Below are positions 1 to 64,000 of a stretch of 64,000 nucleotides of DNA, one piece after another. Location of the stretch: contig JAPOPW010000034.1 in assembly GCA_026712715.1 (NCBI GenBank), forward strand, positions 31,720 through 95,719, in the 5' to 3' direction. Source of the stretch: Immundisolibacterales bacterium. GTDB taxonomy: Bacteria; Pseudomonadota; Gammaproteobacteria; HK1. The notes under the pieces are model-generated. The model saw only the letters and a list, made by a program, of their open reading frames with translations. It was not told where the DNA came from and searched no databases. Positions within the stretch are counted from its first letter, which is position 1. Every line of letters starts with the position of its first letter. The position numbers and the translations under genes were made by a program.

Positions 1-1
1 C

Positions 2-1000
2 GATCCCCAGCGGGCGAAGCGCCAGGACATCCGCGAGCTGCACATCGGTTTCCTCAACCTGATGCCGGACGCGGCCCTCGCGGCGACGGAGCGGCAGTTC
101 CTGCGGCTCATCGGCGCGTCGAACCGGATCGCCCAGCTCTTCGTGCATCCGTTCACGATGGCCGGGGTCGAGCGCAGCGGCGCCGCACGCGAACGGGTGG
201 AGCAGTACTACGAACCGTTCGACGAGCTCCGGCGCGAGGGTCTCGACGCCCTCATCGTGACCGGCGCCAACGTCACGGAGGCCGACATCACCCGCGAGGC
301 GTTCTGGGAGCCACTCATCGAGGTGCTCGACTGGGGCCGGCGCAACACGGCCTCGATCCTGTGCTCGTGCCTCGCGAGCCATGCCGTCTTCCAGTGGCTG
401 CACGGGGTGCAGCGCACCCACCTGCCGGCGAAGCGGTGGGGGGTCTTCTCGCACCGGGTGACGGATCGCGCACACCCGCTCGTCGCCGGGATCAACACCC
501 GTTTCGAGACCCCGCATTCGCGGTTCAACGACGTGGCTCGCAACCGGATGGAAGCGGCCGGGCTGCGGGTGCTGGTGGAGAGCGACGAGGGCGGAGTGCT
601 GGTGGCGACGAGCCCGGACGGCTTCCGCTTCGTCTATTTCCAGGGGCATCCGGAATACGACCGCGAGAGCCTCCTGAAGGAGTACAAGCGCGAGGTGGGC
701 CGCTACCTGCGGGCCGAATGCGAGGAGTACCCACCGTTCCCCGTGCACTACTTCCCGCCGCGGGTGGCGGCGCGCTTCGAGGACTATCGCGCCGACGCCG
801 AGCGCGCGCGCAACGCCGGCGACGCCGCGCCCGAGTTCCCGGAGGACGAGGTGCTGCCGGATCTGGACAACACCTGGACCGACACCGGCAAGGCGCTCGT
901 CAACAACTGGCTGGGGCTCGTCTACCAGCTCACCGACTATGACCGGCGCCGTCCCTACGCCCCCGGCGTCGACCCCTCCGACCCGCTCCGCCTTCGCTGA
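2..1000 (+). CDS. metA: Homoserine O-acyltransferase (MetA family), 5' end outside window
   Basis: Track ORF 62..1000. The same frame is open back to nt 2 (DPQRAKRQDIRELHIGFLNL-MPD), so the conserved N-terminal LNLMP motif spans the first ATG. The gene therefore starts upstream of the window. An FQGHPEYD motif typical of MetA is present. Confidence 0.85.
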   Translation, partial: DPQRAKRQDIRELHIGFLNLMPDAALAATERQFLRLIGASNRIAQLFVHPFTMAGVERSGAARERVEQYYEPFDELRREGLDALIVTGANVTEADITREAFWEPLIEVLDWGRRNTASILCSCLASHAVFQWLHGVQRTHLPAKRWGVFSHRVTDRAHPLVAGINTRFETPHSRFNDVARNRMEAAGLRVLVESDEGGVLVATSPDGFRFVYFQGHPEYDRESLLKEYKREVGRYLRAECEEYPPFPVHYFPPRVAARFEDYRADAERARNAGDAAPEFPEDEVLPDLDNTWTDTGKALVNNWLGLVYQLTDYDRRRPYAPGVDPSDPLRLR

Positions 1001-1178
1001 CCCGGCCGGCCGGCGCGCCCGTCAGGGCCCGCGACGAGTCGCAGCGGAGCCTGGCCGCAACGCTCCACCGATATCCCGCTGCGGACACCTGTCCGTTCGC
1101 GGAGCTGACGGCGGACGTTCGATTCGCGAGTGCGCTCGCCTCGACCGGGCATGGCGAGTCCGTCCTGATGCTGGCCGA

Positions 1179-2084
1179 CTATGCCAGGACACGGTGATGG
1201 AGTTTTTTTCGTGATAAGGGTACGAGCGAGATTTCCATGCGGAGGCGGTTGTAGAGCTGGGTGGTGCGGGTGGACTCGTGCCCCGCGATCCGGGCCGCGA
1301 CCTCGTGGTCGCCGCCGTTGCGCAGGTACTCGGTGATCCCGGTCCCGCGGAAGCTGTGGGCGCAGATCTCGGCCGGCAGCCCCGCCTTCCGGGCGCGGCG
1401 CTTGATCATCTTGAACGCACCCACCCTCGACATCCCCCGCTCCTGGAGCGCATCGCGCCGCCCGGGCTCGCAGCTCCGGAAGAGGGTTCCGCGCCGGTCC
1501 TCGCCGATCCGGGCGTCCTCGAGGTAGGCGTCAACGCAGCCTTGCGCCAGGCGGCGGGCGGGGACCACGTTGTACCGCCCGCCCTTCTCGTGGAGCCGGA
1601 AGACCGACCGTGGCCCCTGCGTGTAGTCGTCGGCGACCCGGAGCGAGACTGCGGCGCTCACCCGAGCGAAGCTGTAGACGAGGACGCCAAGGAACGCGCG
1701 GTCGCGGAGACCCACCAGGTTCGAGACGTCGATGCCGTCGAGGAGGGCCCGGGTCTCCGTTACGGAGAGGACCGGGGTCTTGCCGGCCTTGACGACGTGC
1801 CGGGGCCCGCGAACCGAGCTCGCGGGGTCGAAGGGGAGGATCTGGCCGACGACGAGCCGGTCGAAGAGCATCCGCAGCGCCGCGAGGTGCTGCTTGACGG
1901 TCGCCGGCGATCGCGCGCGCGTCAGCTCCTCGATGTAGGCCGCGACCACCACCGGCTCGACCTGGCCGAGGGCGAGGCCTCGGTCTTCGCACCACCCAGC
2001 GAAGCGGCGCACGGCCGCGAGGTACGCGTGTCGGGTGTTCCGGTTCCGGATGTGGGCAGTCCGGACTCTTGACCGCGCTTTCAT
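1179..2084 (-). CDS. Tyrosine recombinase / phage-type integrase
   Basis: Track ORF 1179..2174, started here at ATG 2084 (MKARSRVRT...). It has HSFRGTGITEYL (H-x-x-R) and HESTRTTQLY (catalytic Tyr). The last ~20 aa after EISL follow an A7 run and look divergent for the family, so the 3' end may be altered. Confidence 0.85.
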   Translation of the reverse strand: MKARSRVRTAHIRNRNTRHAYLAAVRRFAGWCEDRGLALGQVEPVVVAAYIEELTRARSPATVKQHLAALRMLFDRLVVGQILPFDPASSVRGPRHVVKAGKTPVLSVTETRALLDGIDVSNLVGLRDRAFLGVLVYSFARVSAAVSLRVADDYTQGPRSVFRLHEKGGRYNVVPARRLAQGCVDAYLEDARIGEDRRGTLFRSCEPGRRDALQERGMSRVGAFKMIKRRARKAGLPAEICAHSFRGTGITEYLRNGGDHEVAARIAGHESTRTTQLYNRLRMEISLVPLSRKKLHHRVLA

Positions 2085-2167
2085 CAGGCACCCGAATCCA
2101 CGTAGTGCGAGAAAAAAGCGAATGAAGACTTCCGAGCTTTCGTCCCACGCTGCCGCCAACCTTTGAC

Positions 2168-3142
2168 ATGACAACCGCCGGCAACATCGGCATCGCGGAA
2201 CGATCCCCGGAGGCGGTACTGGACTTCTGGCTCGGTCGCCTGCGCACGGCGGCCGATGCTTCGCGCAGGAACTGGCAGCAGGGGATGCTGAGATGGCGAA
2301 TCGGTCCGTTCGCCAGAGGCGCCGAGGACCCGACCATTCTTCGGGTGCAGCGCGAGTGGTGCGAACAGATGCACCGCGAAGGACTGGACCGCTTCTTCCG
2401 CGATCCGGTCCGGGACACGCCGAAGGGGTTTCTGGCGAAGCTGATCGTCCTCGACCAGTTCCCGCGAGGCGTCTATCGCGGCACGGCGCTGGCCTACGCG
2501 AACGACTCCCTTACCGCCTCGTTGTCCTGGCAGGCTTGCGAGGCCGACCGGGAGTTCGCGAACTACAACGTCATCGAGCGCTTCTGGATCTATCTTCCGC
2601 TCTCCCATGCAGAGGACCTGAAGCTCCAGGAGCTCTCGATCGAGAAATTTGCCCGCTGGAGCGTCGACCTCATCGCCGAGGTGTCGCCCGAGCGGCGCAG
2701 GATCAACCAGTTCGTGAGCTGGTCGATGATCAAGGCCGCGATCGAGCACGCCGAGACGCTGCTCCTCTTCGACCGCTTCCCCCACCGCAACGCCGTCATG
2801 CAGCGGACTCACCGCGGTGGCGAAGTTCGCAAGGCGCAACCGTTGTTCCCGGCCGAACGCGGGGCTCACGACGACGACATCGGGCCGAGCCTCATCGCGC
2901 AGACGGTCGCCGCCGGGGTCGCGGAGTGGGAGCGGACGGCGCCCCGACGGCAGCGCCCCCGGGGCTCGGCGCCCCATGGGCCGGATGTCGGGGGTGCCGG
3001 CACCTCGTTGCAGTGGCGGGAGCGGCACTCACGCGTCAGGGAATCGGCGGCCGCTGCAGGAATTCGTTGGTGTTCCCGGGCTAGATGGGCAGCCCCGGAA
3101 CCAGCCCGGTGCAGCCCGCCATCAGCATCGCGAGGCCCGTGA
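2168..3142 (+). CDS. DUF924 (YbaA-like) family protein, possibly with lost stop / C-terminal extension
   Basis: Track ORF 2168..3142. It carries the DUF924 signature motifs LDQFPRGVYRG and FDRFPHRNAVM. The region after about aa 225 is Arg/Ala/Gly low complexity. It also overlaps a convincing small ORF on the opposite strand, so the 3' end is uncertain. Confidence 0.7.
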   Translation: MTTAGNIGIAERSPEAVLDFWLGRLRTAADASRRNWQQGMLRWRIGPFARGAEDPTILRVQREWCEQMHREGLDRFFRDPVRDTPKGFLAKLIVLDQFPRGVYRGTALAYANDSLTASLSWQACEADREFANYNVIERFWIYLPLSHAEDLKLQELSIEKFARWSVDLIAEVSPERRRINQFVSWSMIKAAIEHAETLLLFDRFPHRNAVMQRTHRGGEVRKAQPLFPAERGAHDDDIGPSLIAQTVAAGVAEWERTAPRRQRPRGSAPHGPDVGGAGTSLQWRERHSRVRESAAAAGIRWCSRARWAAPEPARCSPPSASRGP

Positions 3143-3245
3143 TCGCGCAAAGCAGCGCGAGCCTCGTGCCGGCGCCCCGATTCCGGCGCGGGGAGTGCGG
3201 CGACGTGGGCGATCTGAATCGTTTCTGCACGGTCTTCCTCCTCAT
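3081..3245 (-). CDS. Small predicted lipoprotein (54 aa, not in ORF track)
   Basis: My translation is MRRKTVQKRFRSPTSPHSPRRNRGAGTRLALLCAITGLAMLMAGCTGLVPGLPI*. It has a basic n-region, a hydrophobic h-region and a lipobox LMAG-C. Its ATG (3243-3245) overlaps the TGA of the upstream PhyH gene (3242-3244), an ATGA coupling. Confidence 0.4.
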   Translation of the reverse strand: MRRKTVQKRFRSPTSPHSPRRNRGAGTRLALLCAITGLAMLMAGCTGLVPGLPI

Positions 3246-4147
3246 TCGGATACCCTCGCGCTCGCATCCTCTCCGGTCTGAGCGGCGAATATGGACGTGT
3301 AGCCACCGGACCAGTCCGGGGGAACGAGGCAGGGGCGCGGGTCATGGTGCGCCCATCGAGCGCTCCGGCCGCGCACGATTCTACCCGCGTGCCGGGACGG
3401 ATCCGGATGCGGCGTATAGGGAAGGGCGTCGGCGGACGCATAGGCGTTCAGGAGGAGCGGACGCCCGTCGTCGCGGCGGCTCGCCGGAGAGCCGTGCACC
3501 GTGCGGCAGTTGTGCACGGTGATCGACCCGGCCGGCGCCTCGACGTAGACCGCGCTCGACTCCGGGAGGAGGGCCGCCGCGTCGGCCGGGCCGAGGCACC
3601 CCGCCCACTGTCCCTTGTCGTTGTACTGATCGAAGAGCGGTCCGTTGTGGCTGCCGGGAATGAAGCCGAGCGCCCCGTCGTCGTAGCCGGTATCGCGGAG
3701 ATAGACGCCGATGGTGAGGGGGCTGTAGTTCGTGTGCGGGTAGAACTGGATGTCCTGATGCCAGTCGACCTGGTCCGCCCCGTCGTTCCACTTGTAGTTG
3801 AGCTTCGAATGGTGGAAGACGACGTCCGGTCCCACGAGATCGGCCGCGACGTCGGCAATGGCCCCGGTCGCGAACCTCCAGAAGACCTCGTGCCGCTCGT
3901 CGGGGCGCTTCAGCCGGCGAAGGCGCGGCGCCGAGGCCGAGTGCCCGGGAGCCACGTCGAAGACGTTCCCGGAGCGGGTCTCGGCGCGGCTGCGTTCCAC
4001 GAACTCGAGGGCGATCCGCCGCAGCCGCTCCAGCCACTCATCGTCGACGAAGCGCTCGACGGCGAGGTAGCCGTTCTCGAAGTAGAACTCCCGCCGGGAC
4101 TGCGACAGCGCCCGCGGCGGATGGGAGAGCACCTCTTCCGGGGTCAT
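3242..4147 (-). CDS. Phytanoyl-CoA dioxygenase (PhyH) family Fe(II)/2-oxoglutarate oxygenase
   Basis: Track ORF 3242..4147. FYFENGYL..., VDWHQDIQFYP (His-x-Asp facial triad region) and ITVHNCRTVHGS (distal His) fit the PhyH family. Confidence 0.85.
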   Translation of the reverse strand: MTPEEVLSHPPRALSQSRREFYFENGYLAVERFVDDEWLERLRRIALEFVERSRAETRSGNVFDVAPGHSASAPRLRRLKRPDERHEVFWRFATGAIADVAADLVGPDVVFHHSKLNYKWNDGADQVDWHQDIQFYPHTNYSPLTIGVYLRDTGYDDGALGFIPGSHNGPLFDQYNDKGQWAGCLGPADAAALLPESSAVYVEAPAGSITVHNCRTVHGSPASRRDDGRPLLLNAYASADALPYTPHPDPSRHAGRIVRGRSARWAHHDPRPCLVPPDWSGGYTSIFAAQTGEDASARVSE

Positions 4148-4194
4148 GTCCTTCTCCTTCCTGCGCGGCGGCGGGCGGCGCGGGCCCGCCGCGG

Positions 4195-5379
4195 CTAGTC
4201 CGGGGTGCCCGGTCCCGCGGCGAGATGGTCCATCGCCGCGTCGACCCCGCCCCGCTGAAACGGCGCACCGGCGATCGAGAGCCCCATCTCAATCGCGGCG
4301 AGGGTCCCGATGAGGGTCACCTCGTTGAGATCGCCGAGGTGGCCGATGCGGAACACCCGGTCCTGGAGCCTGCCGAGCCCGTTTCCGAGGGAGACGTCGA
4401 AACGCTCCAGGACGACGGCGCGAAGTGCGTCCGCGCTGAAGCCGTCCGGCACCCGGACGGCGGTCAGCGAAGCGCTCCGGTGCTCCGGCGGGAGGCAGTT
4501 GAAGTCGAGGCCCCATGCCTGGACCGCCCGCCCGGTCGCGGCGGCGAATCGCCGGTGCCGCTCGAAGACCTGCTCCAGCCCCTCCTCTTCCAGCATGGCG
4601 ACGGCTTCCTTCAGCCCGAAGAGCAGGTTCGTCGCCGGGGTGAAGGGGAAGTAGCCGGCGGCGTTGGCACCGTCCATCGCCCGCCAGTCCCAGTAGCTCC
4701 GCGCGAGCTTCGCCTCCTCCCCCGCGCGCCAGGCCTTCTCGCTCACCGCGTTGAAGCCGAGCCCGGGGGGCAGCATGAGGCCCTTTTGCGAGCCCGCGAC
4801 GGTCACGTCCACGCCCCAGGCGTCGTGCTCGTAGGGCATGGAGGCGAGGGAGGAGATCGTGTCCACGAGGAGCAGGGCGGGATGGTTGCCGGCATCCAGG
4901 ACCCGCCGCACCGCCGGCACGTCGCTCGCCGCCCCGCTCGACGTCTCGTTGTGGAGCACCGCGACGGCCCGGAAGGGCGGCTCGCCGGTGTCCCGGGAGA
5001 GGGCCTCCGCGACGGAACCCGCGTCGACGCCGGAACGCCAGTCGCCCTCGATCGTCTCCACCACGAGACCGAGGCGCCGGGCGACCTCCGCCCACAGCCG
5101 GGCGAAGTGGCCCGTCTCGTACACGAGCACCCGGTCTCCCGGCGACAGGGTGTTGACGAGCGCCGCCTCCCACGCCCCGGTTCCGGAGGAGGGGAAGATG
5201 AAGACCCGGCCGTCGGTGCGGAAGACACGGCGCATCGCCTCGAGGCATGCGAGCCCGAGGTCCGCGAACTCCGGCCCGCGGTGGTCGATGGTGGGCCGGC
5301 CGATGGCCTCGAGCACCCGCCCGGGCACGTTGGTCGGCCCCGGGATCTGCAGGAAGTGGCGCCCTGAGCGGTTGCGCAC
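4195..5379 (-). CDS. Class V aminotransferase (serine/alanine-glyoxylate aminotransferase-like)
   Basis: This is the C-terminal 394 aa of the artefactually long track ORF 4195..6750. I start it at GTG 5377-5379, preceded by GAGGAG (VRNRSGRHFLQIPGPTNVP...). It has an SQKGLMLPPG PLP-lysine motif. Confidence 0.85.
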   Translation of the reverse strand: MRNRSGRHFLQIPGPTNVPGRVLEAIGRPTIDHRGPEFADLGLACLEAMRRVFRTDGRVFIFPSSGTGAWEAALVNTLSPGDRVLVYETGHFARLWAEVARRLGLVVETIEGDWRSGVDAGSVAEALSRDTGEPPFRAVAVLHNETSSGAASDVPAVRRVLDAGNHPALLLVDTISSLASMPYEHDAWGVDVTVAGSQKGLMLPPGLGFNAVSEKAWRAGEEAKLARSYWDWRAMDGANAAGYFPFTPATNLLFGLKEAVAMLEEEGLEQVFERHRRFAAATGRAVQAWGLDFNCLPPEHRSASLTAVRVPDGFSADALRAVVLERFDVSLGNGLGRLQDRVFRIGHLGDLNEVTLIGTLAAIEMGLSIAGAPFQRGGVDAAMDHLAAGPGTPD

Positions 5380-5486
5380 GCGTTCTCCTCGAGCATTCGG
5401 AACGACGGCCGGATGATAAGCGGGGGCGGCCGCCGATTCATCACGCTCCCGCCTCTCGCGGCCACCGGGGGCCGCGGCCCCTGCGC

Positions 5487-6833
5487 TCAGTCCTCCTGCC
5501 GGAGGATCTCCCGCTGGGTGCGGCCCCGGTACTCGGTGCGGTAGCGGCCGCGCCGCTGGAGCTCCGGGACGACGAGGTCCACGAACTCCTCGATCGCCCC
5601 CGGAGAGTGGATGGCGGAGAGCATGAACCCGTCGCCGCCCACCTCGTCCATGAACGCCTCCATCTGGTCCGCGACGCCGGCCGGAGTGCCCGTGAACTGC
5701 GGCAGGCTCACGCTCTGCCCGTGCCGCGCCGCCACCTCCGCCACCGTCATGGGGGTGCCGTCCGGCTTGCGGAACCGGGTCCGCATGCGATGGAGCTGGG
5801 GCTCGGTCCGCTCCGCCATGATCGCGTCGAGCGGGAATCCGGAGAGGTCGAGGTCGAGGTGCGCGGAGAGGATCGCCATTCCGCCCTCGACGGGCACGAG
5901 AGCGTTGTGCTCCGCCTGGCGCTCTCTCGCCTCGGCCTGCGTCGCGCCGACGATCGGCTGCATCCCGAACAGGATCCGGCACTCGTCGGGGTTGCGCCCG
6001 AGATCCGACATCCGGCCCTTGATCGAGGCGAAGTAGGCCGCCGCATCCTCGGCGCGCGGCTGGATCGCGAAGATCGCGTCCGCGTACCTCGCGGCGAAGT
6101 CCTGGCCCTTGGGCGAGGTGCCGGCCTGGAAGATCGCGGGGCCGTTCTGGGGCGAGCGGGTGACGTTGAGCGGCCCGCGCGACCGGAAGAACCGGCCTTC
6201 GTACTCGATGCGGCGCACCTTGGCGGGATCCGCGAAGACGGCGGCCTCGCGGTCCATCACCACCGCGTCCTCGTCCCACGATTCCCAGAGCTTCCGGCAC
6301 ACCTCCATGAACTCGTGCGCGCGGTCGTAGCGGGTGTCGGTCGGCTGGCGTTCCTCGCCGTAGTTGGCCGCCTGGTTGCTGTTGATGGAGGTGACCACGT
6401 TCCAGCCGGCCCGCCCGCGGGTGAGATGGTCGAGGGTGGCCCACATGCGCGCGGCGTAGAAGGGGTGGCTGTGGCTCACCGAGAACGTGGACGCGACCCC
6501 GACTCGCTCGGTGACCGCGGCCATGTAGGACAGGAGCGGAATCGGGTCGTGCTCCGGCGCCTGGGTGGCGTTGCGAAGGGACGGGCCGATGCTTCCGGTG
6601 TAGGTGTCGGCGATGTAGTTGAGATCCGCGAAGAACACCGTGTCGAAGAGCCCCCGCTCGCAGACCCGGGCAATGTGCTGGTAGAGCTCCGGGCGGTCCC
6701 AGGCGAATCCCCGTTCGGCGCTCGCGGCCGCCGTCTTCGGATGCCGCCACATCGCGAGACTGTGCCAGGTCGGCCCGTGCACCAGGAACTGGGCCAGGTG
6801 CATCTTGCGCCGCTTTGCGCCCGCCCCCGCCAT
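5487..6833 (-). CDS. LLM-class FMN-dependent monooxygenase (NtaA/SnaA/DszA family)
   Basis: Track ORF 5487..6947. The conserved N-terminus MHLAQFLVHGPTWHS..., then WNVVTSINSNQAANYG and RAHEFMEVCRKLWESW are typical of the family. The start is either ATG 6833 or ATG 6803. Confidence 0.85.
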   Translation of the reverse strand: MAGAGAKRRKMHLAQFLVHGPTWHSLAMWRHPKTAAASAERGFAWDRPELYQHIARVCERGLFDTVFFADLNYIADTYTGSIGPSLRNATQAPEHDPIPLLSYMAAVTERVGVASTFSVSHSHPFYAARMWATLDHLTRGRAGWNVVTSINSNQAANYGEERQPTDTRYDRAHEFMEVCRKLWESWDEDAVVMDREAAVFADPAKVRRIEYEGRFFRSRGPLNVTRSPQNGPAIFQAGTSPKGQDFAARYADAIFAIQPRAEDAAAYFASIKGRMSDLGRNPDECRILFGMQPIVGATQAEARERQAEHNALVPVEGGMAILSAHLDLDLSGFPLDAIMAERTEPQLHRMRTRFRKPDGTPMTVAEVAARHGQSVSLPQFTGTPAGVADQMEAFMDEVGGDGFMLSAIHSPGAIEEFVDLVVPELQRRGRYRTEYRGRTQREILRQED

Positions 6834-7019
6834 CCTCAAGTCCGTCCGGACTGCCGCGATCGAAGCTCGCGTCGGTGAACGGCTCCCGACTTCAATCCCG
6901 GCGCCCCCTCCCCGCGTTCCGGGCCGCCTGCGTCGCCGGCACGGCATGGGTCCACGCCGGCGGTCGGGCCCCCGCCATCCGGGCGCGGCCGGGTTTCGAT
7001 GGTCGAAGCGGTCAGGACG

Positions 7020-7970
7020 TCAGCCACGCTTCGCATCGTCGCGTGCAAGGTGGCGAAACAGCTCGGCCTCGCGTTCGGCGAGAAGCCGTTCTCCGTCGCG
7101 TCGGCTCCCGTCGTAGACCCCGCGCCCGGACGGCAGGCCACGATGACCGGCCTCGACGAGGTCGGTGACCGCCCGGGCGGGCTGCGGGTCGTTGCGAAGG
7201 TGGGGAATCAGGTAGGCGCCGAAGGCGTGCAGGGTATCGAGCCCGCCGACATCCGCGGACTCGATGGGCCCGGTGATTGCCAGGCGGCGGCCGATGGACG
7301 CCTTTACCACCGTGTCGATCGCCTCCGCGGAGGCCGCCCCTTCCGACCAGAGCGCCCACGCCTCGCGCAGGATGGCGTACTGGAGCCGGTTGCCGAGGAA
7401 GCCCGGGATCTCCTTGTCGACGGTCACCGGCTCCTTGCCCGCCGCTCGCAGGACCTCGCAGAGCCACGGAGCCACGTCCGGATCGGTCTCCGGACCGGCG
7501 CACACCTCGACGAGCGGAATGAGCTGGGGCGGGTACCAGAAGTGGGCGGCGATGACCCGGCCGCGGTGGCGCACGTTCGCGACGAGGTCGCTCGCCGGCT
7601 GGCCGCTCCCGGAGGCGAACACCGTCGGGGGCGCGCAGATCCGGTCGAGCGCGCCGTAGACCTCGTCCTGGACCGCCTGGTCGGCGGGCACCGCCTCGAG
7701 GACGAGCTGGGCGGCGGCCGCGTCACCGAGGTCGGTAGAGGTACGGATGCGGGCGAACGCCGCCGCGACTTCCGCCGAGTCGAGGAGCCCGTGCGCCGCG
7801 AAGCTGGAGAGGCTCGCGCCGATCCGCTCCATCGCACCGGCGAGGCTCTCCTCGCGCCGCCCGATGAGTACCACCTCGCGGCCCGCGGCCGCGAAGATCT
7901 GAGCCATGCCGTGACCGATGAGTCCGTTTCCGACCACGGCGACGGTGTCGAGCGATGCGGGGACAGCCAC
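7020..7970 (-). CDS. 3-hydroxyacyl-CoA dehydrogenase family protein (NAD-binding)
   Basis: Track ORF 7020..7970. It has a GTG start preceded by AAGGAGGG. VAVVGNGLIGHGMAQ is the Rossmann GxGxxG motif, and HFWYPPQLIPLVEV is typical of the 3HCDH family. Confidence 0.8.
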   Translation of the reverse strand: MAVPASLDTVAVVGNGLIGHGMAQIFAAAGREVVLIGRREESLAGAMERIGASLSSFAAHGLLDSAEVAAAFARIRTSTDLGDAAAAQLVLEAVPADQAVQDEVYGALDRICAPPTVFASGSGQPASDLVANVRHRGRVIAAHFWYPPQLIPLVEVCAGPETDPDVAPWLCEVLRAAGKEPVTVDKEIPGFLGNRLQYAILREAWALWSEGAASAEAIDTVVKASIGRRLAITGPIESADVGGLDTLHAFGAYLIPHLRNDPQPARAVTDLVEAGHRGLPSGRGVYDGSRRDGERLLAEREAELFRHLARDDAKRG

Positions 7971-8164
7971 CGAAACCCTCCTTCACGTGCGATCCGCACC
8001 GCGCCCGGGACGGCGCGCCTTCCAAGTCTGCGATCCCCCGGCCCGCGCGGCAACCCCGTCGGAATCCCGACATCCATACCGCACCGATCGAACCGGTCGG
8101 AGCCTCGTCACGCTCTCCACTACGATCGCAACCGACGTCCCGGCGAACGGATACGGGATTGACC

Positions 8165-8225
8165 GAGCCTACCCCATGCCGACCGCCCGGAAAGTCGACC
8201 GTCATACCCGGCATGGGCTACTGGG
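8165..8225. repeat. Direct repeat copy A: dead duplicate of the 5' end of the VOC gene
   Basis: gagcctaccccatgccgaccgcccggaaagtcgaccgtcatacccggcatgggctactggg matches 9048..9107 with 3 mismatches and a 1-nt insertion. The insertion frameshifts the fragment. Confidence 0.85.
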
Positions 8226-8268
8226 CCCCTGCCACCGCACCGTTCGGGCTGGCGGGGGGCCGCGGGCG

Positions 8269-8688
8269 TCAGTCGAAGAGTGGGACTCCGCCACGCTCCA
8301 CCACGTTGCGCAGAGCCCGGTCCCGGGTACCGAGCGGCAGCTTGCGCCGCAGCGCGAGCTCCAGGCAGGCGGCATCGTAGACGGACAGGCCGTATTGCAC
8401 AGCCAGTGCCGACGTGCGGCCCAACGCATTCCGCGCGTCGTCCTCGTCGACGGTAAACGCCAAGGCGCAGAGGCGTTCCAGCGCCAGCTTCCGTTCGTCC
8501 GCCGTGATCAATCCGCGCCGCTCTGCCGTGAGCAATCCATTGGCGACCTCCAGGAACCAGAACGACGGCACGATGGGGCTCGCGCCGGCCTCGATGAGTT
8601 CCAACAGCGCATCGGCTTCGGCAGAGGCTTGGCCAGGCAGGACCCAAGCGCACGCCATGGACGCATCCACGACGAAGGCGGTGCTCAC
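8269..8688 (-). CDS. vapC: PIN-domain toxin (VapC-like), TA pair 1
   Basis: Track ORF 8269..8688. FVVDASMACAW (first acidic residue), LTAERRG and YDAACLELA are PIN motifs. It overlaps the upstream antitoxin by 4 nt. Confidence 0.85.
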   Translation of the reverse strand: MSTAFVVDASMACAWVLPGQASAEADALLELIEAGASPIVPSFWFLEVANGLLTAERRGLITADERKLALERLCALAFTVDEDDARNALGRTSALAVQYGLSVYDAACLELALRRKLPLGTRDRALRNVVERGGVPLFD

Positions 8689-8951
8689 CGGCGCCCTTGT
8701 TCGATCAGAGACTTGATCTCGGCGGCAGTGAGCACTGGATGCTGTTTGCGCTGCGTCGCAATCGCCTGGCGCAGCTCCCGCAAACCGGCGACGGCCGCGC
8801 GTACTTCCTGTTGTGCGGGCCTGCCCGCCGGAATGATCCGGGCGACAGGTTTATCGTGTCTGGTCACGATGATCTCCTCGCCCTTCGATACGCGGTCGAG
8901 GAGTCGACCGAAACGGGTCTTTGCCTCCAGTGCGGTCACGCGCGCCACCAT
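8685..8951 (-). CDS. Phd/YefM-type antitoxin, TA pair 1
   Basis: Track ORF 8685..8951. The N-terminus TALEAKTRFGRLLDRVSKGEEIIVTRHDKPVARIIP is classic Phd/YefM. Confidence 0.85.
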   Translation of the reverse strand: MVARVTALEAKTRFGRLLDRVSKGEEIIVTRHDKPVARIIPAGRPAQQEVRAAVAGLRELRQAIATQRKQHPVLTAAEIKSLIEQGRR

Positions 8952-8967
8952 GGTGATCTCACCGGAA

Positions 8968-8981
8968 ATTGACCATTGACC
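8968..8981. promoter_or_regulatory. Tandem ATTGACC-ATTGACC repeat upstream of TA pair 1 (possible antitoxin operator)
   Basis: The sequence attgaccattgacc lies 17 nt upstream of the antitoxin start. TGACCA-type half-sites recur upstream of the other two TA pairs. Confidence 0.3.
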
Positions 8982-9047
8982 AGCTGGTTTAGCGGGCAGA
9001 TCTCCGACACCGAGGTGCAGGATAGACTGGAAGCCTGACTCGATCGG

Positions 9048-9107
9048 GAGCCTGCCCCATGCCGACCGCCGGAAAGTCGACCGTCATACCCGGCATGCGC
9101 TACCGGG
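9048..9107. repeat. Direct repeat copy B (functional 5' end of VOC gene)
   Basis: This is the partner of 8165..8225. It contains the RBS region, the ATG (9059) and the first 16 codons of the VOC gene. Confidence 0.85.
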
Positions 9108-9484
9108 ACGCCCCCGCCGCCATCGAGTGGCTGTGCCGCGTGCTCGGATTCTCGACAAACCTGGTCGTGCCGGGGGACGGCGAGACCGTTCTCCACGCTC
9201 AGCTCGTCCTCGGCGACGGCATGGTCATGCTCGGGAGCGAACGCGACGACGCGCACGGGGAGCTGATGTCCGTCCCGGGTCCGGGAGGCAAGAATTCCCA
9301 GTCCGCCTACCTGGTGGTGGACGACCCCGAAGCGGTGCACGAGCGGGCGGTGGCGGCCGGCGCCGAGATCGTCTCCCCGCTCGAACACCCGGAGTACGGC
9401 GGCACCTTCTTCGCCTGCCGCGACCCCGAGGGCCACGTCTGGAACGTCGGCTCCTACGACCCCTGGGCGGAACCGTCCACGTAG
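9059..9484 (+). CDS. VOC / glyoxalase-bleomycin resistance family protein (PhnB-like)
   Basis: Track ORF 9059..9484. VIPGMRYRDAPAAIEWL..., HAQLVLGDGMVMLG and FFACRDPEGHVWNVGSYDPW fit the VOC (YecM/PhnB-like) fold. Confidence 0.8.
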   Translation: MPTAGKSTVIPGMRYRDAPAAIEWLCRVLGFSTNLVVPGDGETVLHAQLVLGDGMVMLGSERDDAHGELMSVPGPGGKNSQSAYLVVDDPEAVHERAVAAGAEIVSPLEHPEYGGTFFACRDPEGHVWNVGSYDPWAEPST

Positions 9485-9635
9485 CGACCGAGGGCGCGGC
9501 GCCCTGACGACATCGGTTTGGATGGCGCGCCGCAGCGGGTCGGCCGCGATGGCACGATCCGGGGTCGGCAGCGGCCGCCTTCGACTCGCGGACCGACACC
9601 TGGAACGGAGAGCAGAGCCAGCCGGCGGCGGGGAA

Positions 9636-10811
9636 TCAGGCGCGGGCGAGGGCCTGGTCGAGGTCGGCGATGAGGTCCGCGGGGGTCTCGAGGCCGACCG
9701 AGAGGCGGATGAGGCCGTCCGTGATCCCGAGGCGGGCGCGCTCGTCGGGTGCGATGTTGGCGTGGGTCATGGTGGCCGGGTGGGTGACGAGCGATTCCAC
9801 CGTGCCGAGGTTCTCCGCGAGGCTCCAGAGCTCGACCGCGTCCATGACCCGCTTGCCGGCCGCGGCCCCGCCCCGCACCTCGCAGCACACCATCGCGCCG
9901 TAGCCGGAGGCCTGGCGGCCCGCGAGGGCGTGCTGGGGAAACGAGGGGAGCCCGGGGTAGAGCACCCGTTCGACGGTGGGGTGGCTCTCGAGGTACGACG
10001 CGACTTCCAGGGCCGCCGCAGACTGCGCGTCCATGCGGACCGACAGGGTCTTGCAACCCTGCAGGGTGAGCCACGCCACGAAGGGCGACATGATGCTCCC
10101 GGTCGCGTTCTGAACGAAGCGCACGGCTTCCACCTGCTCCTTCGTCGCGCAGACCACCGCTCCCCCCACGGTGGCGTTGTGCCCGTCCAGATACTTCGTC
10201 GTGGAGTGCACCACGAGGTCGGCGCCGAGCTCGAACGGACGCTGGCAGCAGGGCGTCAGCAGGGTGTTGTCCACCACGTGGAGGATGCCGCGGGCGCGTG
10301 CGACCTCGGAGACGGCGGCGATGTCGGTGAGCCTGAGGGTGGGATTCGCCGGGGTTTCGCTGAGGATGAGCCGGGTCTCGGCACGCACGCCCGCCAACAC
10401 CGCGGCGGGGTCCGAGGTATCGACGAAGGTGAAGTCCACCCCGAAGCGGGCGAGGATCTGCCGGCACAGGCGCAGGGTGCCTCCGAAGATCACGTCCGAC
10501 ACGACAGCGTGCTCGCCCGCCCCGAGATACGCGAGCAAGACGGTGTGAATCGCCGCCATTCCGGTTCCGAACGCGCACGCGTCCACCCCCCCTTCGAGCG
10601 CGGCGAGCTTCGTCTCGAGCGCATGCACGGTGGGGTTGTGGGACCGCGAATAGGAATAGCCCTTCTCCCGGTACCCGTCGACGGAGGGCTGCACGTAGGT
10701 CGTCGTCTGGTGAATGGGAGTGAGGATCGCCCCGGTCACGGGGTCGGGCTCGACCCCGGCGCGCACCTGCCGGGTCGCGAATCCTTCGTTCGGCCGGCTG
10801 CCGCGGCTCAT
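9636..10811 (-). CDS. Trans-sulfuration PLP enzyme (cystathionine gamma-synthase / beta-lyase family)
   Basis: Track ORF 9636..10811. YSRSHNPT, the PLP lysine in VVHSTTKYLDGH, and a GLIRLSVGLE C-terminal motif are present. Confidence 0.85.
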   Translation of the reverse strand: MSRGSRPNEGFATRQVRAGVEPDPVTGAILTPIHQTTTYVQPSVDGYREKGYSYSRSHNPTVHALETKLAALEGGVDACAFGTGMAAIHTVLLAYLGAGEHAVVSDVIFGGTLRLCRQILARFGVDFTFVDTSDPAAVLAGVRAETRLILSETPANPTLRLTDIAAVSEVARARGILHVVDNTLLTPCCQRPFELGADLVVHSTTKYLDGHNATVGGAVVCATKEQVEAVRFVQNATGSIMSPFVAWLTLQGCKTLSVRMDAQSAAALEVASYLESHPTVERVLYPGLPSFPQHALAGRQASGYGAMVCCEVRGGAAAGKRVMDAVELWSLAENLGTVESLVTHPATMTHANIAPDERARLGITDGLIRLSVGLETPADLIADLDQALARA

Positions 10812-10961
10812 GTCACCGGCCCCGGGCCGGGCGGCTCGCGCAGGGTCCCGGCCTCGGCCACTCCATGGCCCGCGCCCTTCGTCGGATCACCGTCCATCCG
10901 GATGAAGGAATGACCGGCGGGCCCCCGGTTGTCGATGAACCCGACGGAAGGCACACCGCCT

Positions 10962-11777
10962 CTATCCGGCGGCGCGCGGCGGCGGGCGGATCCCCCAGGG
11001 ACGCGCCCAGCCGAGGCCGGCCTCGGTCCCCGCCGCGGGCTGGTACTCGCAGCCGACCCATCCCTCGTATCCGAGCTCGTCGATGAGGGGGAGCAGCCAC
11101 GCGTAGTTGAGCTCTCCCGCATCGGGCTCCAGCCGGGCCGGCGGGCCGGCAATCTGGATGTGGCCGACGTTGCTGTCCGGGCCGTCACCGAGATACGCCA
11201 TCAGCTTCTCCGCCACCCCGCCTTCGACGATCTGGCAGTGGTAGAGGTCGAACTGGACCTTGACGTTCGGGGCCCCGACCTCGGCCACGAGGGCGTGCGC
11301 GTCGGCCTGCCGATTGAGCGGATAGCCGGGGTTGTCGCGCGGATTGAGCGGCTCGACGAGCAGGGTGACACCGTCCTCGGCCGCGCGCGGAGCCCCGGCC
11401 CGCAGGTTGGCGACGAAGGTTGCCCGGCTCTCCTCGCGGCTGGTGGCCGCATCCGGCATCCCCCACATCGCATGCAGCCGGGGACACCCGGTCGCCCGGC
11501 AATAGCGGAGCGCGAGCTCCAGCCCTTCCCGAAACTCCGCCTCACGACCCGGCAGCCCCCCGAGCCCGCGCTCCCCCTCCCCGCCGGGGGGCAGGTTGAA
11601 CAGGACCGCCTCGAGGTCGTGCTCGCGAAGCCGCTCCCGTATCGCCCGCTCGGACGCTTCGCCGTAAGGAAACTGGTGCTCGACGGCCTCGAAGCCGCAG
11701 GCCGCCGCCGCCCCGAACCGCTCCAGAAGCGGGCGCTCCGTGAAGAGATAGCTCAGATTGGCGGCGAGGCGGGGCAT
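10962..11777 (-). CDS. Hydroxypyruvate isomerase family protein (TIM-barrel, Hyi/OtnI-like)
   Basis: Track ORF 10962..11777. MPRLAANLSYLFTE..., KVQFDLYHCQI and GWVGCEYQP are typical of Hyi. Confidence 0.8.
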   Translation of the reverse strand: MPRLAANLSYLFTERPLLERFGAAAACGFEAVEHQFPYGEASERAIRERLREHDLEAVLFNLPPGGEGERGLGGLPGREAEFREGLELALRYCRATGCPRLHAMWGMPDAATSREESRATFVANLRAGAPRAAEDGVTLLVEPLNPRDNPGYPLNRQADAHALVAEVGAPNVKVQFDLYHCQIVEGGVAEKLMAYLGDGPDSNVGHIQIAGPPARLEPDAGELNYAWLLPLIDELGYEGWVGCEYQPAAGTEAGLGWARPWGIRPPPRAAG

Positions 11778-12044
11778 GGCCGCCGGATAATACCCAAGTG
11801 CGAGCCGCCCCGCTTCGCTCGATACGCGATAATGCGCGAAATGGATAGCGCGTCCCCCTGCCGATCCATCTCACCGAAACCCTTCCGCGGATCTCGTTCC
11901 GTACACGGCGACGGGCCGTGCGTGCACCGGCCGGTCCGCGGGAGCTTCGACGGGAGAGACGTCCGCATCGCGGCCTGCGACCGCGGGCGGATGCTTCGCG
12001 CCCGGCCGGCGTCCCGGGTCCTTCGAGCCGGACGCCGGTGACAG

Positions 12045-18217
<6,173 letters not shown>

Positions 18218-18221
<4 letters not shown>

Positions 18222-19240
18222 ACCTCCTCATTCTCGACGGCTGCGACGAGACGCAGGGCGCCTCCGCCGCCGAACGGCTCGGGCCGGGATGGACGGTCAC
18301 CCCGGGCCGCCATTCGGACCCGCCGGACGTCCTCGCGAGCCGCCTCGCGGTCGCGGATGCGGCGGTTACCCAATACTGGACGGCGGACTTGCCTCCTGCC
18401 CCCCGCCTGCGGCTCCTCCAGCTTCCGGGAGCGGGATTCGACGCTGTCGATCTCGACGCGGTGCCGGCGGGCTGCGCCGTGTGCAACGTGTACGAACACG
18501 AGATCGGGATTTCGGAGTACATCGTCGCCGCCCTCCTCGAGCGCGAGATCCGTATCGCCCGCATGGATTCGGGCCTGCGGCGCGGAGAGTGGCGGGACGG
18601 CTTCGCGCTCGGCGCCCCCCTCCACGGCGAGCTCCACGGCAAGACGGTGGGATTCGTCGGCTACGGGCGCATCGCGCGGGCCACCGCCCGGCGCCTCGCC
18701 CCGTTCGGGGTGCGGATGGCCGCCCGCACCCGCTCGCCGGACCGGTCCGGTCCCGGAGCGGAGCTCGTCGGCGACCTTGCCGGCATCGACCGCCTCGACG
18801 ACATGCTCCCCGCGGTCGACTACCTGGTGATCACCTGCCCGCTGACCGAGACCACTCGCGGCCTCATCGACGCCCGGCGCCTCGCCAGGCTCGGCGCCGC
18901 CGCGGTGGTGGTGAACGTGTCGCGCGGCCCCATCGTCGACGAGGAGGCGCTCTACGCCGCCTGCCGGGACGGGACCATCGGGGGCGCGGTCATCGACACC
19001 TGGTACCGGTACCCGGATCCGTCCGGCGGCCGCGGGCAGCGTTGCCTGCCGTCCCGCTTCCCGTTCGAGACCCTCGCCAACGTGGTGATGACGCCGCACG
19101 CTTCGGGCTGGAGCGCACGCCTCCTCGAGCGCCGCTGGACGGTGATCGTCGAGAACCTGCTCCGTCTCGAGCGCGGCGAGCCACTATGCAACCTGCTGCG
19201 CCCGCCCGCCGGCGCGAATCCGGCGGCGGGTGCTCCGTGA
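18218..19240 (+). CDS. D-isomer-specific 2-hydroxyacid dehydrogenase family protein
   Basis: This lies in frame within track ORF 17357..19240. ATG 18218 overlaps the uvrA-like TGA (ATGA). It has the NAD motif GFVGYGRIARATARRL, then VVNVSRGPIVDEEAL and MTPHASG (catalytic His). Confidence 0.8.
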
Positions 19241-20523
19241 AGCGGACACGACTCGGCGCGGGTTTCGCCGCCCGCTTCGCGGCGCTCCGCGGTCCGCCCT
19301 TCCGGCGGTACTGGTTCGGCTCGGTTGCCTCGGTGGGGGCGTTCCAGCTCCTCATCATGGGCCAGGGGTGGCTCGTCTACGAGCTGAGCGGCTCGCCGCT
19401 GCAGCTCGGGTTCCTGGGCGCCGCCTCCTCGATTCCGACCATCATCGCCTCGCTCGCGGGCGGGGTCATCGCCGACCGGGTGGACCGGCGCCGGATGCTC
19501 ATCGCGACCTCGCTCTTCACCGCGGCGCTGCTCGCCCTTCTCGCCGCCCTGGACGGCTCCGGGGTGGTGGCGGTGTGGCACGTGCTCGCCATCGCGGGGA
19601 CGATCGCCCTCATCGTCGGCTTCGACTTCCCGGCCCGGATGGCGTTCTTCCCGAGCCTCATCGGGCGCAAGCACATGATGAGCGCGGTCGCCCTCAACGC
19701 CATGCTCTGGCAGGGCACCCGCATGTTCCTGCCCGCCCTGGGCGGCGTCATCATCGCGCTCAGCGACACCTGGGTCGTCTTCGCGCTCGGCGCGGCCGGG
19801 TTCGCCACCATGGCCGTGGTGATGGCGACCTTCGCACCGGCGAAGGAGGCGAGCCCGCCGGCGGGCCACTCCGGGCGGGAGTTCCTGGACGGCCTGCGCT
19901 TCATCGCCGCCGAGCGGCTCTTCCTCACCTTGATCCTCCTCACCTATGCGACCACGTTCTTCGGCATCTCCTACGTGCAGCTCATGCCCGCGTTCGCGCG
20001 CCTGCTCGAAGTGGGCGAAGCGGGGTTCGGCTTCATGCTGTCCGCCACCGGAATCGGCTCGGTCACCGGAACCCTGATGGTCGCGACCCTGCAGCGAAGC
20101 CCGCGGCTGGGACGGCTCATGCTGGCGTCGCTCGGGTGCGCCGCCCTCTCGTTCCTCGCCTTCAACGTCTGCGTGGCGCTGCTGTCCGGACACCCGGCCG
20201 GCTATCCGCTCGCGGTCGTCTGCTCGGTGTTCGCCGCCATGTTCACCGCGATGTTCCTGGTCTCGTCGATGACCGTGATGCAGCTCGCGGTGCCGGACCG
20301 GCTCCGCGGGCGGGTAATGGGAATGCACGGCATCTGCTTCAGCCTGATCCCGCTCGGAGGGCTGCTGGGCGGTGCGGTCGCGAACGCGACCTCGCCCCCC
20401 ACCGCCGCCGCGATCAACGCCGCCCTGCTGGGGGCGGTGGTCCTGATCGTGGCCGTGACCCAGCCCTCGGTGCGGCGGCTTCGCGGCGCCCGCGCCGGCC
20501 TCGTGGGCGCGGACACGCGGTGA
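19237..20523 (+). CDS. MFS transporter (EntS/MFS_3-like exporter)
   Basis: This is the C-terminal 428 aa of track ORF 18100..20523. GTG 19237 overlaps the preceding TGA (GTGA). FRRYWFGSVASVGAFQLLIMGQGWLVYELSGSP and GGVIADRVDRRRML are typical, and there are about 12 hydrophobic segments. Confidence 0.8.
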   Translation: MKRTRLGAGFAARFAALRGPPFRRYWFGSVASVGAFQLLIMGQGWLVYELSGSPLQLGFLGAASSIPTIIASLAGGVIADRVDRRRMLIATSLFTAALLALLAALDGSGVVAVWHVLAIAGTIALIVGFDFPARMAFFPSLIGRKHMMSAVALNAMLWQGTRMFLPALGGVIIALSDTWVVFALGAAGFATMAVVMATFAPAKEASPPAGHSGREFLDGLRFIAAERLFLTLILLTYATTFFGISYVQLMPAFARLLEVGEAGFGFMLSATGIGSVTGTLMVATLQRSPRLGRLMLASLGCAALSFLAFNVCVALLSGHPAGYPLAVVCSVFAAMFTAMFLVSSMTVMQLAVPDRLRGRVMGMHGICFSLIPLGGLLGGAVANATSPPTAAAINAALLGAVVLIVAVTQPSVRRLRGARAGLVGADTR

Positions 20524-20605
20524 GTCGGCGGCTCGGATAAGATCGTCCGGTGAACGTTCCTCCGGCATACCGCCCGCCGGTCGCGTCCCGGAACCCGACC
20601 CTGCA

Positions 20606-21817
20606 GTGAACGCGCCGGCCAGATACCGTACCTCGATCGCATTCTCCAATGCGGGTCACACGTGCACCCACCTGTGCACGGTGCTCTATGCCACCGCGGT
20701 GCTGCACCTTCCTCAGGTGTTCGGCCTTCCGTACGGCGAGCTGCTGAGCCTTTCCAGCCTCGGGCTCATCCTGTTCGGGGTCGCCGCGCTGCCCGCCGGC
20801 TGGCTCGGCGACCGGTGGAGCGTGGCGGGGGTGATGGTGGTCTTCTTCATCGGAGTCGGGATCGGCACGGTGGTGACCGGCCTCGCGGACGGCCCGGAGA
20901 TGCTGTTCGTCGGACTGACCCTGATCGGTCTCTTCGCGGCGATCTACCACCCGGTGGGGATCGCCTGGATCGTCGCCTCGGCCCGAAAGCGAGGCATGAC
21001 CCTCGGCATCAACGCGGTCTTCGGCAACGTCGGAAACGCCGTGGCACCGGTGTTCGTCGGGGTGATGATCGACTTCGTGTCGTGGCGGGCCGCCTTCATC
21101 ATCCCCGGCGTGTTGTCCCTCCTGGCCGGAATCGCCCTCCTGTTCGCGTGGCGGCGCGGCTGGGTGTCGGATGCGAAGACCGACCGGATGCCGGCGCCGG
21201 AAGCGGCGGATCGAAGCGCCGTGTACCGGATCTTCGTCGTGCTCACCTTCACCATGGCGTGCACGGGGTTCGTCTACGCCGGCCTCACCAATACCATGCC
21301 GAAGCTGTTCGAGATGGGACTCGGACCGGAGCTTGCGGTCAGCTACACCGAGATCGGGCTGTTCGTCGGCATCATTTCCGGCACGGCGTCGGCCAGCAGC
21401 ATCCTCGGCGGCTGGCTTGCCGACCGCTTCTCGGCGCGCGCCATCTACTTCGTGTTCTGGGGGTTGCAGGTGCCATTGCTGTTCGTCATCACCTCACTGG
21501 CGGACCTGCCCCTCCTCGTCGTCGCGCTGCTCGTGCTGAGCTTCAATCTTTCCTACTCCGCGGCGGAAAACATGCTGATCGCGCACTACACCCCGATACG
21601 CTGGCGCGCCTTCGCCTTCGGGGCCAGGTTCGTGCTGGCCCTCGGCGCCGCCGGGATCACCGTCATGCTTGCCGGCTGGATATTCGATACGCGGGGGAAC
21701 TTCGAAGTGCTGTACGTGTGGTTCGGCATCGCGGCAATCGGCGCCACCGCGGCCTGCCTGCTGCTGCCCGGCCGGCGGCGCCCGCCCGCGTTCGCGCCGG
21801 CCGGGGCCGCCGACTGA
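20606..21817 (+). CDS. MFS transporter
   Basis: Track ORF 20606..21817 (GTG start). It has a GWLGDRWS motif-A-like loop and multiple TM segments throughout. Confidence 0.8.
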   Translation: MNAPARYRTSIAFSNAGHTCTHLCTVLYATAVLHLPQVFGLPYGELLSLSSLGLILFGVAALPAGWLGDRWSVAGVMVVFFIGVGIGTVVTGLADGPEMLFVGLTLIGLFAAIYHPVGIAWIVASARKRGMTLGINAVFGNVGNAVAPVFVGVMIDFVSWRAAFIIPGVLSLLAGIALLFAWRRGWVSDAKTDRMPAPEAADRSAVYRIFVVLTFTMACTGFVYAGLTNTMPKLFEMGLGPELAVSYTEIGLFVGIISGTASASSILGGWLADRFSARAIYFVFWGLQVPLLFVITSLADLPLLVVALLVLSFNLSYSAAENMLIAHYTPIRWRAFAFGARFVLALGAAGITVMLAGWIFDTRGNFEVLYVWFGIAAIGATAACLLLPGRRRPPAFAPAGAAD

Positions 21818-21834
21818 CGCACCGCCTCAGGGGC

Positions 21835-23007
21835 TCAGGGCCCCACCTCGGAGACCTTCACCCAGCGACCCTCGGCGTCCGAGAGCATGCACGCATCGAC
21901 CAGGCGCTGGACCTCCGCCCCGAACCGGAAGTCGGGATAGCCCGGCTCGCCGGCCACGATCGCCTCGAGGAACGCCTGGGCCTCGATCACCTTGAAGTCG
22001 TTGTAGCCGGCCCCGATTCCGGGCACCGGAAAGAACGCCGCATAGCGCGGATCCGTCGGCCCCATCTCGATCCGCTGGAACCCCCTGGTCTCCTGCGGCC
22101 CCGTTTCGCGATAGACCTGGAGCTCGTTGAGCCGGTCGTACTGGTAGCGGAGCGCGCCTTCGGAGCCCGTCACGTCGTACCCGACCTCCATCCGTCGCCC
22201 CCGCGCCACCCGGCTCATCTCCATGTGGCCGGTCGTGCCGCCCGCGAACCGAATGAGGACGGTCGCGACGTCGTCGGTGTCGACCCGCAACATTTCCTCG
22301 CCACCCTCGGCATCCTGGCTGAAGGCCCCTTCATCCGCGGGCCGCGGACGCTCGCCGATCTCGATGCGAAGGTCGCACATCACCTCCTCGATCGGCTCGG
22401 CCACCAGGTGCCGGAAGTAGGCGAAGCAGTGGGCGCCCACGTCGCCGATCACGCCGGACCCGGCTCGCGCCTTTTCGTTGCGCCACGAGAACGGTATGTC
22501 GGGACGGGCGAGGAAATCCGAGTTGAACTGACCGCGGTAATAGGTGACGGAGCCAATCTCTCCTTCCTCGATCAGCTTTCGCGCGAGGAACTGAACCGGA
22601 TTCTTGATGTAGTTGAAGCCGACCATGGTGGTGATGCCCGCCTTCTCGGCCGCTTCCGCCATCTCGTACGAGGTAACCACGTCGTTCGTGAGCGGCTTCT
22701 CGCAGTAGATGTGCTTTCCGGCCGCGATCGCGGCCATGGCGATGTCGAAATGCAGGTCGTTCGGGGTGGTGATGTCGATGATGTCGATCCCGGGATCCTC
22801 GACCACCTCGCGCCAGTCGCGCGCGTGACGCCGGAATCCCATCTCGGCGGCGGCGCGTGCCGCAATCTCCTCGTTCGCATCCGCGACGACTTCCAGCGCG
22901 GCGGCCACCGGCTTTCCGCCGAATGCGAGCCGCGCAGTCCGGTACGACATGGAGTGGGCCTTGCCCATCCACCCCGCACCGACCAGACCGACCTTGAGTT
23001 CCGTCAT
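21835..23007 (-). CDS. Gfo/Idh/MocA family oxidoreductase
   Basis: Track ORF 21835..23067, started at ATG 23007, which is preceded by AAAGAGGTGG. KVGLVGAGWMGKAHS is the Rossmann motif, and an EKPL motif (HIYCEKPL) is present. Confidence 0.85.
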   Translation of the reverse strand: MTELKVGLVGAGWMGKAHSMSYRTARLAFGGKPVAAALEVVADANEEIAARAAAEMGFRRHARDWREVVEDPGIDIIDITTPNDLHFDIAMAAIAAGKHIYCEKPLTNDVVTSYEMAEAAEKAGITTMVGFNYIKNPVQFLARKLIEEGEIGSVTYYRGQFNSDFLARPDIPFSWRNEKARAGSGVIGDVGAHCFAYFRHLVAEPIEEVMCDLRIEIGERPRPADEGAFSQDAEGGEEMLRVDTDDVATVLIRFAGGTTGHMEMSRVARGRRMEVGYDVTGSEGALRYQYDRLNELQVYRETGPQETRGFQRIEMGPTDPRYAAFFPVPGIGAGYNDFKVIEAQAFLEAIVAGEPGYPDFRFGAEVQRLVDACMLSDAEGRWVKVSEVGP

Positions 23008-23315
23008 TTCGCCACCTCTTTTCCGCACATTCACCACCGCCCCGGACTTCCGCGCCAGGGAGGCCATCCAATCCCTGCATTATCGAAACTTGGCCCGAGC
23101 TCGGCAATTCGCCCGGGACGGCTGGTACCCGCGAGCGTTTCCGACTCGCTTGCGCAAGTATCCCGACCGGCCTTCGTCCCGCAGCGCTCCCCGGACGGTC
23201 CCCTTTCCCGGGTCGCGCTCCACCGTGGCGGTTCCGCGCGTCCTCGCGGGCAGCACGGCCGTTCGTTCCGCCCCGAGGAATCCGCGGGAGGGAAGGAGGG
23301 GTCCGGCGCCGGACC

Positions 23316-24677
<1,362 letters not shown>

Positions 24678-24731
24678 GACGGACCCGCTCGCTTCGCCTC
24701 GTACCGATGCCGACCCGGGCGCCGCAGGCGG

Positions 24732-26507
24732 CTAGTGGGAGGGACGGGGCACGAACCGCCTCACGTCCTGGTACTTGGTGGCGATGTCGAACACCCCGCC
24801 GTCCGCGAGCTGTCCCACATGGGCCCGGTATATCTCCTGCCACGGAGTATGGTTCGGAAGGTCCGGGGGGGTGAGACGCCGGCGGCGCGCCTCGAGCTCC
24901 TCGTCGGGAACCAGCATGTCGATGGACCCGGCCTCGAGGTCCACGCGGATGACGTCGTTCGTCTCCAGGACGGCGAGGCTGCCCCCCACCGCGGACTCGG
25001 GCGAGGCATTCAGGATGGACGGGCTCCCGGAGGTTCCGCTCTGACGCCCGTCGCCAATCGTCGGGAGCTCCCGGATCCCGCGCTTGATGAGCTCGTCGGG
25101 CGGCTGCATGTTGACCACCTCCGCCGAGCCGGGATACCCCACCGGGCCGCACCCGCGAATGACGAGGAAGCAGCCCTCGTCGACCTCGAGCGACGGGTCG
25201 TTGATGCGACGGTGATAGTCCTCCGGGCCGTCGAAGACGATCGCGCGTCCCTCCACGACGTTCTCCTGCCCGGGACGCTCCAGATAGCGCCGGCGGAAGG
25301 TCTCGTCGATGACCGACGTCTTCATGATGGCCGCATCGAAGAGATTTCCCTTGAGCACGACGAACCCGGCATCTTCCTTGAGTGGCCGATCGAAGGGGCG
25401 GACCACGTCCGTGTCTTCCGATTGCGAGCCCGAATAGTTCTCACCGACGGTCCGCCCGTTCACGGTGACGGCGTCGGCGTGAAGCTTGCCGGCCCGCAGC
25501 AGCTCCCCCATGACCGCCGGCAACCCGCCGGCCCGGAAATACCCTTCGCCGAGATGGCTTCCGGCCGGCTGCATGTTCACGAGCAGCGGGATCCGGTGCC
25601 CGATCCGCTGCCAATCGTCGATGGCGAGCGGCACGCCGACGTGGCGGGCGATGGCGTTGACGTGGATCGGCGCATTGGTCGACCCGCCAATTGCGGAGTT
25701 GGCGACGATGACGTTCTCGAACGCCTCGCGGGTCATGATCTTCGACGGGGTGATGTCTTCGCGGACCATCTCGACGATGCGCCGTCCCGTCCGGTATGCG
25801 ACCTGCCCCCGCTCCTTGTACGGGGCGGGGATTGCCGCGCATCCGGGAAGGGCCATCCCGAGCGCCTCCGCGAGGGAGTTCATCGTGGACGCGGTGCCCA
25901 TCGTGTTGCAGTGACCGTCCGACTTCGCCGACGAGGCCACCATCTCGATGAACTCCTCGTAATCGATCTCCCCGGCCGCGTAGAGCTTGCGCGCCTCCCA
26001 GAGGATCGTCCCGGAGCCGGTGAGCCGGCCCTTGTACCAGCCGTCGAGCATCGGTCCGCCCGATAGCACGATGGCCGGGATGTTGACCGTCGCCGCCGCC
26101 ATGAGCTGCGAGGGTGTCGTCTTGTCGCATCCGGTGGTGAGGACCACGCCGTCGAGCGGGTATCCGTGCAGCACCTCGACCAGCCCGAGATAGGCGAGGT
26201 TGCGGTCGAGCGCCGCGGTGGGCCGCTTGCCGGTCTCCTGGATCGGGTGAACCGGAAACTCGAGCGGTACCCCGCCCGCCGCCCGGATCCCGGCCTGCAC
26301 CCGCTCCGAGAGCCGCAGGTGCACGCGGTTGCAGGGCGAGAGATCGCTTCCCGACTGGGCGATGCCGATGATGGGGCTGCCCGACTGGAGCTCCTCCCGG
26401 GTGATCCCGAAATTCATGTAGCGCTCGATATGGATGGCGGTGTTGTCGGGGTCGCCAAGATCGTGAAACCAGAGCTGGCTTCGAAGTCGGGTTTCGGATG
26501 TGCTCAT
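24732..26507 (-). CDS. IlvD/Edd family dehydratase (sugar-acid / dihydroxy-acid dehydratase)
   Basis: Track ORF 24732..26546, started at ATG 26507 ([14 protein letters not shown]...). It has the Fe-S cluster motif [10 protein letters not shown], plus GHCNTMGTA and GGSTNA motifs. Confidence 0.9.
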
Positions 26508-26643
26508 GGGTACCTTCTCGCCCTCGCTTGCTCGCATTCGGACCATCGGCAGGATAGCATGCGCCCCTGCTCCCGGCGTGGGCGAAAGCTCCGCCCGTTC
26601 ATAGGAATATGGCCCTTTTCGACCGGGCGTCAGGAGGACGGCG

Positions 26644-27525
26644 ATCCCCCCCGAGTCCCTCCTTCCGGTCCTGATTTCCGTTGCTTCGGCGGTCGCGTTC
26701 GGGGGCTCCGGCGTGGCGGCGAAGCGCGGTCTCGCCCACGTCGATCCGCTGGCGGGAGCCGTCGTCGCGGTGGGAACCTGCTTCGGCGTCTATCTCCTGC
26801 TCGCGCCGTGGTGGATGCGCGCCGAGGACTGGTTCACGGCCGGATTCTGGGTCTTCGTGGTGATCGGCATCATCCAGCCGTCCCTCTCCATGTACCTCGC
26901 GAACGAGGCGTACGCGCGGGCCGGCGCGACCGTGACATCGACCTTCGCGGCGACTGCGCCAATGTTCGCGGCGGCCCTCGCCATCGCATTCCTCGGTGAA
27001 CGGCTCACCCTCGCGATCGCGACCGGCACCCTCCTCAGCGTGTCCGGGATCGTGGCCCTCTCGTGGGCGCCGCGCGGAAGCCGCCGCCAGCGGCTGGTGG
27101 TCGCGGCGCTGGCGTTCGCGACCGCCACCGCCGTCATCCGGGGGCTCGGCCACGCAGCCGGAAAGGTCGGCATGGAGCTCCTGCCGAACGCGTCCATGGC
27201 CGCATTCTGCTCGTTCGCGGTCTCGCTCGCGATTCTGGCCGCGACCTATCGCCTGCGCCGGGGACGGTGGCCGCGGAAGCTGCCACCGGCCGGGGTCGGC
27301 TACTTCTGCATTACCGGGGTGTGCATCGCGGGCGGGATCGGTCTGCTCTTCGCCGCCCTCATGCTCGGCCGTGTGGTCATCGTCTCGCCGATCGTCGGGA
27401 CCTATCCGGTGTTCACGCTGCTCGTCTCGGCCGCGTTCGGCGACGAGCGCATCACCGCAAGGGTGCTCGCCGGCGTCGGCCTCGTCGTGGTGGGGGTCGC
27501 GTTCGTCAGCACGTCGGCCGGATGA
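26644..27525 (+). CDS. EamA/DMT family transporter, probable non-canonical (ATC) start
   Basis: Track ORF 26713..27525 starts at GTG inside the first TM helix. The frame is open from 26605 with no ATG/GTG/TTG. A perfect AGGAGG (26632-26637) sits 6 nt before ATC 26644. From there the product begins [30 protein letters not shown], a complete first helix. Confidence 0.65.
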
Positions 27526-27603
27526 CGACCCGGCCGCGAATCCGGACCCGGAGGGACCATCGCGCCGCGCGGCCGAAGAGGCGGCGGCCGCCGCGCCGCT
27601 CGA

Positions 27604-27858
27604 TCACTCCCGATCCGGCTTGCCGCCCGCCGCGCCCGCAGCGAACCGCGTGAAGGTCCGCTGCATCGCATCCCACGCCTCCATGCCCGCCGGCATGAAC
27701 ATCTTCGCGAGCTTGTCCGGCTCCAGGGTATCGAGGTACTCCGAGGCGCGACGGTGCATCTGCTCCATGGCGGCGCGCTGGAAATCCGCGACATCCGGCC
27801 ATCCGAGGAACGCGCGCGCCTCTTCCGGCGAGCAGTCGATGTCGATCTTGATCTTCAT
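27604..27858 (-). CDS. Small conserved hypothetical protein downstream of phaC (resembles DUF6489 family, from memory)
   Basis: This is part of track ORF 27604..27942. I start it at ATG 27858, preceded by GGGAGG (MKIKIDIDCSPEEARAFLGWPDV...). It is 84 aa. Confidence 0.5.
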   Translation of the reverse strand: MKIKIDIDCSPEEARAFLGWPDVADFQRAAMEQMHRRASEYLDTLEPDKLAKMFMPAGMEAWDAMQRTFTRFAAGAAGGKPDRE

Positions 27859-27955
27859 GGACAGCCTCCCGAGCTGGCTCCGGTGGTGGCCGAATTGCGG
27901 AAAGACTCCCCGCCGCCGGGGCGGCGGCCGGGAGAGAAGCACGAGTCGGCGCGGC

Positions 27956-29797
27956 TCACGTGTCGCACCGCACGCGGACGTACGACCCGGGAGCCGGCTC
28001 GATCGGCGCGAGACCGCCGTCTCCCGGCACGCGCGCCGCCACCCGCCGGCCCGAGCGCCTCGACATCCACCGGTGCCAGTCGGGCCACCAGGATCCGGGA
28101 TGCTCCTCCGCCCCCTGCAGCCAATTGTCCAGCGAGCGGGGCCGCCGGCGCCCGGGGTTGATCCAGTGCTGGTACTTGCCCTTGTGCGGCGGATTGACCA
28201 CCCCCGCGATGTGTCCGGAACCGGCGAGGACGAAGCGCCGGGGGCCGGAGAAGAGATTCATCGCCTTGTAGACCGAAGCGGCCGGCGCGATGTGATCCTG
28301 GCGCGCCGCCTGGAGGTACACGGGGATGCGCACGTCGGCGAGATCGATCGGCTGGCCGAGCGCTTCGAACCCGCCCGGGGCGGCGAGACGGTTCTCCTGG
28401 TACATGCCCCGCAGGTAGTCGAACAGCAGGCGGGCCGGAAACCGGGTGGAGTCCGCGTTCCAGTACAGGAGGTCGAACGCACGGGGGGTCTTGCCGAGCA
28501 GGAAGCTCTCGATCGCGTAGTGCCACACGAGATCGCTCGAGCGCAACAGGTTGAAGGCGGCCGCCATGGAGGCACCGTCGAGGAAGCCCTGGCGCTCCAC
28601 CTCCCCTTCCACGAGCTTCAGGGTGGACGGATCGGTGAACACCCGCAGCTCGCCCCCCTCCGTGAAATCGACCTGCGTCGCGAGGAACGTGGCCGCACGA
28701 ATCCGGGTGTCGCCCCGGGCGCCGAGCCACGCGAGCGCCATCGAGAGCAGCGTGCCGCCGATGCAGTAGCCGATCGCGCCGACCTCCGATTCCCCGGTCG
28801 CCTGCTCGATGGCGGCTACCGCGGCGAGGATCCCGTCGCGGAGGTAGTCGTCGAAGCTCGAGTCGCGATGGCGCTCGTCGGGATTGACCCACGACACCAT
28901 GAACACGGTGTACCCCTGACCGACGCACCACGCGACGAACGAGTTCTCGGGGCGGAGATCCAGGATGTAGTACTTGTTGATCCAGGGCGGCACGATGAGG
29001 AGCGGCCGCTTGAAGACCGTCTCCGTCGCGGGTGCGTACTGGATGAGCTGCAACAGCTCGTTCTGGAAGATCACCTCGCCCGGGGTGACCGCGATGTCCG
29101 TTCCAATATCGAACGCGTCCGCGGGAACGTGCTCGACCGCAAGCGGACCCTTGCCCTTGGCGAGGATGGCGGCGAGGTTCTCGTACCCCTGACGGAGATT
29201 CTCCCCGCGGCGCTCCGACGTCTCGCGGATGACCGCCGGATTGGTGAGCGCGAAGTTGGTGGGGGCCATCGCGTCGACGATCTGCCGGCTGAAGAAGTCC
29301 ACCTTCTGCGCGGCATCGTCGTCGAGCCCGTCGATGCTCTCCACCATGCGCTTCGCCCATGCGGCGTTGAGCAGGTACGCCTGCTTGATGTAGTCGAATA
29401 CCGGGTTCTCGGTCCACTCGGCGTCGCGGAAGCGCTGGTCGCCGGGGGCGGGCTCGATGACCGGCTCGGCGGGCGGAGCCTGTTGGAGCAGCCGCGCCGT
29501 CGTTCCCATCCACAGCCGCTGGTAGTCCTCGAAGAGCTGCATCTGCGCCTCGACCATCCTGGTCGGCTCGAAGCGGACCTTGCCGGCCAGCTCGCCCATC
29601 GCCTCGACCGCCGCGCCGGCCGCGCTGCCGGCGCCCGCGGCCCATGCGCCGGCGAGGTCCGCCATCATCGCGTGGAGGCGGTCGGCGAACTCGCCCGCGA
29701 CCGTCTCCCCGGACCCGGCGGTCCGGGCGGACGCGTCAGCGCCGGCATCGGACCCGGCGGGCCGCTCCGGTCGACTCTCGTCGGATACGCTCGACAT
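27956..29797 (-). CDS. phaC: Class I poly(3-hydroxyalkanoate) synthase
   Basis: Track ORF 27956..29797. PPWINKYYILDL and the lipase-box-like GYCIGGT (active-site Cys) are present, and the length is ~600 aa. Confidence 0.9.
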   Translation of the reverse strand: MSSVSDESRPERPAGSDAGADASARTAGSGETVAGEFADRLHAMMADLAGAWAAGAGSAAGAAVEAMGELAGKVRFEPTRMVEAQMQLFEDYQRLWMGTTARLLQQAPPAEPVIEPAPGDQRFRDAEWTENPVFDYIKQAYLLNAAWAKRMVESIDGLDDDAAQKVDFFSRQIVDAMAPTNFALTNPAVIRETSERRGENLRQGYENLAAILAKGKGPLAVEHVPADAFDIGTDIAVTPGEVIFQNELLQLIQYAPATETVFKRPLLIVPPWINKYYILDLRPENSFVAWCVGQGYTVFMVSWVNPDERHRDSSFDDYLRDGILAAVAAIEQATGESEVGAIGYCIGGTLLSMALAWLGARGDTRIRAATFLATQVDFTEGGELRVFTDPSTLKLVEGEVERQGFLDGASMAAAFNLLRSSDLVWHYAIESFLLGKTPRAFDLLYWNADSTRFPARLLFDYLRGMYQENRLAAPGGFEALGQPIDLADVRIPVYLQAARQDHIAPAASVYKAMNLFSGPRRFVLAGSGHIAGVVNPPHKGKYQHWINPGRRRPRSLDNWLQGAEEHPGSWWPDWHRWMSRRSGRRVAARVPGDGGLAPIEPAPGSYVRVRCDT

Positions 29798-29899
29798 TCG
29801 TTCTCCCCCCGGGGACGAAATGACGGAGCCCGCAGGGTCGCGGCGGCCTCGGCCGGCCGGTCGGTCGGCCGGCGTGCAGACCCTTGCGCGCGCCGGGTC

Positions 29900-30421
29900 C
29901 TACGACGGCTTCGTGGCGCTCTCGGCCCGCCTCCCGAGCGGCTCCGCGCAACGGGTGGAGGTGTCGGTGACGATGCGAGCGATCTCTCCGGCCTGCGCAA
30001 GCCCCAGGTTCATCATACGGGTGGCCGAATCCATCTGCACTCCGACCCACTCGTTCATCGTCGTGGCCGCCAGCGAGCGGCTCACGCTCTCGACTCCGGC
30101 ATCCGCCGCGGCGCGCGTGTAGTCGATCGTCTTCTCCATGCAGGTCTCGATGCCGGTGACGGCCGCGTCGGTCGACGCGGACAGCGCCGCGACGTACTCA
30201 CCGCCGCCCCCGTCCATCTTCCCGCGCAGGGCCTGCGCCGCTTCGAGCTGGGCGGTGCCGGCCGCCGCCGCCCCGCGACAGGCGCGGACCGTGGCCTCCG
30301 CCGTCAGCCGCATCGTCCTTTCGAGCGCCTCACGACCAAGCGCGGCCGCGCTCTCCACCATCTCCGGGCCCGCGACCCCGAAAACCGACTGCTTCGCCCC
30401 GTTCTTCTCGCTCGCGTTCAT
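29900..30421 (-). CDS. phaP: Phasin family protein
   Basis: This is part of track ORF 29900..30481, started at ATG 30421, preceded by GAGGAGG. It is an Ala-rich helical protein of 173 aa lying between phaC and phaR. Confidence 0.7.
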   Translation of the reverse strand: MNASEKNGAKQSVFGVAGPEMVESAAALGREALERTMRLTAEATVRACRGAAAAGTAQLEAAQALRGKMDGGGGEYVAALSASTDAAVTGIETCMEKTIDYTRAAADAGVESVSRSLAATTMNEWVGVQMDSATRMMNLGLAQAGEIARIVTDTSTRCAEPLGRRAESATKPS

Positions 30422-30473
30422 CTCGAACCTCCTCGGCAGGTGCGCGCCGCGGTTGGTGCGGCGCAACGGAAAA

Positions 30474-30488
30474 TTTTGCAATGCAAAA
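30474..30488. promoter_or_regulatory. Palindrome TTTTGCA-A-TGCAAAA upstream of phaP (candidate PhaR operator)
   Basis: This is a perfect 7-bp inverted repeat in the AT-richer phaP-phaR divergent intergenic region, ~55 nt upstream of the phaP start. Confidence 0.4.
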
Positions 30489-30665
30489 TGATAGTGGCCG
30501 TATCGTTTCTGTCAACCCCCGAAGCTGGCGCGACACATCTCGGACCGGGAGGGTTGCGAGGAGAAGGAGGTCGGTTTCAACCAATTGATTTGAAGCCATT
30601 GAAAACGAATGGACGAACGACCGGAAGATGGTACGACTGCCGGCACCATCCGTCCGGTCGGATTT

Positions 30666-30676
30666 TTGCATTGCAA
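30666..30676. promoter_or_regulatory. Second TTGCA-T-TGCAA palindrome upstream of phaR (candidate autoregulatory operator)
   Basis: It has the same TGCA-N-TGCA core as 30474..30488 and lies ~60 nt upstream of my preferred phaR start. Confidence 0.35.
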
Positions 30677-30734
30677 CGAGGAATCGTATACAACTTTCTT
30701 CGACACGCTGCTCGCCCGCACCGGGAAGTCACCC

Positions 30735-31349
30735 GTGGACCCGAAGACCAACGCACCCACGATCATCCGCAAGTACGCCAACCGGAGGCTCTACAACACC
30801 GGCAACGGGCAGTTCGTGACCCTCGCCGACCTGCAGGCGATGATCCGCCGCGGGGAGGAATTCGTCGTCCGCGAGGCGAAGACTGACCGCGACATCACCG
30901 TTTCGGTCCTCGCCCAGATTGTCGCGGAGGAAGCGGCCAAGGGAAACAACCTGCTGTCGTCGGACTATCTCCGGCGCCTCCTGCTCTACTACCACGAAGG
31001 ACTGGGGGAACACCTCTCGGCGTACCTCGAGCGCAGCATGGACGTCTTCGCCGCGAATCAGCGAGACCTCCTCCGCCACCTGTCGAGCCCCTTCGATCCG
31101 GTCGGAGCACTCGCGACGTTCCGCGAGCTCGGTGAACGAAACGCCGAGTACTTCACGCGCCTGTTCACTCCGGGGGACCACGACGCCCCCGCGGACGGGG
31201 CCGGCCGGGCGGAGCGAGAGGCGGAGCGAAAGGCGGAGGATTCAAGGCCGAGCCCGGTCGCCGCCGGGCGCGACGACATCTTGGCCCTGCGGGCGCAGCT
31301 TCTCGCACTTCAGCGCCGCCTCGACGCCATCGAAAGGGAACGGGGATGA
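30735..31349 (+). CDS. phaR: Polyhydroxyalkanoate synthesis repressor PhaR
   Basis: Track ORF 30609..31349. IIRKYANRRLYNTGNGQFVTLADLQAMIRRGEEFVV is the hallmark PhaR N-terminus, which normally begins within ~15 aa of the start. I therefore prefer the in-frame GTG at 30735 (VDPKTNAPTIIRKY...). ATG 30609 would add 42 non-conserved residues and would cover the second palindrome. Confidence 0.85.
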   Translation: MDPKTNAPTIIRKYANRRLYNTGNGQFVTLADLQAMIRRGEEFVVREAKTDRDITVSVLAQIVAEEAAKGNNLLSSDYLRRLLLYYHEGLGEHLSAYLERSMDVFAANQRDLLRHLSSPFDPVGALATFRELGERNAEYFTRLFTPGDHDAPADGAGRAEREAERKAEDSRPSPVAAGRDDILALRAQLLALQRRLDAIERERG

Positions 31350-31380
31350 CGAGCTCGCCTCGGCGCGCTCCGGGTGGCGA

Positions 31381-32370
31381 TCAGGTGCCGGCGGCGGTCG
31401 GAGCCCGATAGACGAGGGGGGCGGCAACGCTCCAGTCCAACATCTCGTCATTGACCTCCAGGCTGATCCTCGACCAGGTGAGCCTCGCCGCCGTCGCGGT
31501 GCCTTCCACCAGCAGCTCGAAGCTTTCGAGATCGAGCTCCGCCGACGGTCTCGCCAGGAGCCGGGTGACGGCATGGGCCGCTTCGCAGGGCTCGAGCATT
31601 CGCGGCTGCCATCGTTCGAACACCCTGGGCTCCCCGGCGTACCGTTCGGTCATGCCGGTTCGCACGAACGGCAGCATGAGACAGCAGGCATCGACGAGGT
31701 GCGCGGAACGACCGAGGTTGGCCTGGAGCACCAGGGGCAGGGGCAGGACGGCCCAGTTCGCGATGACGTAGCCCGGCACCCCGACCCCCGGATCGATCGC
31801 CTGCCGGGAGGACACGTAGATCAGCGTCAACGGACGGTTGTGGTAGACCGCCTCTCCCGCCCAGAGGTGGGTCATCGCCACGAAGCCGTCGATCTTCGTG
31901 TCGAGCACCATCCGCGACTCCTCGAGGCGGTCGATGAAGCTCTGCCGGACCCGGGCTCGCCGCTCGGCCCGGCTCTCGCCCTCGCGCTCCGGGAGCGCCC
32001 GGCCGAACCGATACCCCTCTTCCGACAGTCCGGAATTGCAGATGATGAGGTCCGGCCCGCCCCCTTCCAGTTGATCGACGACGTAACCCCGCGAGGCCCA
32101 CAGGTCCTGCATGTTGGTGACGTCGGCCTGGAGCGCGAAGGCCCTGACGCCCTGCTCGCGCAGCTTGTCGACGAGATCGAAGCCGTCCCGATAGCTGCGA
32201 TGGAAGTGGACCCCCACCGCCGCGGCGCCGTTCAAGGCGGCGGCAAGCGCGAGCGCCTGCCCGATGCCCCCGTCGCGGCCCGACCCCGTGATGAGGACCC
32301 GCTTGCCGGCGAAAGCGCTGCGGTAGGACTCCGAAAATCGAAAGTGTTCAATCGGTGCAGTGAACGCCAT
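31381..32370 (-). CDS. SDR-like Rossmann-fold oxidoreductase (atypical: no YxxxK seen)
   Basis: This is the C-terminal 329 aa of track ORF 31381..32889. ATG 32370 is preceded by AAGGAGGAG. It has the dinucleotide-binding motif KRVLITGSGRDGGIGQA. The usual catalytic YxxxK position reads GYVIANW. Confidence 0.65.
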   Translation of the reverse strand: MAFTAPIEHFRFSESYRSAFAGKRVLITGSGRDGGIGQALALAAALNGAAAVGVHFHRSYRDGFDLVDKLREQGVRAFALQADVTNMQDLWASRGYVVDQLEGGGPDLIICNSGLSEEGYRFGRALPEREGESRAERRARVRQSFIDRLEESRMVLDTKIDGFVAMTHLWAGEAVYHNRPLTLIYVSSRQAIDPGVGVPGYVIANWAVLPLPLVLQANLGRSAHLVDACCLMLPFVRTGMTERYAGEPRVFERWQPRMLEPCEAAHAVTRLLARPSAELDLESFELLVEGTATAARLTWSRISLEVNDEMLDWSVAAPLVYRAPTAAGT

Positions 32371-32921
32371 GGCCCGACTCCTCCTTCTCAAAGCGCTCGA
32401 CGCGCCCGCCGGCTCCGGACCGAAGGCGCGGTCCAGGGCCCGTTTCCTGCCCGCCGCAACCGCGAGAAAATTTCCGCGCGCATTCCGTCGAAGCAGCAAC
32501 CTGCGCGCTTGGCCCGGCGCGCGGGTTCCTCGCCCGCGCCGCGGACACGGCGCCGCACCAACGAGCCGTCGCGTCCGTGCCGCACCATGATCGCATACGG
32601 GTACCGCAATGCACAGCAGCCGAAGACGGGAAATCGGGACACTTGGAGACCCGCGTCTGCGCCGACCGTGCCGGGCGACAGGAAGCGGAAAGGAAAGCGT
32701 GATTTCAATTCGGACTGCGCAGGGCACCCGCGGCGCCGGAACAGCATGTCCCATCCTCGGGCTCCGTGGCGACCGATGCGGCGGCCGCCGACTCAATCGT
32801 ACCGAGCCCGCCGCTGCCCGATGGACCGCGAAGCGCACTGCCGCGCTGCCGGTGCCTTCGGCCGGCCCCGCGGTTGCGGGTAGAATCACGGGCGCTCCCG
32901 AACCGTGCAGCCTCCCCGTCC

Positions 32922-33872
32922 GTGACTCTCTCCGTCGCCATCCAGATGGACCATGTGAACGGCGTCGACATCGACGCCGACAGCACTTTCGCCCTCGCCC
33001 TCGAGGCGCAGCGCCGCGGCCACACCCTCTACCACTACCTGCCCTCGGATCTCAGTTTCCGCGACCGGCGGCTCACCGCCCACGCCCAGCCGCTCGTGGT
33101 CCGGCGCGAACACGGCGGACATGCTTCCCTCGGCGCCTTCGAGACGGTCGATCTCGCCCGGTTCGACGTCGTCCTGATGCGGCAGGACCCGCCCTTCGAC
33201 CTTGCGTACATCACGGCCACCCACCTCCTCGAGCACATCCACCCCGCGACCCTCGTCGTCAACGATCCGGTGAGCGTGCGGAACGCACCCGAGAAGCTGT
33301 TCGCGACCCACTTCCCGGAGCTGATGCCGCCGACCCTCATCACCAACCGCGCGGACGACATCCACGCCTTCCGCCACGAGCACCGCGACATCATCGTCAA
33401 GCCCCTGCACGGCAACGGCGGCGCGGGGGTCTTCCACCTCCGGCCGGGCGACGAAAACCTGAACGCGCTGCTCGAGATGTGCGGCCAGCTCTGGCGCGAG
33501 CCGCTCATGATCCAGCGCTATCTTCCCGAGGTGCAGGAGGGCGACAAGCGCATCATCCTCGTCGACGGCGAGCCGGCCGGCGCGGTCGCCCGCATGCCGG
33601 CGGCGGGCGAGGCGCGGGCGAACTTCCACGCCGGAGGCACGCCCCGCAAGTCCGCCCTCACCCCGCGCGACCGCGAGATCTGCGAGGCGCTGGGGCCGGT
33701 GCTGCGGGAAAGGGGCCTCGTATTCGTCGGGATCGACGTGATCGGCGACTGGCTCACCGAGATCAACGTGACGTCGCCGACCGGCATCCAGGAGATCGAT
33801 CGCCTCGACGGGATCCGCATCGAGGCCGCCGTCTGGGATGCGATCGAGCGCCGCCGCGCCGCGGGCGGCTGA
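32922..33872 (+). CDS. gshB: Glutathione synthetase
   Basis: This lies in track ORF 32766..33872. I start it at GTG 32922 ([34 protein letters not shown]...), matching the family N-terminus. [24 protein letters not shown] and EINVTSPTG motifs are present. Confidence 0.9.
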
Positions 33873-33961
33873 GCGCTCCGGCCCGGCCCGCGCTTTCGCA
33901 CGGCCTCCGGCGCCCGCCCCTTCACGCACCGTTCCACGTTCGTTCTTCACCCATCTTCCCC

Positions 33962-34588
33962 GTGCTGATCCTCGACGACATCCGCGCGGCCCTCGAACGC
34001 CCGCAGCCGGCGGACTCCGATCCGCCGTTCACCCCGGAGTGGCGCAACGCCTCCGTCGCGATGGCGCTCGCCGGGGACGGCGACGGGCTGGAGACCTGCT
34101 TCATCCTGCGCACCGAGCGCGACGGCGATCCGTGGTCGGGCCAGGTCGCGTTCCCCGGCGGACGGGCCGAGCCCGGGGACGCCGATGCCGCGGCGGTCGC
34201 GGAACGCGAGACGTTCGAGGAGATCGGGCTTCGCCTCGCGCGCGGGCAATGCGTCGGCGCCCTTCCCGTCCAGCCGCTCCATCGCATCGGTCCGCGCGGC
34301 TCCCTCTCCCCCTTCGTCTACCACCTGGGTGCGGGGTTCACGCGCGGCGGCGAGGCGGGCTGGCGGGCCACCCTCAGCCACGAAGTGAGCGAGGCGTTCT
34401 GGGTGCCGCTCCGCCATCTCTTCGATCCCGGCGCGGCGACCACCATCGAATGGGTGCGTCCCGGCCGGCCGGAAACCACGCACGCGGGAATCGAGTTCGA
34501 GGGGCACGTCATCTGGGGCCTCACCCTGCGGGTGCTCGGCACGTTCGCCGAGCTGGTCGGCAAGCGGCTTCCCGCCCTCGACCCCTGA
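33962..34588 (+). CDS. NUDIX hydrolase (CoA pyrophosphatase-like)
   Basis: This is the C-terminal part of track ORF 32609..34588, starting at GTG 33962. It has the Nudix box GQVAFPGGRAEPGDADAAAVAERETFEEIGL. Confidence 0.8.
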   Translation: MLILDDIRAALERPQPADSDPPFTPEWRNASVAMALAGDGDGLETCFILRTERDGDPWSGQVAFPGGRAEPGDADAAAVAERETFEEIGLRLARGQCVGALPVQPLHRIGPRGSLSPFVYHLGAGFTRGGEAGWRATLSHEVSEAFWVPLRHLFDPGAATTIEWVRPGRPETTHAGIEFEGHVIWGLTLRVLGTFAELVGKRLPALDP

Positions 34589-34671
34589 CCGTCCCGCTCC
34601 GGGAGCCTCCGGCCTGCCGACTTCGAGGAGCCGGCCCGACCGTTCGACCCCGACCGGGGAGGAAATCCGAA

Positions 34672-35469
34672 ATGAGCGACGACATCCTCTACGAGAAGCA
34701 CGGCCACGTTAGGCTCATCACCATCAACCGGCCGGCGCGCATGAACTCCATGGACTTCGCGGCGAACGACGCGCTCATCGAGCGCTGGAAGGAGTTCGAC
34801 GCGGATGACGACGCCCGGTGCGCGGTGATCACCGGCGCCGGGGACCGTTCGTTCTGCGCCGGGGCGGACCTCAAGACCTACACGATGGCCTACGCCACCA
34901 CCCCGGTCCCGGAATTCCGCCGGCGGTTCACGAACGGCCCGGGGTTCGGCGGGATCACCCGGAACCTCCCCGTCTTCAAGCCCATCGTCGCGGCGGTGAA
35001 CGGCTACGCGGTGTCCGGGGGACTCGAGCTCGCCCTCGCGGCCGACATCCGCTTCTGCTCGGAGCAAGCCCGGTTCGGGCTCCAGGACACGCGCTGGGGC
35101 TTTCACGCGTGCGACGGGGCGCTGGTGCGCCTGAAGGAGATCGTCGGGCTCGGCAGCGCGATGGAGATGATCCTCTCGGGCGATCTCGTCGACGCCGAGC
35201 ACGCATTCCGGATCGGCCTCGTGAACCGAATCGTCGACGCCGAGCGCCTCGTCGCCGAATCCCTCGACTACGCCGCCCGGCTCGCGAGCCGCGCCCCCCT
35301 GCCGCAGCGGATGGCCAAGGAGGTCATGCACCGCATCCACGGCATGAGCCTGGACGAGGCGCTTCGCCTCGAGTCCGACTCGTTCCGCGATCTCGGCGAC
35401 ACCCGCGACCTCGAAGAGGGGACGCGCGCGTTCCGGGAAGGCCGCGACGCCGTGTTCACCGGCCGGTAG
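34672..35469 (+). CDS. Enoyl-CoA hydratase/isomerase (crotonase) family protein
   Basis: This is the C-terminal part of track ORF 33838..35469. ATG 34672 is preceded by GGGGAGGAAA. VRLITINRPARMNSM, ITGAGDRSFCAGADLK and GYAVSGGLELALAAD are present. Confidence 0.9.
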   Translation: MSDDILYEKHGHVRLITINRPARMNSMDFAANDALIERWKEFDADDDARCAVITGAGDRSFCAGADLKTYTMAYATTPVPEFRRRFTNGPGFGGITRNLPVFKPIVAAVNGYAVSGGLELALAADIRFCSEQARFGLQDTRWGFHACDGALVRLKEIVGLGSAMEMILSGDLVDAEHAFRIGLVNRIVDAERLVAESLDYAARLASRAPLPQRMAKEVMHRIHGMSLDEALRLESDSFRDLGDTRDLEEGTRAFREGRDAVFTGR

Positions 35470-35517
35470 CGCGCGCCCGGGCCCGAGGAACGCCGGCGCG
35501 GCAAACGCGGCGCCGTC

Positions 35518-35718
35518 CGGGAGAACGTGCCGCCACAGCACCCGGGACGACGCCATGCCGATCGCCTGCGAGGCTTCGATGAACGGACGCGGCCGGATGG
35601 TGACGACCACCGAGCGCATGACCGCCGCCACCCGCGTGGTATAGGCGATGGCGACGGCGAGGATCACGTTCACCGTGACGCCCATCAGGAGCAGCCTGCG
35701 CACTACATGGCACAGCAT
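35518..35718 (-). pseudogene. Remnant of a peptide/nickel-type ABC transporter permease (internally deleted and 3' truncated)
   Basis: This is the first 67 aa of track ORF 34318..35718. MLCHVVRRLLLMGV resembles the DppB/OppB-type N-terminus (MLxYxxRRLL). It is fused directly to ...RPRPFIEASQAIGMASSRVLWRHVLP, the conserved late-loop region. The frame then runs antisense into the crotonase gene. Confidence 0.6.
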
Positions 35719-35803
35719 CCGTGATTACTCGAACCGGACGGCCTCGGCCCGCGACCCGTAGGACGGGAGCGGAGCCGGGGCCGGGGCTGACTTCCGGGGA
35801 CGG

Positions 35804-35974
35804 CTACTCGCCGAGCGACACCCTGTAGGTATTGACGGAGAAGAGGGAATTCTGCACCAGCCCCTGCACGTGGTTGCCATGGGCGAGGAACAGCCGATCG
35901 GCATAGAGGGGCAGCACCGGGACGTCCTCCATGGTCTCGGCGAGGATCTCGTGGCCCGAGTGCCGACGAGGAGC
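35804..35974 (-). pseudogene. C-terminal 56-aa remnant of an ABC transporter substrate-binding protein (family 5)
   Basis: My translation is APRRHSGHEILAETMEDVPVLPLYADRLFLAHGNHVQGLVQNSLFSVNTYRVSLGE*, a typical SBP_bac_5 C-terminus. It begins immediately after the stop codon of the DinB gene and has no start codon or N-terminal part. Confidence 0.6.
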
Positions 35975-36739
35975 TCAGGTTTCGTCCCACACCTTCTCGG
36001 TGAGGGGGAGCCCCTTGATGTCCTCGGCCGTGAGCGGTGCGTCCGGCTCTACTCCCGTCTGCTCGAGCAGCGAGGCGAGCTGGCGCACGTGCTGGGTCGA
36101 GTGCCACACCGTGCGCTCGAGCATCTCGTGCCGGGTGGTGGTGCCGAAATAGACTTCCATCTCGCGATCGAAGTCTTCGTCGGCCACCTCGTTCCACCAC
36201 CCGTGGAACCGGTCTCGAGTCCGCTCGCCGAATGCGGCGATGTCGGCGCTCGAGCGGATTTCGTCGGGCGGCGGGGCGGTGAGGTCCTCGTAACGCATGG
36301 GAGTCCCGGACGCGTCCATGTCGAGAAAGGCGTTCGGGATCTGGAACAGGTGATGCATCAGGCCCCGCCACGAACGGGGCCGATTGGGAAGCTCGTTCTC
36401 GAGCCGGTCGTCCGGCATCTGCCGGGTGAGGCGGACGGCGGTCGCAAGCACGCGGCGGTAGCGTTCGGCGAGCTCGGCGGGAGAGAGCTGCGGCCGGGTA
36501 TCGTCGCCCAGGCCGAGAAAGTCCACGACGTCCTTGATGACCTGGGCGAAGACGAACTCGCTCCCCCGGGACACGACCGGGACCGAACGGGCACCCAGCG
36601 ACCTCAGGCGCTCAAGCCCGCCTTCGTCCTCGAGAACGTTTACCGATTCGAACTCGATCCCACGGACCGAGAGGTATTCCTTTACCCTGAGACAACTGGT
36701 TCAGTGCGGTTGCCAGAAGACCGCGATGGCGTCGGCCAT
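35975..36739 (-). CDS. Glutaredoxin-like / DinB-family fusion protein with in-frame TGA at the first Cys position of the CxxC motif (candidate selenoprotein or fresh pseudogene)
   Basis: Track ORF 35975..36574 is the DinB part (HHLFQIP..., WHSTQHVRQL His motifs; confidence ~0.85 on its own). The same frame continues upstream through a single TGA (36701-36703) to ATG 36737-36739, preceded by GGAG. That stretch reads MADAIAVFWQPH-TGA-TSCLRVKEYLSVRGIEFESVNVLEDEGGLERLRSLGARSVPVVSRGSEFVFAQ..., a glutaredoxin fold with U/stop-TSC where CxxC is expected. Confidence 0.55.
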
Positions 36740-36820
36740 GCCGATTTCTCCAGTTGCCGGGACAGGTGAATCGCGCCAGTTTAACCCATCGCACGCCGCC
36801 CCGCCGGGACCCGGGCACCC

Positions 36821-39349
36821 TCAATCGAAGTCGCGCGCCACCCGAAGACCGACGTTGCGATGGATGGCGTAGGCGATCCCGCTTCGATTCGCAGAACGCA
36901 TGCTCCAGGGACGATTGAGCCAGGAGCCGCCACGCAGCGTCCGGAACACGCACTTGCCGCCGAACTCCGCCGCCAGGTAGGCGCTTCCGTCAACCGGGGC
37001 TCCTTCGTAGGTCTTGCGCCAGCAATCCTCCGTCCACTCCCAGACGTTCCCGTGCACGTCGTGCAGGCCGAACGGGTTCGGGGGGAACGAGCCGACCGGA
37101 GCCGTCCGCTTCTGTCCGTCCCACTCGGACTTGCAGCCGGAACAGTTCGCCCGGCCCTTCCCCACCTTCCGGCCCCAGGAGTACCGGGAAGTCGAACCCG
37201 CCCGGGCCGCGTACTCCCACTCGGCCTCGGTCAGCAGGCGGTAGGGCTCGCCCGTCTTCCGCGAGAGCCACTTCACGTACGCGCGCGCGTCCTTCCAGCG
37301 CACACCGACGACGGGACGGCGGCCTTTTCCCCAGCCCTGATCGTCGGGGTTTCTTTTGCAGGCCCCGGCACGAAAACACGATTCCCATTCGGCGAAGGTC
37401 ACCTCGTATCGTCCCACCGCCAACGGCTCGGAGATGGATACGCGGCGCTGCGGTCCTTCGTCGTCGGAGCGGCCCATCTCCGTCCGGGGCGAGCCCATCA
37501 GGTAGCTTCCGGCCGGAACCACCACCATCTCCGGACACTCGCGGCAGTCCCGGAACGTCCGCCCGGGGGTGCGCTCCTCGGCGCGTCGCACCGCCGCGGC
37601 ACGTAGCCCGCGAATCTCCGCGGCGCCGGGACTGTCCCGATGCGACCGGAGATAGTCGTCGTAGGCAGCGACCGTGGCGACGCGAATCGCGCGCGCATGC
37701 GCCGCCCGTTCCGCGCGCCTCGCCTCTTCCCGCCGACGCTCTTCCTCGCGCCGCTTCGCCTCCGCGGCGAGCCGCTCGCGCTCCAGGCGTTCCTGAAGCT
37801 CGCGGCGGGCCGACTCCTCCCGGAGCTCCGTTTCGCGCCGGAACGCGTCGGCCAGGAAGCGTCCCTGCGGTTGCGTGAGCCGGTACTGCTCGAAGCCCTC
37901 GATCGTATCGAGCTGCTCTGCAAGCGCGAACGCCGCTTCATCCGCACGACGCTCCTTCTCACGGCCTCTTTCTTCGGCCGCGAGCCGCTCGCGGGCCAGG
38001 CGCTCCTCCTCCGCCCGGCGTGCCTCTTCTTCGGCCAGGCGCTCGCGCTCGAGCCGTGCTGCCGCGGCCACACGGGCCTCCTCGGCCCGGCGAGCGGCCT
38101 CCCGGCGCTCCGCGTCCGCCACCGCCGCCACCAGCGCGTCGACCTCCCCGCGAGTGAGAAATCCCGTCACCGGCTTGCCGTTGGCCGCCTGGTAGTCGCG
38201 GATCGCGCCGCGCGTCCTCGGACCGAACTTGCCGTCCGCGGCGCCGACGTCGAAGCCGAGAGACGCAAGGCTGCGTTGGACCATGGTCCGGTCCGCCCGC
38301 ACGAGATCCAGGGTCATCTCTCGCGCCGCCGCCAGCTCGACCGGCAGGGGCGACGTCTCGCTCGCGCCATCGGCCGGGCCGCCGGCCGCCGTTCCCGCTC
38401 CGGGCGTCTTCGATCCCTCTCGCTCGTCGCCGGCCGACTCGAGCATCGGCCGGGCTGGATACGTTCCTTCCGATGCGATCGCAACCACCGTCTCCGTCCG
38501 CCCGATGAGGCTCGCGCGCTGCCGCCGCTTGAACTTCCTCCGAACCGCCCGCGTCATGTGACGGTCGAGATACCGCTTCACCTCCCGTGCAGTCACCCGG
38601 CCGTCCTGATTCCGATCACCCTTGCCGTACAGGGCATCTAGGAGATGGTGGGTGAACGCTCCATGCCCCGCCTCCTCATCCCAGGACGCGAGTTGGGCCT
38701 TCGACGCAGCGGTCAGCACCGTGAACCGCCCGTGCGTCTGCACGGGAAGGCTCGCCTCCACGTAGACCGGCGAGGCTGAGCGAACCAGCGTCCCGCCGGG
38801 GCTGTCCCCGGAGAAGCACGCGTCGAGGTACATCGTGACCGAGCGCGCCTCCGTGAGCTTCGCGAGGTTCCCGTAGAGCACGTCGATGGGGAATCCGTTG
38901 ATCTCCGCGGTGTCGGCGTGGGCGTCCGACGGTAGCAGGTACCCCCGGCCGTCCTTCTGGCCCGGCACCCCGTGGCCGGAGTAGTAGACGACGACGTCCG
39001 AACCGCCCTCCGGATTCAGATAGCTCCAGAGATCGCCCTCGCCGCCGTGCTCGCGCTCATTGCCGAAGGTGGTTTCGAGCTCCACCTTCGTGGCGTCGCG
39101 CAGATCGATGATGTTCTCCGGGTCGTAACCGAGCACGTCGAGCACGTAGCGCTTGAACGCCTCCGCATCACGATGCGCGAAGTCCACCGACGGCACGCGG
39201 TCGTTCACGTAGTTGCGGTTGCCGACGATGACCGCGACGCCGTCCGGGTTGGCGAACTCCGCCCGCGCGGTGGCGAGGGGAGCGGACGCGGCCGCAGCGG
39301 CGGCTGCGAGCAGGACGCTCCTGGCGAGCGTGCGGACGTTCTTCACCAT
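36821..39349 (-). CDS. Secreted caspase-like peptidase (C14) + peptidoglycan-binding domain + coiled coil + SUMF1/EgtB/PvdO (FGE-sulfatase) domain protein, paralog 1
   Basis: Track ORF 36821..39637, started at ATG 39349, preceded by GGAGAG. The signal peptide ends ...ATARA/EFANP. The caspase dyad is YYSGHG (H126) and LDACFSG (C178). The PG_binding_1-like module is GAADGKFGPRTRGAIRDYQ. There is a Glu/Arg-rich coiled coil. FGE-type motifs are MVVVPAGSYLMGS, HGNVWEWTEDCW and LRGGSW. Confidence 0.85.
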   Translation of the reverse strand: MVKNVRTLARSVLLAAAAAAASAPLATARAEFANPDGVAVIVGNRNYVNDRVPSVDFAHRDAEAFKRYVLDVLGYDPENIIDLRDATKVELETTFGNEREHGGEGDLWSYLNPEGGSDVVVYYSGHGVPGQKDGRGYLLPSDAHADTAEINGFPIDVLYGNLAKLTEARSVTMYLDACFSGDSPGGTLVRSASPVYVEASLPVQTHGRFTVLTAASKAQLASWDEEAGHGAFTHHLLDALYGKGDRNQDGRVTAREVKRYLDRHMTRAVRRKFKRRQRASLIGRTETVVAIASEGTYPARPMLESAGDEREGSKTPGAGTAAGGPADGASETSPLPVELAAAREMTLDLVRADRTMVQRSLASLGFDVGAADGKFGPRTRGAIRDYQAANGKPVTGFLTRGEVDALVAAVADAERREAARRAEEARVAAAARLERERLAEEEARRAEEERLARERLAAEERGREKERRADEAAFALAEQLDTIEGFEQYRLTQPQGRFLADAFRRETELREESARRELQERLERERLAAEAKRREEERRREEARRAERAAHARAIRVATVAAYDDYLRSHRDSPGAAEIRGLRAAAVRRAEERTPGRTFRDCRECPEMVVVPAGSYLMGSPRTEMGRSDDEGPQRRVSISEPLAVGRYEVTFAEWESCFRAGACKRNPDDQGWGKGRRPVVGVRWKDARAYVKWLSRKTGEPYRLLTEAEWEYAARAGSTSRYSWGRKVGKGRANCSGCKSEWDGQKRTAPVGSFPPNPFGLHDVHGNVWEWTEDCWRKTYEGAPVDGSAYLAAEFGGKCVFRTLRGGSWLNRPWSMRSANRSGIAYAIHRNVGLRVARDFD

Positions 39350-39652
39350 GCTGTTCTCTCTCCTGCACGAAGCGGTCTGCGGCCAGGTATCCGCCTGCCT
39401 TCCGTGCAGCGGGTGGCCAGTGGAACCTCCGGTACCTGGCCCGTAAATGGAAGGTCCGGAAACCATTCTCGAAAACATCGCCTCGGGCCGCAACCGCGAA
39501 GGCGCATTCGCACGGCCCGGGCCGGGCGACGGTTCGGGCCGGACCGCGCCAGCGCGCGCGGCGGGACCGCGGGAGGGCGGCAATTTCACGCCCGTTCCTT
39601 CCATTGGCGGCACTGTACGATTACCGCATTCACTCACGAGAGGAACCGAACC

Positions 39653-40684
39653 ATGTCACAGCCCCTGCCTTCCACCGCCAGACTGCTCGGCCTCGCGGCC
39701 GTGGTGTCCTTCGCCACCGCATGCGCCACCGTGCCCCCCGCCGCGAGTGCGCAGGGCAACGTCGGCACCAACATTCCCGTGCTCGTCATGAGCGAGGACG
39801 AGGATCCGAACACGGTCAAGCGATCCAGCGACATCTTCAAGCGGGTCATCGCCGAGCTCCAGGGCTCGATGCAGCGCCACGGCTTCCGGATGATCGACGA
39901 GGAATCGGTGGCGGCCGACCTGGGCTGGGAGATTTCCGACCGGCGTCCCAAGCGCGAGCTCATCGAGTCCATCAAGCTCATGGGCAAGAGCGGCAAGGCG
40001 TCGCACCAGGTGCGCGCCTGGGTGCTGTTCCGCATCCACGCGCAGGCCAAGCAGCTCTCCTTCGCGACCAAGGTGCAGACCCGCATCGACGGCGAGCTCT
40101 ACGACGCCGCTTCCAACCAGTTCCTCGACACCTTCGAGATGCCCCGGGAGGAATATCCGGCGCCGAAGGACTGCCTGGAGTCCTCGATCTGCATCAGCGA
40201 GGTGGTGGGCGACCGCGCACGCGAGATCGCGGGCGGCCTCGGCGAGGTGCTGGCCCGCAAGCTCGAGCGCTACTCCCCGCCGCGGGCGAGCGGCGCGGGG
40301 AGCGGAACCGCGGTCACCGGCGGCTCGGGCGGCGGAACCCACACCGGCGCGGGCCACGGCATGATGACCCCGTACACGGTGACCCTGCGCTACTTCGACG
40401 ATCGCGAGGCGCTCACCATCATCGGGGTGATGGCCGACGAATTCCCCGGCTACGAGACCCACGACCTCATCAACAAGTCCGCCACCGTCCGGCGCTACGA
40501 GTACCTCACCACCGCGAAGGCGATGAAGCTCGAGGAATGGCTGTTCATCCTGCTCCGCGACATGGGCTTCGACGAGACGCGCGAGATCCTCGTCCACGTG
40601 CAGGGCACCGACATCACGGTGGACAAGCTCATCCCGACCCCGCACCGCCCGGCGTCGCCGGACGAGAAGAAGCGCTTCAACTAG
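39653..40684 (+). CDS. Hypothetical lipoprotein (two domains joined by Gly/Ser-rich linker)
   Basis: This is the C-terminal 343 aa of track ORF 38972..40684. ATG 39653 is preceded by GAGAGGAA. It has a signal peptide with a lipobox-like FATA-C. It is divergent from paralog 1 and is followed by a strong terminator. I recognised no family. Confidence 0.7.
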   Translation: MSQPLPSTARLLGLAAVVSFATACATVPPAASAQGNVGTNIPVLVMSEDEDPNTVKRSSDIFKRVIAELQGSMQRHGFRMIDEESVAADLGWEISDRRPKRELIESIKLMGKSGKASHQVRAWVLFRIHAQAKQLSFATKVQTRIDGELYDAASNQFLDTFEMPREEYPAPKDCLESSICISEVVGDRAREIAGGLGEVLARKLERYSPPRASGAGSGTAVTGGSGGGTHTGAGHGMMTPYTVTLRYFDDREALTIIGVMADEFPGYETHDLINKSATVRRYEYLTTAKAMKLEEWLFILLRDMGFDETREILVHVQGTDITVDKLIPTPHRPASPDEKKRFN

Positions 40685-40710
40685 GAAACGCGGCGACGTC
40701 CCGCCTCGAC

Positions 40711-40750
40711 GCCGGAGCGGCCCTCCTCGGGGGCCGCTCCGGCGTTTTGC
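40711..40750 (+). terminator. Rho-independent terminator
   Basis: The stem gccggagcggccc / gggccgctccggc (13 bp, perfect) has a ~6-nt loop and is followed by GTTTTGCG. It begins 27 nt after the stop at 40684. Confidence 0.65.
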
Positions 40751-41064
40751 GCTTCCACCCCCAGCGAGGCCGCGCCTCCGACCGACGACAGGGGTTCGGA
40801 GCCATCGGACGGTTCCGCAACCGCCGGCGCGTCGTGTCGGAAGCAGCCTCGTACCTCACGTACAGGACGCCGCATTGCAGACCTGATTCATCCGTGAGGA
40901 TCGGGGCCCCTCGAGGCGTCTGGAGCGGTGGTCGGCAGCGGCGGGCGAAACGGATCGGCAAATCGACCGGTTCGGGACGGGGGGACGGACTTCACTTCAT
41001 ACGCCGCGAGCTCGGGCTTGCAAACGCACCGGCGAGGCCTCATGATGAAAATCGTGCATTTTGA

Positions 41065-41600
41065 ATGCATGATTTCCACTTCCAGCGCCGGACGATCGTG
41101 AACTATATCGAGCGGTCCCTGGAGCCAATCCTCAGGCGAGCGGCAACCGAGTTTCCCGCGGTGGTGCTGACCGGGCCGCGCCAATCCGGGAAGACCGCCG
41201 TGCTGCGTCGCCTCTTCGGCGGTTCCCATCGTTACGTCTCCCTCGAACCGCCCGACGTGGGGGAGGCGGCGAGAGAGGATCCCTCGGCGGCGCCATCCTC
41301 GAGACTGCGGTCATCTCGGAGATCGTGAAGACTCTCACCCACCGGGCGATCGACCCGCAGGTGCATTTCTGGCGGACGCAGGCGGGAACGGAGGTGGACG
41401 TGGTGGTGGCGGCGCAAGGCAGGCTCGTGCCCGTCGAGGCCAAGCTCTCCGCAACGCCGCGGCCGGGCATGGCGGCCGCGATCCGGACGTTCAGGAAGGA
41501 TCTCGGGGCGGAGGCGTGGCCCGGATACGTGGTTCACCCGGGCGACGTCCGGCTGCCGCTGGGCGACGGCGCGACCGCGCTCCCGTTTGCGGACCTTTAG
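41065..41600 (+). pseudogene. AAA ATPase (DUF4143 family) with large internal deletion and frameshift
   Basis: Track ORFs 41065..41328 and 41325..41600 cover it. The N-terminal ~73 aa (FPAVVLTGPRQSGKTAVLRRLF...LEPPD...EDP) contain the Walker A. They join out of frame to the family C-terminus (AILETAVISEIVKTL...HFWRTQAGTEVDVVV...VEAKLSATP). About 250 central residues are missing. Confidence 0.7.
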
Positions 41601-41630
41601 CCCGCGGTCGGACGCGGGGCCGGGCAGGCG

Positions 41631-42419
41631 TCACTGGATGACGATGACGCCGCTCCCTCCCTTCTTGTCGTCCTCGTCCTCGTCTTCCGGCATGCGCTCC
41701 GGGGACCCGCCGCCCGGGACGCTGACGACGACGCCGTCGCCGCCGGCCCCGCCGCTCCCGCCCGACTGCGGTGGAGCCGGTGCCGGCGGTTCGGACGCCC
41801 CGGACGCAGCCCCGCCAGCCGGCTCATCGCCCGGCGCACGGTTCGCGGGCGGTTGAAAGGTGACGACCTCGACCCGCCGCTGGGCCGGATCGCCGTGGGG
41901 CAGGTCCTCGCGCGGGCGCTTCTCGCCGTGGCCCCGCACCTCGCGGAAACGGGTCTCGGCGATGGTGAAGTGCTCTCGCAGCCAGGCCGCGACCGCCTCG
42001 GCGCGCCGTTGGGAGAGCTTGCGGTTGAACTCGGCCGGCCCGCTCGAATCGGTGTGGCCGTACACCCCGATCGGTACCTGACCCAGCGCCTCCGAGACGA
42101 GCGCGGCGCCGAGCTCCCGGAGCTGGGCGACGGCGCTCTCGCCGAGCTCGGCCGAGTTCTTCCGGAACTCGACCCGGAGGTCGACGGAGCGGGTCTCGAG
42201 CGGGTCGCCGGTGATCGGGATGAGCTTGCCGACGAGGTCGTCTCGCCCCACCACCGGCACCGTGTCGCCCTCCTTCGGTGCGTCGCCGGCTGCCGCCGCG
42301 AGCGCGGGCAGCCCGCCGGCGAGGACGACGGTGAGCGCGAGCCCCGCCCGCGCCGCCGCTCTTGCGCGCGAACGGCGCCGCGGTCCGCGACGGGGGCCGG
42401 ATCGAGTGCGTGCCGCCAT
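41631..42419 (-). CDS. OmpA-family peptidoglycan-associated protein
   Basis: Track ORF 41631..42419. It has an Arg-rich signal region. The OmpA_C motifs are VEFRKNSAEL..., GHTDSSGPAEFNRKLSQRRAEAV and RRVEVV. The C-terminal tail is acidic and Gly-rich. Confidence 0.8.
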   Translation of the reverse strand: MAARTRSGPRRGPRRRSRARAAARAGLALTVVLAGGLPALAAAAGDAPKEGDTVPVVGRDDLVGKLIPITGDPLETRSVDLRVEFRKNSAELGESAVAQLRELGAALVSEALGQVPIGVYGHTDSSGPAEFNRKLSQRRAEAVAAWLREHFTIAETRFREVRGHGEKRPREDLPHGDPAQRRVEVVTFQPPANRAPGDEPAGGAASGASEPPAPAPPQSGGSGGAGGDGVVVSVPGGGSPERMPEDEDEDDKKGGSGVIVIQ

Positions 42420-42449
42420 GGTCGCTCCTCCTGCTACTGGGTGCGAGGG

Positions 42450-42911
42450 CTACTGAGCGCGCAGGACCGGCTGCGGCTCGGGCCGCCGCAGCTCGTGGTC
42501 CCGCTCGATGGACGCCACTTCGGGCATCTCGAGAAGGCGGGCGATGAGCTCACCGTCCGCGTCGAGGGCGATGACGGGGAAGAGGCTGAACGTGCGGACG
42601 GCGGCGAGCTCGCCGGCCGGCATGATCGCCGCGAGGCGCTCCATCACCCGCGCGGCGGCCCCCGTGCCCGAACCGTCCCCCACCGCGAGGTTTACGATGA
42701 TCGGCAGCTTCCCGGTCGCCGGCTGACCCGCCGCTTCCGCCGCGCGCACCGCCGCCTCCGGAGACTCCCCTTCCACTGCGGGGACCTGGCAGGCGGCGAG
42801 AAGGCCCGCGAGCAGCAGGCATGCCATCGCGTGCACCACCGCCCCGATCCCGGGAAGGCCCATGCGGCACCCGGCCTCCGGGCCGGCCGCTAACCGGTAA
42901 CGGGTTTCCAT
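42450..42911 (-). CDS. Lipoprotein resembling a stand-alone subtilase propeptide (inhibitor I9-like)
   Basis: This is part of track ORF 42450..43007, started at ATG 42911 (ATG 42863 is an alternative). The lipobox is LLAA-C. IIVNLA...VRTFSLFPVIALDADGELIARLLEMPEVASIERD follows the I9 propeptide pattern. It also parallels VTRRYENFPVLAMEMDRAALRAAKEYGGTVEVFDD in the N-terminus of the adjacent S8 protease. Confidence 0.55.
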   Translation of the reverse strand: METRYRLAAGPEAGCRMGLPGIGAVVHAMACLLLAGLLAACQVPAVEGESPEAAVRAAEAAGQPATGKLPIIVNLAVGDGSGTGAAARVMERLAAIMPAGELAAVRTFSLFPVIALDADGELIARLLEMPEVASIERDHELRRPEPQPVLRAQ

Positions 42912-43102
42912 CCCTTGCCATCCTCCGTCGGTGGGTCGGGCTGCGGCAGCGGGTCCGCCGGCGTCTGGGGCGCGCATCCGATGAGCAGGCCCGTGAGCAG
43001 CAGGCATGCGCCCAGGGCGGACCGCGCGCGCGCGCGGAGGGCGGGGGCGGGGGCGGGGGCGGGGCCTCTCGTCCCAGTCTCTAGCCGGTGATGGCCTTCC
43101 AT
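42890..43102 (-). CDS. Small Pro-rich lipoprotein (70 aa)
   Basis: Track ORF 42890..43102. The signal peptide is ...ALGACLLLTGLLIG-C (lipobox). The start overlaps the S8 gene end by 22 nt and the end overlaps the next gene start by 22 nt. Confidence 0.5.
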   Translation of the reverse strand: MEGHHRLETGTRGPAPAPAPALRARARSALGACLLLTGLLIGCAPQTPADPLPQPDPPTEDGKGWKPVTG

Positions 43103-44616
43103 TCTTTCTTCTCCTTTGCGGGTTCGGTACCTGGTCCCGGCGCGGGCTCCGGCTTGGGTCCGGGACTGCCGCCGGGCTTCGGCTCGAGGGTCAACTGCGG
43201 AACGGGCACCGCGGACGAGCCGGCCGCCGCGGGCCCGAGACGTTCGATGGCCGCGCCGACGTCGATCAGCCGGGCCGCCCGGCCGCCGCTTCGCCGGTCC
43301 GGGATCTGCGGACCGGTGCTCTCGAGCACCCGCAGCAGCTCCTCCACCGAGCTGTGGGGAGACGCCTGCTTCAGGACCGCGAAGGCGCCGGCGACGTGCG
43401 GAGCGGCCATGGACGTTCCCGGCCAGCTATCGAATCCACGCTCCAGCCGGCCTCCTCCCTCGTCCTTCACGACGGACGATTGGATGTCGACCCCGGGGGC
43501 CAGCAGGTCGAGGGTCGGTCCGCTGTTGGAGAAGGAGGCGACCTCCTTCCCCTTCGTGACCGCTCCAACGCTGACGAAGCCCTCGACGCAGGCAGGGAAT
43601 CCCACCGGCGCCGCCCGGTCTTCCTCGGAGTCGTTTCCGGACGCCACCACCACCGGGACCCCGACCTCCCGGAAGAGGCGCGATGCGAGGTCCCACACGC
43701 GCGACGGGCAGACCCCCGGCTCGTCGCGGGACGCACCCAGGCTCATGTTGACCGCTCCGATGACCCCCGGATAGCGCCGCGCGAGGGTGATGACGACGTC
43801 CAGCGCGGCGAGGATGTTCCGTCCGCTCATCCCGCGCCGGCTCCGGTTGGCGACACTGATGATGATGAGCCGAAGTTCCGGCCCGACCCCGGCGAGGTCC
43901 TCGTCCACCGCCCCCCCGAGGGCGATCCCGGCGACGTGGGTCCCGTGCGAGCCGGCCGGAAGGGCCGCGCCCGGGCCGATCATCTCGGGGCGGCCGTTCG
44001 GACAGACGTCGGCGAAGCAGGCCTCGAAGACGGTGCGGCCCGCGAGGAAGGGGTGGCGCGTGTCGGCACCGTCGTCGATGACCGCGACCGCGAGCCCCCG
44101 GCCGGCATAACCCCTCCTCCACGCCCGCGGCGCCCCCACGAGGCTCGCGCTCTCGTCGAGGAGCGGCTCGAGCACCGGGTCGTCGAAGACCTCTACGGTG
44201 CCGCCATACTCCTTCGCGGCCCGGAGCGCGGCCCGGTCCATCTCCATCGCGAGGACCGGGAAGTTCTCGTACCGCCGGGTGACCGCGACACGCGCGGACG
44301 TCCCTTCGAGGCGCTTCACGAACTCGTCGCCGGTGATCGCGACCAGCCCATTGCCGCGGCTCCCCCGGGCGGCCTCGTCGCCGGTGACGGGGCGCCACCC
44401 GGTGACGAGGGCCGACACCGTGCCATCGGACCCGGCGCTCCGAAGGAGCCGCTCGAAGTCGTCGGCGAGGGCGGGCGCCGACGACGGCAGGTGGGCGATG
44501 GCGACGACAAGGGCGGCGAGGAACGAGCGTCGGACGCGGGGACGCCATCGCCCGGCTCGGACCCTGGACTCTCCGGTGGAGGAAGCTCCCTTCGTCTTCG
44601 TCCCGTGCGCCATCAT
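43081..44616 (-). CDS. S8 family (subtilisin-like) serine peptidase, secreted
   Basis: Track ORF 43081..44766, started at ATGATG 44616, preceded by GGAGGAG. It has a signal peptide. The catalytic triad motifs are VAVIDDGAD (Asp), HGTHVAGIA (His) and GTSMAAPHVAG (Ser). Confidence 0.9.
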   Translation of the reverse strand: MMAHGTKTKGASSTGESRVRAGRWRPRVRRSFLAALVVAIAHLPSSAPALADDFERLLRSAGSDGTVSALVTGWRPVTGDEAARGSRGNGLVAITGDEFVKRLEGTSARVAVTRRYENFPVLAMEMDRAALRAAKEYGGTVEVFDDPVLEPLLDESASLVGAPRAWRRGYAGRGLAVAVIDDGADTRHPFLAGRTVFEACFADVCPNGRPEMIGPGAALPAGSHGTHVAGIALGGAVDEDLAGVGPELRLIIISVANRSRRGMSGRNILAALDVVITLARRYPGVIGAVNMSLGASRDEPGVCPSRVWDLASRLFREVGVPVVVASGNDSEEDRAAPVGFPACVEGFVSVGAVTKGKEVASFSNSGPTLDLLAPGVDIQSSVVKDEGGGRLERGFDSWPGTSMAAPHVAGAFAVLKQASPHSSVEELLRVLESTGPQIPDRRSGGRAARLIDVGAAIERLGPAAAGSSAVPVPQLTLEPKPGGSPGPKPEPAPGPGTEPAKEKKEWKAITG

Positions 44617-45067
44617 CCGGCGTCTCCTCCGTTCAACGTTCCGATTCGGTCCGGCCGCGGCCGACACACGGGTCAATGGAAGGTTCGGGAGCTCATTCTC
44701 GGAAGCCCGCCGTCGTGCCGCAAGCGAAGGGAGCTCCCCTGGAGGCCGCGAAGCGGTTTGCTCCACCGTCGTCCTCGCGAGAGGAGATGCCGGCGTGAAA
44801 CGACCGCTTCGTACTGAACCACGGTGCGTACCCGAAACTCGGAGCGCGCTTTACGCAGGGTGAAGGACAGCGGTGCAAGGACAGGTACCTTCGGGGCCCC
44901 GCTCACCGGACCCCGCAAGAACGGGGCAGGGAATCCTTGCAGCGGCCGGAGCGGCGGCGATGCGCGGGGATCCTTGAGGCAGTGAGCGTACGGGGCCGGA
45001 GTGCGACAAGTCCACCGGCGCCAAGCAATGGGCAATCGGATCCTCCATGAAAGGCAAGACTCGGGAG

Positions 45068-47287
45068 TCAATCCAGCGTCCTGGCGACTCGAAAACCGTT
45101 GAAGTGGTTCCGGTGCACGGAGCCGCTCCTGCCGCGAACCGCAGACCGAAGGCTCCCCGGCCTGCTGACCCACGAGCCGCCCCGCAACACACGGTAGTCG
45201 CAGTCACCGTCACCGTCGCGGGTCCACGCACCACCATCCGACGGCGCGCCCCGATAGCTGTCGTGCCAGCAGTCCTCCACCCACTCCCATACGTTTCCGT
45301 GAACGTCGCGAAGGCCGAACGCATTCGCGGTATGCGATCCCACCGGCTCCGTTCGCCCTCCGAAGCGCCCCGTGCGGCCGGAACCATACGCGAAGCTCCC
45401 GTTGTAGTTCGCCTGCTCGGGCGAGACTGTCGACCCGAAGTGGAACGGCGTCGTCGATCCCGCCCGCGCCGCATACTCCCACTCCGACTCGCTCAACAGC
45501 CGGTACTGCGCGTCCGTCTTCCGCGACAGCCAGCGCACGTACTCCCTGGCGTCGTGCCAGCTCACGTTCATGACCGGTCGATCGCCACGCCCCCATCCCT
45601 GATCGTCGGGATGGTGCGAACAACCACCGTCGCGACGGCATGCGTCCCACTCCCGGAACGTCACCTCGTGCACCCCCACCGCGAACGGCTGCGCGATGCT
45701 CACCAGGCGTACGGGACCTTCGTCATGAAAGCGGCCCTCTTCCCATGAGGGCGACCCCATCTCGAAGCTCCCCGCCGGCACCACCACCATCTTCGGACAG
45801 TCGTCGCACTCCCGGAGGTCTTGCCCTGCCGGCCATTTCGGCTTCGACACCTCGGCCAACCGGGTCCGGGCCTCTCCCTCGTGACGCCCCCCTCGCTCCA
45901 GGTACGCCCGATAGCTCGCCAGGGTGTTCAGCCGCCTCGCTTCCGCATACGCCTCGTCGTCCGCGCGCCGGTCCGCTTCTTCCTGCCGGCGTTTCATCGC
46001 GTACGCCTGCCCGTGCGCGACCAGGGCATCGCGGAGCTCCGCCGTCAGATGCCCCGTCTCCGGAAGGCCTTTCTCCTTCTGATAGCTCAGGATCCCGGCG
46101 CGGGTCCGGCGGCCGAACACCCCGTCCGCGCGACCGACGTCCTCGCCGAGCGACGTCAGCCCGTGCTGCACCAGCACCCGCTCCGCGAACGTGAGCCCAA
46201 GCGTCGCCTCCACCGACTCCGCCGTCTCGGCCGATGATGAAGGCGCTTCGATGGCGGCGGCGGTCTTCTTCTCCGGGCCGTCGTCCTTCGTCGGCACGGC
46301 GACGGTTTCCGCGGGCGCCTCGGAACCGGGCCGGGCCGGAAACGCCCCGCCGGCCGCCGCCGTCGCAAGCACCGCATCCTGCACCCCGATCAGACTCGCC
46401 TGCTGGACCCTCCGGTGCTGGCGCCGCGCCGCGCGCGTCATGTGGCGGTCGAGGTAGCGCTTCGCTTCCGCCGCGGTCACCTTTGCATCCCCATCCGCAT
46501 CGCCGCGCCCATGGAGCGCATCGAGGAGGTGGTGGGTGAAGAGGCCGTGGCGCGCGTTCTCGTCCCAGGACGCGATCTGCGTTCCGCTCGCGGCAGTGAG
46601 GGACGTCACCTTGTGCCCCACTCCCTCCGGCAGCGTTGCCTCCACGAACACCGGGCTCGCGTTGCGGATGAGGCCGCCTCCGTGGCTCCCGCCGGAGAAG
46701 CAGGCGTCGATGTACACCCGGACCGAGCCCGCCTCCGCGAGACCGCCCACGTTCCGGTAGAGGAGGTCGATGGGATAGCCGTCGTCTTCGGCCGCCCGCG
46801 GGTCCGCGTCCACCGGCAGGAGGTATCCTCGCCCGTCGTTCAACCCCGGCACCCCGTGCCCGGAGTAGAACACCACCACGTCCGAGCCTCCGTCCGGGTC
46901 GAGGTAGCTCCACAGGAGGCTGCGTGGATCGCTCTTCGTGCCGAGCGCGTCGAAGAGCTCTCTCCGCGTCGCGTCGCGAAGGTCGATGACGTTCACCGGG
47001 TCGAAGCCGAGCACGTCCACCACGTAGCGCCGGAGAGCGCCGGCGTCGCGGTGCGCGAACGTGACGTCCGGGACGTCGCGGTGCTCGTAGTTGGCATTGC
47101 CGATGATTACGGCCACTCCACGCGGATTCGCGAACTCCGCCCGCACCGGGGAAGGAGCCGCGAGGACCGAGATCGCAACGAGGAAGGCGAGCAGGCCGGC
47201 GCAACGGCGGCCGCGGGCTCCGGCGCGGGTCGCGCACGGGGCCGGTACGTTCGGCTCCGAAGGTACAGATCGCATCATTTTGAGCAT
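45068..47287 (-). CDS. Secreted caspase-like (C14) + peptidoglycan-binding + FGE-sulfatase domain protein, paralog 2
   Basis: Track ORF 45068..47341, started at ATG 47287, preceded by AAGGAGGG. The signal peptide ends ...PVRA/EFANP. It has FYSGHG (H144), IDACFSG (C196), the PG-binding module GRADGVFGRRTRAGILSYQ, and the FGE motifs MVVVPAGSFEMGS, HGNVWEWVEDCW and LRGGSW. Confidence 0.85.
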   Translation of the reverse strand: MLKMMRSVPSEPNVPAPCATRAGARGRRCAGLLAFLVAISVLAAPSPVRAEFANPRGVAVIIGNANYEHRDVPDVTFAHRDAGALRRYVVDVLGFDPVNVIDLRDATRRELFDALGTKSDPRSLLWSYLDPDGGSDVVVFYSGHGVPGLNDGRGYLLPVDADPRAAEDDGYPIDLLYRNVGGLAEAGSVRVYIDACFSGGSHGGGLIRNASPVFVEATLPEGVGHKVTSLTAASGTQIASWDENARHGLFTHHLLDALHGRGDADGDAKVTAAEAKRYLDRHMTRAARRQHRRVQQASLIGVQDAVLATAAAGGAFPARPGSEAPAETVAVPTKDDGPEKKTAAAIEAPSSSAETAESVEATLGLTFAERVLVQHGLTSLGEDVGRADGVFGRRTRAGILSYQKEKGLPETGHLTAELRDALVAHGQAYAMKRRQEEADRRADDEAYAEARRLNTLASYRAYLERGGRHEGEARTRLAEVSKPKWPAGQDLRECDDCPKMVVVPAGSFEMGSPSWEEGRFHDEGPVRLVSIAQPFAVGVHEVTFREWDACRRDGGCSHHPDDQGWGRGDRPVMNVSWHDAREYVRWLSRKTDAQYRLLSESEWEYAARAGSTTPFHFGSTVSPEQANYNGSFAYGSGRTGRFGGRTEPVGSHTANAFGLRDVHGNVWEWVEDCWHDSYRGAPSDGGAWTRDGDGDCDYRVLRGGSWVSRPGSLRSAVRGRSGSVHRNHFNGFRVARTLD

Positions 47288-47354
47288 TGCATCCCTCCTT
47301 CCGTTCACCGGCGCATCAAGACGGAGATATCGTCGCTGCACCCGCCGGATTCGT

Positions 47355-49214
47355 TCAATCGTGGACCTGGTAGGGGAGCCAGATCACCGCCATGCGGGCC
47401 GGGTCCTGTCCGGCGAGGGCGGCGAGGAAGCGAGACCCTTCGACCGACTGGCTCATCGTATCCGTGAGACTGGCGCCCGCCGCCCGGGCCATGGCGGCGA
47501 AGTTGATCGGGCTCGGGGACGCAACGACCACGAACGCCTCGTGGTCCTCCCGGTTCCCGGGAACCGGCAGCGGAGCGGAGAGGATCCGCCCCTCCCCGCG
47601 GCGCGGGAGAACGAGGGGCTCTCCGGCGCCGATCACGAGCCTGTCCCGCTCGCGCGGATAGAGCCGCACCACCCGGTTGTCCGCCCCCCACGCGAACAGC
47701 CCGAGATGGGCCGCCTCCTCGCTCCGCAGCTCTACCCGAATGGGCTCCAGCGCCCGGTACACCGTACGGTCGAGACGCGCGCTAACCGCCGGGCGGATGA
47801 CCCGGCCGATCGGCGCGACCCGGGCCGCGAGGCGAAGGGCGACTCTCTGCCCACCGCCGTCTTCGCCCTCGGGTACTGCCTCGTCGAAGCCTTCGTCCAC
47901 CGGGATCCCGGCATCGAGGAACCCTTCGAAGGACATGACCGCATCCGCCTCCGACCTCACCTCCGTCACGCCCGGAGGCGGCCGGCCGAGCGCCTGGGCG
48001 ACGACCCGGGCGCGGGCGAGATTGCGGGCGGCGCGAACGGCGGCCGCCCGGTCGAGGCGCTCGGAGACCACCGCCTCGGCGACCGCCTCGTACATCCGGC
48101 CGGGACTCCCTCCCGCACCGCTCCTCGCCGCCAGCCGAGGGGGCAGGGAGGAGGTCGCGATGTCGGCGCCGGCGGCAACGAGGCTCCGCCCGCGGTGCCG
48201 AAGACGCACCTCGAGGCGGACCCGGTCGTCGTCGAGGCGCCACAAGTCGCCGGCGAGGCGATAGCGCGGGACCTCTCCGCTCGTGTCCGGGGCCGTGCCG
48301 AGCACCGCGGCGACCCGCGCCTCGTCTCCTTCGCGCCGCGCCCGCTCCACGAACTGCCGGACCACCTCGCCTTCGAGGCGCTGGCCGAGGTAGACGCCGA
48401 GGTCTCCCCGCGCCCCGATCGAAACGTCCATCAGCATCACCCGCTCCACCGGACCCACCGCGGGTGCGCCGTCAGCGAGGCGCCGGGCGATCTCGGCCAC
48501 CGCATGGCTGTACGGTGCGGCGGTCCGTTCGAGGGGGAATCGCGCCATCGCGTGGGCCACGGTGACCGTCTCGACGAGGTCGACGGCGCCGCAGGAGAGG
48601 TTCACCCCGTCGGCGACCGGGCTCGCCTTGCAGATGACCTCGACGTCGGCCTGCGCCGCGCGCAGCATGGATTCGACGTCGCCCTGGTAGAACTCCTCGA
48701 GCGTGCCGTAGACCTCGTGAAGACGCTCGCGCGCGAGCACCGCGACGCCCCGGCCCGCGGCGGCGCGGACGATCGCGTTCAGCACCTCCTCGTAGAGCCG
48801 TGCGCCATCCTCCTGCGGCAATCTGGACTCGCGGGGGTCGAGCGGGCGCAGGGCAAGCCGGGCCCCCGGAGGAATGGTGTCGAGGAGCCCGGCCGCCAAA
48901 CGCACGGCCGGCGAGCCGGCCGGCTCCGGATCGGCCGGAGCGGGAGCCGGGTCCGGCGAGGGGGCGGGGACCGGCGGCTCCGCCGGAGCCGACGCCGGAC
49001 GAGGGACCGCGACCTCGCTCGCCGGCAACGCCGGGGCCGCGTCCGCCTGCTGCGGCGCCTTGCCGGCGGCAGGCGCCGGCGCCCCGAGCCCGACGGCCCA
49101 GGCCGCGAGCATGGCCGGAACGGCGGCGACGCGCGGCCACCGGCCCGCGCCTGCCGGACGCCCGATCATCTTCCTCCGCAATCCCGGACCCGAACCATCG
49201 TTGATCCTCGACAT
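47355..49214 (-). CDS. Secreted protein with C-terminal DUF4384 domain
   Basis: Track ORF 47355..49214. It has a signal-like segment (AAVPAMLAAWAVGLGAPAPAAG) and a Pro/Ala-rich linker. The C-terminus YRALEPIRVELRSEEAAHLGLFAWGADNRVVRLYPRE...LVLPRRG...HEAFVVVAS fits the DUF4384 pattern as I remember it. It ends 67 nt upstream of paralog 2. Confidence 0.7.
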   Translation of the reverse strand: MSRINDGSGPGLRRKMIGRPAGAGRWPRVAAVPAMLAAWAVGLGAPAPAAGKAPQQADAAPALPASEVAVPRPASAPAEPPVPAPSPDPAPAPADPEPAGSPAVRLAAGLLDTIPPGARLALRPLDPRESRLPQEDGARLYEEVLNAIVRAAAGRGVAVLARERLHEVYGTLEEFYQGDVESMLRAAQADVEVICKASPVADGVNLSCGAVDLVETVTVAHAMARFPLERTAAPYSHAVAEIARRLADGAPAVGPVERVMLMDVSIGARGDLGVYLGQRLEGEVVRQFVERARREGDEARVAAVLGTAPDTSGEVPRYRLAGDLWRLDDDRVRLEVRLRHRGRSLVAAGADIATSSLPPRLAARSGAGGSPGRMYEAVAEAVVSERLDRAAAVRAARNLARARVVAQALGRPPPGVTEVRSEADAVMSFEGFLDAGIPVDEGFDEAVPEGEDGGGQRVALRLAARVAPIGRVIRPAVSARLDRTVYRALEPIRVELRSEEAAHLGLFAWGADNRVVRLYPRERDRLVIGAGEPLVLPRRGEGRILSAPLPVPGNREDHEAFVVVASPSPINFAAMARAAGASLTDTMSQSVEGSRFLAALAGQDPARMAVIWLPYQVHD

Positions 49215-49495
49215 GGCGACCTCCCCTTGCTTCCCATCATCGTACGGTGCGCTCGGCTACCGCAACGAACAATGGGAGCAATGGGGCGAAATTCCGGGAA
49301 TCGCGCCAACGCCGTCAGGCGCGAGTGCGGTCGTCCTGGCAGCGTCGCCGAGACGGATGATGGCTCAGCGGCCGGCAAGAGGCGCAGGATACGGCAGCTC
49401 CGCACTGCTCTCGTACCGCGGGCGCGGCAACCCCGGAAATGGCCAGGAATCGGCCAGGGGCTCCACCCGCTGGACCCCCGCAAATGAGGCAAGAG

Positions 49496-50971
49496 TCAAT
49501 CCAACGTCCTGGCGACACGAAACCCGACAACGTCGTACCGGTGCCCGGTTTCGCGCCTGTTGCGCAGCGCGGATCGCTGAACCCCCGAACTGCCGATCCA
49601 CGAGCCACCACGCAACACACGCAGATTGCAGTTGCTTCCCGTCGTCCACGCGCGACCGTCCGACGGCGCTCCCGCATAGCTCTCATGCCAGCAGTCCTCA
49701 ACCCACTCCGAGACGTTCCCCGAAACGTCATGCAAGCCATATCGGTTCGGGCTGAAGCTCCCGACCGGTGACGTATGAACATGGCCGTCATCACACGATG
49801 CATGACTCCATCCCACATCGCTGTAGCGCCGCTTCAGTGCCTGGTCCGCTCCGTTCGCATGAACGCACTGGCCGCTCTCACTGCCTCCCCAATGGTGCAA
49901 CGTCGTAGTGCCTCCACGCGCCACGTACTCCCACTCCGACTCGCTCGGCAGCCGGTATTCAGCCCCGGCCTCGCGCGAAAGCCACCGAACGTAGGCCCGC
50001 GCATCCTCCCAGCTCACGCACGCCACCGGATGCTCATCGTCCTGAACGTAGCCCGGTTGGCGCCAGCTTCGTCCCGAACGCTTCTTCCACTCGCCGCCCG
50101 CGTGCGTCCGGCATGAATCGCCTGACGAATGGCCCGTCGCCTCGACGAACCGGCGCCATTCCTCGCGCGTCACCTCGTGCACCCCCACCGCGAACGGCTT
50201 CCGAATTGTCACCCGATGCACCGGACCCTCCTCCGTGAGCCATTGCTCCCACGACGGGGAACCCATCTCGTAGCTGCCTGCCGGGACCACCACCATCTCC
50301 GGACATCCTGGACAATCCCTGAACGTCTTCCCTACCTCCAGCTTCTGTTTCGACACCTCGGCAAGCAAGACCCGGGCTTCCGACTCGTGGCGACCCCCTC
50401 GGTCCAGATACGAGCGATAGCCTCCCGGCGTGTTCAGCCGCTTCGCTTCGAAAAACGCCTCGTCGTCCGCGCGGCGCTCCGGGTCCACACGCAGGCGCTC
50501 CGCCTCGCGGGCTGCCTCTTCCTGCCCCAGCTTCGCCGCATGCGCCTCCCCGCGCGCAACCAGCGCGTCGCGGAGCTCCGCCGTCAAATGCCCCGTCGCG
50601 GCAAGACCCTTCTTCTCCTGGTAGCTCCGGATCCCGGCCCGGGTCCGGCGGCCGAACACCCCGTCCGCTCCGCCGACGTCCTCCCCGAGCGAGGAGAGAC
50701 CGTGCTGAACCAGCACCCGGTCCTCGAACGTGAGACCGAGCGACACCTCCACCGACTCCGGCGTCCGGACCGGCGCGGCCACCGGGGCCTCTTCCCCCGC
50801 AGCGGCACTCGCCGCCTCCGCCGTCCCGGGAATTTCCGCGTCGAGCGACGGGCGGGACAGAAACGCGCCTTCGAAGCTGCTCGAGCGGCTCATCGGAAAG
50901 GACGACAGCCGCCCGCGCGGGGACGGGGCGAGCGGGCGGCCCCGAGCCCGCACGCTTCTCCTTGCCTCCAT
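49496..50971 (-). CDS. Peptidoglycan-binding + FGE-sulfatase domain protein, paralog 3 (no signal peptide, no caspase domain)
   Basis: Track ORF 49496..51112, started at ATG 50971, preceded by GGGAGGGG (ATG 50893 is an alternative). The PG-binding segment is ~85% identical to paralog 2 (LGLTFEDRVLVQHGLSSLGEDVGGADGVFGRRTRAGIRSYQ). FGE motifs are present (MVVVPAGSYEMGS, SGNVSEWVEDCW, LRGGSW). Confidence 0.75.
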   Translation of the reverse strand: MEARRSVRARGRPLAPSPRGRLSSFPMSRSSSFEGAFLSRPSLDAEIPGTAEAASAAAGEEAPVAAPVRTPESVEVSLGLTFEDRVLVQHGLSSLGEDVGGADGVFGRRTRAGIRSYQEKKGLAATGHLTAELRDALVARGEAHAAKLGQEEAAREAERLRVDPERRADDEAFFEAKRLNTPGGYRSYLDRGGRHESEARVLLAEVSKQKLEVGKTFRDCPGCPEMVVVPAGSYEMGSPSWEQWLTEEGPVHRVTIRKPFAVGVHEVTREEWRRFVEATGHSSGDSCRTHAGGEWKKRSGRSWRQPGYVQDDEHPVACVSWEDARAYVRWLSREAGAEYRLPSESEWEYVARGGTTTLHHWGGSESGQCVHANGADQALKRRYSDVGWSHASCDDGHVHTSPVGSFSPNRYGLHDVSGNVSEWVEDCWHESYAGAPSDGRAWTTGSNCNLRVLRGGSWIGSSGVQRSALRNRRETGHRYDVVGFRVARTLD

Positions 50972-51162
50972 GATGCCCCTCCCTGCAAGTTGCGGGCGCA
51001 ATCCAGTTTCGGCAACGAAAGGACGAGACCCCCAGCCTCGATGGACCGGCCCGCGCCGCGCCGGGGTTCGGACCGCGTGCACGACCGGGCAAAACGCGCC
51101 AGAACCTTCCATTGCGGGGTACGACTGGTACCGACCCGCAAGGCGGGGAAAGGAGCACTCTC

Positions 51163-52047
51163 ATGCAGCAGTCGAGCGGAACGGGGCGCGGCATCCGGCG
51201 CGCGGCCCTCGTCCTCGCGGCCGGGCTCGGCCCGGGCGCCGTCGTCCTTCCCCTGGCGGCCGGGGCCGCGATCTACGTCGATCCGGCAACCGCCGTCGTC
51301 GAGGACCGGGCCGCCGTCCAGCGGCTGGTCGTCGCGGAGGCGGTGCGAAACGGGGTGGTCCCCGCTCCCCTCGCCCTCGCAGTGGTCGAGGTCGAGTCGG
51401 AATTCGTCCCGCGGACGGTCGGCACGTCCGGTGCAATCGGACTCATGCAGATCCTCCCCGCCGTCGCGGAGCGCGAGTTCGCGGCCAATGCGGACGCGCT
51501 CTGGGAGCCGGTGACGAACCTTCGCATGGGCCTTGGCCGCCTCGCACGACTCCACGACCGCTACGACGGCGACTGGGAGCTCGCCCTCTCGCACTTCCGG
51601 GGCGGTGAGCTGCGGCGCGAAGCCGGGCGCTACGTCGCGCACGGCTACACGCTCGGCTACGTCGAGCGGGTGATGCGCGGCTGGCGGCGCTACCAGCGCG
51701 ACCCGCTCGTTCGGGCCTGGATCCGGGGGGCACGGGGAGTTCCGCGCTTCGTCGCGGCGGATGCGCTCCCTCGTTTCGAGACGCGGTCGGCCTTGGCAAC
51801 ACCGCCGATCCGGTGGGAGAGCGCGGCGGATTCAACCCGTCCGCGCCACCATCTTCGCGGCCATCACCACCGCCTCACCGATCGGTGCGACGAGACGCAC
51901 GCGGCGCGCCGGCCGGCCGGGTACCGCTTCGGCCGCAGCGGCGGAAGCGGCGGACGGTGGACGGCGATCGAAGGTGCGCCCTCCCCTGCTCTTCGCTTTC
52001 GCGACGGCCGGTGGGTGGCGGTCACCGGCGGCCCACGCTTCCGCTAG
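51163..52047 (+). CDS. Lytic transglycosylase (SLT domain) protein
   Basis: This lies in track ORF 51112..52047, starting at ATG 51163, preceded by AAAGGAG. It has a signal peptide. VVEVESEF (catalytic Glu) and SGAIGLMQI motifs are present. Confidence 0.8.
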   Translation: MQQSSGTGRGIRRAALVLAAGLGPGAVVLPLAAGAAIYVDPATAVVEDRAAVQRLVVAEAVRNGVVPAPLALAVVEVESEFVPRTVGTSGAIGLMQILPAVAEREFAANADALWEPVTNLRMGLGRLARLHDRYDGDWELALSHFRGGELRREAGRYVAHGYTLGYVERVMRGWRRYQRDPLVRAWIRGARGVPRFVAADALPRFETRSALATPPIRWESAADSTRPRHHLRGHHHRLTDRCDETHAARRPAGYRFGRSGGSGGRWTAIEGAPSPALRFRDGRWVAVTGGPRFR

Positions 52048-52556
52048 GCTCCTTGACGTGCCCCGATCCATAAAGATGATTCAAGTTTGCAAATCGGTTT
52101 CAGGAACCGAAACGTACGAGGCTGCTACCACTACCCAGCAGCCGGGTCTTGAACCAGGATGGGTGGCTTCGAACCGGTCTCGTCGTCCTGACGCGCAGCC
52201 TCGCTGGGATTCCGGGGCGCATCGTGTTCGATAGCTCGCTATTTCCGCGACCAGGCACGGTCGAGCTTGGGCAGGATGTCGGCCTCTCCCGCGGGCTCGT
52301 TCCGTCCGTGCCCCGGCACGAACACGGAAGGCGCGGCGGTGATGGTGCGCCCGAGAACCAGCGTCCCGGCGGCCGAGGAGACACTGCGCCGAGGCCGCCG
52401 GCGCTCGGTTGCCTCTTCCGGTTCGCGGCACGCCCCGAAGGCCCGGAGCGCGCCCTCGATGCGCGAATGCCCCTGCCGTTCGGTCACGGGGGCAATCTTT
52501 GCAGTGCGCGTGCGAGCGCTTATTCTCCGGCTTTCGGCGAGAGGCGGAGAGGGTGC

Positions 52557-54353
52557 ATGGGCGAGAGGGCCAGGGTCCGGCTCATCCGGGGCGCGCAGAG
52601 CGACGAGCTGCGCGCGACCTTCCGCCAGCTCGCCGAGCTCGACGGACCGAACGGTCCGAAATTCCCGCGACGGGTCCTCATGGAGCTTGCGGCCCGGATC
52701 GTGGGCCGGGCCTACGAGCCGATGCTGCTCGAGCTCTCCCACCTCGCGCGCGCCGCCCGGCTGGCAACGCAGGGGCTGCCGGGAGGGCGGCGCGGCGCGG
52801 ACGCAGGGGCCGGCTTCGAGTGGCTCTTCTGGGGCGTCGAGGAGGCACGGGCCGGTGCGTTCCGGGCCGCCTTCCTCGAATCGAACGGCACCTTCGCGAG
52901 CCCCGCCCCACCTCCGGCGACCCATGACGACGAGGGCCGGTCCGGCGCGGCGGGCGGCGCGCTCCGCATCGGGGAGGACGGCGTCATCCTCAGCTACCCG
53001 GACGGCCGGTTCGAGCTCCGGTACGGACGCATGGTGGACCTCGCCGCAATGATGGAGCTGCTCGTCTCCACCCTCGGCTACCGCGCGCTCGTCGATGTCC
53101 TCGATCCGCTCGCGGCGCCCGTCGTCGACCGCGGGACGGTCGCGGGAGCCGCCCGCGACCTCGCCCGCCGGTTCTACGAGTGGCTGGGCGGCCATCTCCC
53201 GACCGCCCAGGCGCAACGCAAGTTCCACGCGATGATCGCGTTCCTCGAAGAGTCGCTCGGGGCCGACTTCACGGACGAGGACATCGACGACGAGGCGGTC
53301 CTTCGCTTCTGGCTCCGCCAGGTTGCGCCCGCCGGCGGCGAGACGCCGGCGGGCGGCGCGGGCACCGACTTTCGCGGCTACCGCAACACCTTCCTCGCCT
53401 TCCTCGCCCTCGCCCGGGTGCTCGAGGAAGGGGCGGAGCGCGGGCGCTTCGAGCGGCACGTGTCGATCGGCTCCGACTTCGAGGCGGGGGAGATTGACCC
53501 TGCGGCCGAGTCCGCGGCAACGCCGGAGGGCGCGGCCGAGTTCGACCCCCTCGCGCTGCTCCAGGAGGAGCCGGCCGCCGTGATCAAGGCGCTCAACCAG
53601 CGCGAGCTCACCCTCCTCCGGCTCCCGGTCGGAGAAAACGACGGGGTGCGGCGCCTGCCCCGCTCGTACCTGCGGGCCGAGTGCTTCGGTCCGGTGCAGA
53701 ACCGCCTGTCGCAGGCGCTACGCCGCAAGGCGGGCGCGGCGGAGCTCGCGGCGGTGGTCGCGGCCGGGCCGGATCCGGGCTATCGCGCCCGGATCGAAGC
53801 ACTGAAGAAGGCCGACGTGCACGTGCGCCGGGTGGCCAGGGCGTGCCTCTTCGTCCTGCACCGGATGGGGGGCGACGCGGGCGGCGGCGGCGGCGAACGC
53901 GACCGCGGACGCGCGAAGACCGGCCCCGGCGAGGGAAGCGAGAGCGGCGTCGGGCCGGTGCTCGACTTCCGGCTTCTCGGGGAAGCCCGCAAGGCATTCG
54001 AAGGACTGAACCGCGCGGGCTTCGAGCGCTCCGCCCCGAGCGACCCCGAGCTCGCGCCCGCCTACGGCGCGCTCGCGGACACCTTGCCGTGCGTCGCCGA
54101 ACGTCTGGGGGCGGTCCTTCTCACCTTCGGTCCGCCGGACTCGTGGGAGCGCGCCGAGGCGGAGGATCGCGCGGTCTTCTCGCGCACCTTCGCCCGGCTC
54201 TACGGCGCGGCGACGAACGAGCCGCCGCCGGAACCGGACGGGGAGGCGCGAGGACGCGGTGGCGCTTGCAGCACGCGCGGCGACGGCGGACCGATCCGGT
54301 CGCCGCCCCCGCCGCGCACGAGCCCGGCACGACCGGCGGGAGGACGACCATGA
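52557..54353 (+). CDS. Hypothetical protein (598 aa), no recognisable domain
   Basis: This lies in track ORF 52149..54353, starting at ATG 52557, preceded by GGAGAGGG. It has coding-like GC3 bias and an acidic/helical composition. It is translationally coupled (ATGA) to the next gene. Confidence 0.6.
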   Translation: MGERARVRLIRGAQSDELRATFRQLAELDGPNGPKFPRRVLMELAARIVGRAYEPMLLELSHLARAARLATQGLPGGRRGADAGAGFEWLFWGVEEARAGAFRAAFLESNGTFASPAPPPATHDDEGRSGAAGGALRIGEDGVILSYPDGRFELRYGRMVDLAAMMELLVSTLGYRALVDVLDPLAAPVVDRGTVAGAARDLARRFYEWLGGHLPTAQAQRKFHAMIAFLEESLGADFTDEDIDDEAVLRFWLRQVAPAGGETPAGGAGTDFRGYRNTFLAFLALARVLEEGAERGRFERHVSIGSDFEAGEIDPAAESAATPEGAAEFDPLALLQEEPAAVIKALNQRELTLLRLPVGENDGVRRLPRSYLRAECFGPVQNRLSQALRRKAGAAELAAVVAAGPDPGYRARIEALKKADVHVRRVARACLFVLHRMGGDAGGGGGERDRGRAKTGPGEGSESGVGPVLDFRLLGEARKAFEGLNRAGFERSAPSDPELAPAYGALADTLPCVAERLGAVLLTFGPPDSWERAEAEDRAVFSRTFARLYGAATNEPPPEPDGEARGRGGACSTRGDGGPIRSPPPPRTSPARPAGGRP

Positions 54354-55093
54354 GCAGGCCGTGGAGCGCAAGGAGCGAGGCGGAACGAAAACGAATGGAG
54401 GCGGCGTTCGTGGCCCGCCACGGCGCCGAGATGCTGCTCGACGGCGATTCGGAGCCTCCGCCCGCGACCGGAGACGAGTTGCCGCCCGGAACGCTGCGTC
54501 CGGGCCGCCGACTTCCCTTCGCGCACCTCCACGCGTCCCTGCGCGGTGGCCGGCCGCTGCCGCCCGAGGTCTCGGCCGCGCTTCGATCGGACCCCGCGCT
54601 CCGCGACGACTTCGCGCTCCTCGTCCGCCGGAGCGCCCGCCAGCACCTGCCGCGCGCGGCCGCCGCGGCGGGGCGTGAAGGCATTCTCCGGCGCGAGGCG
54701 GGGGGGTTCGTCGTCCGCCTCGTCGCGTCGCGGGCCGGCCGCGACCAGGTCTACCTCCTCGTCGAGCTGCCCGAGGAGGTGGCCGCGGAGGCACAGGTGC
54801 GGGCAGGACCGGATGCAAACGGTTCCGGGCGCCAGCCGGCGGAGGTTCGGGCGGCTGACGACCGGATCGGCGGGGACCCCGCGCCCGACGCGGCGGGCGG
54901 AACGCCCCCGCCCGCCGCCCGACGCGCGGCGCCTGCCGCACCGGATCGGATGGTCGTGCGGACCGCGGACGGGGAATTCCTGAAGCAGGCCCTCCCGTCG
55001 CCCGAAGACCGCACCGTGCGACTCGTGATGGAGGCGGACGACCCGCTGATACGGGCGGTGGCCGAACCCGCGAGCGAGATCTATCTGCTGTGA
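54350..55093 (+). CDS. Hypothetical protein (247 aa)
   Basis: This lies in track ORF 53681..55093. ATG 54350 is preceded by GGGAGGA and overlaps the upstream TGA. I recognised no family. Confidence 0.55.
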   Translation: MSRPWSARSEAERKRMEAAFVARHGAEMLLDGDSEPPPATGDELPPGTLRPGRRLPFAHLHASLRGGRPLPPEVSAALRSDPALRDDFALLVRRSARQHLPRAAAAAGREGILRREAGGFVVRLVASRAGRDQVYLLVELPEEVAAEAQVRAGPDANGSGRQPAEVRAADDRIGGDPAPDAAGGTPPPAARRAAPAAPDRMVVRTADGEFLKQALPSPEDRTVRLVMEADDPLIRAVAEPASEIYLL

Positions 55094-55259
55094 GGGCCGC
55101 CGGCGAGACGACACTCCGCCGCCGCGGCGGACGGGACGCCGCGGTGCGCGAGTCCGGGCCGCGCGAGGCCGGCCGGAGTCCGCCTGCCGGATTCGGGGTG
55201 CCGCGGGGCACGGCCCCGCGCCGCTCTTCCGTCCGCCGCCGCCGCGAACGAAGCCGCGC

Positions 55260-56882
55260 GTGAACCGGATCCGGGTGTTCATCGCGACCACGGAGGGGCC
55301 GGTTGCGGTGCAGAAGATTACCGCCGAGGACCCGGACGTTCCGTCCGTCGCCTGCCGCGACGGCACCACCGAGGTCCTCGCGATCTCACGCGACTACACC
55401 CGCTTCGTCGAGCGGGGCACCGGCCTGGTGGCGGCGCTCACCGGCCACGGCGCGTACCGCCTGGATCTGGACCGGCCGGTGGACGGCGGGCGGAGCTGGC
55501 AGCTACCGGTGCTGCTGGCCCACCTCCTCGAGGCCGAGGGGCGCCTCGCGGGGCCGGACGAGCCCGCCGACCTCGCGCTCCTCGCGACCGGGGAGGTCGA
55601 CCGCGATCAGCGGGTGCGGCGGGGCGGCCGGATCCCCGAGAAGCTCGCCGCCGCGAACGACCTCGTCACCCGGCACCGGCAAGCCGGCCCGCCCCTGGTG
55701 GTGCTGGTGCCGGCGGCGGATCGGACACCCGCGATCGATGCGGCGCCGCCGGCGCCGGGCGGCGACTTCGAAGGCATGGTGTCGGTGCTCGCCTGGGAGC
55801 GGGTCATGGGTCTCACCGACCTCGAGGCGGCGCCGGCGGGCCGGTTGGCACCGCATGCGGGACGGGCGCCGGGCGATGCCCCGGACCCGCAAGCGGGCGC
55901 GGGCGGAGGCGCATCACGCGCCGTCCCGAAAGACGCCGCCCGGCGGGCGGCGGAGAGCGGCACGGGCAACGGCTCGCATCGCGGCCCCACCGGCGACTCC
56001 GGGGACGTGGACGCTCCCCCGCGCCGGCCCGCGAATCCGTCCACGCCGTCACGAGAGCACGCCGCCGCCGAACCGGACCCGGATCCGGTTCCGGCCCCGC
56101 CGGGCGGAGCGGCCGCCGCACGCCCCCGGCGCCGGACGGGGCGGACGGCCACCGCGATCCTTCTCGTCGCGGCAGTGGCGGGGGCAGCGTCCGGAGCCGC
56201 CTGGTGGAACGGCCCGCGGGACTGGGAGATGCTGCGTCGCGCGGGAGACTACGAGGGTCTCGAACGCGCCCTCCGGCAGTCCGTCGTCGCTCCCCTGGCC
56301 GATCGGTACCGGTCCGGACTCCTCGCCGGCGCGCCCGCCCCGGAGAGCCTCGTCTTCAGCCTCGTGGAGCAACGGACGGCGGACGGGCAGCCCTGCGATC
56401 CGGGCGGCTTCCGCGACGCGGACCGCACGGAGCGCGCCCGCCTGGCGGGGACCCCCATGCCCCCCCTCAGGCCGGGGTTCTTTCGCTCCGAGGGGGGCGC
56501 GAGCCTCTGCCGGGCGGTGTATCGCGTCGCCAACGAGGGCGAGCGGCTGGTCTACGTCTACTTCGCGGTCCGGCCGTCGCTCTCGTCGGCGGCCGGCAAG
56601 GCGGAGGCTCCGGCGGTCCGGCGCGCTGCCGCCCTCCCCCCCGGCGCGAGCCTCGCTCTCGACCTCGACCTCGACCTCCGGCTCTTTCGGGACCGGATTC
56701 TCGGTGCCGACCTGCTGGTCCTCGCCGCCCCCAGCCCGTCCCCACAGATTCGCCACGCATTCGAGCTCGCGTCGGAGGCCGGCGCGGGGAGCCGTGCACG
56801 GGGGGCGGCTCCGCTCGATCTCACCGCACTGCCCGCGCTCGGCCTCACCGTCAAGGGGGCGAGCCACGCCATCCTGCGGTAG
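55260..56882 (+). CDS. Membrane protein with N-terminal Lon-protease-like (S16 fold) domain, one TM helix and a C-terminal extracytoplasmic domain
   Basis: Track ORF 55260..56882 (GTG start). PVDGGRSWQLPVLLAHLL...LLATGEVDRDQRVRRGGRIPEKLAAAN...VVLVPAAD parallels Lon_C (DGPSAGIA...AMTGEITLRGxVLPIGGLKEKLLAAHR...VLIPxxN). The TM helix is TATAILLVAAVAGAASGAAWW, around aa 300. Confidence 0.55.
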   Translation: MNRIRVFIATTEGPVAVQKITAEDPDVPSVACRDGTTEVLAISRDYTRFVERGTGLVAALTGHGAYRLDLDRPVDGGRSWQLPVLLAHLLEAEGRLAGPDEPADLALLATGEVDRDQRVRRGGRIPEKLAAANDLVTRHRQAGPPLVVLVPAADRTPAIDAAPPAPGGDFEGMVSVLAWERVMGLTDLEAAPAGRLAPHAGRAPGDAPDPQAGAGGGASRAVPKDAARRAAESGTGNGSHRGPTGDSGDVDAPPRRPANPSTPSREHAAAEPDPDPVPAPPGGAAAARPRRRTGRTATAILLVAAVAGAASGAAWWNGPRDWEMLRRAGDYEGLERALRQSVVAPLADRYRSGLLAGAPAPESLVFSLVEQRTADGQPCDPGGFRDADRTERARLAGTPMPPLRPGFFRSEGGASLCRAVYRVANEGERLVYVYFAVRPSLSSAAGKAEAPAVRRAAALPPGASLALDLDLDLRLFRDRILGADLLVLAAPSPSPQIRHAFELASEAGAGSRARGAAPLDLTALPALGLTVKGASHAILR

Positions 56883-57098
56883 CGCGTCCGGCCGTGCCGT
56901 CGCCCCATCCTGCATCGGCGGCGCGGAAAGAGCGGGGCAGTGAGGCAGCGGGGCGGCCTTCCGTACGGGATGGGTGGCCGGGCGGCGGTCACTGGGGATG
57001 GGCGCGCGTTGAATCCCGCGGGCCCGACCGGGCCGGGCCGGTGAGGGCCGGATGCCGTTTGCGGAACCGGCCTGCCACGACGCGCCGCGGTCGCCCCG

Positions 57099-58844
57099 TC
57101 AGCGGCGGTTGAGGATTCCGCCCATGATGGTGCCGAAGACCTTCAGGGCCTGCGTCGCCTGCTGCTCCTCCGCCTGTCGCCGATCGCGCAAGCCGCGCGC
57201 CTCCGCAACGTGGCGGCCCCGGGGGAACGCCAACAGATACTCGTGATAGCCGGCCGCGGTGTTCGCCGCCTTCGCCCGCACGAACGCATCGTCGTCCGCG
57301 GCCTGGCGCTTCAGCGTCTCGGCATGCCGCAGCGCATCGCGCTCCCGGCGGGCCTCCGCCACGTGGATCCCGTCCGGAAACATGCCGAGGTACTCGTCGT
57401 ACCCCGCCACCGTGCCGAGCGTCCTGGCCCATGCGAACGCGTCGTCGTCCGCCGCCTTCCGCTTCGCGTCCGCGGCCTTGCGCTTCGCGTCCGCTTCGTT
57501 CCGGGCCGCGGTCAGCCGCTCGCGCTCGCGGCGCTCCGCCTCCACGTTCGCCCGTGCCTGCGCCGCCCGCCCGAACGGCTCCAGCGCAGCCACCTGCCCG
57601 CCCGTGAGATAACCCGTCGGCGAGTATCCCTTCGAGGACTGCCAGCCGCGGATCCCCCGCCGCGTTCGCGGCCCGAACTTCCCGTCCGCGCCACCGACGT
57701 CGAAGTCGAGGGCATTGAGGGCGTGCTGGATCAGGCGGCGGTCCTGCCGGAGGAGTCCGAGCCCCGCCTCGACCTCCCGCGGCGTCAGCGAGGACGGCAC
57801 GGCCGGGGCGGAAGCCGCAGGCGCGGCTGGGGCGGAAACCGCGACCTGCCCTGCGCCGGTGGCCGGAGCGGTCTTGCTCCCGCCCGCCGGGAGGTCTTCC
57901 GTGGCCGGCTGCGTCTCGACGAGGGCCAGCTCCGGCCGGTCCGGGAACCCTCTGCCGCCCGCGAAGGCGGCGAGCACGGTGTCGGCGTTTCCGGTGAAGC
58001 TCACCCGCTGCCGCCGCTTGTAGGTACGGCGCGCCGCGCGGGTCATGTGGCGGTCGAGGTACGCCTTCGCCTCCCGGGCGGTCACCCGCCCGTCCGTGTC
58101 CGCATCGCTCTTGCCGTAGAGGGCGTCGAGGAGGTGATGCGTGAACAGGCCGTGACCCGCCTCGTGATCCCACGACGCGAGCTGCTCCCCCGTCGCCGCG
58201 GTCAGCACCGAGAGGCGCTCCCCGGCCTGCGCGGGAAGGTCGGCGCCGACGTAGACCGGAGAGGCGGACCGGATGAGCATCCCGCCGCCGCCGCTCCCGC
58301 CCGAGAAGCACGCGTCGAGGTACACCGCGACCGAGCGGGCTTCTTCGAGACTGGACAGGTTCTCGTACAGGACGTCGATGGGGTAGCCGTTCAGCTCCGC
58401 GGTATTCGGGTCGGCGTTCACCGGCAGGAGGTAGCCGCGCTTGTCCTCGAGCCCCGGCGCTCCGTGCCCGGAATAGAAGACCACCACGTCCGACCGGCCA
58501 TCGGGGTCGAGGTACGACCAGAGCTCGCTCCGATCCGCGGTCGCCCGGCTCCCGAAGGTGGACCACATCTCGGCCTGGGTCGCGTCACGGAGATCGATGA
58601 CGTTCTCCGGGTCGAACCCGAGCACGTCGACCACGTATCGCCGGAACGCCTCGGCGTCGCGGTGGGCGAACTCCACGTCCGGGATATCGCCCTGGTAGGT
58701 CCGGTTGCCGATGATGACCGCCACCCCGTCCGGGTTCGCGAACTCCGCACGCGCGGGGACGAAGGAGCCGGCGACCGCCGCCGAAATCAAGGCGCACCCG
58801 AGCATGAGAGAGCGAGAGACCGCCCGTGTCGCTTGCGCTGCCAT
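57099..58844 (-). CDS. Secreted caspase-like (C14) + peptidoglycan-binding + coiled-coil protein, paralog 4 (no FGE domain)
   Basis: Track ORF 57099..58865, started at ATG 58844, preceded by GGAGGG. The signal peptide ends ...PARA/EFANP. It has FYSGHG (H127), LDACFSG (C179) and the PG-binding module GGADGKFGPRTRRGIRGWQ. Two tandem copies of a DDDAF...GY.EYL..FP.G.HVAEAR motif lie near the C-terminus. Confidence 0.85.
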   Translation of the reverse strand: MAAQATRAVSRSLMLGCALISAAVAGSFVPARAEFANPDGVAVIIGNRTYQGDIPDVEFAHRDAEAFRRYVVDVLGFDPENVIDLRDATQAEMWSTFGSRATADRSELWSYLDPDGRSDVVVFYSGHGAPGLEDKRGYLLPVNADPNTAELNGYPIDVLYENLSSLEEARSVAVYLDACFSGGSGGGGMLIRSASPVYVGADLPAQAGERLSVLTAATGEQLASWDHEAGHGLFTHHLLDALYGKSDADTDGRVTAREAKAYLDRHMTRAARRTYKRRQRVSFTGNADTVLAAFAGGRGFPDRPELALVETQPATEDLPAGGSKTAPATGAGQVAVSAPAAPAASAPAVPSSLTPREVEAGLGLLRQDRRLIQHALNALDFDVGGADGKFGPRTRRGIRGWQSSKGYSPTGYLTGGQVAALEPFGRAAQARANVEAERRERERLTAARNEADAKRKAADAKRKAADDDAFAWARTLGTVAGYDEYLGMFPDGIHVAEARRERDALRHAETLKRQAADDDAFVRAKAANTAAGYHEYLLAFPRGRHVAEARGLRDRRQAEEQQATQALKVFGTIMGGILNRR

Positions 58845-59017
58845 CTTCCACCCTCCGTCCATCACCGACCCGACTGCGGCGGAGGGCCCTCCCAGCCGAT
58901 GGTGCGCGCACCCGGCGGCGTCCGCCGGTCGTCGGAGAACGGCTCCCCGCGTCGCTAACGGTGCACCCGCGGCCCGCCGCCTGTCAACCGGGCGAAGAGA
59001 TCACCCCCGGCATCTGC

Positions 59018-59392
59018 TCAGGCCCTCACGACCAGGACATCGTACCTGGCGATGTCCGGATCCCGTGTGACCAGTACGAGCCCTCCCAGTTGCGCTTGCG
59101 CCACCAGCAGGCGGTCGAACGGGTCGCGGTGATGCATGGGCAGACTTGCACACGCTTCCACATGGGAAAGCTCGATACCGAGAATCTCGTAGTCTTCGGA
59201 AACGATTCGCCAGAAGCCGATCGGAACGTCGAGCTTGCCGATAGAGGCCTTGATCGCGCACTCCCACAGCGACGCCATGCTGACGTACAGGGTGTTGCCG
59301 GTCGACTGCAGAACGGAGAGCGCCTCCGCGGATAGCCGCTCGGGCGCCGACCGTGCCCAGAGCAGGGCGTGCGTGTCGAGCAGATATCTCAC
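59018..59392 (-). CDS. vapC: PIN-domain toxin (VapC-like), TA pair 3
   Basis: Track ORF 59018..59392. YLLDTHALLW, SLWECAIKASIGKL and HHRDPFDRLLVAQA are present. It is the same PIN subfamily as pair 2 and overlaps the antitoxin by 4 nt. Confidence 0.85.
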   Translation of the reverse strand: MRYLLDTHALLWARSAPERLSAEALSVLQSTGNTLYVSMASLWECAIKASIGKLDVPIGFWRIVSEDYEILGIELSHVEACASLPMHHRDPFDRLLVAQAQLGGLVLVTRDPDIARYDVLVVRA

Positions 59393-59634
59393 TCGGGCTC
59401 GGCCATTCCGAGCGCTTCTCGCAGATCGGGCGGCCAGTCGTCGAAATCTTCGCTGATCCGAATCTGTCCGGCGAGATCGCCGAGCTTGCGCCGTTCACCG
59501 GACGTGACGAAACGGCTGATCCGCACCACGGGCTTGCCCATGCGGGTGACTATGAACTCGTCGCCGTTGACGGCCTTCTCGACAATCTCGGAGAACCGGG
59601 CCTTGGCGTCGCTGAGGGTCACTACGGATTCCAC
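59389..59634 (-). CDS. Phd/YefM-type antitoxin, TA pair 3
   Basis: Track ORF 59389..59634 (GTG start). It reads VTLSDAKARFSEIVEKAVNGDEFIVTRMGKPVVRI. Confidence 0.85.
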   Translation of the reverse strand: MESVVTLSDAKARFSEIVEKAVNGDEFIVTRMGKPVVRISRFVTSGERRKLGDLAGQIRISEDFDDWPPDLREALGMAEPE

Positions 59635-59644
59635 GTCGGATGTT

Positions 59645-59659
59645 CCTGGTCAAACCAGG
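59645..59659. promoter_or_regulatory. Palindrome CCTGGT-CAA-ACCAGG upstream of TA pair 3 (possible operator)
   Basis: It has perfect 6-bp arms and lies 10 nt upstream of the antitoxin start. GGTCA/GACCA half-sites are adjacent. Confidence 0.3.
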
Positions 59660-59736
59660 TCAGACCATAGCCTGTCGAGCGGGAGAGATTCAACTGCAAC
59701 GCCGGGTCGGACCCATCGGGGGGCGTCCTCCCCACG

Positions 59737-60345
59737 TCAGGCGAGGATCTCGAAGTGGGCCTCGCGGGGCGGCTGTCCGCCCTCGCCGTTGATGGGAAGG
59801 ATGTCCTGCGGGCAGGACGAGAAGACGACGAAGCAGTCCATCTCCGCACGGAGGACGATGTGGTCCCCGGGGGAGCAGACCGTCGGGCGGTAGTCGAGCG
59901 AGTTCCGGTCCTCGCCGACCGGGATGTTCATGAAGATGTTCCAGGAGCCGGACACCTTGAACGGCGGGGTCACGCCAAGCTCCGAAAGCCCCTCGACCAT
60001 GTTGTCCTGACAGTTGCGGTGGTAGCCGTCGCACCCGAGGAGGTCGTAGCGGTAGCGGTCGCAGGCGGACATCAGGGTGTCGTGGATCCCCGGGCTCGTG
60101 TCCTCTTCGAAGGTCAGGATGGGGCGGCGCTGGTTGGTGACGAAGACGTCGCCCGTGATCACGTTGATCCGCCCGTTCCACACGCGCGTCGCCTCCATCG
60201 ACATGAACTCGCGAAGGTCGTAGGCGTTGAACGCCCAGCCGTCCACGACCTGGGTGCCGTGGGTGTTGATGAGGCGTACCCGCTCGCCCGCCTCGACCCG
60301 CACGGCCTTGCCGTGCCCCGCCGGAATCCGCACCCGTGCCCCCAT
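59737..60345 (-). CDS. DUF1989 (urea carboxylase-associated) family protein
   Basis: Track ORF 59737..60345. IPAGHGKAVRVEAGERVRLINTHGTQVVD, HDTLMSACD and NIFMNIP are typical of the family. Confidence 0.85.
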   Translation of the reverse strand: MGARVRIPAGHGKAVRVEAGERVRLINTHGTQVVDGWAFNAYDLREFMSMEATRVWNGRINVITGDVFVTNQRRPILTFEEDTSPGIHDTLMSACDRYRYDLLGCDGYHRNCQDNMVEGLSELGVTPPFKVSGSWNIFMNIPVGEDRNSLDYRPTVCSPGDHIVLRAEMDCFVVFSSCPQDILPINGEGGQPPREAHFEILA

Positions 60346-60649
60346 TTCCTCATCCTCCCCGCATGGCTCGCGGAGGCAGGATACCGCCTTGTCCCGGGTG
60401 TGGCCGACACCTGCGCCCGTCGCTCCGGAATGGCGGCGGGGTCAGGAGCCGCGCGCGTCGTGCGCCGGTCCTGGTTCCGGTCCCGGCGCGATGATCGAAC
60501 AACAATTGTTACCCCGTGGTTGATCAATCGTTTCTTGGTCCTCGACCGGGGGTGGAGTAGCATCCCGCCCCGGTCGCCGTCGCGCGACCGCGACCACTCC
60601 CGGCGGGCTTAGCACATTGCGCGCGCGTCGCAACCGGAGTCGTGCCGGC

Positions 60650-61927
60650 ATGGCCATGACCCATTCGGATCAGGCGTCCGCGAACCTTCGCCGCGCGGTC
60701 ATCGTGCTCATCTGCGCGAGCGTGATCCTGGTGGTCGGGAACGGGATCCGCACGAGCTTCGGGCTCATGCTCGTGCCCATGACCACCGACCTCGGCTGGA
60801 GCCGCGAGTCGTTCTCCCTCGCTCTCGCCATCCAGAACTTCGTCTGGGGCGCCGCTCAGCCCTTCGCGGGCGCGCTCGCGGACAAGTTCGGGGATCGCCG
60901 GGTAATCGCGTCGAGCGTGGGTCTGTATGCGGTGGGACTGTTCCTCACCGCCTACAGCTCGACTCCCCTCGACTTCGCGGTGAACGGGGGGGTGCTCATC
61001 GGCATCGCCATGTCCGGGACGGGCATCCCGATCATGCTTTCCGTAGTCGGGCGGTCGGTGCCGGAATCGAGACGCAGCCTCTTCCTCGGAATCGCCGGCT
61101 CCGCGGGTGCGCTCGGACAGGCGACGGTGGTGCACGGGGTCCAGTTCCTCATCGCGAGCGGTGGCTGGGGGTGGATGCTGCTCGTCCTCTCGGTCGCGAG
61201 CGCCGCGCTCATTCCCCTCGCCGCCGCGTTTGCGGGCCGCCTGCACCGGCAGTTCGGGCCGGCCGGAAGCCCATCCGGCCCCCCGGCCCCGGCGGCCGCA
61301 TCCTTCGACGAGCAGTCGATGACGCGGGCCATCCGCAGCGCGGGGAGAAACGGCGGGTTCTGGTACCTGAGCGGAGGCTTCTTCGTCTGCGGCTTCCACG
61401 TCATATTCATTCAGACCCCCCTCCCCGCCTACATCGGCGACGCGGGACTCTCGCCCAACCTCGCCGCCGTGAGCATCTCCGTCATCGCAATCGGCAACAT
61501 CTTCGGCTCCATCATCGCGGGGATGCTCGGCGAGCGGTATCGCAAGCGCACGGTGCTCTCGGGGCTCTACTTCGGGCGGGCGGTGATCATCGCGGTCTTC
61601 GTCCTGAGTCCGGTCAGCGAGGTGAGCGTCCTCGTCTTCTCCTTCCTCATCGGGCTCGTGTGGCTCTCCACGGTGCCGCTTACTACCGCGCTCGTGGCCC
61701 AGATGTTCGGCATCCGCTACCTCGCGACCCTCTTTGGCCTCGTCTTCTTCGGGCACCAGCTCGGGAGCTTCCTCGGGGCCTGGCTCGGCGGCTACGTCTA
61801 CGACGCGACGGGGAGCTACGACATCGTGTGGTGGATCGCGATCGCGCTCGGGGTGGTGGCCGCGGCGCTGCACTGGCCGATCCGCGAGCCGCGGCCGAGG
61901 CTCCGTTTCGCGGCCCAGCAGGCCTGA
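60650..61927 (+). CDS. MFS transporter
   Basis: This lies in track ORF 60617..61927, starting at ATG 60650 (MAMTHSDQ...). It has GALADKFGDRRV (MFS motif A) and about 12 hydrophobic segments. Confidence 0.8.
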   Translation: MAMTHSDQASANLRRAVIVLICASVILVVGNGIRTSFGLMLVPMTTDLGWSRESFSLALAIQNFVWGAAQPFAGALADKFGDRRVIASSVGLYAVGLFLTAYSSTPLDFAVNGGVLIGIAMSGTGIPIMLSVVGRSVPESRRSLFLGIAGSAGALGQATVVHGVQFLIASGGWGWMLLVLSVASAALIPLAAAFAGRLHRQFGPAGSPSGPPAPAAASFDEQSMTRAIRSAGRNGGFWYLSGGFFVCGFHVIFIQTPLPAYIGDAGLSPNLAAVSISVIAIGNIFGSIIAGMLGERYRKRTVLSGLYFGRAVIIAVFVLSPVSEVSVLVFSFLIGLVWLSTVPLTTALVAQMFGIRYLATLFGLVFFGHQLGSFLGAWLGGYVYDATGSYDIVWWIAIALGVVAAALHWPIREPRPRLRFAAQQA

Positions 61928-62061
61928 TTCCGGCGCCGGTCCGCGCCGGCGCGTCTCGCCCGGGTCGCGCGAGCCGGCCTCGGGCCGCTCTCTCGCGGTT
62001 CCTCTCCCGAGGGTAAACTCCCTTGCCGTACCCTGCTGTCGACGAGAGAGGGAGAGACCCG

Positions 62062-63753
62062 ATGGCCGCGACGAGCTCGGGCGGGGCAGCGCGCGACGAC
62101 TGGCGCGTCATGTTGACGCAGGAGCGGATCGATTCCGCCACCGCGGCCGGCCACTGGCCGGACCGCACCGCCGGCGACTATCTCGACGCGGGGCTGGACA
62201 GCCATCCGGACAAGGTCTTCCTCACCGGCTATCGCACCGAGACCGGGACCCGCCAAACCTTCTCCTATCGCGACATCGACCGGATCTCGCGGCGGATCGG
62301 CGCAGGACTCGCAGCCCACGGCATCGGCAAGGGAGACGTGGTCGCGTTCCAGCTCCCCAACTGGTGGGAGTTCGCGGCCCTGCACCTCGCGTGCGTGCGG
62401 ATCGGCGCGATCTCGAATCCCCTGATGCCCATCTTCCGGGCCCGCGAGCTCGAGTTCATGCTGTCGTTCGCCGAGCCCCGCGCCCTCGTCATCCCCCGCG
62501 TCTTCCGCGGGTTCGAGTACGAGCCGATGATCGACGGGCTGCGCGGGAGGCTTCCGGATCTCGCGCACGTCTTCGTTCTCGGAGGCGAAGGCGAGAACGG
62601 GTTCGAATCCACCTTGATCGAGCGGCGCTGGGAGGACGAGGTCGATACCCGGGCGCTGTTCGACGAGCGGCGGGTCGATCCCAACGAGGTGATCGAGATC
62701 TGCTACACGTCCGGCACCACCGGACAGCCGAAGGGGGTGATGCACACCAGCAACACCCTCGCCGCCTGCGTGGGCATCGGCCCCGCCCGCCTCGGACTCG
62801 GGTCGGACACCGTCGTTCTCATGGCCTCGCCGCTCGCTCACCAGACCGGCTATCTCTACGGACTCCTGTTGCCGATCCGGCTCGGCGCGCGGACCGTGCT
62901 GCAGGACGTCTGGGACCCGACCACGGCGGCCCGCATCATCCACGACGAGCAGGTCACGTTCACCATGGGCGCGACCCCGTTCCTCGCCGATCTCGCCCAC
63001 GCGGACGCGCTCGAACGCTATCCGACCGAGTCGCTCGAGGTGTTCATCACCGCCGGCGCTCCGGTTCCCCGGGTGCTGGTGCAGACCGCGACGCAGCGCC
63101 TGGGGACGAACGTCGTCGCGGGCTGGGGGATGACCGAGAACGGCCTCGTCACCTGCACGCTCGCCGGGGACCCGCCGGAGAAGGTCTTCGGGTCCGACGG
63201 CGGGTCATGGGACGGGATGGAGGTGCGGGTCGTGGACGCGGCACGAAAGCCGGCGCCGCCGGGGGTGTCCGGCGATCTCCAGGCGCGGGGCGCAGCCAAC
63301 TTCGTCGGCTATCTCAAGCGGCCGGAAGCCTTCGCGACGGACGACGACGGGTGGTTCGACACCGGCGACATCGCCTCGATGGACGAGAGCGGCTACATCC
63401 GCATCACCAGCCGTGCGAAGGACATCATCATCCGCGGCGGCGAGAACGTCCCCGTCGTCGAGGTGGAGGAGCTCCTCTACCGGCACGACGCGGTGAGCGA
63501 TGCGTCCATCGTCGCGATGCCCGACCCCCGAATGGGAGAGCGCGGCTGCCTGTTCGTCACCTTGCGCCCGGGTGGATCGCTCGACTTCGCGTCGATGCAG
63601 CGTTACCTCGAGGAGAAGCAGCTCGCCAAGCAGTACTGGCCGGAGCGGCTCGAGATCATCGACGAGATGCCGCGTACCCCGAGCGGCAAGATCCAGAAGT
63701 TCAAGCTGCGCGAGATCGCCTCCGGGCTCGAACCGGACGAAGCGCGGGCGTAG
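62062..63753 (+). CDS. AMP-dependent acyl-CoA synthetase/ligase (cyclohexanecarboxylate/medium-chain type)
   Basis: This lies in track ORF 62023..63753, starting at ATG 62062, preceded by GGGAGAG. It has the AMP-binding motif I YTSGTTGQPKGV, then GWGMTE, FDTGDIA and PRTPSGKIQKFKLR. Confidence 0.85.
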   Translation: MAATSSGGAARDDWRVMLTQERIDSATAAGHWPDRTAGDYLDAGLDSHPDKVFLTGYRTETGTRQTFSYRDIDRISRRIGAGLAAHGIGKGDVVAFQLPNWWEFAALHLACVRIGAISNPLMPIFRARELEFMLSFAEPRALVIPRVFRGFEYEPMIDGLRGRLPDLAHVFVLGGEGENGFESTLIERRWEDEVDTRALFDERRVDPNEVIEICYTSGTTGQPKGVMHTSNTLAACVGIGPARLGLGSDTVVLMASPLAHQTGYLYGLLLPIRLGARTVLQDVWDPTTAARIIHDEQVTFTMGATPFLADLAHADALERYPTESLEVFITAGAPVPRVLVQTATQRLGTNVVAGWGMTENGLVTCTLAGDPPEKVFGSDGGSWDGMEVRVVDAARKPAPPGVSGDLQARGAANFVGYLKRPEAFATDDDGWFDTGDIASMDESGYIRITSRAKDIIIRGGENVPVVEVEELLYRHDAVSDASIVAMPDPRMGERGCLFVTLRPGGSLDFASMQRYLEEKQLAKQYWPERLEIIDEMPRTPSGKIQKFKLREIASGLEPDEARA

Positions 63754-63868
63754 GCCCGAGCCCGAGCCCGGCCCCCGTCCCCCGGCCGACCCTCGGGCGA
63801 CCGCGGGGGCGGCTGGCGCGGGGAACCGCGGATGCGGCCGCCTCCGTCCGAGAGCGGCCCGGCCGGGC

Positions 63869-64000
63869 TCACCAGGCCGTCGCGTAGCCTTCGAAGGTGG
63901 CCGGCAGGCGGCGGATGTCCTGGATGAGGTCTGGCGGAAGGGCGGGCCGCATGTCCATCGACAGGCTGGCATAGACGGTGTCCGCCGCGCCGCCGAAGCG
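63869..64000 (-). CDS. 3' end of an unidentified gene (start beyond window)
   Basis: My translation of the minus strand, in frame with the window edge, is RFGGAADTVYASLSMDMRPALPPDLIQDIRRLPATFEGYATAW*. It has good GC3 bias. It is in a different frame from track ORF 63205..63972, which looks artefactual. Confidence 0.4.
   Translation of the reverse strand, partial: RFGGAADTVYASLSMDMRPALPPDLIQDIRRLPATFEGYATAW

What the first reader, a model, noticed from the sequence alone, without database searches (positions are those of the whole stretch)
36821..58844. Four paralogous caspase-like (C14) / peptidoglycan-binding / FGE-domain mosaic proteins clustered with other envelope proteases in ~22 kb
CDS 36821-39349, 45068-47287, 49496-50971 and 57099-58844 are all on the minus strand. 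They are clearly paralogous but carry different domain subsets.
- Paralogs 1 and 2 have a signal peptide with an A-x-A site (…ARA/EFANP). They have a caspase-like domain with an intact His/Cys dyad (SGHG … DACFSG), a PG_binding_1-like module, a Glu/Arg coiled coil and a C-terminal SUMF1/EgtB/PvdO-type domain.
- Paralog 3 lacks the signal peptide and the caspase domain.
- Paralog 4 lacks the FGE domain.

They are interleaved with a DUF4384 protein, an S8 protease operon, an OmpA-like protein, lipoproteins and a lytic transglycosylase. Nearly every product is therefore predicted to act in the periplasm or on peptidoglycan.

C14-FGE fusions have been listed in surveys of prokaryotic caspase homologues. 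To my knowledge they have no assigned function, and a multi-paralog, multi-protease envelope cluster is not a described system.

Hypothesis: this is a peptidoglycan-anchored proteolytic cascade or an envelope-stress / cell-death module.
Basis: partly seen in the sequence, partly recalled or inferred. Interest (0 to 1): 0.8.

Follow-up and report, generated by a model that had tools for sequence, protein, structure and literature searches.

The report
Periplasmic wall-anchored caspase gene cluster
This gammaproteobacterial genome carries a real cluster of secreted, cell-wall-binding caspase-like proteases that belongs to a rare, conserved and so far undescribed cell-envelope gene system; its function is still only inferred.

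Summary
Four minus-strand genes encode paralogous mosaic proteins:
- P1 and P2 have a signal peptide, a Peptidase_C14 domain, PG_binding_1 and an FGE-type domain.
- P4 lacks the FGE-type domain.
- P3 lacks the signal peptide and caspase. It looks like a 5'-truncated copy with no counterpart in the closest relative examined.

The FGE-type domains are PvdO-like and lack both catalytic cysteines of true formylglycine-generating enzymes.

- u593 and u248, which have no export signal.
- u549, a membrane protein with a cytoplasmic Lon-protease fold and a periplasmic Ig-like domain.

Together with the lytic transglycosylase (SLT), these three form a core operon. That core recurs in very distant bacteria, and three of four informative distant contexts also carry a C14 caspase.

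Within the order, this caspase type and the DUF4384-like protein u620 co-occur in the same 5 of 53 genomes. The S8/lipoprotein/OmpA sub-operon is specific to this clade.

No library or paper that I searched describes the system.

My best reading is that these are wall-tethered periplasmic proteases forming the outer arm of an accessory, envelope-spanning proteolytic surveillance or signalling system. The anatomy and the gene linkage are shown. The mechanism and the purpose are inferred.

The parts
36821..39349 (-). P1: signal peptide (39260-39349), Peptidase_C14 (38522-39241), PG_binding_1 (38138-38296), long Glu/Arg-rich coiled coil with two ~40-aa helical-hairpin motifs, PvdO-like FGE-type domain (36833-37540)
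   Evidence: The orthologue in L008 is split into two genes.
45068..47287 (-). P2: signal peptide (47138-47287), Peptidase_C14 (46457-47122), PG_binding_1 (46022-46183), one helical-hairpin motif, PvdO-like FGE-type domain (45080-45799)
   Evidence: Orthologues at 65-76% identity lie in syntenic positions.
49496..50971 (-). P3: PG_binding_1 (50561-50725) plus a divergent FGE-type domain with a long insert (49508-50305). No signal peptide and no caspase. Probably a 5'-truncated, mislocalised remnant.
   Evidence: Homology to the full-length gene in the same slot of L009 starts only at 50869. The slot is empty in L008. No truncated counterpart in the relatives examined.
57099..58844 (-). P4: signal peptide (58746-58844), Peptidase_C14 (58107-58727), PG_binding_1 (57582-57746), C-terminal helical region with two hairpin motifs, no FGE-type domain
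   Evidence: 88% identical orthologue in L008.
47355..49214 (-). u620: exported protein with CsgG/FlgO/LPP20-like regions and a DUF4384-like C-terminus, immediately upstream of P2
   Evidence: Pfam DUF4384 at 20-24 bits, below the cut-off of 27. Atlas score 0.90. Full-length copies in the same 5 of 53 genomes as the caspase, mostly adjacent to it. Homologues in L010-L012 and L018.
51163..52047 (+). SLT lytic transglycosylase with signal peptide; first gene of the divergent core operon
   Evidence: Precedes u593 homologues in all distant contexts with upstream sequence.
52557..54353 (+). u593: helical protein without an export signal; no family and no matching solved fold
   Evidence: Family of 574 clusters with no Pfam match. 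AF2 model pLDDT 82, pTM 0.79. No Foldseek hit, and only generic helical bundles by VIA.
54350..55093 (+). u248: small protein without an export signal; start overlaps the u593 stop by 4 nt
   Evidence: Homologues follow u593 in L015, L017, L018 and L019.
55260..56882 (+). u549: cytoplasmic Lon-protease-fold domain (residues 1-190; near-invariant Ser79 and Lys128), one TM helix (~296-316), periplasmic Ig-like beta-sandwich (358-540)
   Evidence: (Lon/RadA protease domains Z 8-10, 130-143 residues aligned, 17-23% identity). N-domain 46-49% identical in L015, L017, L018 and L019.
43081..44616 (-). S8 subtilase with signal peptide, N-terminal propeptide-like region, intact Asp/His/Ser motifs and a Pro-rich tail
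   Evidence: (mycosin-like at 106 bits, below cut-off). Syntenic in L007-L011. Not seen in the stretches held for L012, L015, L017, L018 and L019.
42893..43102 (-). u70: small lipoprotein; overlaps the S8 stop and the u155 start
42450..42911 (-). u155: lipoprotein whose C-terminal part resembles a subtilisin propeptide/inhibitor I9
   Evidence: Inhibitor_I9 only E=0.051, 14.7 bits, below cut-off.
41631..42419 (-). OmpA-like peptidoglycan-binding protein with an N-terminal hydrophobic segment
   Evidence: 41% identical homologue at the end of the distant L019 version.
39653..40684 (+). u343: lipoprotein, the most conserved gene of the cluster (95% to L008, 83% to L010, 40% to L018 and L019)

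Best explanation
**What the genes encode.** The four genes are three intact members and one truncated member of a family of Sec-exported, orthocaspase-type cysteine proteases.
- Each mature protein starts directly with the caspase fold.
- A PG_binding_1 module follows, which should tether it to the cell wall.
- Each ends in an exchangeable C-terminal module. Most often this is a PvdO-like, lectin-fold domain that cannot be a formylglycine-generating enzyme and probably binds a ligand.

**The system they belong to.** Here they form the periplasmic arm of an accessory, envelope-spanning gene system.
- The constant core is a lytic transglycosylase, two proteins without export signals (u593, u248) and u549.
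- u549 is a membrane protein with a cytoplasmic Lon-fold Ser/Lys domain and a periplasmic Ig-like domain.
- Recurrent companions are a DUF4384-type periplasmic protein (u620), a lipoprotein (u343), an OmpA-like wall anchor and a serine protease. In this clade the serine protease is an S8 subtilase with a possible inhibitor-like lipoprotein.

**Proposed working.**
- The wall-anchored caspases cleave, after Arg or Lys, a periplasmic target that the C-terminal module recognises. They may be Ca2+-regulated through an embedded EF-hand-like loop.
- The event is relayed across the inner membrane through u549 to u593 and u248.
- The purpose is most likely surveillance of the envelope against damage or invaders, rather than housekeeping.

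**Shown:** domain make-up, export signals, catalytic residues, loss of the FGE cysteines, paralogy and module swapping, and conserved gene linkage.

**Inferred:** wall binding, cleavage specificity, Ca2+ control, the relay, and the purpose.
For: **Domains and catalytic motifs**
- Pfam domains and motifs.
- The D-A-C-F-S-G motif has an Asp two residues before the Cys. By my knowledge of metacaspases this fits an acidic S1 pocket.
- Nearest solved relatives are metacaspases, but only weakly (E 0.015-0.2).

**Localisation**
- With an export signal: P1, P2, P4, SLT, u620, S8, u70, u155, OmpA, u343.
- Without one: u593, u248, P3.
- u549 has one internal TM helix.

**FGE-type domain**
- Nearest to the periplasmic protein PvdO: PDB 5HHA at 192 bits; NCBIfam PvdO at 221 bits, below the 500 cut-off.
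- Both catalytic Cys are deleted, in contrast to the genome's own true FGE.
- All three modules are under similar constraint: mean pairwise identity 0.75, 0.60 and 0.68.

**Module swapping:**

**Gene linkage**
- Syntenic in L007-L010. Still linked after rearrangement in L011. Also linked in L012.
- This caspase type and full-length u620 are in the same 5 of 53 genomes of the order.
- The core SLT-u593-u248-u549 recurs in L015, L017, L018, L019 and L021.
- C14 genes are present in L017, L018 and L019. u343-like genes are in L012, L018 and L019. u620-like genes are in L018. OmpA and a trypsin-like protease are in L019.

**u549 Lon fold:**. Ser79 and Lys128 are near-invariant.

**Accessory nature**
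- u593 family found in 1 of 400 sampled genomes of the class.
- u549 found in 3 of 53 genomes of the order.
- The flanks are ordinary metabolism.

**Precedents**
- A wall-anchored periplasmic effector with cytoplasmic helpers: HXS (PMC13128918).
- DUF4384 is reported as often fused to proteases. It forms the C-terminal domain of some Csx30 substrates of a caspase-like protease.
Against: - There is no functional, expression or binding evidence of any kind.
- Three of the six C14 paralogs in this genome sit alone among metabolic genes, so the family does not need the cluster.
- The C14-PGB1-FGE family is far larger (at least 1138 hits among 8000 scored candidates) than the u549 family (82 hits).
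- L015 has the core but no caspase within 10 kb.
- L019's caspase is a distant subtype with no BLAST match to the window's copies.
- No PADLOC defence model matches the unknown proteins.
- The lectin-like domain is not hypervariable, and no DGR is present.
- The Lon-fold domain might be inactive, as in RadA, which matches it equally well.
- PvdO itself is named an enzyme by NCBIfam, so the domain might be catalytic rather than a binding module.
Confidence: 0.4

Rival explanations
1. There is no system. The paralogs are independent periplasmic, wall-bound proteases for turnover or maturation of envelope proteins. The cluster is a neighbourhood kept by descent and local tandem duplication among other envelope housekeeping genes.
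For: - Three further paralogs are solitary.
- The copy number in the slot next to u620 varies from 0 to 3 between relatives.
- P3 is truncated, and P1 is split in L008.
- The S8 module is missing from several versions.
Against: - Linkage persists at 40-50% identity and after rearrangement.
- Linkage reappears with different caspase subtypes in distant lineages.
- Caspase and u620 co-occur in exactly the same 5 of 53 genomes.
- The rare, patchy distribution does not fit housekeeping.
Confidence: 0.2
2. The system builds or maintains a trans-envelope structure such as a secretion, motility or surface apparatus. The lytic transglycosylase opens the wall, OmpA anchors the structure, and the proteases process subunits.
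For: - SLT is the first gene of the core in every version with upstream sequence.
- Distant versions add about 7 further exported, lipoprotein or multi-TM genes plus OmpA in one long operon.
- PDB relatives of the FGE-type domain include the T9SS ring lipoprotein PorK/GldK.
Against: - No component matches any known secretion, pilus or motility family in Pfam, NCBIfam or PADLOC.
- The window's genome lacks those additional genes altogether.
- No ATPase or other recognisable energy source was found.
Confidence: 0.2
3. This is a periplasmic maturation pathway. The PvdO-like domain is an active enzyme that modifies a periplasmic peptide or metabolite, by analogy with pyoverdine maturation. The fused caspase trims the same substrate.
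For: - The FGE-type domain is closest to PvdO, which NCBIfam names dihydropyoverdine dehydrogenase.
- The domain is well conserved (0.68 mean identity).
Against: - The score is far below the PvdO equivalog cut-off (221 against 500 bits).
- There are no NRPS, siderophore or precursor-peptide genes in the window.
- The module is interchangeable with non-enzymatic helical repeats in close paralogs.
- A wall anchor is hard to reconcile with a soluble metabolite pathway.
Confidence: 0.1
4. One reading: a zymogen cascade in which one protease activates another (caspase and S8), ending in programmed cell death.
For: - Three protease types (C14, S8, Lon fold) are encoded together.
- S8 has a propeptide-like region, and a neighbouring lipoprotein weakly resembles inhibitor I9.
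- Distant versions carry trypsin plus C14.
Against: - The caspases have no prodomain: the fold starts about 6 residues after the signal-peptide site.
- S8 is absent from the stretches held for most distant versions.
- No lytic or pore-forming effector was recognised.
- The I9 match is below threshold.
Confidence: 0.1

Closest known systems
Prokaryotic metacaspase/orthocaspase-FGE-sulfatase fusion proteins (Asplund-Samuelsson et al. 2012, PMC3501461)
   Same: Same Pfam architecture of C14 followed by FGE-sulfatase. A PG-binding domain is also listed among metacaspase partners. The His/Cys dyad is intact.
   Different: - The surveys give no function, localisation or gene context. They assumed the FGE-type domain modifies sulfatases.
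- Here the catalytic Cys pair is absent, export signals are present, and the genes sit in a conserved multi-gene cluster.
PvdO (PDB 5HHA), periplasmic pyoverdine-maturation protein
   Same: It is the best solved relative of the C-terminal domain (192 bits, full-length alignment). It is periplasmic. By my recollection it also lacks the FGE catalytic cysteines.
   Different: - The score is far below the NCBIfam equivalog cut-off (221 against 500).
- Here the domain is fused to a caspase and a wall-binding module.
- There is no pyoverdine or NRPS context.
FGS (FGE-sulfatase, C-type-lectin fold) sensor/effector domains of NTPase-centred conflict systems (Kaur et al. 2020, 2021; PMC7159879, PMC8195603)
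   Same: A lectin-fold FGE-type domain sits at the C-terminus of multidomain proteins that can carry caspase domains. Multiple paralogs carry different modules in one genome.
   Different: - Those systems are cytoplasmic, built around STAND/vWA-MoxR NTPases, and often diversified by DGRs.
- Here the proteins are exported and wall-binding. No NTPase is linked, no reverse transcriptase or template repeat is found, and there is no hypervariability.
HXS anti-phage system (PMC13128918)
   Same: An exported effector anchored by a peptidoglycan-binding domain, encoded with cytoplasmic partner proteins. P2's PGB region weakly matches HxsA (37.5 bits).
   Different: - HXS has no protease. It relies on rSAM enzymes and HxS repeats.
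- The match is below the cut-off of 121 and confined to the PGB module.
- A defence role is untested here.
Type III-E CRISPR Craspase: the caspase-like protease Csx29 cleaving Csx30 (bioRxiv 10.1101/2022.08.17.504292)
   Same: A caspase-family protease is paired with a protein that can carry a DUF4384 domain. That paper notes DUF4384 is often fused to protease domains.
   Different: - Craspase is cytoplasmic and RNA-guided, with a TPR-CHAT protease.
- Here there is no CRISPR. The DUF4384-like protein is exported and scores below the Pfam cut-off.
- Whether u620 is a substrate, a regulator or an anchor is unknown.
Lon (S16) proteolytic domain and the Lon-like domain of RadA
   Same: The N-domain of u549 has this fold: Z 8-10 over the whole domain, 17-23% identity. 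It has a conserved Ser and a Lys 49 residues later.
   Different: - There is no AAA+ module.
- The domain is fused to a TM helix and a periplasmic Ig-like domain.
- It is not detected by Pfam or by a PDB sequence profile.
- Activity is untested.

Membership tests
Peptidase_C14 (caspase/metacaspase/orthocaspase) | Profile match above the curated threshold | tested here: met
   P1 47.1, P2 44.3 and P4 48.7 bits against a cut-off of 21.4. P3 has no match.
Peptidase_C14 (caspase/metacaspase/orthocaspase) | Catalytic His and Cys in the conserved motifs | tested here: met
   SGHG and DACFSG are invariant in 8 aligned members.
Peptidase_C14 (caspase/metacaspase/orthocaspase) | Proteolytic activity and P1 specificity (Arg/Lys for metacaspase-type enzymes) | not testable with these tools
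   Indirect only. An Asp lies two residues before the Cys, as in metacaspases (my knowledge). PDB metacaspases match only weakly (E 0.015-0.2).
Formylglycine-generating enzyme (FGE/SUMF1) | FGE-sulfatase fold (Pfam PF03781) | tested here: met
   178-216 bits against a cut-off of 23.3.
Formylglycine-generating enzyme (FGE/SUMF1) | Pair of catalytic cysteines in the C-terminal C-x4-C motif | tested here: not met
   The genome's own FGE (contig C21) has LCHPDSCFRYR. P1, P2, P3 and the other fused copies have a 3-residue deletion and no Cys there.
PvdO (NCBIfam NF051459 equivalog) | Score above the equivalog cut-off | tested here: not met
   220.9 bits against a cut-off of 500. It is the closest PDB relative (5HHA, 192 bits).
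PG_binding_1 | Profile match above threshold | tested here: met
   36.7-47.3 bits against a cut-off of 23 in all four paralogs. Actual wall binding was not tested.
DUF4384 (u620) | Profile match above the Pfam gathering score | tested here: inconclusive
   20.2 and 24.4 bits against a cut-off of 27. The nearest Atlas clusters are 88-98% DUF4384 (score 0.90, 178 shared features).
Peptidase_S8 subtilase | Profile match and the Asp/His/Ser triad motifs | tested here: met
   149.8 bits. The DDGAD, HGTHVAG and GTSMAAPH motifs are in the sequence.
Lon protease (S16) proteolytic domain (u549 N-domain) | Lon P-domain fold | tested here: met
   - VIA Z 8-10, 130-143 residues aligned over model residues 1-190, dozens of Lon and RadA chains.
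- Foldseek probability 1.00.
- Model confidence in residues 14-76 is low.
Lon protease (S16) proteolytic domain (u549 N-domain) | Catalytic Ser-Lys dyad in the structurally equivalent positions; sequence-profile membership | tested here: inconclusive
   - Ser79 and Lys128 are near-invariant, but residue-level superposition was not available.
- No Pfam match and no PDB sequence-profile match.
DGR-diversified FGS receptor | Reverse transcriptase plus template/variable repeat; hypervariable C-terminal region | tested here: not met
   - No RVT_1 match in the 97.9%-complete genome.
- Repeats in the cluster are only the 60-82% identical paralog segments.
- The FGE-type domain has 0.68 mean identity with no hypervariable stretch.
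Known anti-phage defence systems (PADLOC-DB v2) | Match of the system's proteins to defence models | tested here: not met
   - Only generic hits: subtilase 75.6 bits, caspase 21.6 bits and MotB-like hits for OmpA.
- Nothing for u593, u248, u549, u620, u155 or u343.
HxsA (TIGR03979) | Score above the cut-off; HxS repeats | tested here: not met
   37.5 bits against a cut-off of 121.65, confined to the PGB region.
Peptidase inhibitor I9 (u155) | Profile match above threshold | tested here: inconclusive
   E=0.051, 14.7 bits against a cut-off of 21.2, covering only the last third of the profile.

The most novel reading that the evidence does not exclude
The cluster is the local form of a previously undescribed, widely scattered trans-envelope system. 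Its parts would be SLT, a protein with no matching solved fold (u593), u248, a membrane-anchored Lon-fold protein, wall-tethered periplasmic caspases, a DUF4384 protein, a lipoprotein, OmpA and a serine protease. The system would detect events at the peptidoglycan layer, such as phage entry or wall damage, by proteolysis and signal them into the cytoplasm. That would be a periplasmic counterpart of caspase-based immunity.
Probability: 0.3. Interest if true: 0.85.

Novelty: new variant of a known kind. Interest (0 to 1): 0.62.

Why it matters
- Bacterial caspase homologues are numerous, but very few have a known role, and the known ones act in the cytoplasm (gasdermin activation, Craspase).
- This analysis gives the common but unexplained caspase-FGE fusion a predicted location (periplasm, on the cell wall). 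It rules out the assumed sulfatase-modifying activity. It also places the fusion in a conserved gene context with defined candidate partners.
- It brings to light a family of at least 574 sequence clusters (u593) and a membrane-bound Lon-fold protein (u549), neither of which has any annotation.
- If the system senses events at the wall, it would open a compartment that is little explored for bacterial immunity or stress signalling.
- If it does not, the caspase-u620 pair still makes the function of periplasmic caspases directly testable.

Tried and rejected
- **Complex prediction** of the P2 caspase module with u620 gave no verdict (score 0.00). It is not evidence either way.
- **u549 periplasmic domain as DUF4384.** A shared '(V/L)A(A/S)PSP' motif suggested a link to u620's DUF4384-like domain. 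hhalign probability was 0.1, so I dropped the idea. I describe the domain only as an Ig-like sandwich.
- **Extra genes in the distant versions.** By eye, the 173-196 aa multi-TM protein looked MotA/ExbB/TolQ-like and the 138-148 aa protein ExbD-like. Pfam and NCBIfam gave no support, so I make no such claim.
- **P0043 as a conserved P3-like truncated form.** It is a frameshifted P2-like copy among transposases.
- **DGR diversification.** No reverse transcriptase and no template repeats were found.
- **u593 fold.** Foldseek found nothing at E<0.5. VIA found only generic helical bundles at Z<=7.2 covering residues 329-549. The Atlas found nothing. The N-terminal half was barely tested, so I cannot call the fold new.
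- **PDB sequence profile of u549** found no Lon match. Only the fold comparison found it.
- **Database names** for homologues held by NCBI: none on record.
- **Promoter/terminator scan** found fewer sites than in shuffled sequence, so it was uninformative in this 70% GC genome.
- **L007's 394-aa call** at the u593 position is a wrong-frame gene call. I removed it from the alignment.

Full report
**Setting**

The window is 64 kb of a 70% GC contig (G000:C40) from a 5.06-Mb draft genome that is 97.9% complete. Named relatives carrying the same cluster are metagenome-assembled Gammaproteobacteria: a Pseudomonadales MAG and a Ca. Azotimanducaceae MAG. Because high GC produces many spurious ORFs, I called genes by third-position GC. 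I then corrected the boundaries by mapping the called genes of relatives onto the window.

All four genes lie at the stated coordinates on the minus strand. Pfam finds these domains above the curated cut-offs:
- Peptidase_C14, PG_binding_1 and FGE-sulfatase in P1 and P2
- PG_binding_1 and FGE-sulfatase in P3
- Peptidase_C14 and PG_binding_1 in P4

The catalytic motifs SGHG and DACFSG are present. They are invariant in eight aligned family members, two of them from distant bacteria.

No SignalP was available, so I made a simple measurement instead. P1, P2 and P4 have positively charged N-termini, a 12-residue hydrophobic core with mean Kyte-Doolittle 2.1-3.0, and an A/V-R-A|EFANP site. P3 has nothing comparable (0.69). 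The mature proteins begin about six residues before the first strand of the caspase fold, so there is no prodomain.

**The family in this genome**

The genome has six C14 genes and nine FGE-type genes.
- All six C14 proteins share the signal peptide, caspase and PG_binding_1 modules.
- Four end in an FGE-type domain, one in Ala-rich helical repeats, and P4 in short helical-hairpin motifs.
- Caspase modules are 62-83% identical, and the two closest pairs (83% and 77%) differ in their C-terminal module.
- P3's PG_binding_1 is 85% identical to P2's, while its FGE domain is only 44-50% identical to any other copy and carries a long insert.

So 'mosaic' is accurate. Diversity arises by module exchange. 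Among 32 P2-like proteins the three folded modules are similarly conserved (0.75, 0.60 and 0.68 mean pairwise identity) and only the linkers vary. No reverse transcriptase or template repeat is present.

**The FGE-type domain is not an FGE**

The genome's own bona fide FGE has the LCHPDSCFRYR cysteine pair. All caspase-fused copies have a three-residue deletion there and no cysteine. The closest solved structure is the periplasmic protein PvdO (5HHA, 192 bits). Other relatives are non-FGE members of the fold, such as T9SS PorK and the Treponema variable protein. The NCBIfam PvdO model scores 221 bits, against a cut-off of 500.

I read the domain as a lectin-fold binding module, as proposed for FGS domains in cytoplasmic conflict systems. 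A PvdO-like enzymatic role cannot be excluded.

**P3 is probably a remnant**
- In L009 the same slot, between SLT and u620, holds a full-length 705-aa C14-PGB1-FGE gene.
- In the closest relative, L008, the slot is empty.
- Homology of P3 to the full-length form begins only at 50869, so the signal peptide and caspase are deleted.
- The only candidate for a conserved truncated form proved to be a frameshifted copy among transposases.

Between P3 and P4 lies a plus-strand operon: SLT (51163-52047), u593 (52557-54353), u248 (54350-55093) and u549 (55260-56882).
- u593 and u248 have no export signal. u549 has one internal TM helix.
- The AF2 model of u549 has an N-terminal domain that matches Lon and RadA protease domains. 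The match covers its whole length: Z 8-10, 130-143 residues aligned, 17-23% identity, Foldseek probability 1.00.
- u549 also has a periplasmic transglutaminase-type Ig-like sandwich. Ser79 and Lys128 are near-invariant in 22 homologues.
- u593 gives a confident, mostly helical model (pLDDT 82, pTM 0.79). It has no convincing structural match and no Pfam family.

**Conservation of the cluster**

*Close relatives (65-95% identity; L007-L010).* These repeat the layout [u549-u248-u593-SLT] <-> [0-1 caspase] u620, caspase(s), S8, u70, u155, OmpA, plus u343. In L008 they also repeat P1 and P4.

*More distant relatives.*
- L011 (40-60% identity) is rearranged but keeps the same genes together.
- L012 has SLT-u593-u248-u549-caspase-u620 and u343, but no S8 within 10 kb.

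*Within the order's 53 genomes.*
- The caspase module is found in five genomes from two genera.
- Full-length u620 is found in exactly those five, usually adjacent to the caspase.
- u549 is found in three.

*The other three C14 genes of this genome.* They are solitary, next to a Znu transporter, a hydantoinase and dehydrogenases.

**A much wider system**

A profile search with u593 finds 574 clusters at 50% identity, 198 of them at E<=1e-30. Even so, an even sample of 400 genomes of the class held it only in the window's own genome. The caveat is that only three candidates per genome were scored.

Contexts of distant members:

| Locus | Source | Content |
|---|---|---|
| L015 | NCBI CP000471.1 | TM protein, two SLT, u593-like, u248-like, u549-like (Lon N-domain 47% identical), six further exported or membrane proteins; no caspase within 10 kb |
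| L017 | metagenome contig | an FGE-domain gene and a C14 gene flanking the same core |
| L018 | NCBI GCA_018401495.1 | C14 (58% to P4), split u620-like, u343-like (40%), SLT, core, five of the L015 extra genes |
| L019 | Logan contig | u343-like, trypsin-like protease, SLT, core, the extra genes, OmpA (41% to the window's), a distant-subtype C14 |

Three of the four distant contexts with enough flank therefore include a caspase. The window's genome lacks the extra genes and has the S8-u70-u155-OmpA unit instead. None of these proteins matches Pfam, NCBIfam or PADLOC families beyond generic domains.

**Literature**
- Surveys list metacaspase-FGE fusions (33 of 671 sequences) and a PG-binding partner. 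They assign no function and assumed formylglycine chemistry.
- The Aravind-group papers treat FGS domains only in cytoplasmic NTPase systems.
- DUF4384 is noted as often fused to proteases. It is also the C-terminal domain of some Csx30 substrates of the caspase-like Csx29.
- The HXS system shows that a PG-anchored periplasmic effector with cytoplasmic helpers can block phage.
- I found no paper on a periplasmic caspase system.

**Interpretation**

What is shown:
- Exported proteins of caspase type with intact dyads and wall-binding modules
- Exchangeable C-terminal modules
- Robust, recurrent linkage to a core operon that spans the cytoplasm, the inner membrane and the periplasm

What I infer:
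- The caspases are wall-tethered.
- They are specific for basic residues, because an Asp lies two positions before the Cys, as in metacaspases.
- They may be Ca2+-controlled through an invariant EF-hand-like loop.
- Their target is chosen by the lectin-like module.
- Their action is coupled through u549 to u593 and u248.

The rare, patchy distribution, the expansion of paralogs and the module swapping fit an accessory surveillance or defence role better than housekeeping. But no known defence model matches, and no functional data exist.

Rival readings remain open:
- Independent wall-associated proteases
- Assembly of an envelope machine
- A PvdO-like maturation pathway
- A zymogen cascade leading to cell death

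**Verdict**

Its centre of gravity shifts from 'four paralogs among envelope proteases' to 'the periplasmic arm of an undescribed envelope-spanning system'. The function is unproven.

Noticed in passing
window 46400-46500 (P2), 38500-38560 (P1), 58040-58110 (P4); alignment A8 columns ~213-229: All caspase modules, including the two distant ones (L017, L018), carry an invariant EF-hand-like loop (D-x-D-x-D-G-x-V-T-x-x-E-x-x-x-Y-L) near the end of the caspase domain. The caspase profile weakly matches calcium-binding proteins at this spot. This suggests Ca2+ regulation.
   Followed up: partly
window 43081-43102 and 42893-42911: S8/u70 and u70/u155 overlap by about 20 nt in the same way. The upstream protein ends in W-K-x-(I/V)-T-G and the downstream protein starts M-E-x-x-x-R-L inside it. 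The overlaps are conserved in L008 and L009. This points to translational coupling, and perhaps to u70 having arisen by a junction duplication.
   Followed up: no
window 41065-41597 (+): Remnant of an AAA_14/DUF4143 ATPase gene. It matches residues 1-75 and 310-416 of the intact 416-aa gene of L008 at 95% identity, so an internal deletion of ~230 codons is inferred.
   Followed up: no
window 58873-59146 (-): A fragment with in-frame stops just upstream of P4. It is homologous to a 109-aa gene in L008. By eye, the C-terminal motif (HHRDPFDRLL..AQA) looks like a PIN/VapC toxin.
   Followed up: no
window 35975-36700 (-): Directly downstream of P1 lies a glutaredoxin plus DinB_2 fusion, conserved next to P1 in L008. 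DinB_2 is the N-terminal domain of EgtB-type enzymes, whose C-terminal domain has the FGE fold. The juxtaposition may be coincidence.
   Followed up: no
window 12042-18221 (+): A 2059-aa ORF with UvrA interaction and DNA-binding domains and several ABC-type P-loops. It is about twice the length of a normal UvrA.
   Followed up: no
window 37545-38137 (P1), 45830-46000 (P2), 50340-50520 (P3), 57150-57480 (P4): A ~40-residue motif recurs one to two times between PG_binding_1 and the C-terminal module in all four paralogs. It reads D-D-x-A-(F/Y)-x-x-A-x-x-x-(N/G)-T-x-x-x-Y-x-x-Y-L-x-x-(F/G)-P-x-G-x-H-x-x-E-A. No Pfam family matches it.
   Followed up: no
L008:18221-20731 (orthologue of P1): In the closest relative, P1 is split into a 403-aa C14+PGB1 gene and a 404-aa FGE gene. 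The break falls where the window's P1 has its long Glu/Arg coiled coil.
   Followed up: no
L012:2337-4118: The u593 homologue of the Ca. Azotimanducaceae MAG contains two in-frame stop codons, and its u620 match covers only residues 87-338. This copy of the system may be decaying.
   Followed up: no
window 39653-40684 (+): The lipoprotein u343 is far better conserved than its neighbours: 95% to L008 and 83% to L010, against 60-88% for the other genes. It recurs at ~40% identity in the distant L018 and L019 versions. It has no family and no structure.
   Followed up: partly

What the first reader, a model, noticed from the sequence alone, without database searches (positions are those of the whole stretch)
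41631..44616. S8 protease operon with a stand-alone propeptide-like lipoprotein, a mini-lipoprotein and an OmpA-like protein
Four co-directional, overlapping or closely spaced genes make up this unit: the subtilase (44616-43081), a 70-aa Pro-rich lipoprotein, a lipoprotein and an OmpA-family protein.

The third gene's mature part follows the inhibitor-I9 / subtilase propeptide pattern (VRTFSLFPVIALDADGELIARLLEMPEVASIERD). It also parallels the protease's own N-terminal pro-region.

A membrane-tethered, trans-encoded propeptide homologue could act as an inhibitor, an immunity factor or a folding chaperone for the secreted protease. This is an unusual arrangement, and it sits in the middle of the caspase paralog array.
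Basis: partly seen in the sequence, partly recalled or inferred. Interest (0 to 1): 0.6.

Follow-up and report, generated by a model that had tools for sequence, protein, structure and literature searches.

The report
Subtilase operon with free prodomain lipoprotein
A conserved four-gene operon in an uncultured gammaproteobacterium encodes a subtilisin-type protease, a membrane-anchored free-standing copy of a protease prodomain (probably its inhibitor), a tiny lipoprotein carrying a copy of the protease's tail, and a cell-wall-binding protein.

Summary
Four co-directional genes lie on the minus strand, with 22-nt, 22-nt overlaps and a 30-nt gap:
- a pro-subtilase (43081-44616);
- a 70-aa Pro-rich lipoprotein (42890-43102);
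- a 153-aa lipoprotein (42450-42911);
- a periplasmic OmpA_C-like protein (41631-42419).

The third protein scores below the Pfam I9 threshold. [quoted passage not shown] The protease has its own I9-like prodomain, so this lipoprotein is a second, trans-encoded copy. Inhibition is inferred, not shown. The complex prediction gave no verdict.

The cassette recurs in the same 5 of 61 related genomes and in distant metagenomic lineages.

New here:
- The protease, the mini-lipoprotein and a nearby lytic transglycosylase share a near-C-terminal W-x-x-[IV]-T-G tail. The tail is conserved in all 101 protease relatives examined and echoes an invariant motif in the prodomain.
- The mini-lipoprotein looks like a retained duplication of the protease/I9 gene junction.
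- The cassette belongs to a larger conserved envelope island.

This scan has already found free I9-like lipoproteins beside subtilases on other DNA.

The parts
43081..44616 (-). Pro-subtilase, 511 aa. Signal peptide residues 1-51 (44464-44616). I9-like prodomain about residues 65-153 (within 44158-44463). Catalytic domain about 154-462 (43231-44157). Pro/Lys/Glu-rich linker and tail 463-511 (43084-43230).
   Evidence: Pfam Peptidase_S8 at 149.8 bits. D181, H224, S402 and N328 are invariant in 101 relatives. The AF2 model has pLDDT 82. It superposes on unautoprocessed pro-subtilisin E and pro-Tk-subtilisin from residue 65, at Z 41-43.
44380..44397 (-). Internal motif W-R-P-V-T-G (residues 74-79; preceded by Gly73, followed by Asp80) at the end of prodomain strand beta1.
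   Evidence: G73, W74, T78 and G79 are invariant. GWx[AP][IV]TG[DE] is present in all 101 aligned relatives.
43084..43101 (-). C-terminal tail W-K-A-I-T-G of the protease. It overlaps the start of the mini-lipoprotein gene.
   Evidence: In 101 of 101 relatives the last Trp lies 4-6 residues from the C-terminus and W+3 is Ile or Val. Codon changes are synonymous in this frame and non-synonymous in the overlapping frame.
42890..43102 (-). Mini-lipoprotein, 70 aa. Signal peptide with lipobox LLIGC (Cys43), then a 27-residue Pro-rich mature peptide ending G-W-K-P-V-T-G (tail at 42893-42910).
   Evidence: Present with lipobox and tail in G001, G004, G026, G034, L017 and L020. No Pfam family. Its 5' half resembles the 5' end of the I9-like gene (z 8.2) and its 3' half resembles the 3' end of the protease gene (z 3.6).
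42450..42911 (-). Free-standing I9/propeptide-fold lipoprotein, 153 aa. Lipobox LLAAC (Cys41). I9-like domain about residues 66-141 (42489-42716). Keeps the E136-R-D138-H motif.
   Evidence: [quoted passage not shown] The top Foldseek PDB matches are all subtilisin propeptides. The family profile hits the N-terminal propeptide regions of real S8 proteins. 42 of 78 family members hit Pfam I9 at E <= 0.1, and two pass the cut-off.
41631..42419 (-). Periplasmic OmpA_C-like peptidoglycan-binding protein, 262 aa. Signal peptide without a lipobox. OmpA domain at residues 85-172 (41904-42167). Low-complexity linker, then a conserved C-terminal G-x-[IV]-V-I-[EQD].
   Evidence: Pfam OmpA at 51.8 bits. 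The motif TDSSGPAEFNRKLSQRRA can be read directly. Orthologues follow the I9-like gene in L012-L015, L017 and L020. A natural OmpA-like::S8 fusion, P0266, exists.
51112..52047 (+). Associated gene: a lytic transglycosylase (SLT) whose C-terminus, W-V-A-V-T-G-G-P-R-F-R, carries the same tail motif (52012-52029).
   Evidence: Pfam SLT at 59.2 bits. The motif was found by the six-frame scan. SLT orthologues in L016, L017 and L023 end WTPITGDRFR, WVAVTGTARFR and WVPITGERFR.
39692..40684 (+). Associated gene: a two-domain lipoprotein of unknown family that co-occurs with the cassette. It has a conserved C-terminal [KR]-R-F-x.
   Evidence: Homologues lie next to the cassette in L012, L013, L015, L016, L023, L024, L025 and L027. 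In L016 and L023 its C-terminal domain sits in the lipoprotein that takes the mini-lipoprotein's place. No Pfam hit.

Best explanation
This is a translationally coupled, envelope-located protease-control cassette.

**Proposed sequence of events.**
1. The subtilase is exported with its own I9-type prodomain. That prodomain folds and transiently blocks it, as in classical subtilisins.
2. A second I9-fold protein is encoded two genes downstream and is lipid-anchored. It binds the mature catalytic domain the way a cleaved propeptide does: its beta-sheet packs on the two surface helices, and its ExDH motif caps them.
3. This keeps the active enzyme inhibited, tethered at the membrane, or both.
4. 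The OmpA_C-like protein ties the module to peptidoglycan.
5. The protease's flexible C-terminal W-x-x-[IV]-T-G tail is a short docking peptide. The mini-lipoprotein is a lipid-anchored copy of that tail, created by duplication of the protease/I9 gene junction. It either competes for, or co-occupies, the same still unidentified docking site.

**Shown.** The genes, the folds, the catalytic residues, the conservation of the cassette, and the conservation of the motifs.

**Inferred.** Binding, inhibition, the location of each protein, and the role of the tail.

**What the confidence covers.** The figure given is for the inhibitor/tether reading as a whole. That the third protein is an I9-fold homologue I hold at about 0.9.
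For: **The third protein is I9-like.**
- The first eleven Foldseek PDB rows are all Tk-subtilisin propeptide or pro-form chains, and most of the first 27 rows are subtilase propeptides or pro-forms. Examples are 2z57_B (probability 1.00) and 1scj_B (TM 0.67).
- The only consistent sequence-profile matches in the PDB are Tk-subtilisin propeptides. They align MPEV..IERDHE to MPEVEKVEFDHQ.
- The family profile reaches the region just N-terminal of the S8 domain in six unrelated subtilases.
- Two family members pass the Pfam I9 cut-off.
- E136 and D138 are nearly invariant. They correspond to the helix-capping Glu69/Asp71 of the subtilisin BPN' propeptide, as described in PMC6993865.

**The protease is an intact pro-subtilase**.

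**The two genes travel together.**
- Exactly the same 5 of 61 related genomes hold both genes.
- S8 is directly followed by an I9-like lipoprotein in the distant loci L024, L025, L026 and L027.

**The tail is selected at the protein level.**
- It is conserved in 101 of 101 relatives.
- Codon changes are synonymous only in the tail frame.
- Only these two ORFs in the 5.06-Mb genome end in it.
- Tail endings co-vary between protease and lipoprotein: ITG/VTG, ITGG/ITGG, ITE/ITD.

**Link to peptidoglycan.** A natural OmpA-like::S8 fusion exists.
Against: - No binding or inhibition data exist.
- The window protein itself is below the Pfam I9 threshold (14.3-14.7 bits against 21.2).
- The protease already has a cis prodomain, so a second inhibitor is not strictly needed.
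- The residues that follow ExDH, which should enter the active-site cleft, are not conserved.
- The G034 orthologue lacks the lipobox Cys, so lipid anchoring is not universal.
- The AF2 model leaves the tail unplaced, with pLDDT below 50.
- No receptor for the tail has been identified.
- Co-transcription was not tested. The promoter and terminator scans found nothing either way.
Confidence: 0.6

Rival explanations
1. The I9-fold lipoprotein is a non-inhibitory adaptor. It uses the propeptide fold as a docking platform that gathers the tail-bearing proteins (protease, mini-lipoprotein, lytic transglycosylase) at the membrane. The W-x-x-[IV]-T-G tail would supply in trans the element that the protease's own prodomain carries after strand beta1 and that the lipoprotein lacks.
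For: - The cis prodomain has an invariant GWx[AP][IV]TG[DE] after beta1. The free I9-like protein has no such motif at that position.
- In L026 the tail is kept although S8 and the I9-like gene are the only neighbours shared with the window's core cassette. This narrows the linked receptor candidates to those two proteins.
- The tail also occurs on SLT, which is not a protease.
Against: - There is no direct evidence of tail-to-I9 contact.
- The ExDH capping motif and the overall likeness to inhibitory propeptides argue for classical binding to the catalytic domain.
- The idea is built on motif logic alone.
Confidence: 0.15
2. The lipoprotein is a trans-acting folding chaperone (an intermolecular foldase). 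The protease would need it to reach its native state after export, and it would not act as a lasting inhibitor.
For: - I9 propeptides are intramolecular chaperones and can act in trans in vitro (established knowledge on subtilisin E and BPN').
- The tight translational coupling would give matched amounts of the two proteins.
Against: - The protease keeps a complete, well-predicted cis prodomain docked as in pro-subtilisins, which should be enough for folding.
- All stand-alone I9-type proteins characterised so far act as inhibitors (PMC6993865).
Confidence: 0.1
3. The small ORFs are not functional genes. On this view the mini-lipoprotein is a by-product of a junction duplication, and the I9-like ORF is a decaying duplicate of a prodomain.
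For: - The mini-lipoprotein is absent from the more distant loci L024-L027.
- It has no Pfam family.
- Its composition is low-complexity.
Against: - The mini-lipoprotein keeps its start, lipobox and tail across two genera at 38-59% identity.
- The I9-like family has about 90 representatives at 50% identity, with a conserved core.
- The I9-like gene co-occurs perfectly with the protease in the 61 genomes searched.
Confidence: 0.03

Closest known systems
Stand-alone subtilisin-propeptide-like inhibitors of MEROPS family I9 and their mimics: Pleurotus POIA1, yeast PBI2, Arabidopsis SPI-1, Toxoplasma MIC5, Plasmodium SUB1-ProM (PMC6993865)
   Same: [quoted passage not shown]
- The acidic helix-capping motif is kept.
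- Like SUB1-ProM, it is encoded next to its presumed target subtilase, and the target keeps its own prodomain.
   Different: - All characterised examples are eukaryotic and soluble.
- This one is bacterial and lipid-anchored.
- It is translationally coupled in an operon with a peptidoglycan-binding protein and a tail-mimic lipoprotein.
- Inhibition is untested here.
Cis propeptides of bacterial and archaeal subtilisins (subtilisin E/BPN', Tk-subtilisin; PDB 1scj, 2z57, 2e1p, 3whi)
   Same: - They are the best structural and sequence matches of the lipoprotein domain.
- The protease's own N-terminal region superposes on them.
   Different: - The lipoprotein is not part of the protease chain.
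- It has a lipoprotein signal peptide.
- Its C-terminal extension is non-conserved and runs beyond the position where a propeptide is cleaved.
Free I9-like lipoprotein plus subtilase pairs noted by this scan in other prokaryotic genomes (e1-5110011, e1-5043442, e1-719292, e1-5126143, e1-4569097)
   Same: A lipoprotein copy of a subtilase prodomain is encoded beside the protease and is read as a tethered inhibitor.
   Different: - Those notes describe the copy as lying mostly upstream of the protease.
- As far as their short texts show, they do not mention the shared C-terminal tail, a tail-only mini-lipoprotein, or the caspase/SLT/Lon-like island.
- I did not compare the sequences.
Treponema denticola dentilisin complex (PrtP subtilase with the PrcA and PrcB lipoproteins; PMC8167434)
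   Same: A subtilase that works in the cell envelope as part of an operon-encoded lipoprotein complex.
   Different: - The NCBIfam PrtP model scores only 51.9 bits against a 300-bit cut-off.
- I know of no I9-like partner or tail motif in that system.

Membership tests
Peptidase S8 (subtilases), protease gene 43081-44616 | Match to Pfam PF00082 above the gathering score | tested here: met
   149.8 bits against a 21.8-bit cut-off, residues 222-485 of the long ORF.
Peptidase S8 (subtilases), protease gene 43081-44616 | Catalytic Asp-His-Ser in that order, plus the oxyanion Asn | tested here: met
   D181 (VIDDG), H224 (HGTHVAG), S402 (GTSMAAP) and N328 are invariant in the 101-sequence alignment.
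Peptidase S8 (subtilases), protease gene 43081-44616 | N-terminal I9-type prodomain docked on the catalytic domain | tested here: met
   Model residues 65-153 superpose on the propeptide of unautoprocessed pro-subtilisin E (Z 43.0, rmsd 2.3, 341 aligned) and pro-Tk-subtilisin (Z about 41). Pfam I9 does not detect this region by sequence.
Inhibitor_I9 / subtilase propeptide superfamily, lipoprotein 42450-42911 | Match to Pfam PF05922 above the gathering score (21.2 bits) | tested here: inconclusive
   The window protein scores 14.3-14.7 bits, E 0.05-0.07, below the cut-off. Close family members P0009 (25.6 bits) and P0101 (22.5 bits) pass. 42 of 78 members hit I9 at E <= 0.1 and no other family recurs.
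Inhibitor_I9 / subtilase propeptide superfamily, lipoprotein 42450-42911 | [quoted passage not shown] | tested here: met
   Strands 69-75, 106-108, 113-118 and 132-137; helices 82-96 and 120-127; pLDDT 81-93. The top Foldseek rows are Tk-subtilisin and subtilisin propeptides, with TM by target 0.57-0.68. The E-values are weak (2e-3 and above) because the domain is small.
Inhibitor_I9 / subtilase propeptide superfamily, lipoprotein 42450-42911 | Sequence homology to propeptides that are part of real subtilases | tested here: met
   The profile of five orthologues matches the segment just before the S8 domain in P0125, P0132, P0138, P0140, P0142 and P0146, at whole-library E 1.5e-5 to 8e-4.
Inhibitor_I9 / subtilase propeptide superfamily, lipoprotein 42450-42911 | Acidic helix-capping pair in the last strand (Glu69/Asp71 of the BPN' propeptide) | tested here: met
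   E136-R-D138-H aligns to VEFDH of the Tk propeptide. E136 and D138 are at least 90% conserved in 78 sequences. The role of these residues is taken from PMC6993865.
Inhibitor_I9 / subtilase propeptide superfamily, lipoprotein 42450-42911 | Binds and inhibits a subtilase | not testable with these tools
   This needs biochemistry.
Bacterial lipoproteins (both small genes) | Signal peptide ending in a lipobox [LVI][ASTVI][GAS]C | tested here: met
   LLIGC (Cys43) and LLAAC (Cys41) can be read directly. The lipobox is kept in 5 of 5 mini-lipoprotein orthologues and 4 of 5 I9-like orthologues; G034 lacks the Cys. No predictor was run.
OmpA C-terminal-like peptidoglycan-binding domain, gene 41631-42419 | Pfam PF00691 above the gathering score, plus the TDxxGxxxxNxxLSxxRA motif | tested here: met
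   51.8 bits against 27.2. TDSSGPAEFNRKLSQRRA is present. There is no OmpA beta-barrel and no lipobox, so this is a soluble periplasmic OmpA_C-like protein, not OmpA, Pal or YiaD proper. All NCBIfam hits are far below their cut-offs.
Mycosin (T7SS subtilase, TIGR03921) and dentilisin PrtP (NF033595) | Score above the NCBIfam curated cut-off | tested here: not met
   Mycosin scores 105.4 bits against 278.75. PrtP scores 51.9 against 300.

The most novel reading that the evidence does not exclude
The W-x-x-[IV]-T-G tail, together with a second tail [KR]-R-F-x, is a previously undescribed C-terminal docking code. It would assemble a periplasmic machine made of the subtilase, a lytic transglycosylase and several lipoproteins, inside a conserved envelope island that also holds an inner-membrane Lon-like trio, a DUF4384 protein and orthocaspase-FGE proteins. 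The mini-lipoprotein would be a purpose-built tail decoy or anchor, born from a gene-junction duplication, that regulates this assembly.
Probability: 0.3. Interest if true: 0.75.

Novelty: new variant of a known kind. Interest (0 to 1): 0.55.

Why it matters
**Bacterial counterpart of a eukaryotic control mechanism.** Stand-alone propeptide-like inhibitors are an established way of restraining subtilases in fungi, plants and apicomplexan parasites. I found no bacterial counterpart described in the papers I could search. A lipid-anchored, operon-encoded version would show how Gram-negative bacteria keep a broad-specificity protease safe and positioned inside their own envelope.

**A testable short linear motif.** The shared C-terminal tail gives a concrete handle on a larger uncharacterised gene island (orthocaspases, DUF4384, Lon-like trio, SLT). 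The island recurs in MAGs labelled as Gammaproteobacteria, Acidobacteria, Spirochaetia and Polarisedimenticolaceae.

**A clean case of gene birth.** The mini-lipoprotein appears to have arisen by duplication of an overlapping gene junction.

Tried and rejected
**Complex prediction.** I ran the protease catalytic domain (residues 156-480) with the I9-like domain (residues 62-153). The complex scored 0.84, 0.84 and 0.82, but one unrelated control partner scored 0.72. The tool's verdict is "no answer". It is not used for or against binding.

**Comparison of the lipoprotein with the protease's own pro-region.**
- hhalign of the lipoprotein family against the pro-region was not significant: probability 0.2, with only 20 columns aligned around VRTF..FP.IAL / VTRRY.NFPVLAM.
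- Pfam I9 gave no hit on the cis pro-region.

**Promoter and terminator scans** of 41300-45200 found nothing. This is uninformative in 70% GC DNA.

**A Tat signal for the protease.** The window protein has RRSFL, but the orthologues do not keep a twin arginine. I read it as an ordinary signal peptide ending ALA|DD.

**The tail as a general sorting signal.** Rejected for this genome: only the two operon ORFs end in W..[IV]T[GS].

**The tail as an artefact of selection on the overlapping start codon or N-terminus.** Rejected: substitutions are synonymous in the tail frame and change residues in the other frame. The tail is also kept in L024 and L025, where the 22-nt overlap is absent: a 4-nt overlap in L024 and a short gap in L025.

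**A defence-system assignment.** PADLOC gave only generic subtilase, caspase and MotB-like domain hits.

**A DGR in this genome.** tblastn with the L024 reverse transcriptase and bAvd found nothing.

**The search for related loci with the 78-sequence alignment** failed because no stretch was conserved enough. It was repeated with the five-sequence alignment.

**Cleavage site of the cis prodomain.** It could not be fixed from the models. It lies somewhere in the low-confidence linker at residues 147-156.


Full report
**1. The observation**

The window has about 70% GC. On the minus strand between 41631 and 44616 lie four ORFs with high third-position GC.

- **Protease.** It is best started at ATG 44616, with GGAGGAG 8 nt upstream, giving 511 aa.
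- **Mini-lipoprotein.** It starts at ATG 43102, inside the protease's last codons (AAGGAG 9 nt upstream), and is 70 aa long.
- **Third gene.** I start it at ATG 42911 (METRYRL..., GGAGGA 10 nt upstream). That ATG sits in the same position within the mini-lipoprotein's last codons. The product is 153 aa.
- **OmpA-like gene.** Its ATG is at 42419 and the product is 262 aa.

The spacings are therefore -22, -22 and +30 nt. Pfam confirms Peptidase_S8 (1.3e-43) and OmpA (1.1e-13). The flanking genes are Peptidase_C14 + PG_binding_1 + FGE-sulfatase proteins. A weak DUF4384 protein lies upstream.

**2. What the third protein is**

Five orthologues were aligned and used for three tests.

- **AlphaFold2.** It predicts a signal/lipobox helix, a disordered spacer, and then strand 69-75, helix 82-96, strands 106-108 and 113-118, helix 120-127 and strand 132-137. 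pLDDT is 81-93 over this domain. This is the propeptide topology.
- **Foldseek against the PDB.** Subtilase propeptides or pro-forms fill nearly all of the first rows: Tk-subtilisin propeptide with probability 0.98-1.00, subtilisin E/BPN' propeptides 1scj_B and 3cnq_P with TM 0.67-0.68 by target. E-values are modest (2e-3 and above), as expected for a 70-residue domain.
- **HMM profile against 1.84 billion representatives.** It finds 90 proteins. The strong ones are small proteins of the same family. The weak end (E 1.5e-5 to 8e-4) contains six large proteins in which the matched stretch ends just before a Peptidase_S8 domain, so it is their propeptide.

Further support:

- Two family members pass the Pfam I9 gathering score. 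42 of 78 members hit I9 at E <= 0.1, and no other family recurs.
- The profile's only consistent PDB sequence matches are Tk-subtilisin propeptides. They align MPEV.SIERDHE with MPEVEKVEFDHQ.
- E136 and D138 are at least 90% conserved. They correspond to the Glu/Asp pair that caps the two surface helices of subtilisin in propeptide complexes (PMC6993865).

I conclude with high confidence that this is a free-standing I9-fold protein. It carries a lipobox (LLAAC) in four of the five orthologues.

**3. The protease**

In an alignment of 101 relatives the catalytic D181, H224, S402 and the oxyanion N328 are invariant.

The AF2 model has pLDDT 82. It superposes best on unautoprocessed pro-subtilisins from residue 65 onward: 3whi_A with Z 43.0, and pro-Tk-subtilisin with Z about 41. 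Mature subtilisins align only from residue 154.

So the enzyme has its own complete I9-like prodomain, although Pfam does not see it by sequence. The lipoprotein is therefore a second, trans-encoded prodomain homologue, not a replacement for a missing one. The sequence likeness between the two is weak. Of the two, the lipoprotein is closer to canonical I9.

**4. Conservation**

- Among 61 genomes (own plus 60 relatives), the I9-like gene and the protease orthologue are found in exactly the same five: G000, G001, G004, G026 and G034. This is a patchy, accessory-like distribution.
- In all four relatives the order protease, mini-lipoprotein, I9-like, OmpA-like is kept, with the same overlaps.
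- Record titles name these relatives as MAGs of Gammaproteobacteria and Ectothiorhodospiraceae. The cassette also appears in MAGs labelled Acidobacteria and Spirochaetia. That could reflect gene transfer or binning error.
- In more distant loci (L024, L025, L026, L027) the S8 gene is followed directly by an I9-like lipoprotein, without a mini-lipoprotein.
- In L016 and L023 the middle gene is a 190-aa lipoprotein. It has a domain borrowed from the 330-aa lipoprotein family, then a Pro-rich linker and the tail.
- In L027 the OmpA-like protein is fused to the N-terminus of the pro-protease: P0266, 45% identical to the window's OmpA-like protein, E 2e-38. This Rosetta-stone fusion argues that the peptidoglycan-binding protein and the protease work together.

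**5. The tail motif**

- The protease ends E-W-K-A-I-T-G and the mini-lipoprotein ends G-W-K-P-V-T-G.
- The protease prodomain contains G-W-R-P-V-T-G-D after strand beta1.
- These are the only three W[KR]x[VI]TG matches in all six frames of the window.
- The two C-terminal copies are the only ORFs in the 5.06-Mb genome that end this way.

Across 101 protease relatives (43-87% identical to the window's protease) the last Trp always lies 4-6 residues from the C-terminus, W+3 is always Ile or Val, and W+2 is small. The internal GWx[AP][IV]TG[DE] is also present in all 101.

At the overlapping junctions, codon differences are synonymous in the tail frame (Gly as GGC, GGG, GGT and GGA; Ile as ATC and ATT). 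The same differences change residues in the frame of the downstream gene's N-terminus. Selection therefore acts on the tail peptide.

Tail endings co-vary between the protease and its lipoprotein partner: ITG with VTG or ITG, ITGG with ITGG, and ITE with ITD.

A looser scan showed that the window's SLT lytic transglycosylase (51112-52047, Pfam 3.7e-16) ends W-V-A-V-T-G-G-P-R-F-R. Its orthologues in L016, L017 and L023 end the same way.

The tail lies after a Pro/Lys/Glu-rich linker, and AF2 does not place it (pLDDT below 50). I read it as a short linear docking motif whose receptor is unknown. The internal copy in the prodomain suggests that the tail and the prodomain segment may use the same site at different times. 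That is speculation.

**6. Origin of the mini-lipoprotein**

- Its first 130 nt align to the 5' end of the I9-like gene (z 8.2 against shuffles), including a nearly identical stretch over the lipobox.
- Its 3' end aligns to the 3' end of the protease gene (z 3.6 for DNA, 4.2 for protein).
- In L026 the I9-like gene itself starts inside the protease's W codon, with the same 22-nt overlap (MECNYRL within WNVITG-stop).

The simplest history is a tandem duplication of the protease/I9 junction. It created an ORF made of the I9 gene's start, signal peptide and lipobox, fused to the protease's linker and tail. The ORF's retention with lipobox and tail intact across two genera at 38-59% identity argues that it is functional: a lipid-anchored copy of the protease's tail.

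My data confirm and extend that note.

**7. Wider context**

The following are single-copy in the genome and all lie within 36.8-56.9 kb of the window:
- the cassette itself;
- the 330-aa lipoprotein (39692-40684);
- the DUF4384 protein;
- SLT;
- the three-gene Lon-like operon at about 52.1-56.9 kb, already examined as e1-3874825.

Homologues of two members of the Lon-like trio (the first and third genes) sit directly upstream of the S8-I9 pair in L026 and of SLT-S8-I9 in L027 (an SLT gene is identified only in L027). The cassette is therefore one module of a conserved envelope island. PADLOC recognises no known defence system in it.

**8. Mechanism and rivals**

*Best-supported reading.* The lipoprotein is a membrane-tethered, propeptide-like inhibitor or holder of the mature subtilase. 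The OmpA-like protein links the module to peptidoglycan. The tails mediate docking.

*Shown.* Folds, residues, gene linkage and motif conservation.

*Inferred.* Binding, inhibition, location and tail function. By the enterobacterial +2 rule both lipoproteins, with Ala or Gln after the Cys, would go to the outer membrane, but that rule may not hold in this organism.

*Rivals.*
- A non-inhibitory adaptor that binds the tails.
- A trans foldase.
- Non-functional ORFs, which conservation largely excludes.

The one complex prediction allowed gave no verdict and is not used as evidence.

**9. Novelty**

Stand-alone I9-type inhibitors are known from eukaryotes only in the literature I could search. 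This scan has already reported free I9-like lipoproteins beside subtilases in at least seven other prokaryotic genomes. That element is therefore a further member of a recurrent, unstudied bacterial module.

What this locus adds is the shared tail motif, the tail-only lipoprotein born from a junction duplication, the OmpA-like partner with its natural fusion, and the embedding in the orthocaspase/SLT/Lon-like island. I rate it a new variant of a known kind, of moderate interest.

Noticed in passing
window 51112-52047 (+), tail at 52012-52044: The SLT lytic transglycosylase ends W-V-A-V-T-G-G-P-R-F-R. This joins the protease-type W-x-x-V-T-G motif to an R-F-R ending. Orthologues in L016, L017 and L023 end the same way.
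   Followed up: partly
window 39692-40684 (+); L012, L013, L016, L023, L024, L025: The 330-aa two-domain lipoprotein has no Pfam family. An ESM Atlas lead to DUF6175 scores 0.92. It always ends in [DE]-x-[KR]-R-F-x. In L016 and L023 its C-terminal domain alone is reused in the lipoprotein that takes the mini-lipoprotein's place.
   Followed up: partly
window 41631-42419 (-): The OmpA-like protein has two further conserved short motifs: L-I-P-I-T-G-D-P just after the signal peptide, and a C-terminal G-G-[IY]-[IV]-V-I-[EQD] after an acidic low-complexity linker. Both are kept in all orthologues seen.
   Followed up: no
L027 5001-7022 (protein P0266): A natural fusion joins the OmpA-like protein to the N-terminus of the pro-subtilase. 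It is followed by an I9-like gene and preceded by SLT and the Lon-like trio.
   Followed up: partly
L024 11208-12891; contig: Diversity-generating retroelement genes (reverse transcriptase plus bAvd) lie next to caspase-FGE or FGE-sulfatase genes in two distant loci that carry the protease. The FGE-sulfatase domains may be DGR targets there. No such RT was found in this genome by tblastn.
   Followed up: partly
window 52080-56882 (+) versus L026 2280-5859 and L027 617-4089: Homologues of two genes (first and third) of the three-gene Lon-like operon of the window lie directly upstream of the S8-I9 pair in L026 and of SLT-S8-I9 in L027, two distant lineages. The operon and the protease cassette therefore belong to one conserved island.
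   Followed up: partly
L015 9139-9669 (G034): The I9-like orthologue of G034 has a signal peptide but no lipobox cysteine (LLLAAAGAAFSS). Lipid anchoring is therefore not universal in the family.
   Followed up: no
L020 and L023: Nearly the same cassette occurs in MAGs labelled Acidobacteria and Spirochaetia. The L020 copy is very close to the gammaproteobacterial L013. This could be horizontal transfer or mis-binning.
   Followed up: no
L024 7518-7907: The I9-like lipoprotein of L024 ends at ...EADRTLAPL, six residues after the conserved Asp. That is where a cleaved subtilisin propeptide would end, with Leu at P1. It looks like a pre-cleaved propeptide.
   Followed up: no

What the first reader, a model, noticed from the sequence alone, without database searches (positions are those of the whole stretch)
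52557..56882. Uncharacterised three-gene operon ending in a membrane protein with a Lon-like (S16-fold) cytoplasmic domain
The genes are 52557-54353 (598 aa), 54350-55093 (247 aa, ATGA-coupled) and 55260-56882 (540 aa). None has a family I recognise, except the N-terminus of the third.

That N-terminus aligns by eye with the Lon proteolytic domain. DGGRSWQLP matches DGPSAGIA, ATGEVD...V..GGRIPEKLAAA matches MTGEI...V.PIGGLKEKLLAA, and VVLVPAAD matches VLIPxxN. A Ser and a Lys sit at the dyad-equivalent positions.

A single TM helix follows, then a C-terminal domain that loosely resembles a DUF4384-type pattern (ERLVYVYFAV ... LLVLAAPSP).

The architecture is a cytoplasmic Lon-like module wired through the membrane to a periplasmic domain. 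It is embedded among periplasmic caspase-like proteases, which suggests a trans-envelope signalling or activation device.
Basis: inference. Interest (0 to 1): 0.65.

Follow-up and report, generated by a model that had tools for sequence, protein, structure and literature searches.

The report
Membrane-anchored Lon-like protease operon
Three real, tightly linked genes of unknown function end in an inner-membrane protein whose cytoplasmic head has the fold and the serine-lysine catalytic pair of the Lon protease; this trio recurs in many uncultured marine bacteria and in no curated protein family, so it is probably an undescribed envelope-linked proteolytic switch.

Summary
The three genes are real: A 52557-54353, B 54350-55093 (ATGA overlap with A) and C 55260-56882. 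None matches Pfam, NCBIfam, PADLOC or PHROGs.

The Lon reading of C holds. The six best PDB fold matches of the AlphaFold model are all Lon proteolytic domains (E 3.5e-5). A profile alignment puts S79, T110-G111-E112 and K128 on E. coli Lon S679, T704-G705-E706 and K722. S79 and K128 are invariant in 78 relatives of 23-38% identity. C has no ATPase. It has one N-in membrane helix and a variable periplasmic beta-sandwich with a conserved cysteine pair. The DUF4384 resemblance is not supported.

The head domain defines a large family (at least 820 clusters at E<=1e-10). A-B-C keep the same order and strand in about 80 loci. B is fused to C in one lineage. A lytic transglycosylase (SLT) gene sits directly upstream in 34 of 40 loci. 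Caspase genes accompany only about a third.

A is a confident all-alpha model with no PDB or viral fold match.

Best reading, inferred: a sensor-gated cytoplasmic protease that cleaves B and thereby controls A. A diverged copy on a Methylobacterium aquaticum megaplasmid is a candidate culturable test bed.

The parts
51112..52047 (+). SLT-domain lytic transglycosylase with a signal peptide. It is the conserved fourth member of the cassette, directly upstream of A.
   Evidence: Pfam SLT E=3.7e-16. N-terminal hydrophobic segment. An SLT ORF lies directly upstream of A in 34 of 40 loci.
52040..52230 (+). About 190-nt repeated element at the start of the unusually long SLT-A spacer (52048-52556). 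An inverted copy lies at 40740-40930.
   Evidence: blastn and alignment, 70-80% identity. Contig depth is 4-5 times higher here, and unrelated contigs match it. It contains the only sigma70-like site, 52053-52080. No Rfam or tRNA match.
52557..54353 (+). Gene A: 598-aa cytoplasmic, almost all-alpha protein of unknown fold. No signal peptide, membrane helix or P-loop.
   Evidence: Frame plot. 76 homologues, none with a Pfam domain. AlphaFold pLDDT 79.9, pTM 0.75. No PDB or viral fold match, best E 0.5 and 1.3. No PDB sequence match. No Walker A motif.
54350..55093 (+). Gene B: 247-aa cytoplasmic protein, ATGA-coupled to A. It has two conserved blocks split by a variable low-complexity linker, and an invariant P-R-A-A-A-A-A motif at residues 101-107 (AAA at >=90% in the wider family).
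   Evidence: B is fused to the N-terminus of C in P0299, with three cluster members on three contigs.
55260..55739 (+). Gene C residues 1-160: cytoplasmic Lon-fold domain without an ATPase. Putative Ser-Lys dyad S79 (55494-55496) and K128 (55641-55643), with T110-G111-E112.
   Evidence: The top six Foldseek PDB hits are Lon proteolytic domains, E 3.5e-5 to 3.4e-4. hhalign gives S79=S679, TGE=T704-G705-E706, K128=K722. S79 and K128 are invariant in 78 sequences of 23-38% identity. The family has at least 820 clusters at E<=1e-10.
55833..56138 (+). Gene C residues 192-293: disordered Pro/Ala/Gly-rich linker of variable length.
   Evidence: pLDDT below 50 over 192-294. Large length variation in the alignment.
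56139..56204 (+). Gene C residues 294-315: single transmembrane helix, N-terminus inside.
   Evidence: Helix 294-315 in the model. Hydropathy. Across the family, 63 of 78 have exactly one such segment, with mean K+R of 3.0 before and 1.0 after it.
56217..56882 (+). Gene C residues 320-540 plus stop: periplasmic helical stalk and beta-sandwich domain with a near-invariant Cys pair (C379, C417). Much more variable than the head domain.
   Evidence: Model strands 364-538. Weak Ig-like/FnIII-like/MSP Foldseek hits. C379 and C417 nearly invariant. Two Cys after the helix in 58 of 71 sequences. Median identity 19% against 46% for the head. No DUF4384 hit.
57099..58865 (-). Accessory: periplasmic caspase-like protease (C14 + PG_binding_1), convergent with C.
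   Evidence: Pfam. Signal peptide and YSGHG/DACFSG motifs.
45068..51112 (-). Accessory block: C14+PG_binding+FGE-sulfatase (45068-47341), U2 (47355-49214, weak DUF4384, cluster c13) and PG_binding+FGE-sulfatase (49496-51112). Transcribed divergently from SLT-A-B-C.
   Evidence: Pfam. The c13 family recurs near A-B-C in other loci. Signal peptides on the first two.
36821..44766 (.). Further accessory envelope genes of the same island: C14+PG_binding+FGE (36821-39637 -), lipoprotein U3 (about 39644-40684 +, cluster c10), OmpA-family (41631-42419 -), 185-aa lipoprotein (42450-43007 -) and S8 subtilase (43081-44766 -).
   Evidence: Pfam. U3 HMM hit E=1.4e-96. Frame plot for U3. Signal peptides and lipoboxes. 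The same mix (caspase, serine protease, OmpA, U3) flanks A-B-C in L001 and on the Methylobacterium aquaticum megaplasmid.

Best explanation
SLT-A-B-C is a conserved envelope-linked cassette whose enzyme is C. C is a bitopic inner-membrane protein with four parts: an N-terminal cytoplasmic, ATPase-less Lon-fold peptidase domain (putative dyad S79/K128); a disordered linker; one membrane helix; and a variable, disulfide-bonded periplasmic beta-sandwich.

Proposed mechanism. The periplasmic domain senses a cell-wall or envelope cue, plausibly connected with the co-encoded lytic transglycosylase and, in this genome, with the peptidoglycan-tethered periplasmic caspases. Sensing changes the oligomeric or conformational state of C and switches on the cytoplasmic protease. 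The protease then cleaves the small partner B, which carries an invariant P-x-x-A-A-A motif. That cleavage releases or activates the large novel-fold protein A as the cytoplasmic output. This would be outside-in signalling by regulated proteolysis, in logic like the CalpL-CalpT-CalpS Lon-protease switch.

Shown here: the genes, the fold, conservation of the dyad, the topology indicators, the synteny and the B-C fusion.

Inferred only: catalytic activity, B as substrate, A as output, and the nature of the signal.
For: Fold. The six best PDB matches are all Lon proteolytic domains.

Dyad. Profile alignment puts S79, T110-G111-E112 and K128 on Lon S679, T704-G705-E706 and K722. S79 and K128 are invariant in 78 homologues of 23-38% identity, alongside T10, C32, R67, D69 and H88.

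No ATPase. There is no P-loop and no AAA+ hit in A, B or C.

Topology. One membrane helix, positive-inside charge bias, and an even number of Cys after the helix.

Receptor-like pattern. The head is conserved (median 46% identity) and the periplasmic part is variable (19%), with occasional Sel1, SAM or TPR replacements.

Linkage. A-B-C keep the same order and strand, mostly with overlapping stops and starts, in about 80 loci. A natural B-C fusion appears on three contigs, with A upstream and no separate B.

Envelope context. SLT lies directly upstream in 34 of 40 loci. All other island proteins carry signal peptides or lipoboxes.

Precedent. CalpL is a ligand-gated Lon-type protease in a three-part system with a cleaved partner (bioRxiv 10.1101/2024.05.08.593097; PMC12751052).
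Against: No biochemical or expression evidence was obtained. The runs found look like metagenomic DNA assemblies.

At sequence level the domain is not recognisably Lon_C. The hhalign score is weak (P=0.005, probability 7-14%) and Foldseek TM-scores are only about 0.5. Residues 23-70 of the model have pLDDT 51-65.

Nothing identifies A as a regulator or effector. It has no fold or family match.

B has no structure model. Its AAA motif as a cleavage site is a guess.

A dedicated SLT is more typical of wall-spanning machines than of signalling pathways. Relatives carry about ten further envelope genes downstream, which fits a machine.
Confidence: 0.42

Rival explanations
1. A-B-C is the cytoplasmic and inner-membrane base of a wall-spanning envelope machine for secretion, a surface structure or envelope remodelling. 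The SLT opens the peptidoglycan for it. The Lon-like head of C matures or recycles machine subunits, or is merely a scaffold. A and B are platform or chaperone components rather than a signalling pair.
For: A dedicated SLT lies directly upstream in 34 of 40 loci. In many relatives A-B-C sit inside a unidirectional cluster of about 15 genes and about 12 kb, bounded by metabolic genes. That cluster encodes lipoproteins, signal-peptide proteins, a four-helix membrane protein, N-anchored Pro-rich proteins and a Gly-zipper outer-membrane lipoprotein (L046 5913-17852). In the window and in Methylobacterium the flanks are also all envelope proteins: OmpA, lipoproteins, PG-binding proteases.
Against: The downstream D-J genes are absent from the window and from L001, L002, L009 and Methylobacterium, so they are not required with A-B-C. 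No component matches any known secretion, pilus or stator family in Pfam. My by-eye MotA/ExbB, ExbD and TonB guesses got no HMM support even at E<=5. No ATPase is present to power a machine. The periplasmic proteins nearby have ordinary Sec signal peptides.
Confidence: 0.28
2. It is an anti-phage or abortive-infection module. Envelope damage during infection is sensed by C. The protease then unleashes a toxic effector (A), and/or the periplasmic caspases and subtilase act as executioners.
For: Caspase-like, subtilase and FGE-domain proteins, which are common in conflict systems, flank the operon. L001 has two AAA_15/AAA_21+DUF4276 pairs and an integrase nearby. A PIN toxin gene borders the window island. 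One copy lies on a mobilizable megaplasmid. Accessory genes vary between loci.
Against: A, B and C give no PADLOC or PHROGs hit. There is no match in 50,697 phage records. Many loci are flanked by housekeeping metabolic genes, not defence genes. C14 accompanies only 8 of 23 loci. The caspases are exported, so they cannot act on cytoplasmic phage targets.
Confidence: 0.12
3. The Lon-like head is a non-catalytic binding module, like the Lon-related domains of RadA/Sms or ComM. The conserved Ser and Lys bind a ligand or a partner instead of cleaving peptide bonds.
For: No Lon_C sequence signature is detectable. Extra invariant residues (C32, R67, D69, H88) do not belong to the classical Lon site. 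The existence of non-proteolytic Lon-fold domains rests on my own knowledge of RadA and ComM.
Against: Foldseek ranks true Lon proteolytic domains first, not RadA or ComM. Ser, the TGE threonine-glycine and Lys are all kept at the catalytic positions and are invariant over a very divergent family. That pattern is expected for an active dyad.
Confidence: 0.1

Closest known systems
Lon protease proteolytic domain (MEROPS S16, Pfam Lon_C; E. coli Lon 3wu6/3wu3, B. subtilis LonBA 8dvh, human LONP1 7ksm)
   Same: Same fold; these are the top six Foldseek hits. Same order of elements: strand, DGxS loop, helix, TGE strand, strand, (E)K-helix, hydrophobic strand ending in P. Ser, Thr-Gly-Glu and Lys align with S679, T704-G705-E706 and K722.
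   Different: No detectable Lon_C sequence signature. No AAA+ module or Lon N-domain. The domain is at the extreme N-terminus, followed by a linker, a membrane helix and a periplasmic domain. It has additional invariant residues (T10, C32, Y46, R67, D69, H88).
CalpL-CalpT-CalpS (type III CRISPR SAVED-Lon protease, anti-sigma factor, ECF-like sigma factor; bioRxiv 10.1101/2024.05.08.593097, PMC11417357, PMC12751052)
   Same: An ATPase-less Lon-type protease fused to a sensor domain and encoded with two dedicated partners. The logic of ligand-gated cleavage of a partner to give a cytoplasmic output is the model I propose here.
   Different: The sensor here is periplasmic and reached through a membrane helix; it is not a cytoplasmic SAVED domain. 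A and B have no sigma or anti-sigma Pfam signatures, and A is 598 aa. There is no CRISPR context. Cleavage is not shown here.
YlbL/SepM-type membrane-anchored Lon_C proteases (SepM: PMC11197336)
   Same: ATP-independent Lon-type peptidase tethered to the membrane by a single helix and used for signalling (SepM processes the CSP-21 peptide).
   Different: In my recollection those have an N-terminal anchor followed by PDZ and Lon_C outside the cell. Here the Lon-like domain is cytoplasmic, no PDZ is present and Pfam Lon_C does not hit.
LonC-type Lon-like protease without ATP-powered unfolding (PMC3391209)
   Same: A Lon-fold protease that does not use ATP hydrolysis.
   Different: As I recall, LonC keeps a degenerate AAA-like module and forms a soluble chamber. 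C has no such module at all and is membrane-anchored.
Regulated proteolysis across the membrane (site-1/site-2 protease cascades such as DegS-RseP/RseA; general knowledge)
   Same: An envelope cue is converted into a cytoplasmic response by proteolysis.
   Different: There the sensing protease is periplasmic and a membrane-embedded metalloprotease finishes the job. Here a single protein would sense outside and cut inside, using a Lon fold.

Membership tests
MEROPS S16 / Pfam Lon_C (PF05362) | Significant sequence match to the Lon_C profile or to Lon sequences | tested here: not met
   No Pfam hit at E<=1. None in 78 family members. phmmer and hmmsearch against PDB sequences find no Lon. Only a pairwise hhalign match, P=0.002-0.005.
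MEROPS S16 / Pfam Lon_C (PF05362) | Lon proteolytic-domain fold | tested here: met
   Foldseek top six hits are 3wu6_F, 8dvh_B, 3wu3_B, 7ksm_B, 6x1m_C and 3wu3_E, with E 3.5e-5 to 3.4e-4, probability 1.0 and target TM about 0.5.
MEROPS S16 / Pfam Lon_C (PF05362) | Ser-Lys catalytic dyad at the equivalent positions, conserved in homologues | tested here: met
   S79=S679 and K128=K722 in the profile alignment. Both are invariant in 31 close and 78 distant homologues. They are also present in the divergent Methylobacterium copy.
MEROPS S16 / Pfam Lon_C (PF05362) | Peptidase activity dependent on the Ser | not testable with these tools
   Needs an enzyme assay.
LonA/LonB ATP-dependent Lon | AAA+ ATPase module in the same polypeptide | tested here: not met
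   No AAA Pfam hit. No Walker A in A, B or C. The Lon-like domain starts at residue 1.
CalpL-type SAVED-Lon tripartite system | SAVED sensor domain, and sigma and anti-sigma partners | tested here: not met
   No SAVED, Sigma70_r2/r4 or anti-sigma Pfam hits in A, B or C at E<=1. No PADLOC hit.
YlbL/SepM-type PDZ-Lon_C proteases | N-terminal anchor, PDZ domain, extracytoplasmic Lon_C | tested here: not met
   No PDZ or Lon_C hit. The Lon-like domain precedes the helix on the K/R-rich side.
DUF4384 (PF14326), for the C-terminal domain of C | Match to the DUF4384 profile | tested here: not met
   No hit at E<=1. hhalign of the C-terminal profile against the neighbouring weak-DUF4384 family U2 gives P=0.84.
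Known anti-phage defence systems (PADLOC-DB 2.0) | Match of any component to a defence-system model | tested here: not met
   No hits for A, B or C at E<=1.
The new family itself (Lon-like head, TM, periplasmic domain, with partners A and B) | N-terminal head with the IATTxGP, SVVCL, YDAFVR, GxSWQL and TGEVD...K motifs, encoded directly after A-like and B-like genes | tested here: met
   The window protein scores E=5e-107 against the family HMM, with A (5e-250) and B (6e-104) upstream.

The most novel reading that the evidence does not exclude
SLT-A-B-C is the core of a previously unrecognised, widespread proteobacterial envelope system. In it, a single bitopic protein senses the periplasm or cell wall and fires an ATP-independent Lon-fold protease inside the cell (a 'one-protein, outside-in' proteolytic relay). 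That protease cleaves B to release A, an effector with a fold not yet seen in the PDB. Lineage-specific envelope modules plug into this core: periplasmic PG-tethered caspases, subtilase, OmpA and a lipoprotein in this sponge symbiont and in Methylobacterium, or a block of about ten unknown envelope genes in marine relatives.
Probability: 0.3. Interest if true: 0.8.

Novelty: new variant of a known kind. Interest (0 to 1): 0.62.

Why it matters
If correct, this adds a large new family (hundreds of clusters at 50% identity) to the Lon-fold Ser-Lys peptidases. Its architecture has not been described: protease head in the cytoplasm, sensor in the periplasm, no ATPase.

It would also define a new way of passing envelope information across the inner membrane, and assign a context to two orphan protein families. 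One of them (A) has a confidently predicted fold with no PDB or viral fold match.

It gives a first functional handle on the puzzling exported, peptidoglycan-binding caspase-FGE proteins of Proteobacteria. It also exposes a block of about 15 unknown envelope genes in marine bacteria.

A diverged but recognisable copy on a Methylobacterium aquaticum MA-22A megaplasmid makes the question open to experiment.

Tried and rejected
Lon by sequence. Pfam, NCBIfam, phmmer and hmmsearch against PDB gave no Lon hit. Only fold search and pairwise hhalign connect C to Lon.

DUF4384 for the C-terminal domain: rejected.

Gene B as a shadow of the minus-strand ORF 54200-55369: rejected. That translation is Arg-rich nonsense, and B has 38 homologues.

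Fold or family for A: no PDB or viral fold match and no PDB sequence match. The sigma-factor chain at rank 3 has E=0.95 and is noise.

Family for B: nothing in Pfam or PDB.

Defence system: no PADLOC or PHROGs hits and no phage-genome match.

MotA/ExbB, ExbD and TonB readings of relatives' proteins G, U1/H and I, which I suspected by eye: no Pfam support even at E<=5.

Homology between C's periplasmic domain and any neighbouring protein family: none.

Rfam and tRNA search of the operon and its long spacers: nothing.

Transcript evidence: the runs holding the sequence look like DNA-type metagenome or holobiont assemblies with flat depth, and say nothing about co-transcription.

It was repeated with a 27-sequence subset. 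The 80 loci therefore all carry the YDAFVRxPT motif and are a biased sample of the family.

Building a Lon profile from the fetched loci: no Lon genes were present.

Full report
1. The observation.

The window is about 70% G+C, so long spurious ORFs abound. A codon-position GC plot shows the + strand frames of 52557-54353 (A), 54350-55093 (B) and 55260-56882 (C) to be the coding ones.

The only serious competitor is a minus-strand ORF over gene B. It translates to Arg-rich shadow sequence, whereas B has 38 database homologues.

A's TGA overlaps B's ATG (ATGA at 54350-54353), with a GGGAGG eight bases upstream. A's ATG 52557 and C's GTG 55260 agree with the N-termini of all homologues.

None of the three proteins matches Pfam, NCBIfam, PADLOC or PHROGs.

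2. Protein C.

AlphaFold2 on a 31-sequence alignment (mean pLDDT 70.7) gives four parts:
- a folded N-terminal alpha/beta domain, residues 1-160;
- a disordered segment, 192-294;
- one long helix, 294-315;
- a helical stalk plus beta-sandwich, 320-540.

Foldseek against 350,542 PDB chains returns Lon proteolytic domains as the six best hits: E. coli 3wu6/3wu3, B. subtilis LonBA 8dvh, human LONP1 7ksm and 6x1m. Their E-values are 3.5e-5 to 3.4e-4, probability 1.0 and target TM about 0.5. The C-terminal part gives only weak Ig-like, FnIII-like or MSP matches.

Sequence methods alone do not see Lon. A direct hhalign of the family profile against the E. coli Lon P-domain does align residues 75-158 with Lon 675-744. 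It places S79 on S679, T110-G111-E112 on T704-G705-E706 and K128 on K722 (P=0.005 for this single comparison).

S79 and K128 are invariant in 31 close homologues. They are also invariant in 78 representatives that share only 23-38% identity with the window protein, together with T10, C32, Y46, F49, V50, G55, R67, D69, G77, H88 and G111.

A, B and C contain no P-loop or AAA+ signature.

Topology was checked across the 78 sequences:
- 63 have exactly one hydrophobic segment after the head;
- K+R averages 3.0 in the 15 residues before it and 1.0 after it;
- the part after it carries two Cys in 58 of 71 sequences. C379 and C417 are nearly invariant.

This fits a cytoplasmic head and an oxidising periplasmic tail.

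The head is far better conserved than the tail (median 46% against 19% identity). A few members replace the tail with Sel1, SAM or TPR modules.

The DUF4384 resemblance is not supported.

3. Size of the family.

A profile of the head domain was scored against 1.84 billion cluster representatives. It finds 1000 proteins at E<=1e-3 (possibly a cap), 820 at E<=1e-10 and 319 at E<=1e-30. Almost all are 350-560 aa with the domain at the very N-terminus.

No Pfam model covers it in any of 78 members. Named members are all 'hypothetical protein', from Thiotrichales, Magnetococcales, Alpha- and Gammaproteobacteria MAGs. The window itself comes from sponge metagenomes.

4. Partners and synteny.

A has 76 homologues and B has 38, on the same contigs as C homologues.

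In two genomes examined first, the order A-B-C is kept with 4-nt overlaps. The same holds for distant members P0211 and P0292 and for a 41%-identical Rhodospirillales copy that has no caspase nearby.

I then fetched 80 metagenomic loci (28-67% identity) and searched six-frame ORFs with HMMs of A, B and C. Essentially every locus with upstream sequence has A, then B, then C on one strand. The exceptions are L060, and B below threshold in L070, L072 and L091.

One lineage encodes a B-C fusion of 656 aa. It is seen in three cluster members on three contigs, with A immediately upstream and no separate B. This is a classical indication that B and C act together physically.

B has two conserved blocks separated by a variable low-complexity linker, and an invariant P-R-A-A-A-A-A motif. 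AAA is conserved at >=90% over 74 diverse B sequences.

A is modelled with high confidence (pLDDT 79.9, pTM 0.75) as an almost all-helical protein with one small sheet. It has no fold match in PDB (best E 0.5) or BFVD (best E 1.3) and no PDB sequence match.

5. Wider context.

An SLT lytic transglycosylase ORF ends within 1.5 kb upstream of A in 34 of 40 loci. The conserved unit is therefore SLT-A-B-C, not just the three genes.

C14 caspase and FGE-sulfatase genes are near only 8 and 6 of 23 well-flanked loci.

Two accessory 'flavours' exist.

(i) The window type. An island of about 22 kb (36.8-58.9 kb) carries:
- three exported caspase-like proteins with PG-binding domains, two of them also with FGE domains, all with intact His/Cys motifs;
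- a PG-binding FGE protein;
- an S8 subtilase;
- an OmpA-family protein;
- two lipoproteins (U3 and a 185-aa protein);
- U2.

These rest. L001 (caspase-FGE, S8 subtilase, U3), L004 and L007 (caspase-FGE, U2; U3 also in L007), and L002 (caspase and FGE only) carry parts of this mix. On the mobilizable megaplasmid pMaq22A_2p of the cultured Methylobacterium aquaticum MA-22A the order is caspase, two unannotated genes, A, B, C, serine protease, OmpA, U3. There the HMM scores are A 1.5e-28, B 1.8e-8, C 1.6e-33 and U3 9.5e-59, and Ser and Lys are kept.

(ii) A marine type. SLT-A-B-C sit in a unidirectional cluster of about 15 genes and about 12 kb. It encodes lipoproteins, secreted coiled-coil proteins, a four-helix membrane protein, N-anchored Pro-rich proteins and a Gly-zipper lipoprotein, and is bounded by metabolic genes. 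None has a Pfam family except SLT and the Gly-zipper (L046 5913-17852). The window lacks these genes.

6. Mechanism.

What is shown:
- a cytoplasmic Lon-fold head with an invariant Ser/Thr-Gly/Lys constellation;
- no ATPase;
- N-in single-pass topology indicators;
- a variable periplasmic domain;
- obligate linkage to two cytoplasmic proteins, one of which can be fused to the protease;
- near-obligate linkage to a periplasmic peptidoglycan-cleaving enzyme;
- an envelope-only neighbourhood.

The best-fitting model is a receptor-protease. A periplasmic cue related to the cell wall gates the cytoplasmic Lon-like peptidase. The peptidase cleaves B and thereby controls A. This works like the CalpL-CalpT-CalpS switch (bioRxiv 10.1101/2024.05.08.593097; PMC11417357; PMC12751052), but the system is not a member of that family: there is no SAVED, sigma or anti-sigma signature. 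I give the full model about 0.4. The narrower statement 'C is an N-in membrane protein with a Lon-fold, probably active Ser-Lys peptidase head' I would put near 0.85.

The main rival (about 0.3) is that A-B-C is the base of a wall-spanning machine for which the SLT makes room. A defence role (about 0.1) and a non-catalytic head (about 0.1) are not excluded.

7. Comparison with known families.

By fold and dyad, C belongs with the Lon-type peptidases. By sequence it fails the Lon_C/S16 membership test and lacks the AAA+ module of LonA/LonB. It also lacks the PDZ and outside orientation of YlbL/SepM (PMC11197336), and (from memory) the degenerate AAA-like chamber of LonC (PMC3391209).

I therefore file it as a new family-level variant of a known kind of enzyme, sitting in a gene cassette that has not been described in the libraries and literature I could search.

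8. Limits.
- There are no activity, expression or interaction data.
- Residues 23-70 of the C model are of modest confidence.
- The residue-level Lon alignment rests on one weak profile comparison, plus matching secondary-structure order.
- The 80 metagenomic loci were selected by one peptide motif.
- Gene calls in the loci are six-frame ORFs, and several neighbour clusters were contaminated by shadow ORFs.

Noticed in passing
window 52040-52230 (+) and 40740-40930 (reverse): A repeated element of about 190 nt (70-80% identity) sits after the SLT gene and, inverted, after lipoprotein gene U3. Metagenome contig depth is 4-5 times higher over 51996-52269 and unrelated contigs match it, so it is multi-copy in this genome. 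It accounts for part of the unusually long 510-nt SLT-A spacer and contains the only sigma70-like site of the region. No Rfam or tRNA match.
   Followed up: partly
window 36821-39637 (-), 45068-47341 (-), 57099-58865 (-): Three paralogous exported caspase-like proteins have near-identical signal-peptide ends (ARAEFANP), intact YSGHG and DACFSG catalytic motifs, and PG_binding_1 domains. Two of them also carry FGE-sulfatase domains. These are peptidoglycan-tethered periplasmic caspases of unknown role.
   Followed up: partly
L046 5913-17852 (also L011, L028, L033, L043, L049, L050, L059): Relatives embed SLT-A-B-C in a unidirectional cluster of about 15 envelope genes: lipoproteins, secreted coiled-coil proteins, a four-helix membrane protein, Pro-rich N-anchored proteins and a Gly-zipper lipoprotein. 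None has a Pfam family apart from SLT and the Gly-zipper. It is bounded by metabolic genes. My by-eye MotA/ExbD/TonB guesses found no HMM support.
   Followed up: partly
L092 5676-9358 (protein P0299): A natural fusion of B to the N-terminus of C (656 aa) is found on three independent contigs, with A directly upstream and OmpA and a 346-aa gene nearby.
   Followed up: yes
L093 (Methylobacterium aquaticum MA-22A plasmid pMaq22A_2p, 406396-416618): A cultured strain carries a diverged copy of the island, in this order: caspase family protein, two unannotated genes, A, B, C, serine protease, OmpA, U3. All but the named ones are annotated 'hypothetical'. No SLT was detected there.
   Followed up: partly
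window 55094-55259: A G+C-rich spacer of 166 nt separates B from C in the window. In most relatives B and C overlap by 4 nt. No terminator-like site was found in it.
   Followed up: no
window 59018-59494 (-): A PIN-domain gene (probable toxin of a toxin-antitoxin pair) lies just beyond the right-hand caspase gene and may mark the island border.
   Followed up: no
L001 13695-18755: Two tandem AAA_15/AAA_21 ATPase + DUF4276 gene pairs and an rve integrase lie next to the cassette in a Pseudomonadales MAG. This is a defence-island-like neighbourhood.
   Followed up: no
window 12042-18221 (+): A very long ORF (2059 aa) with good coding statistics was seen in the first GC3 screen. It was not examined.
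   Followed up: no
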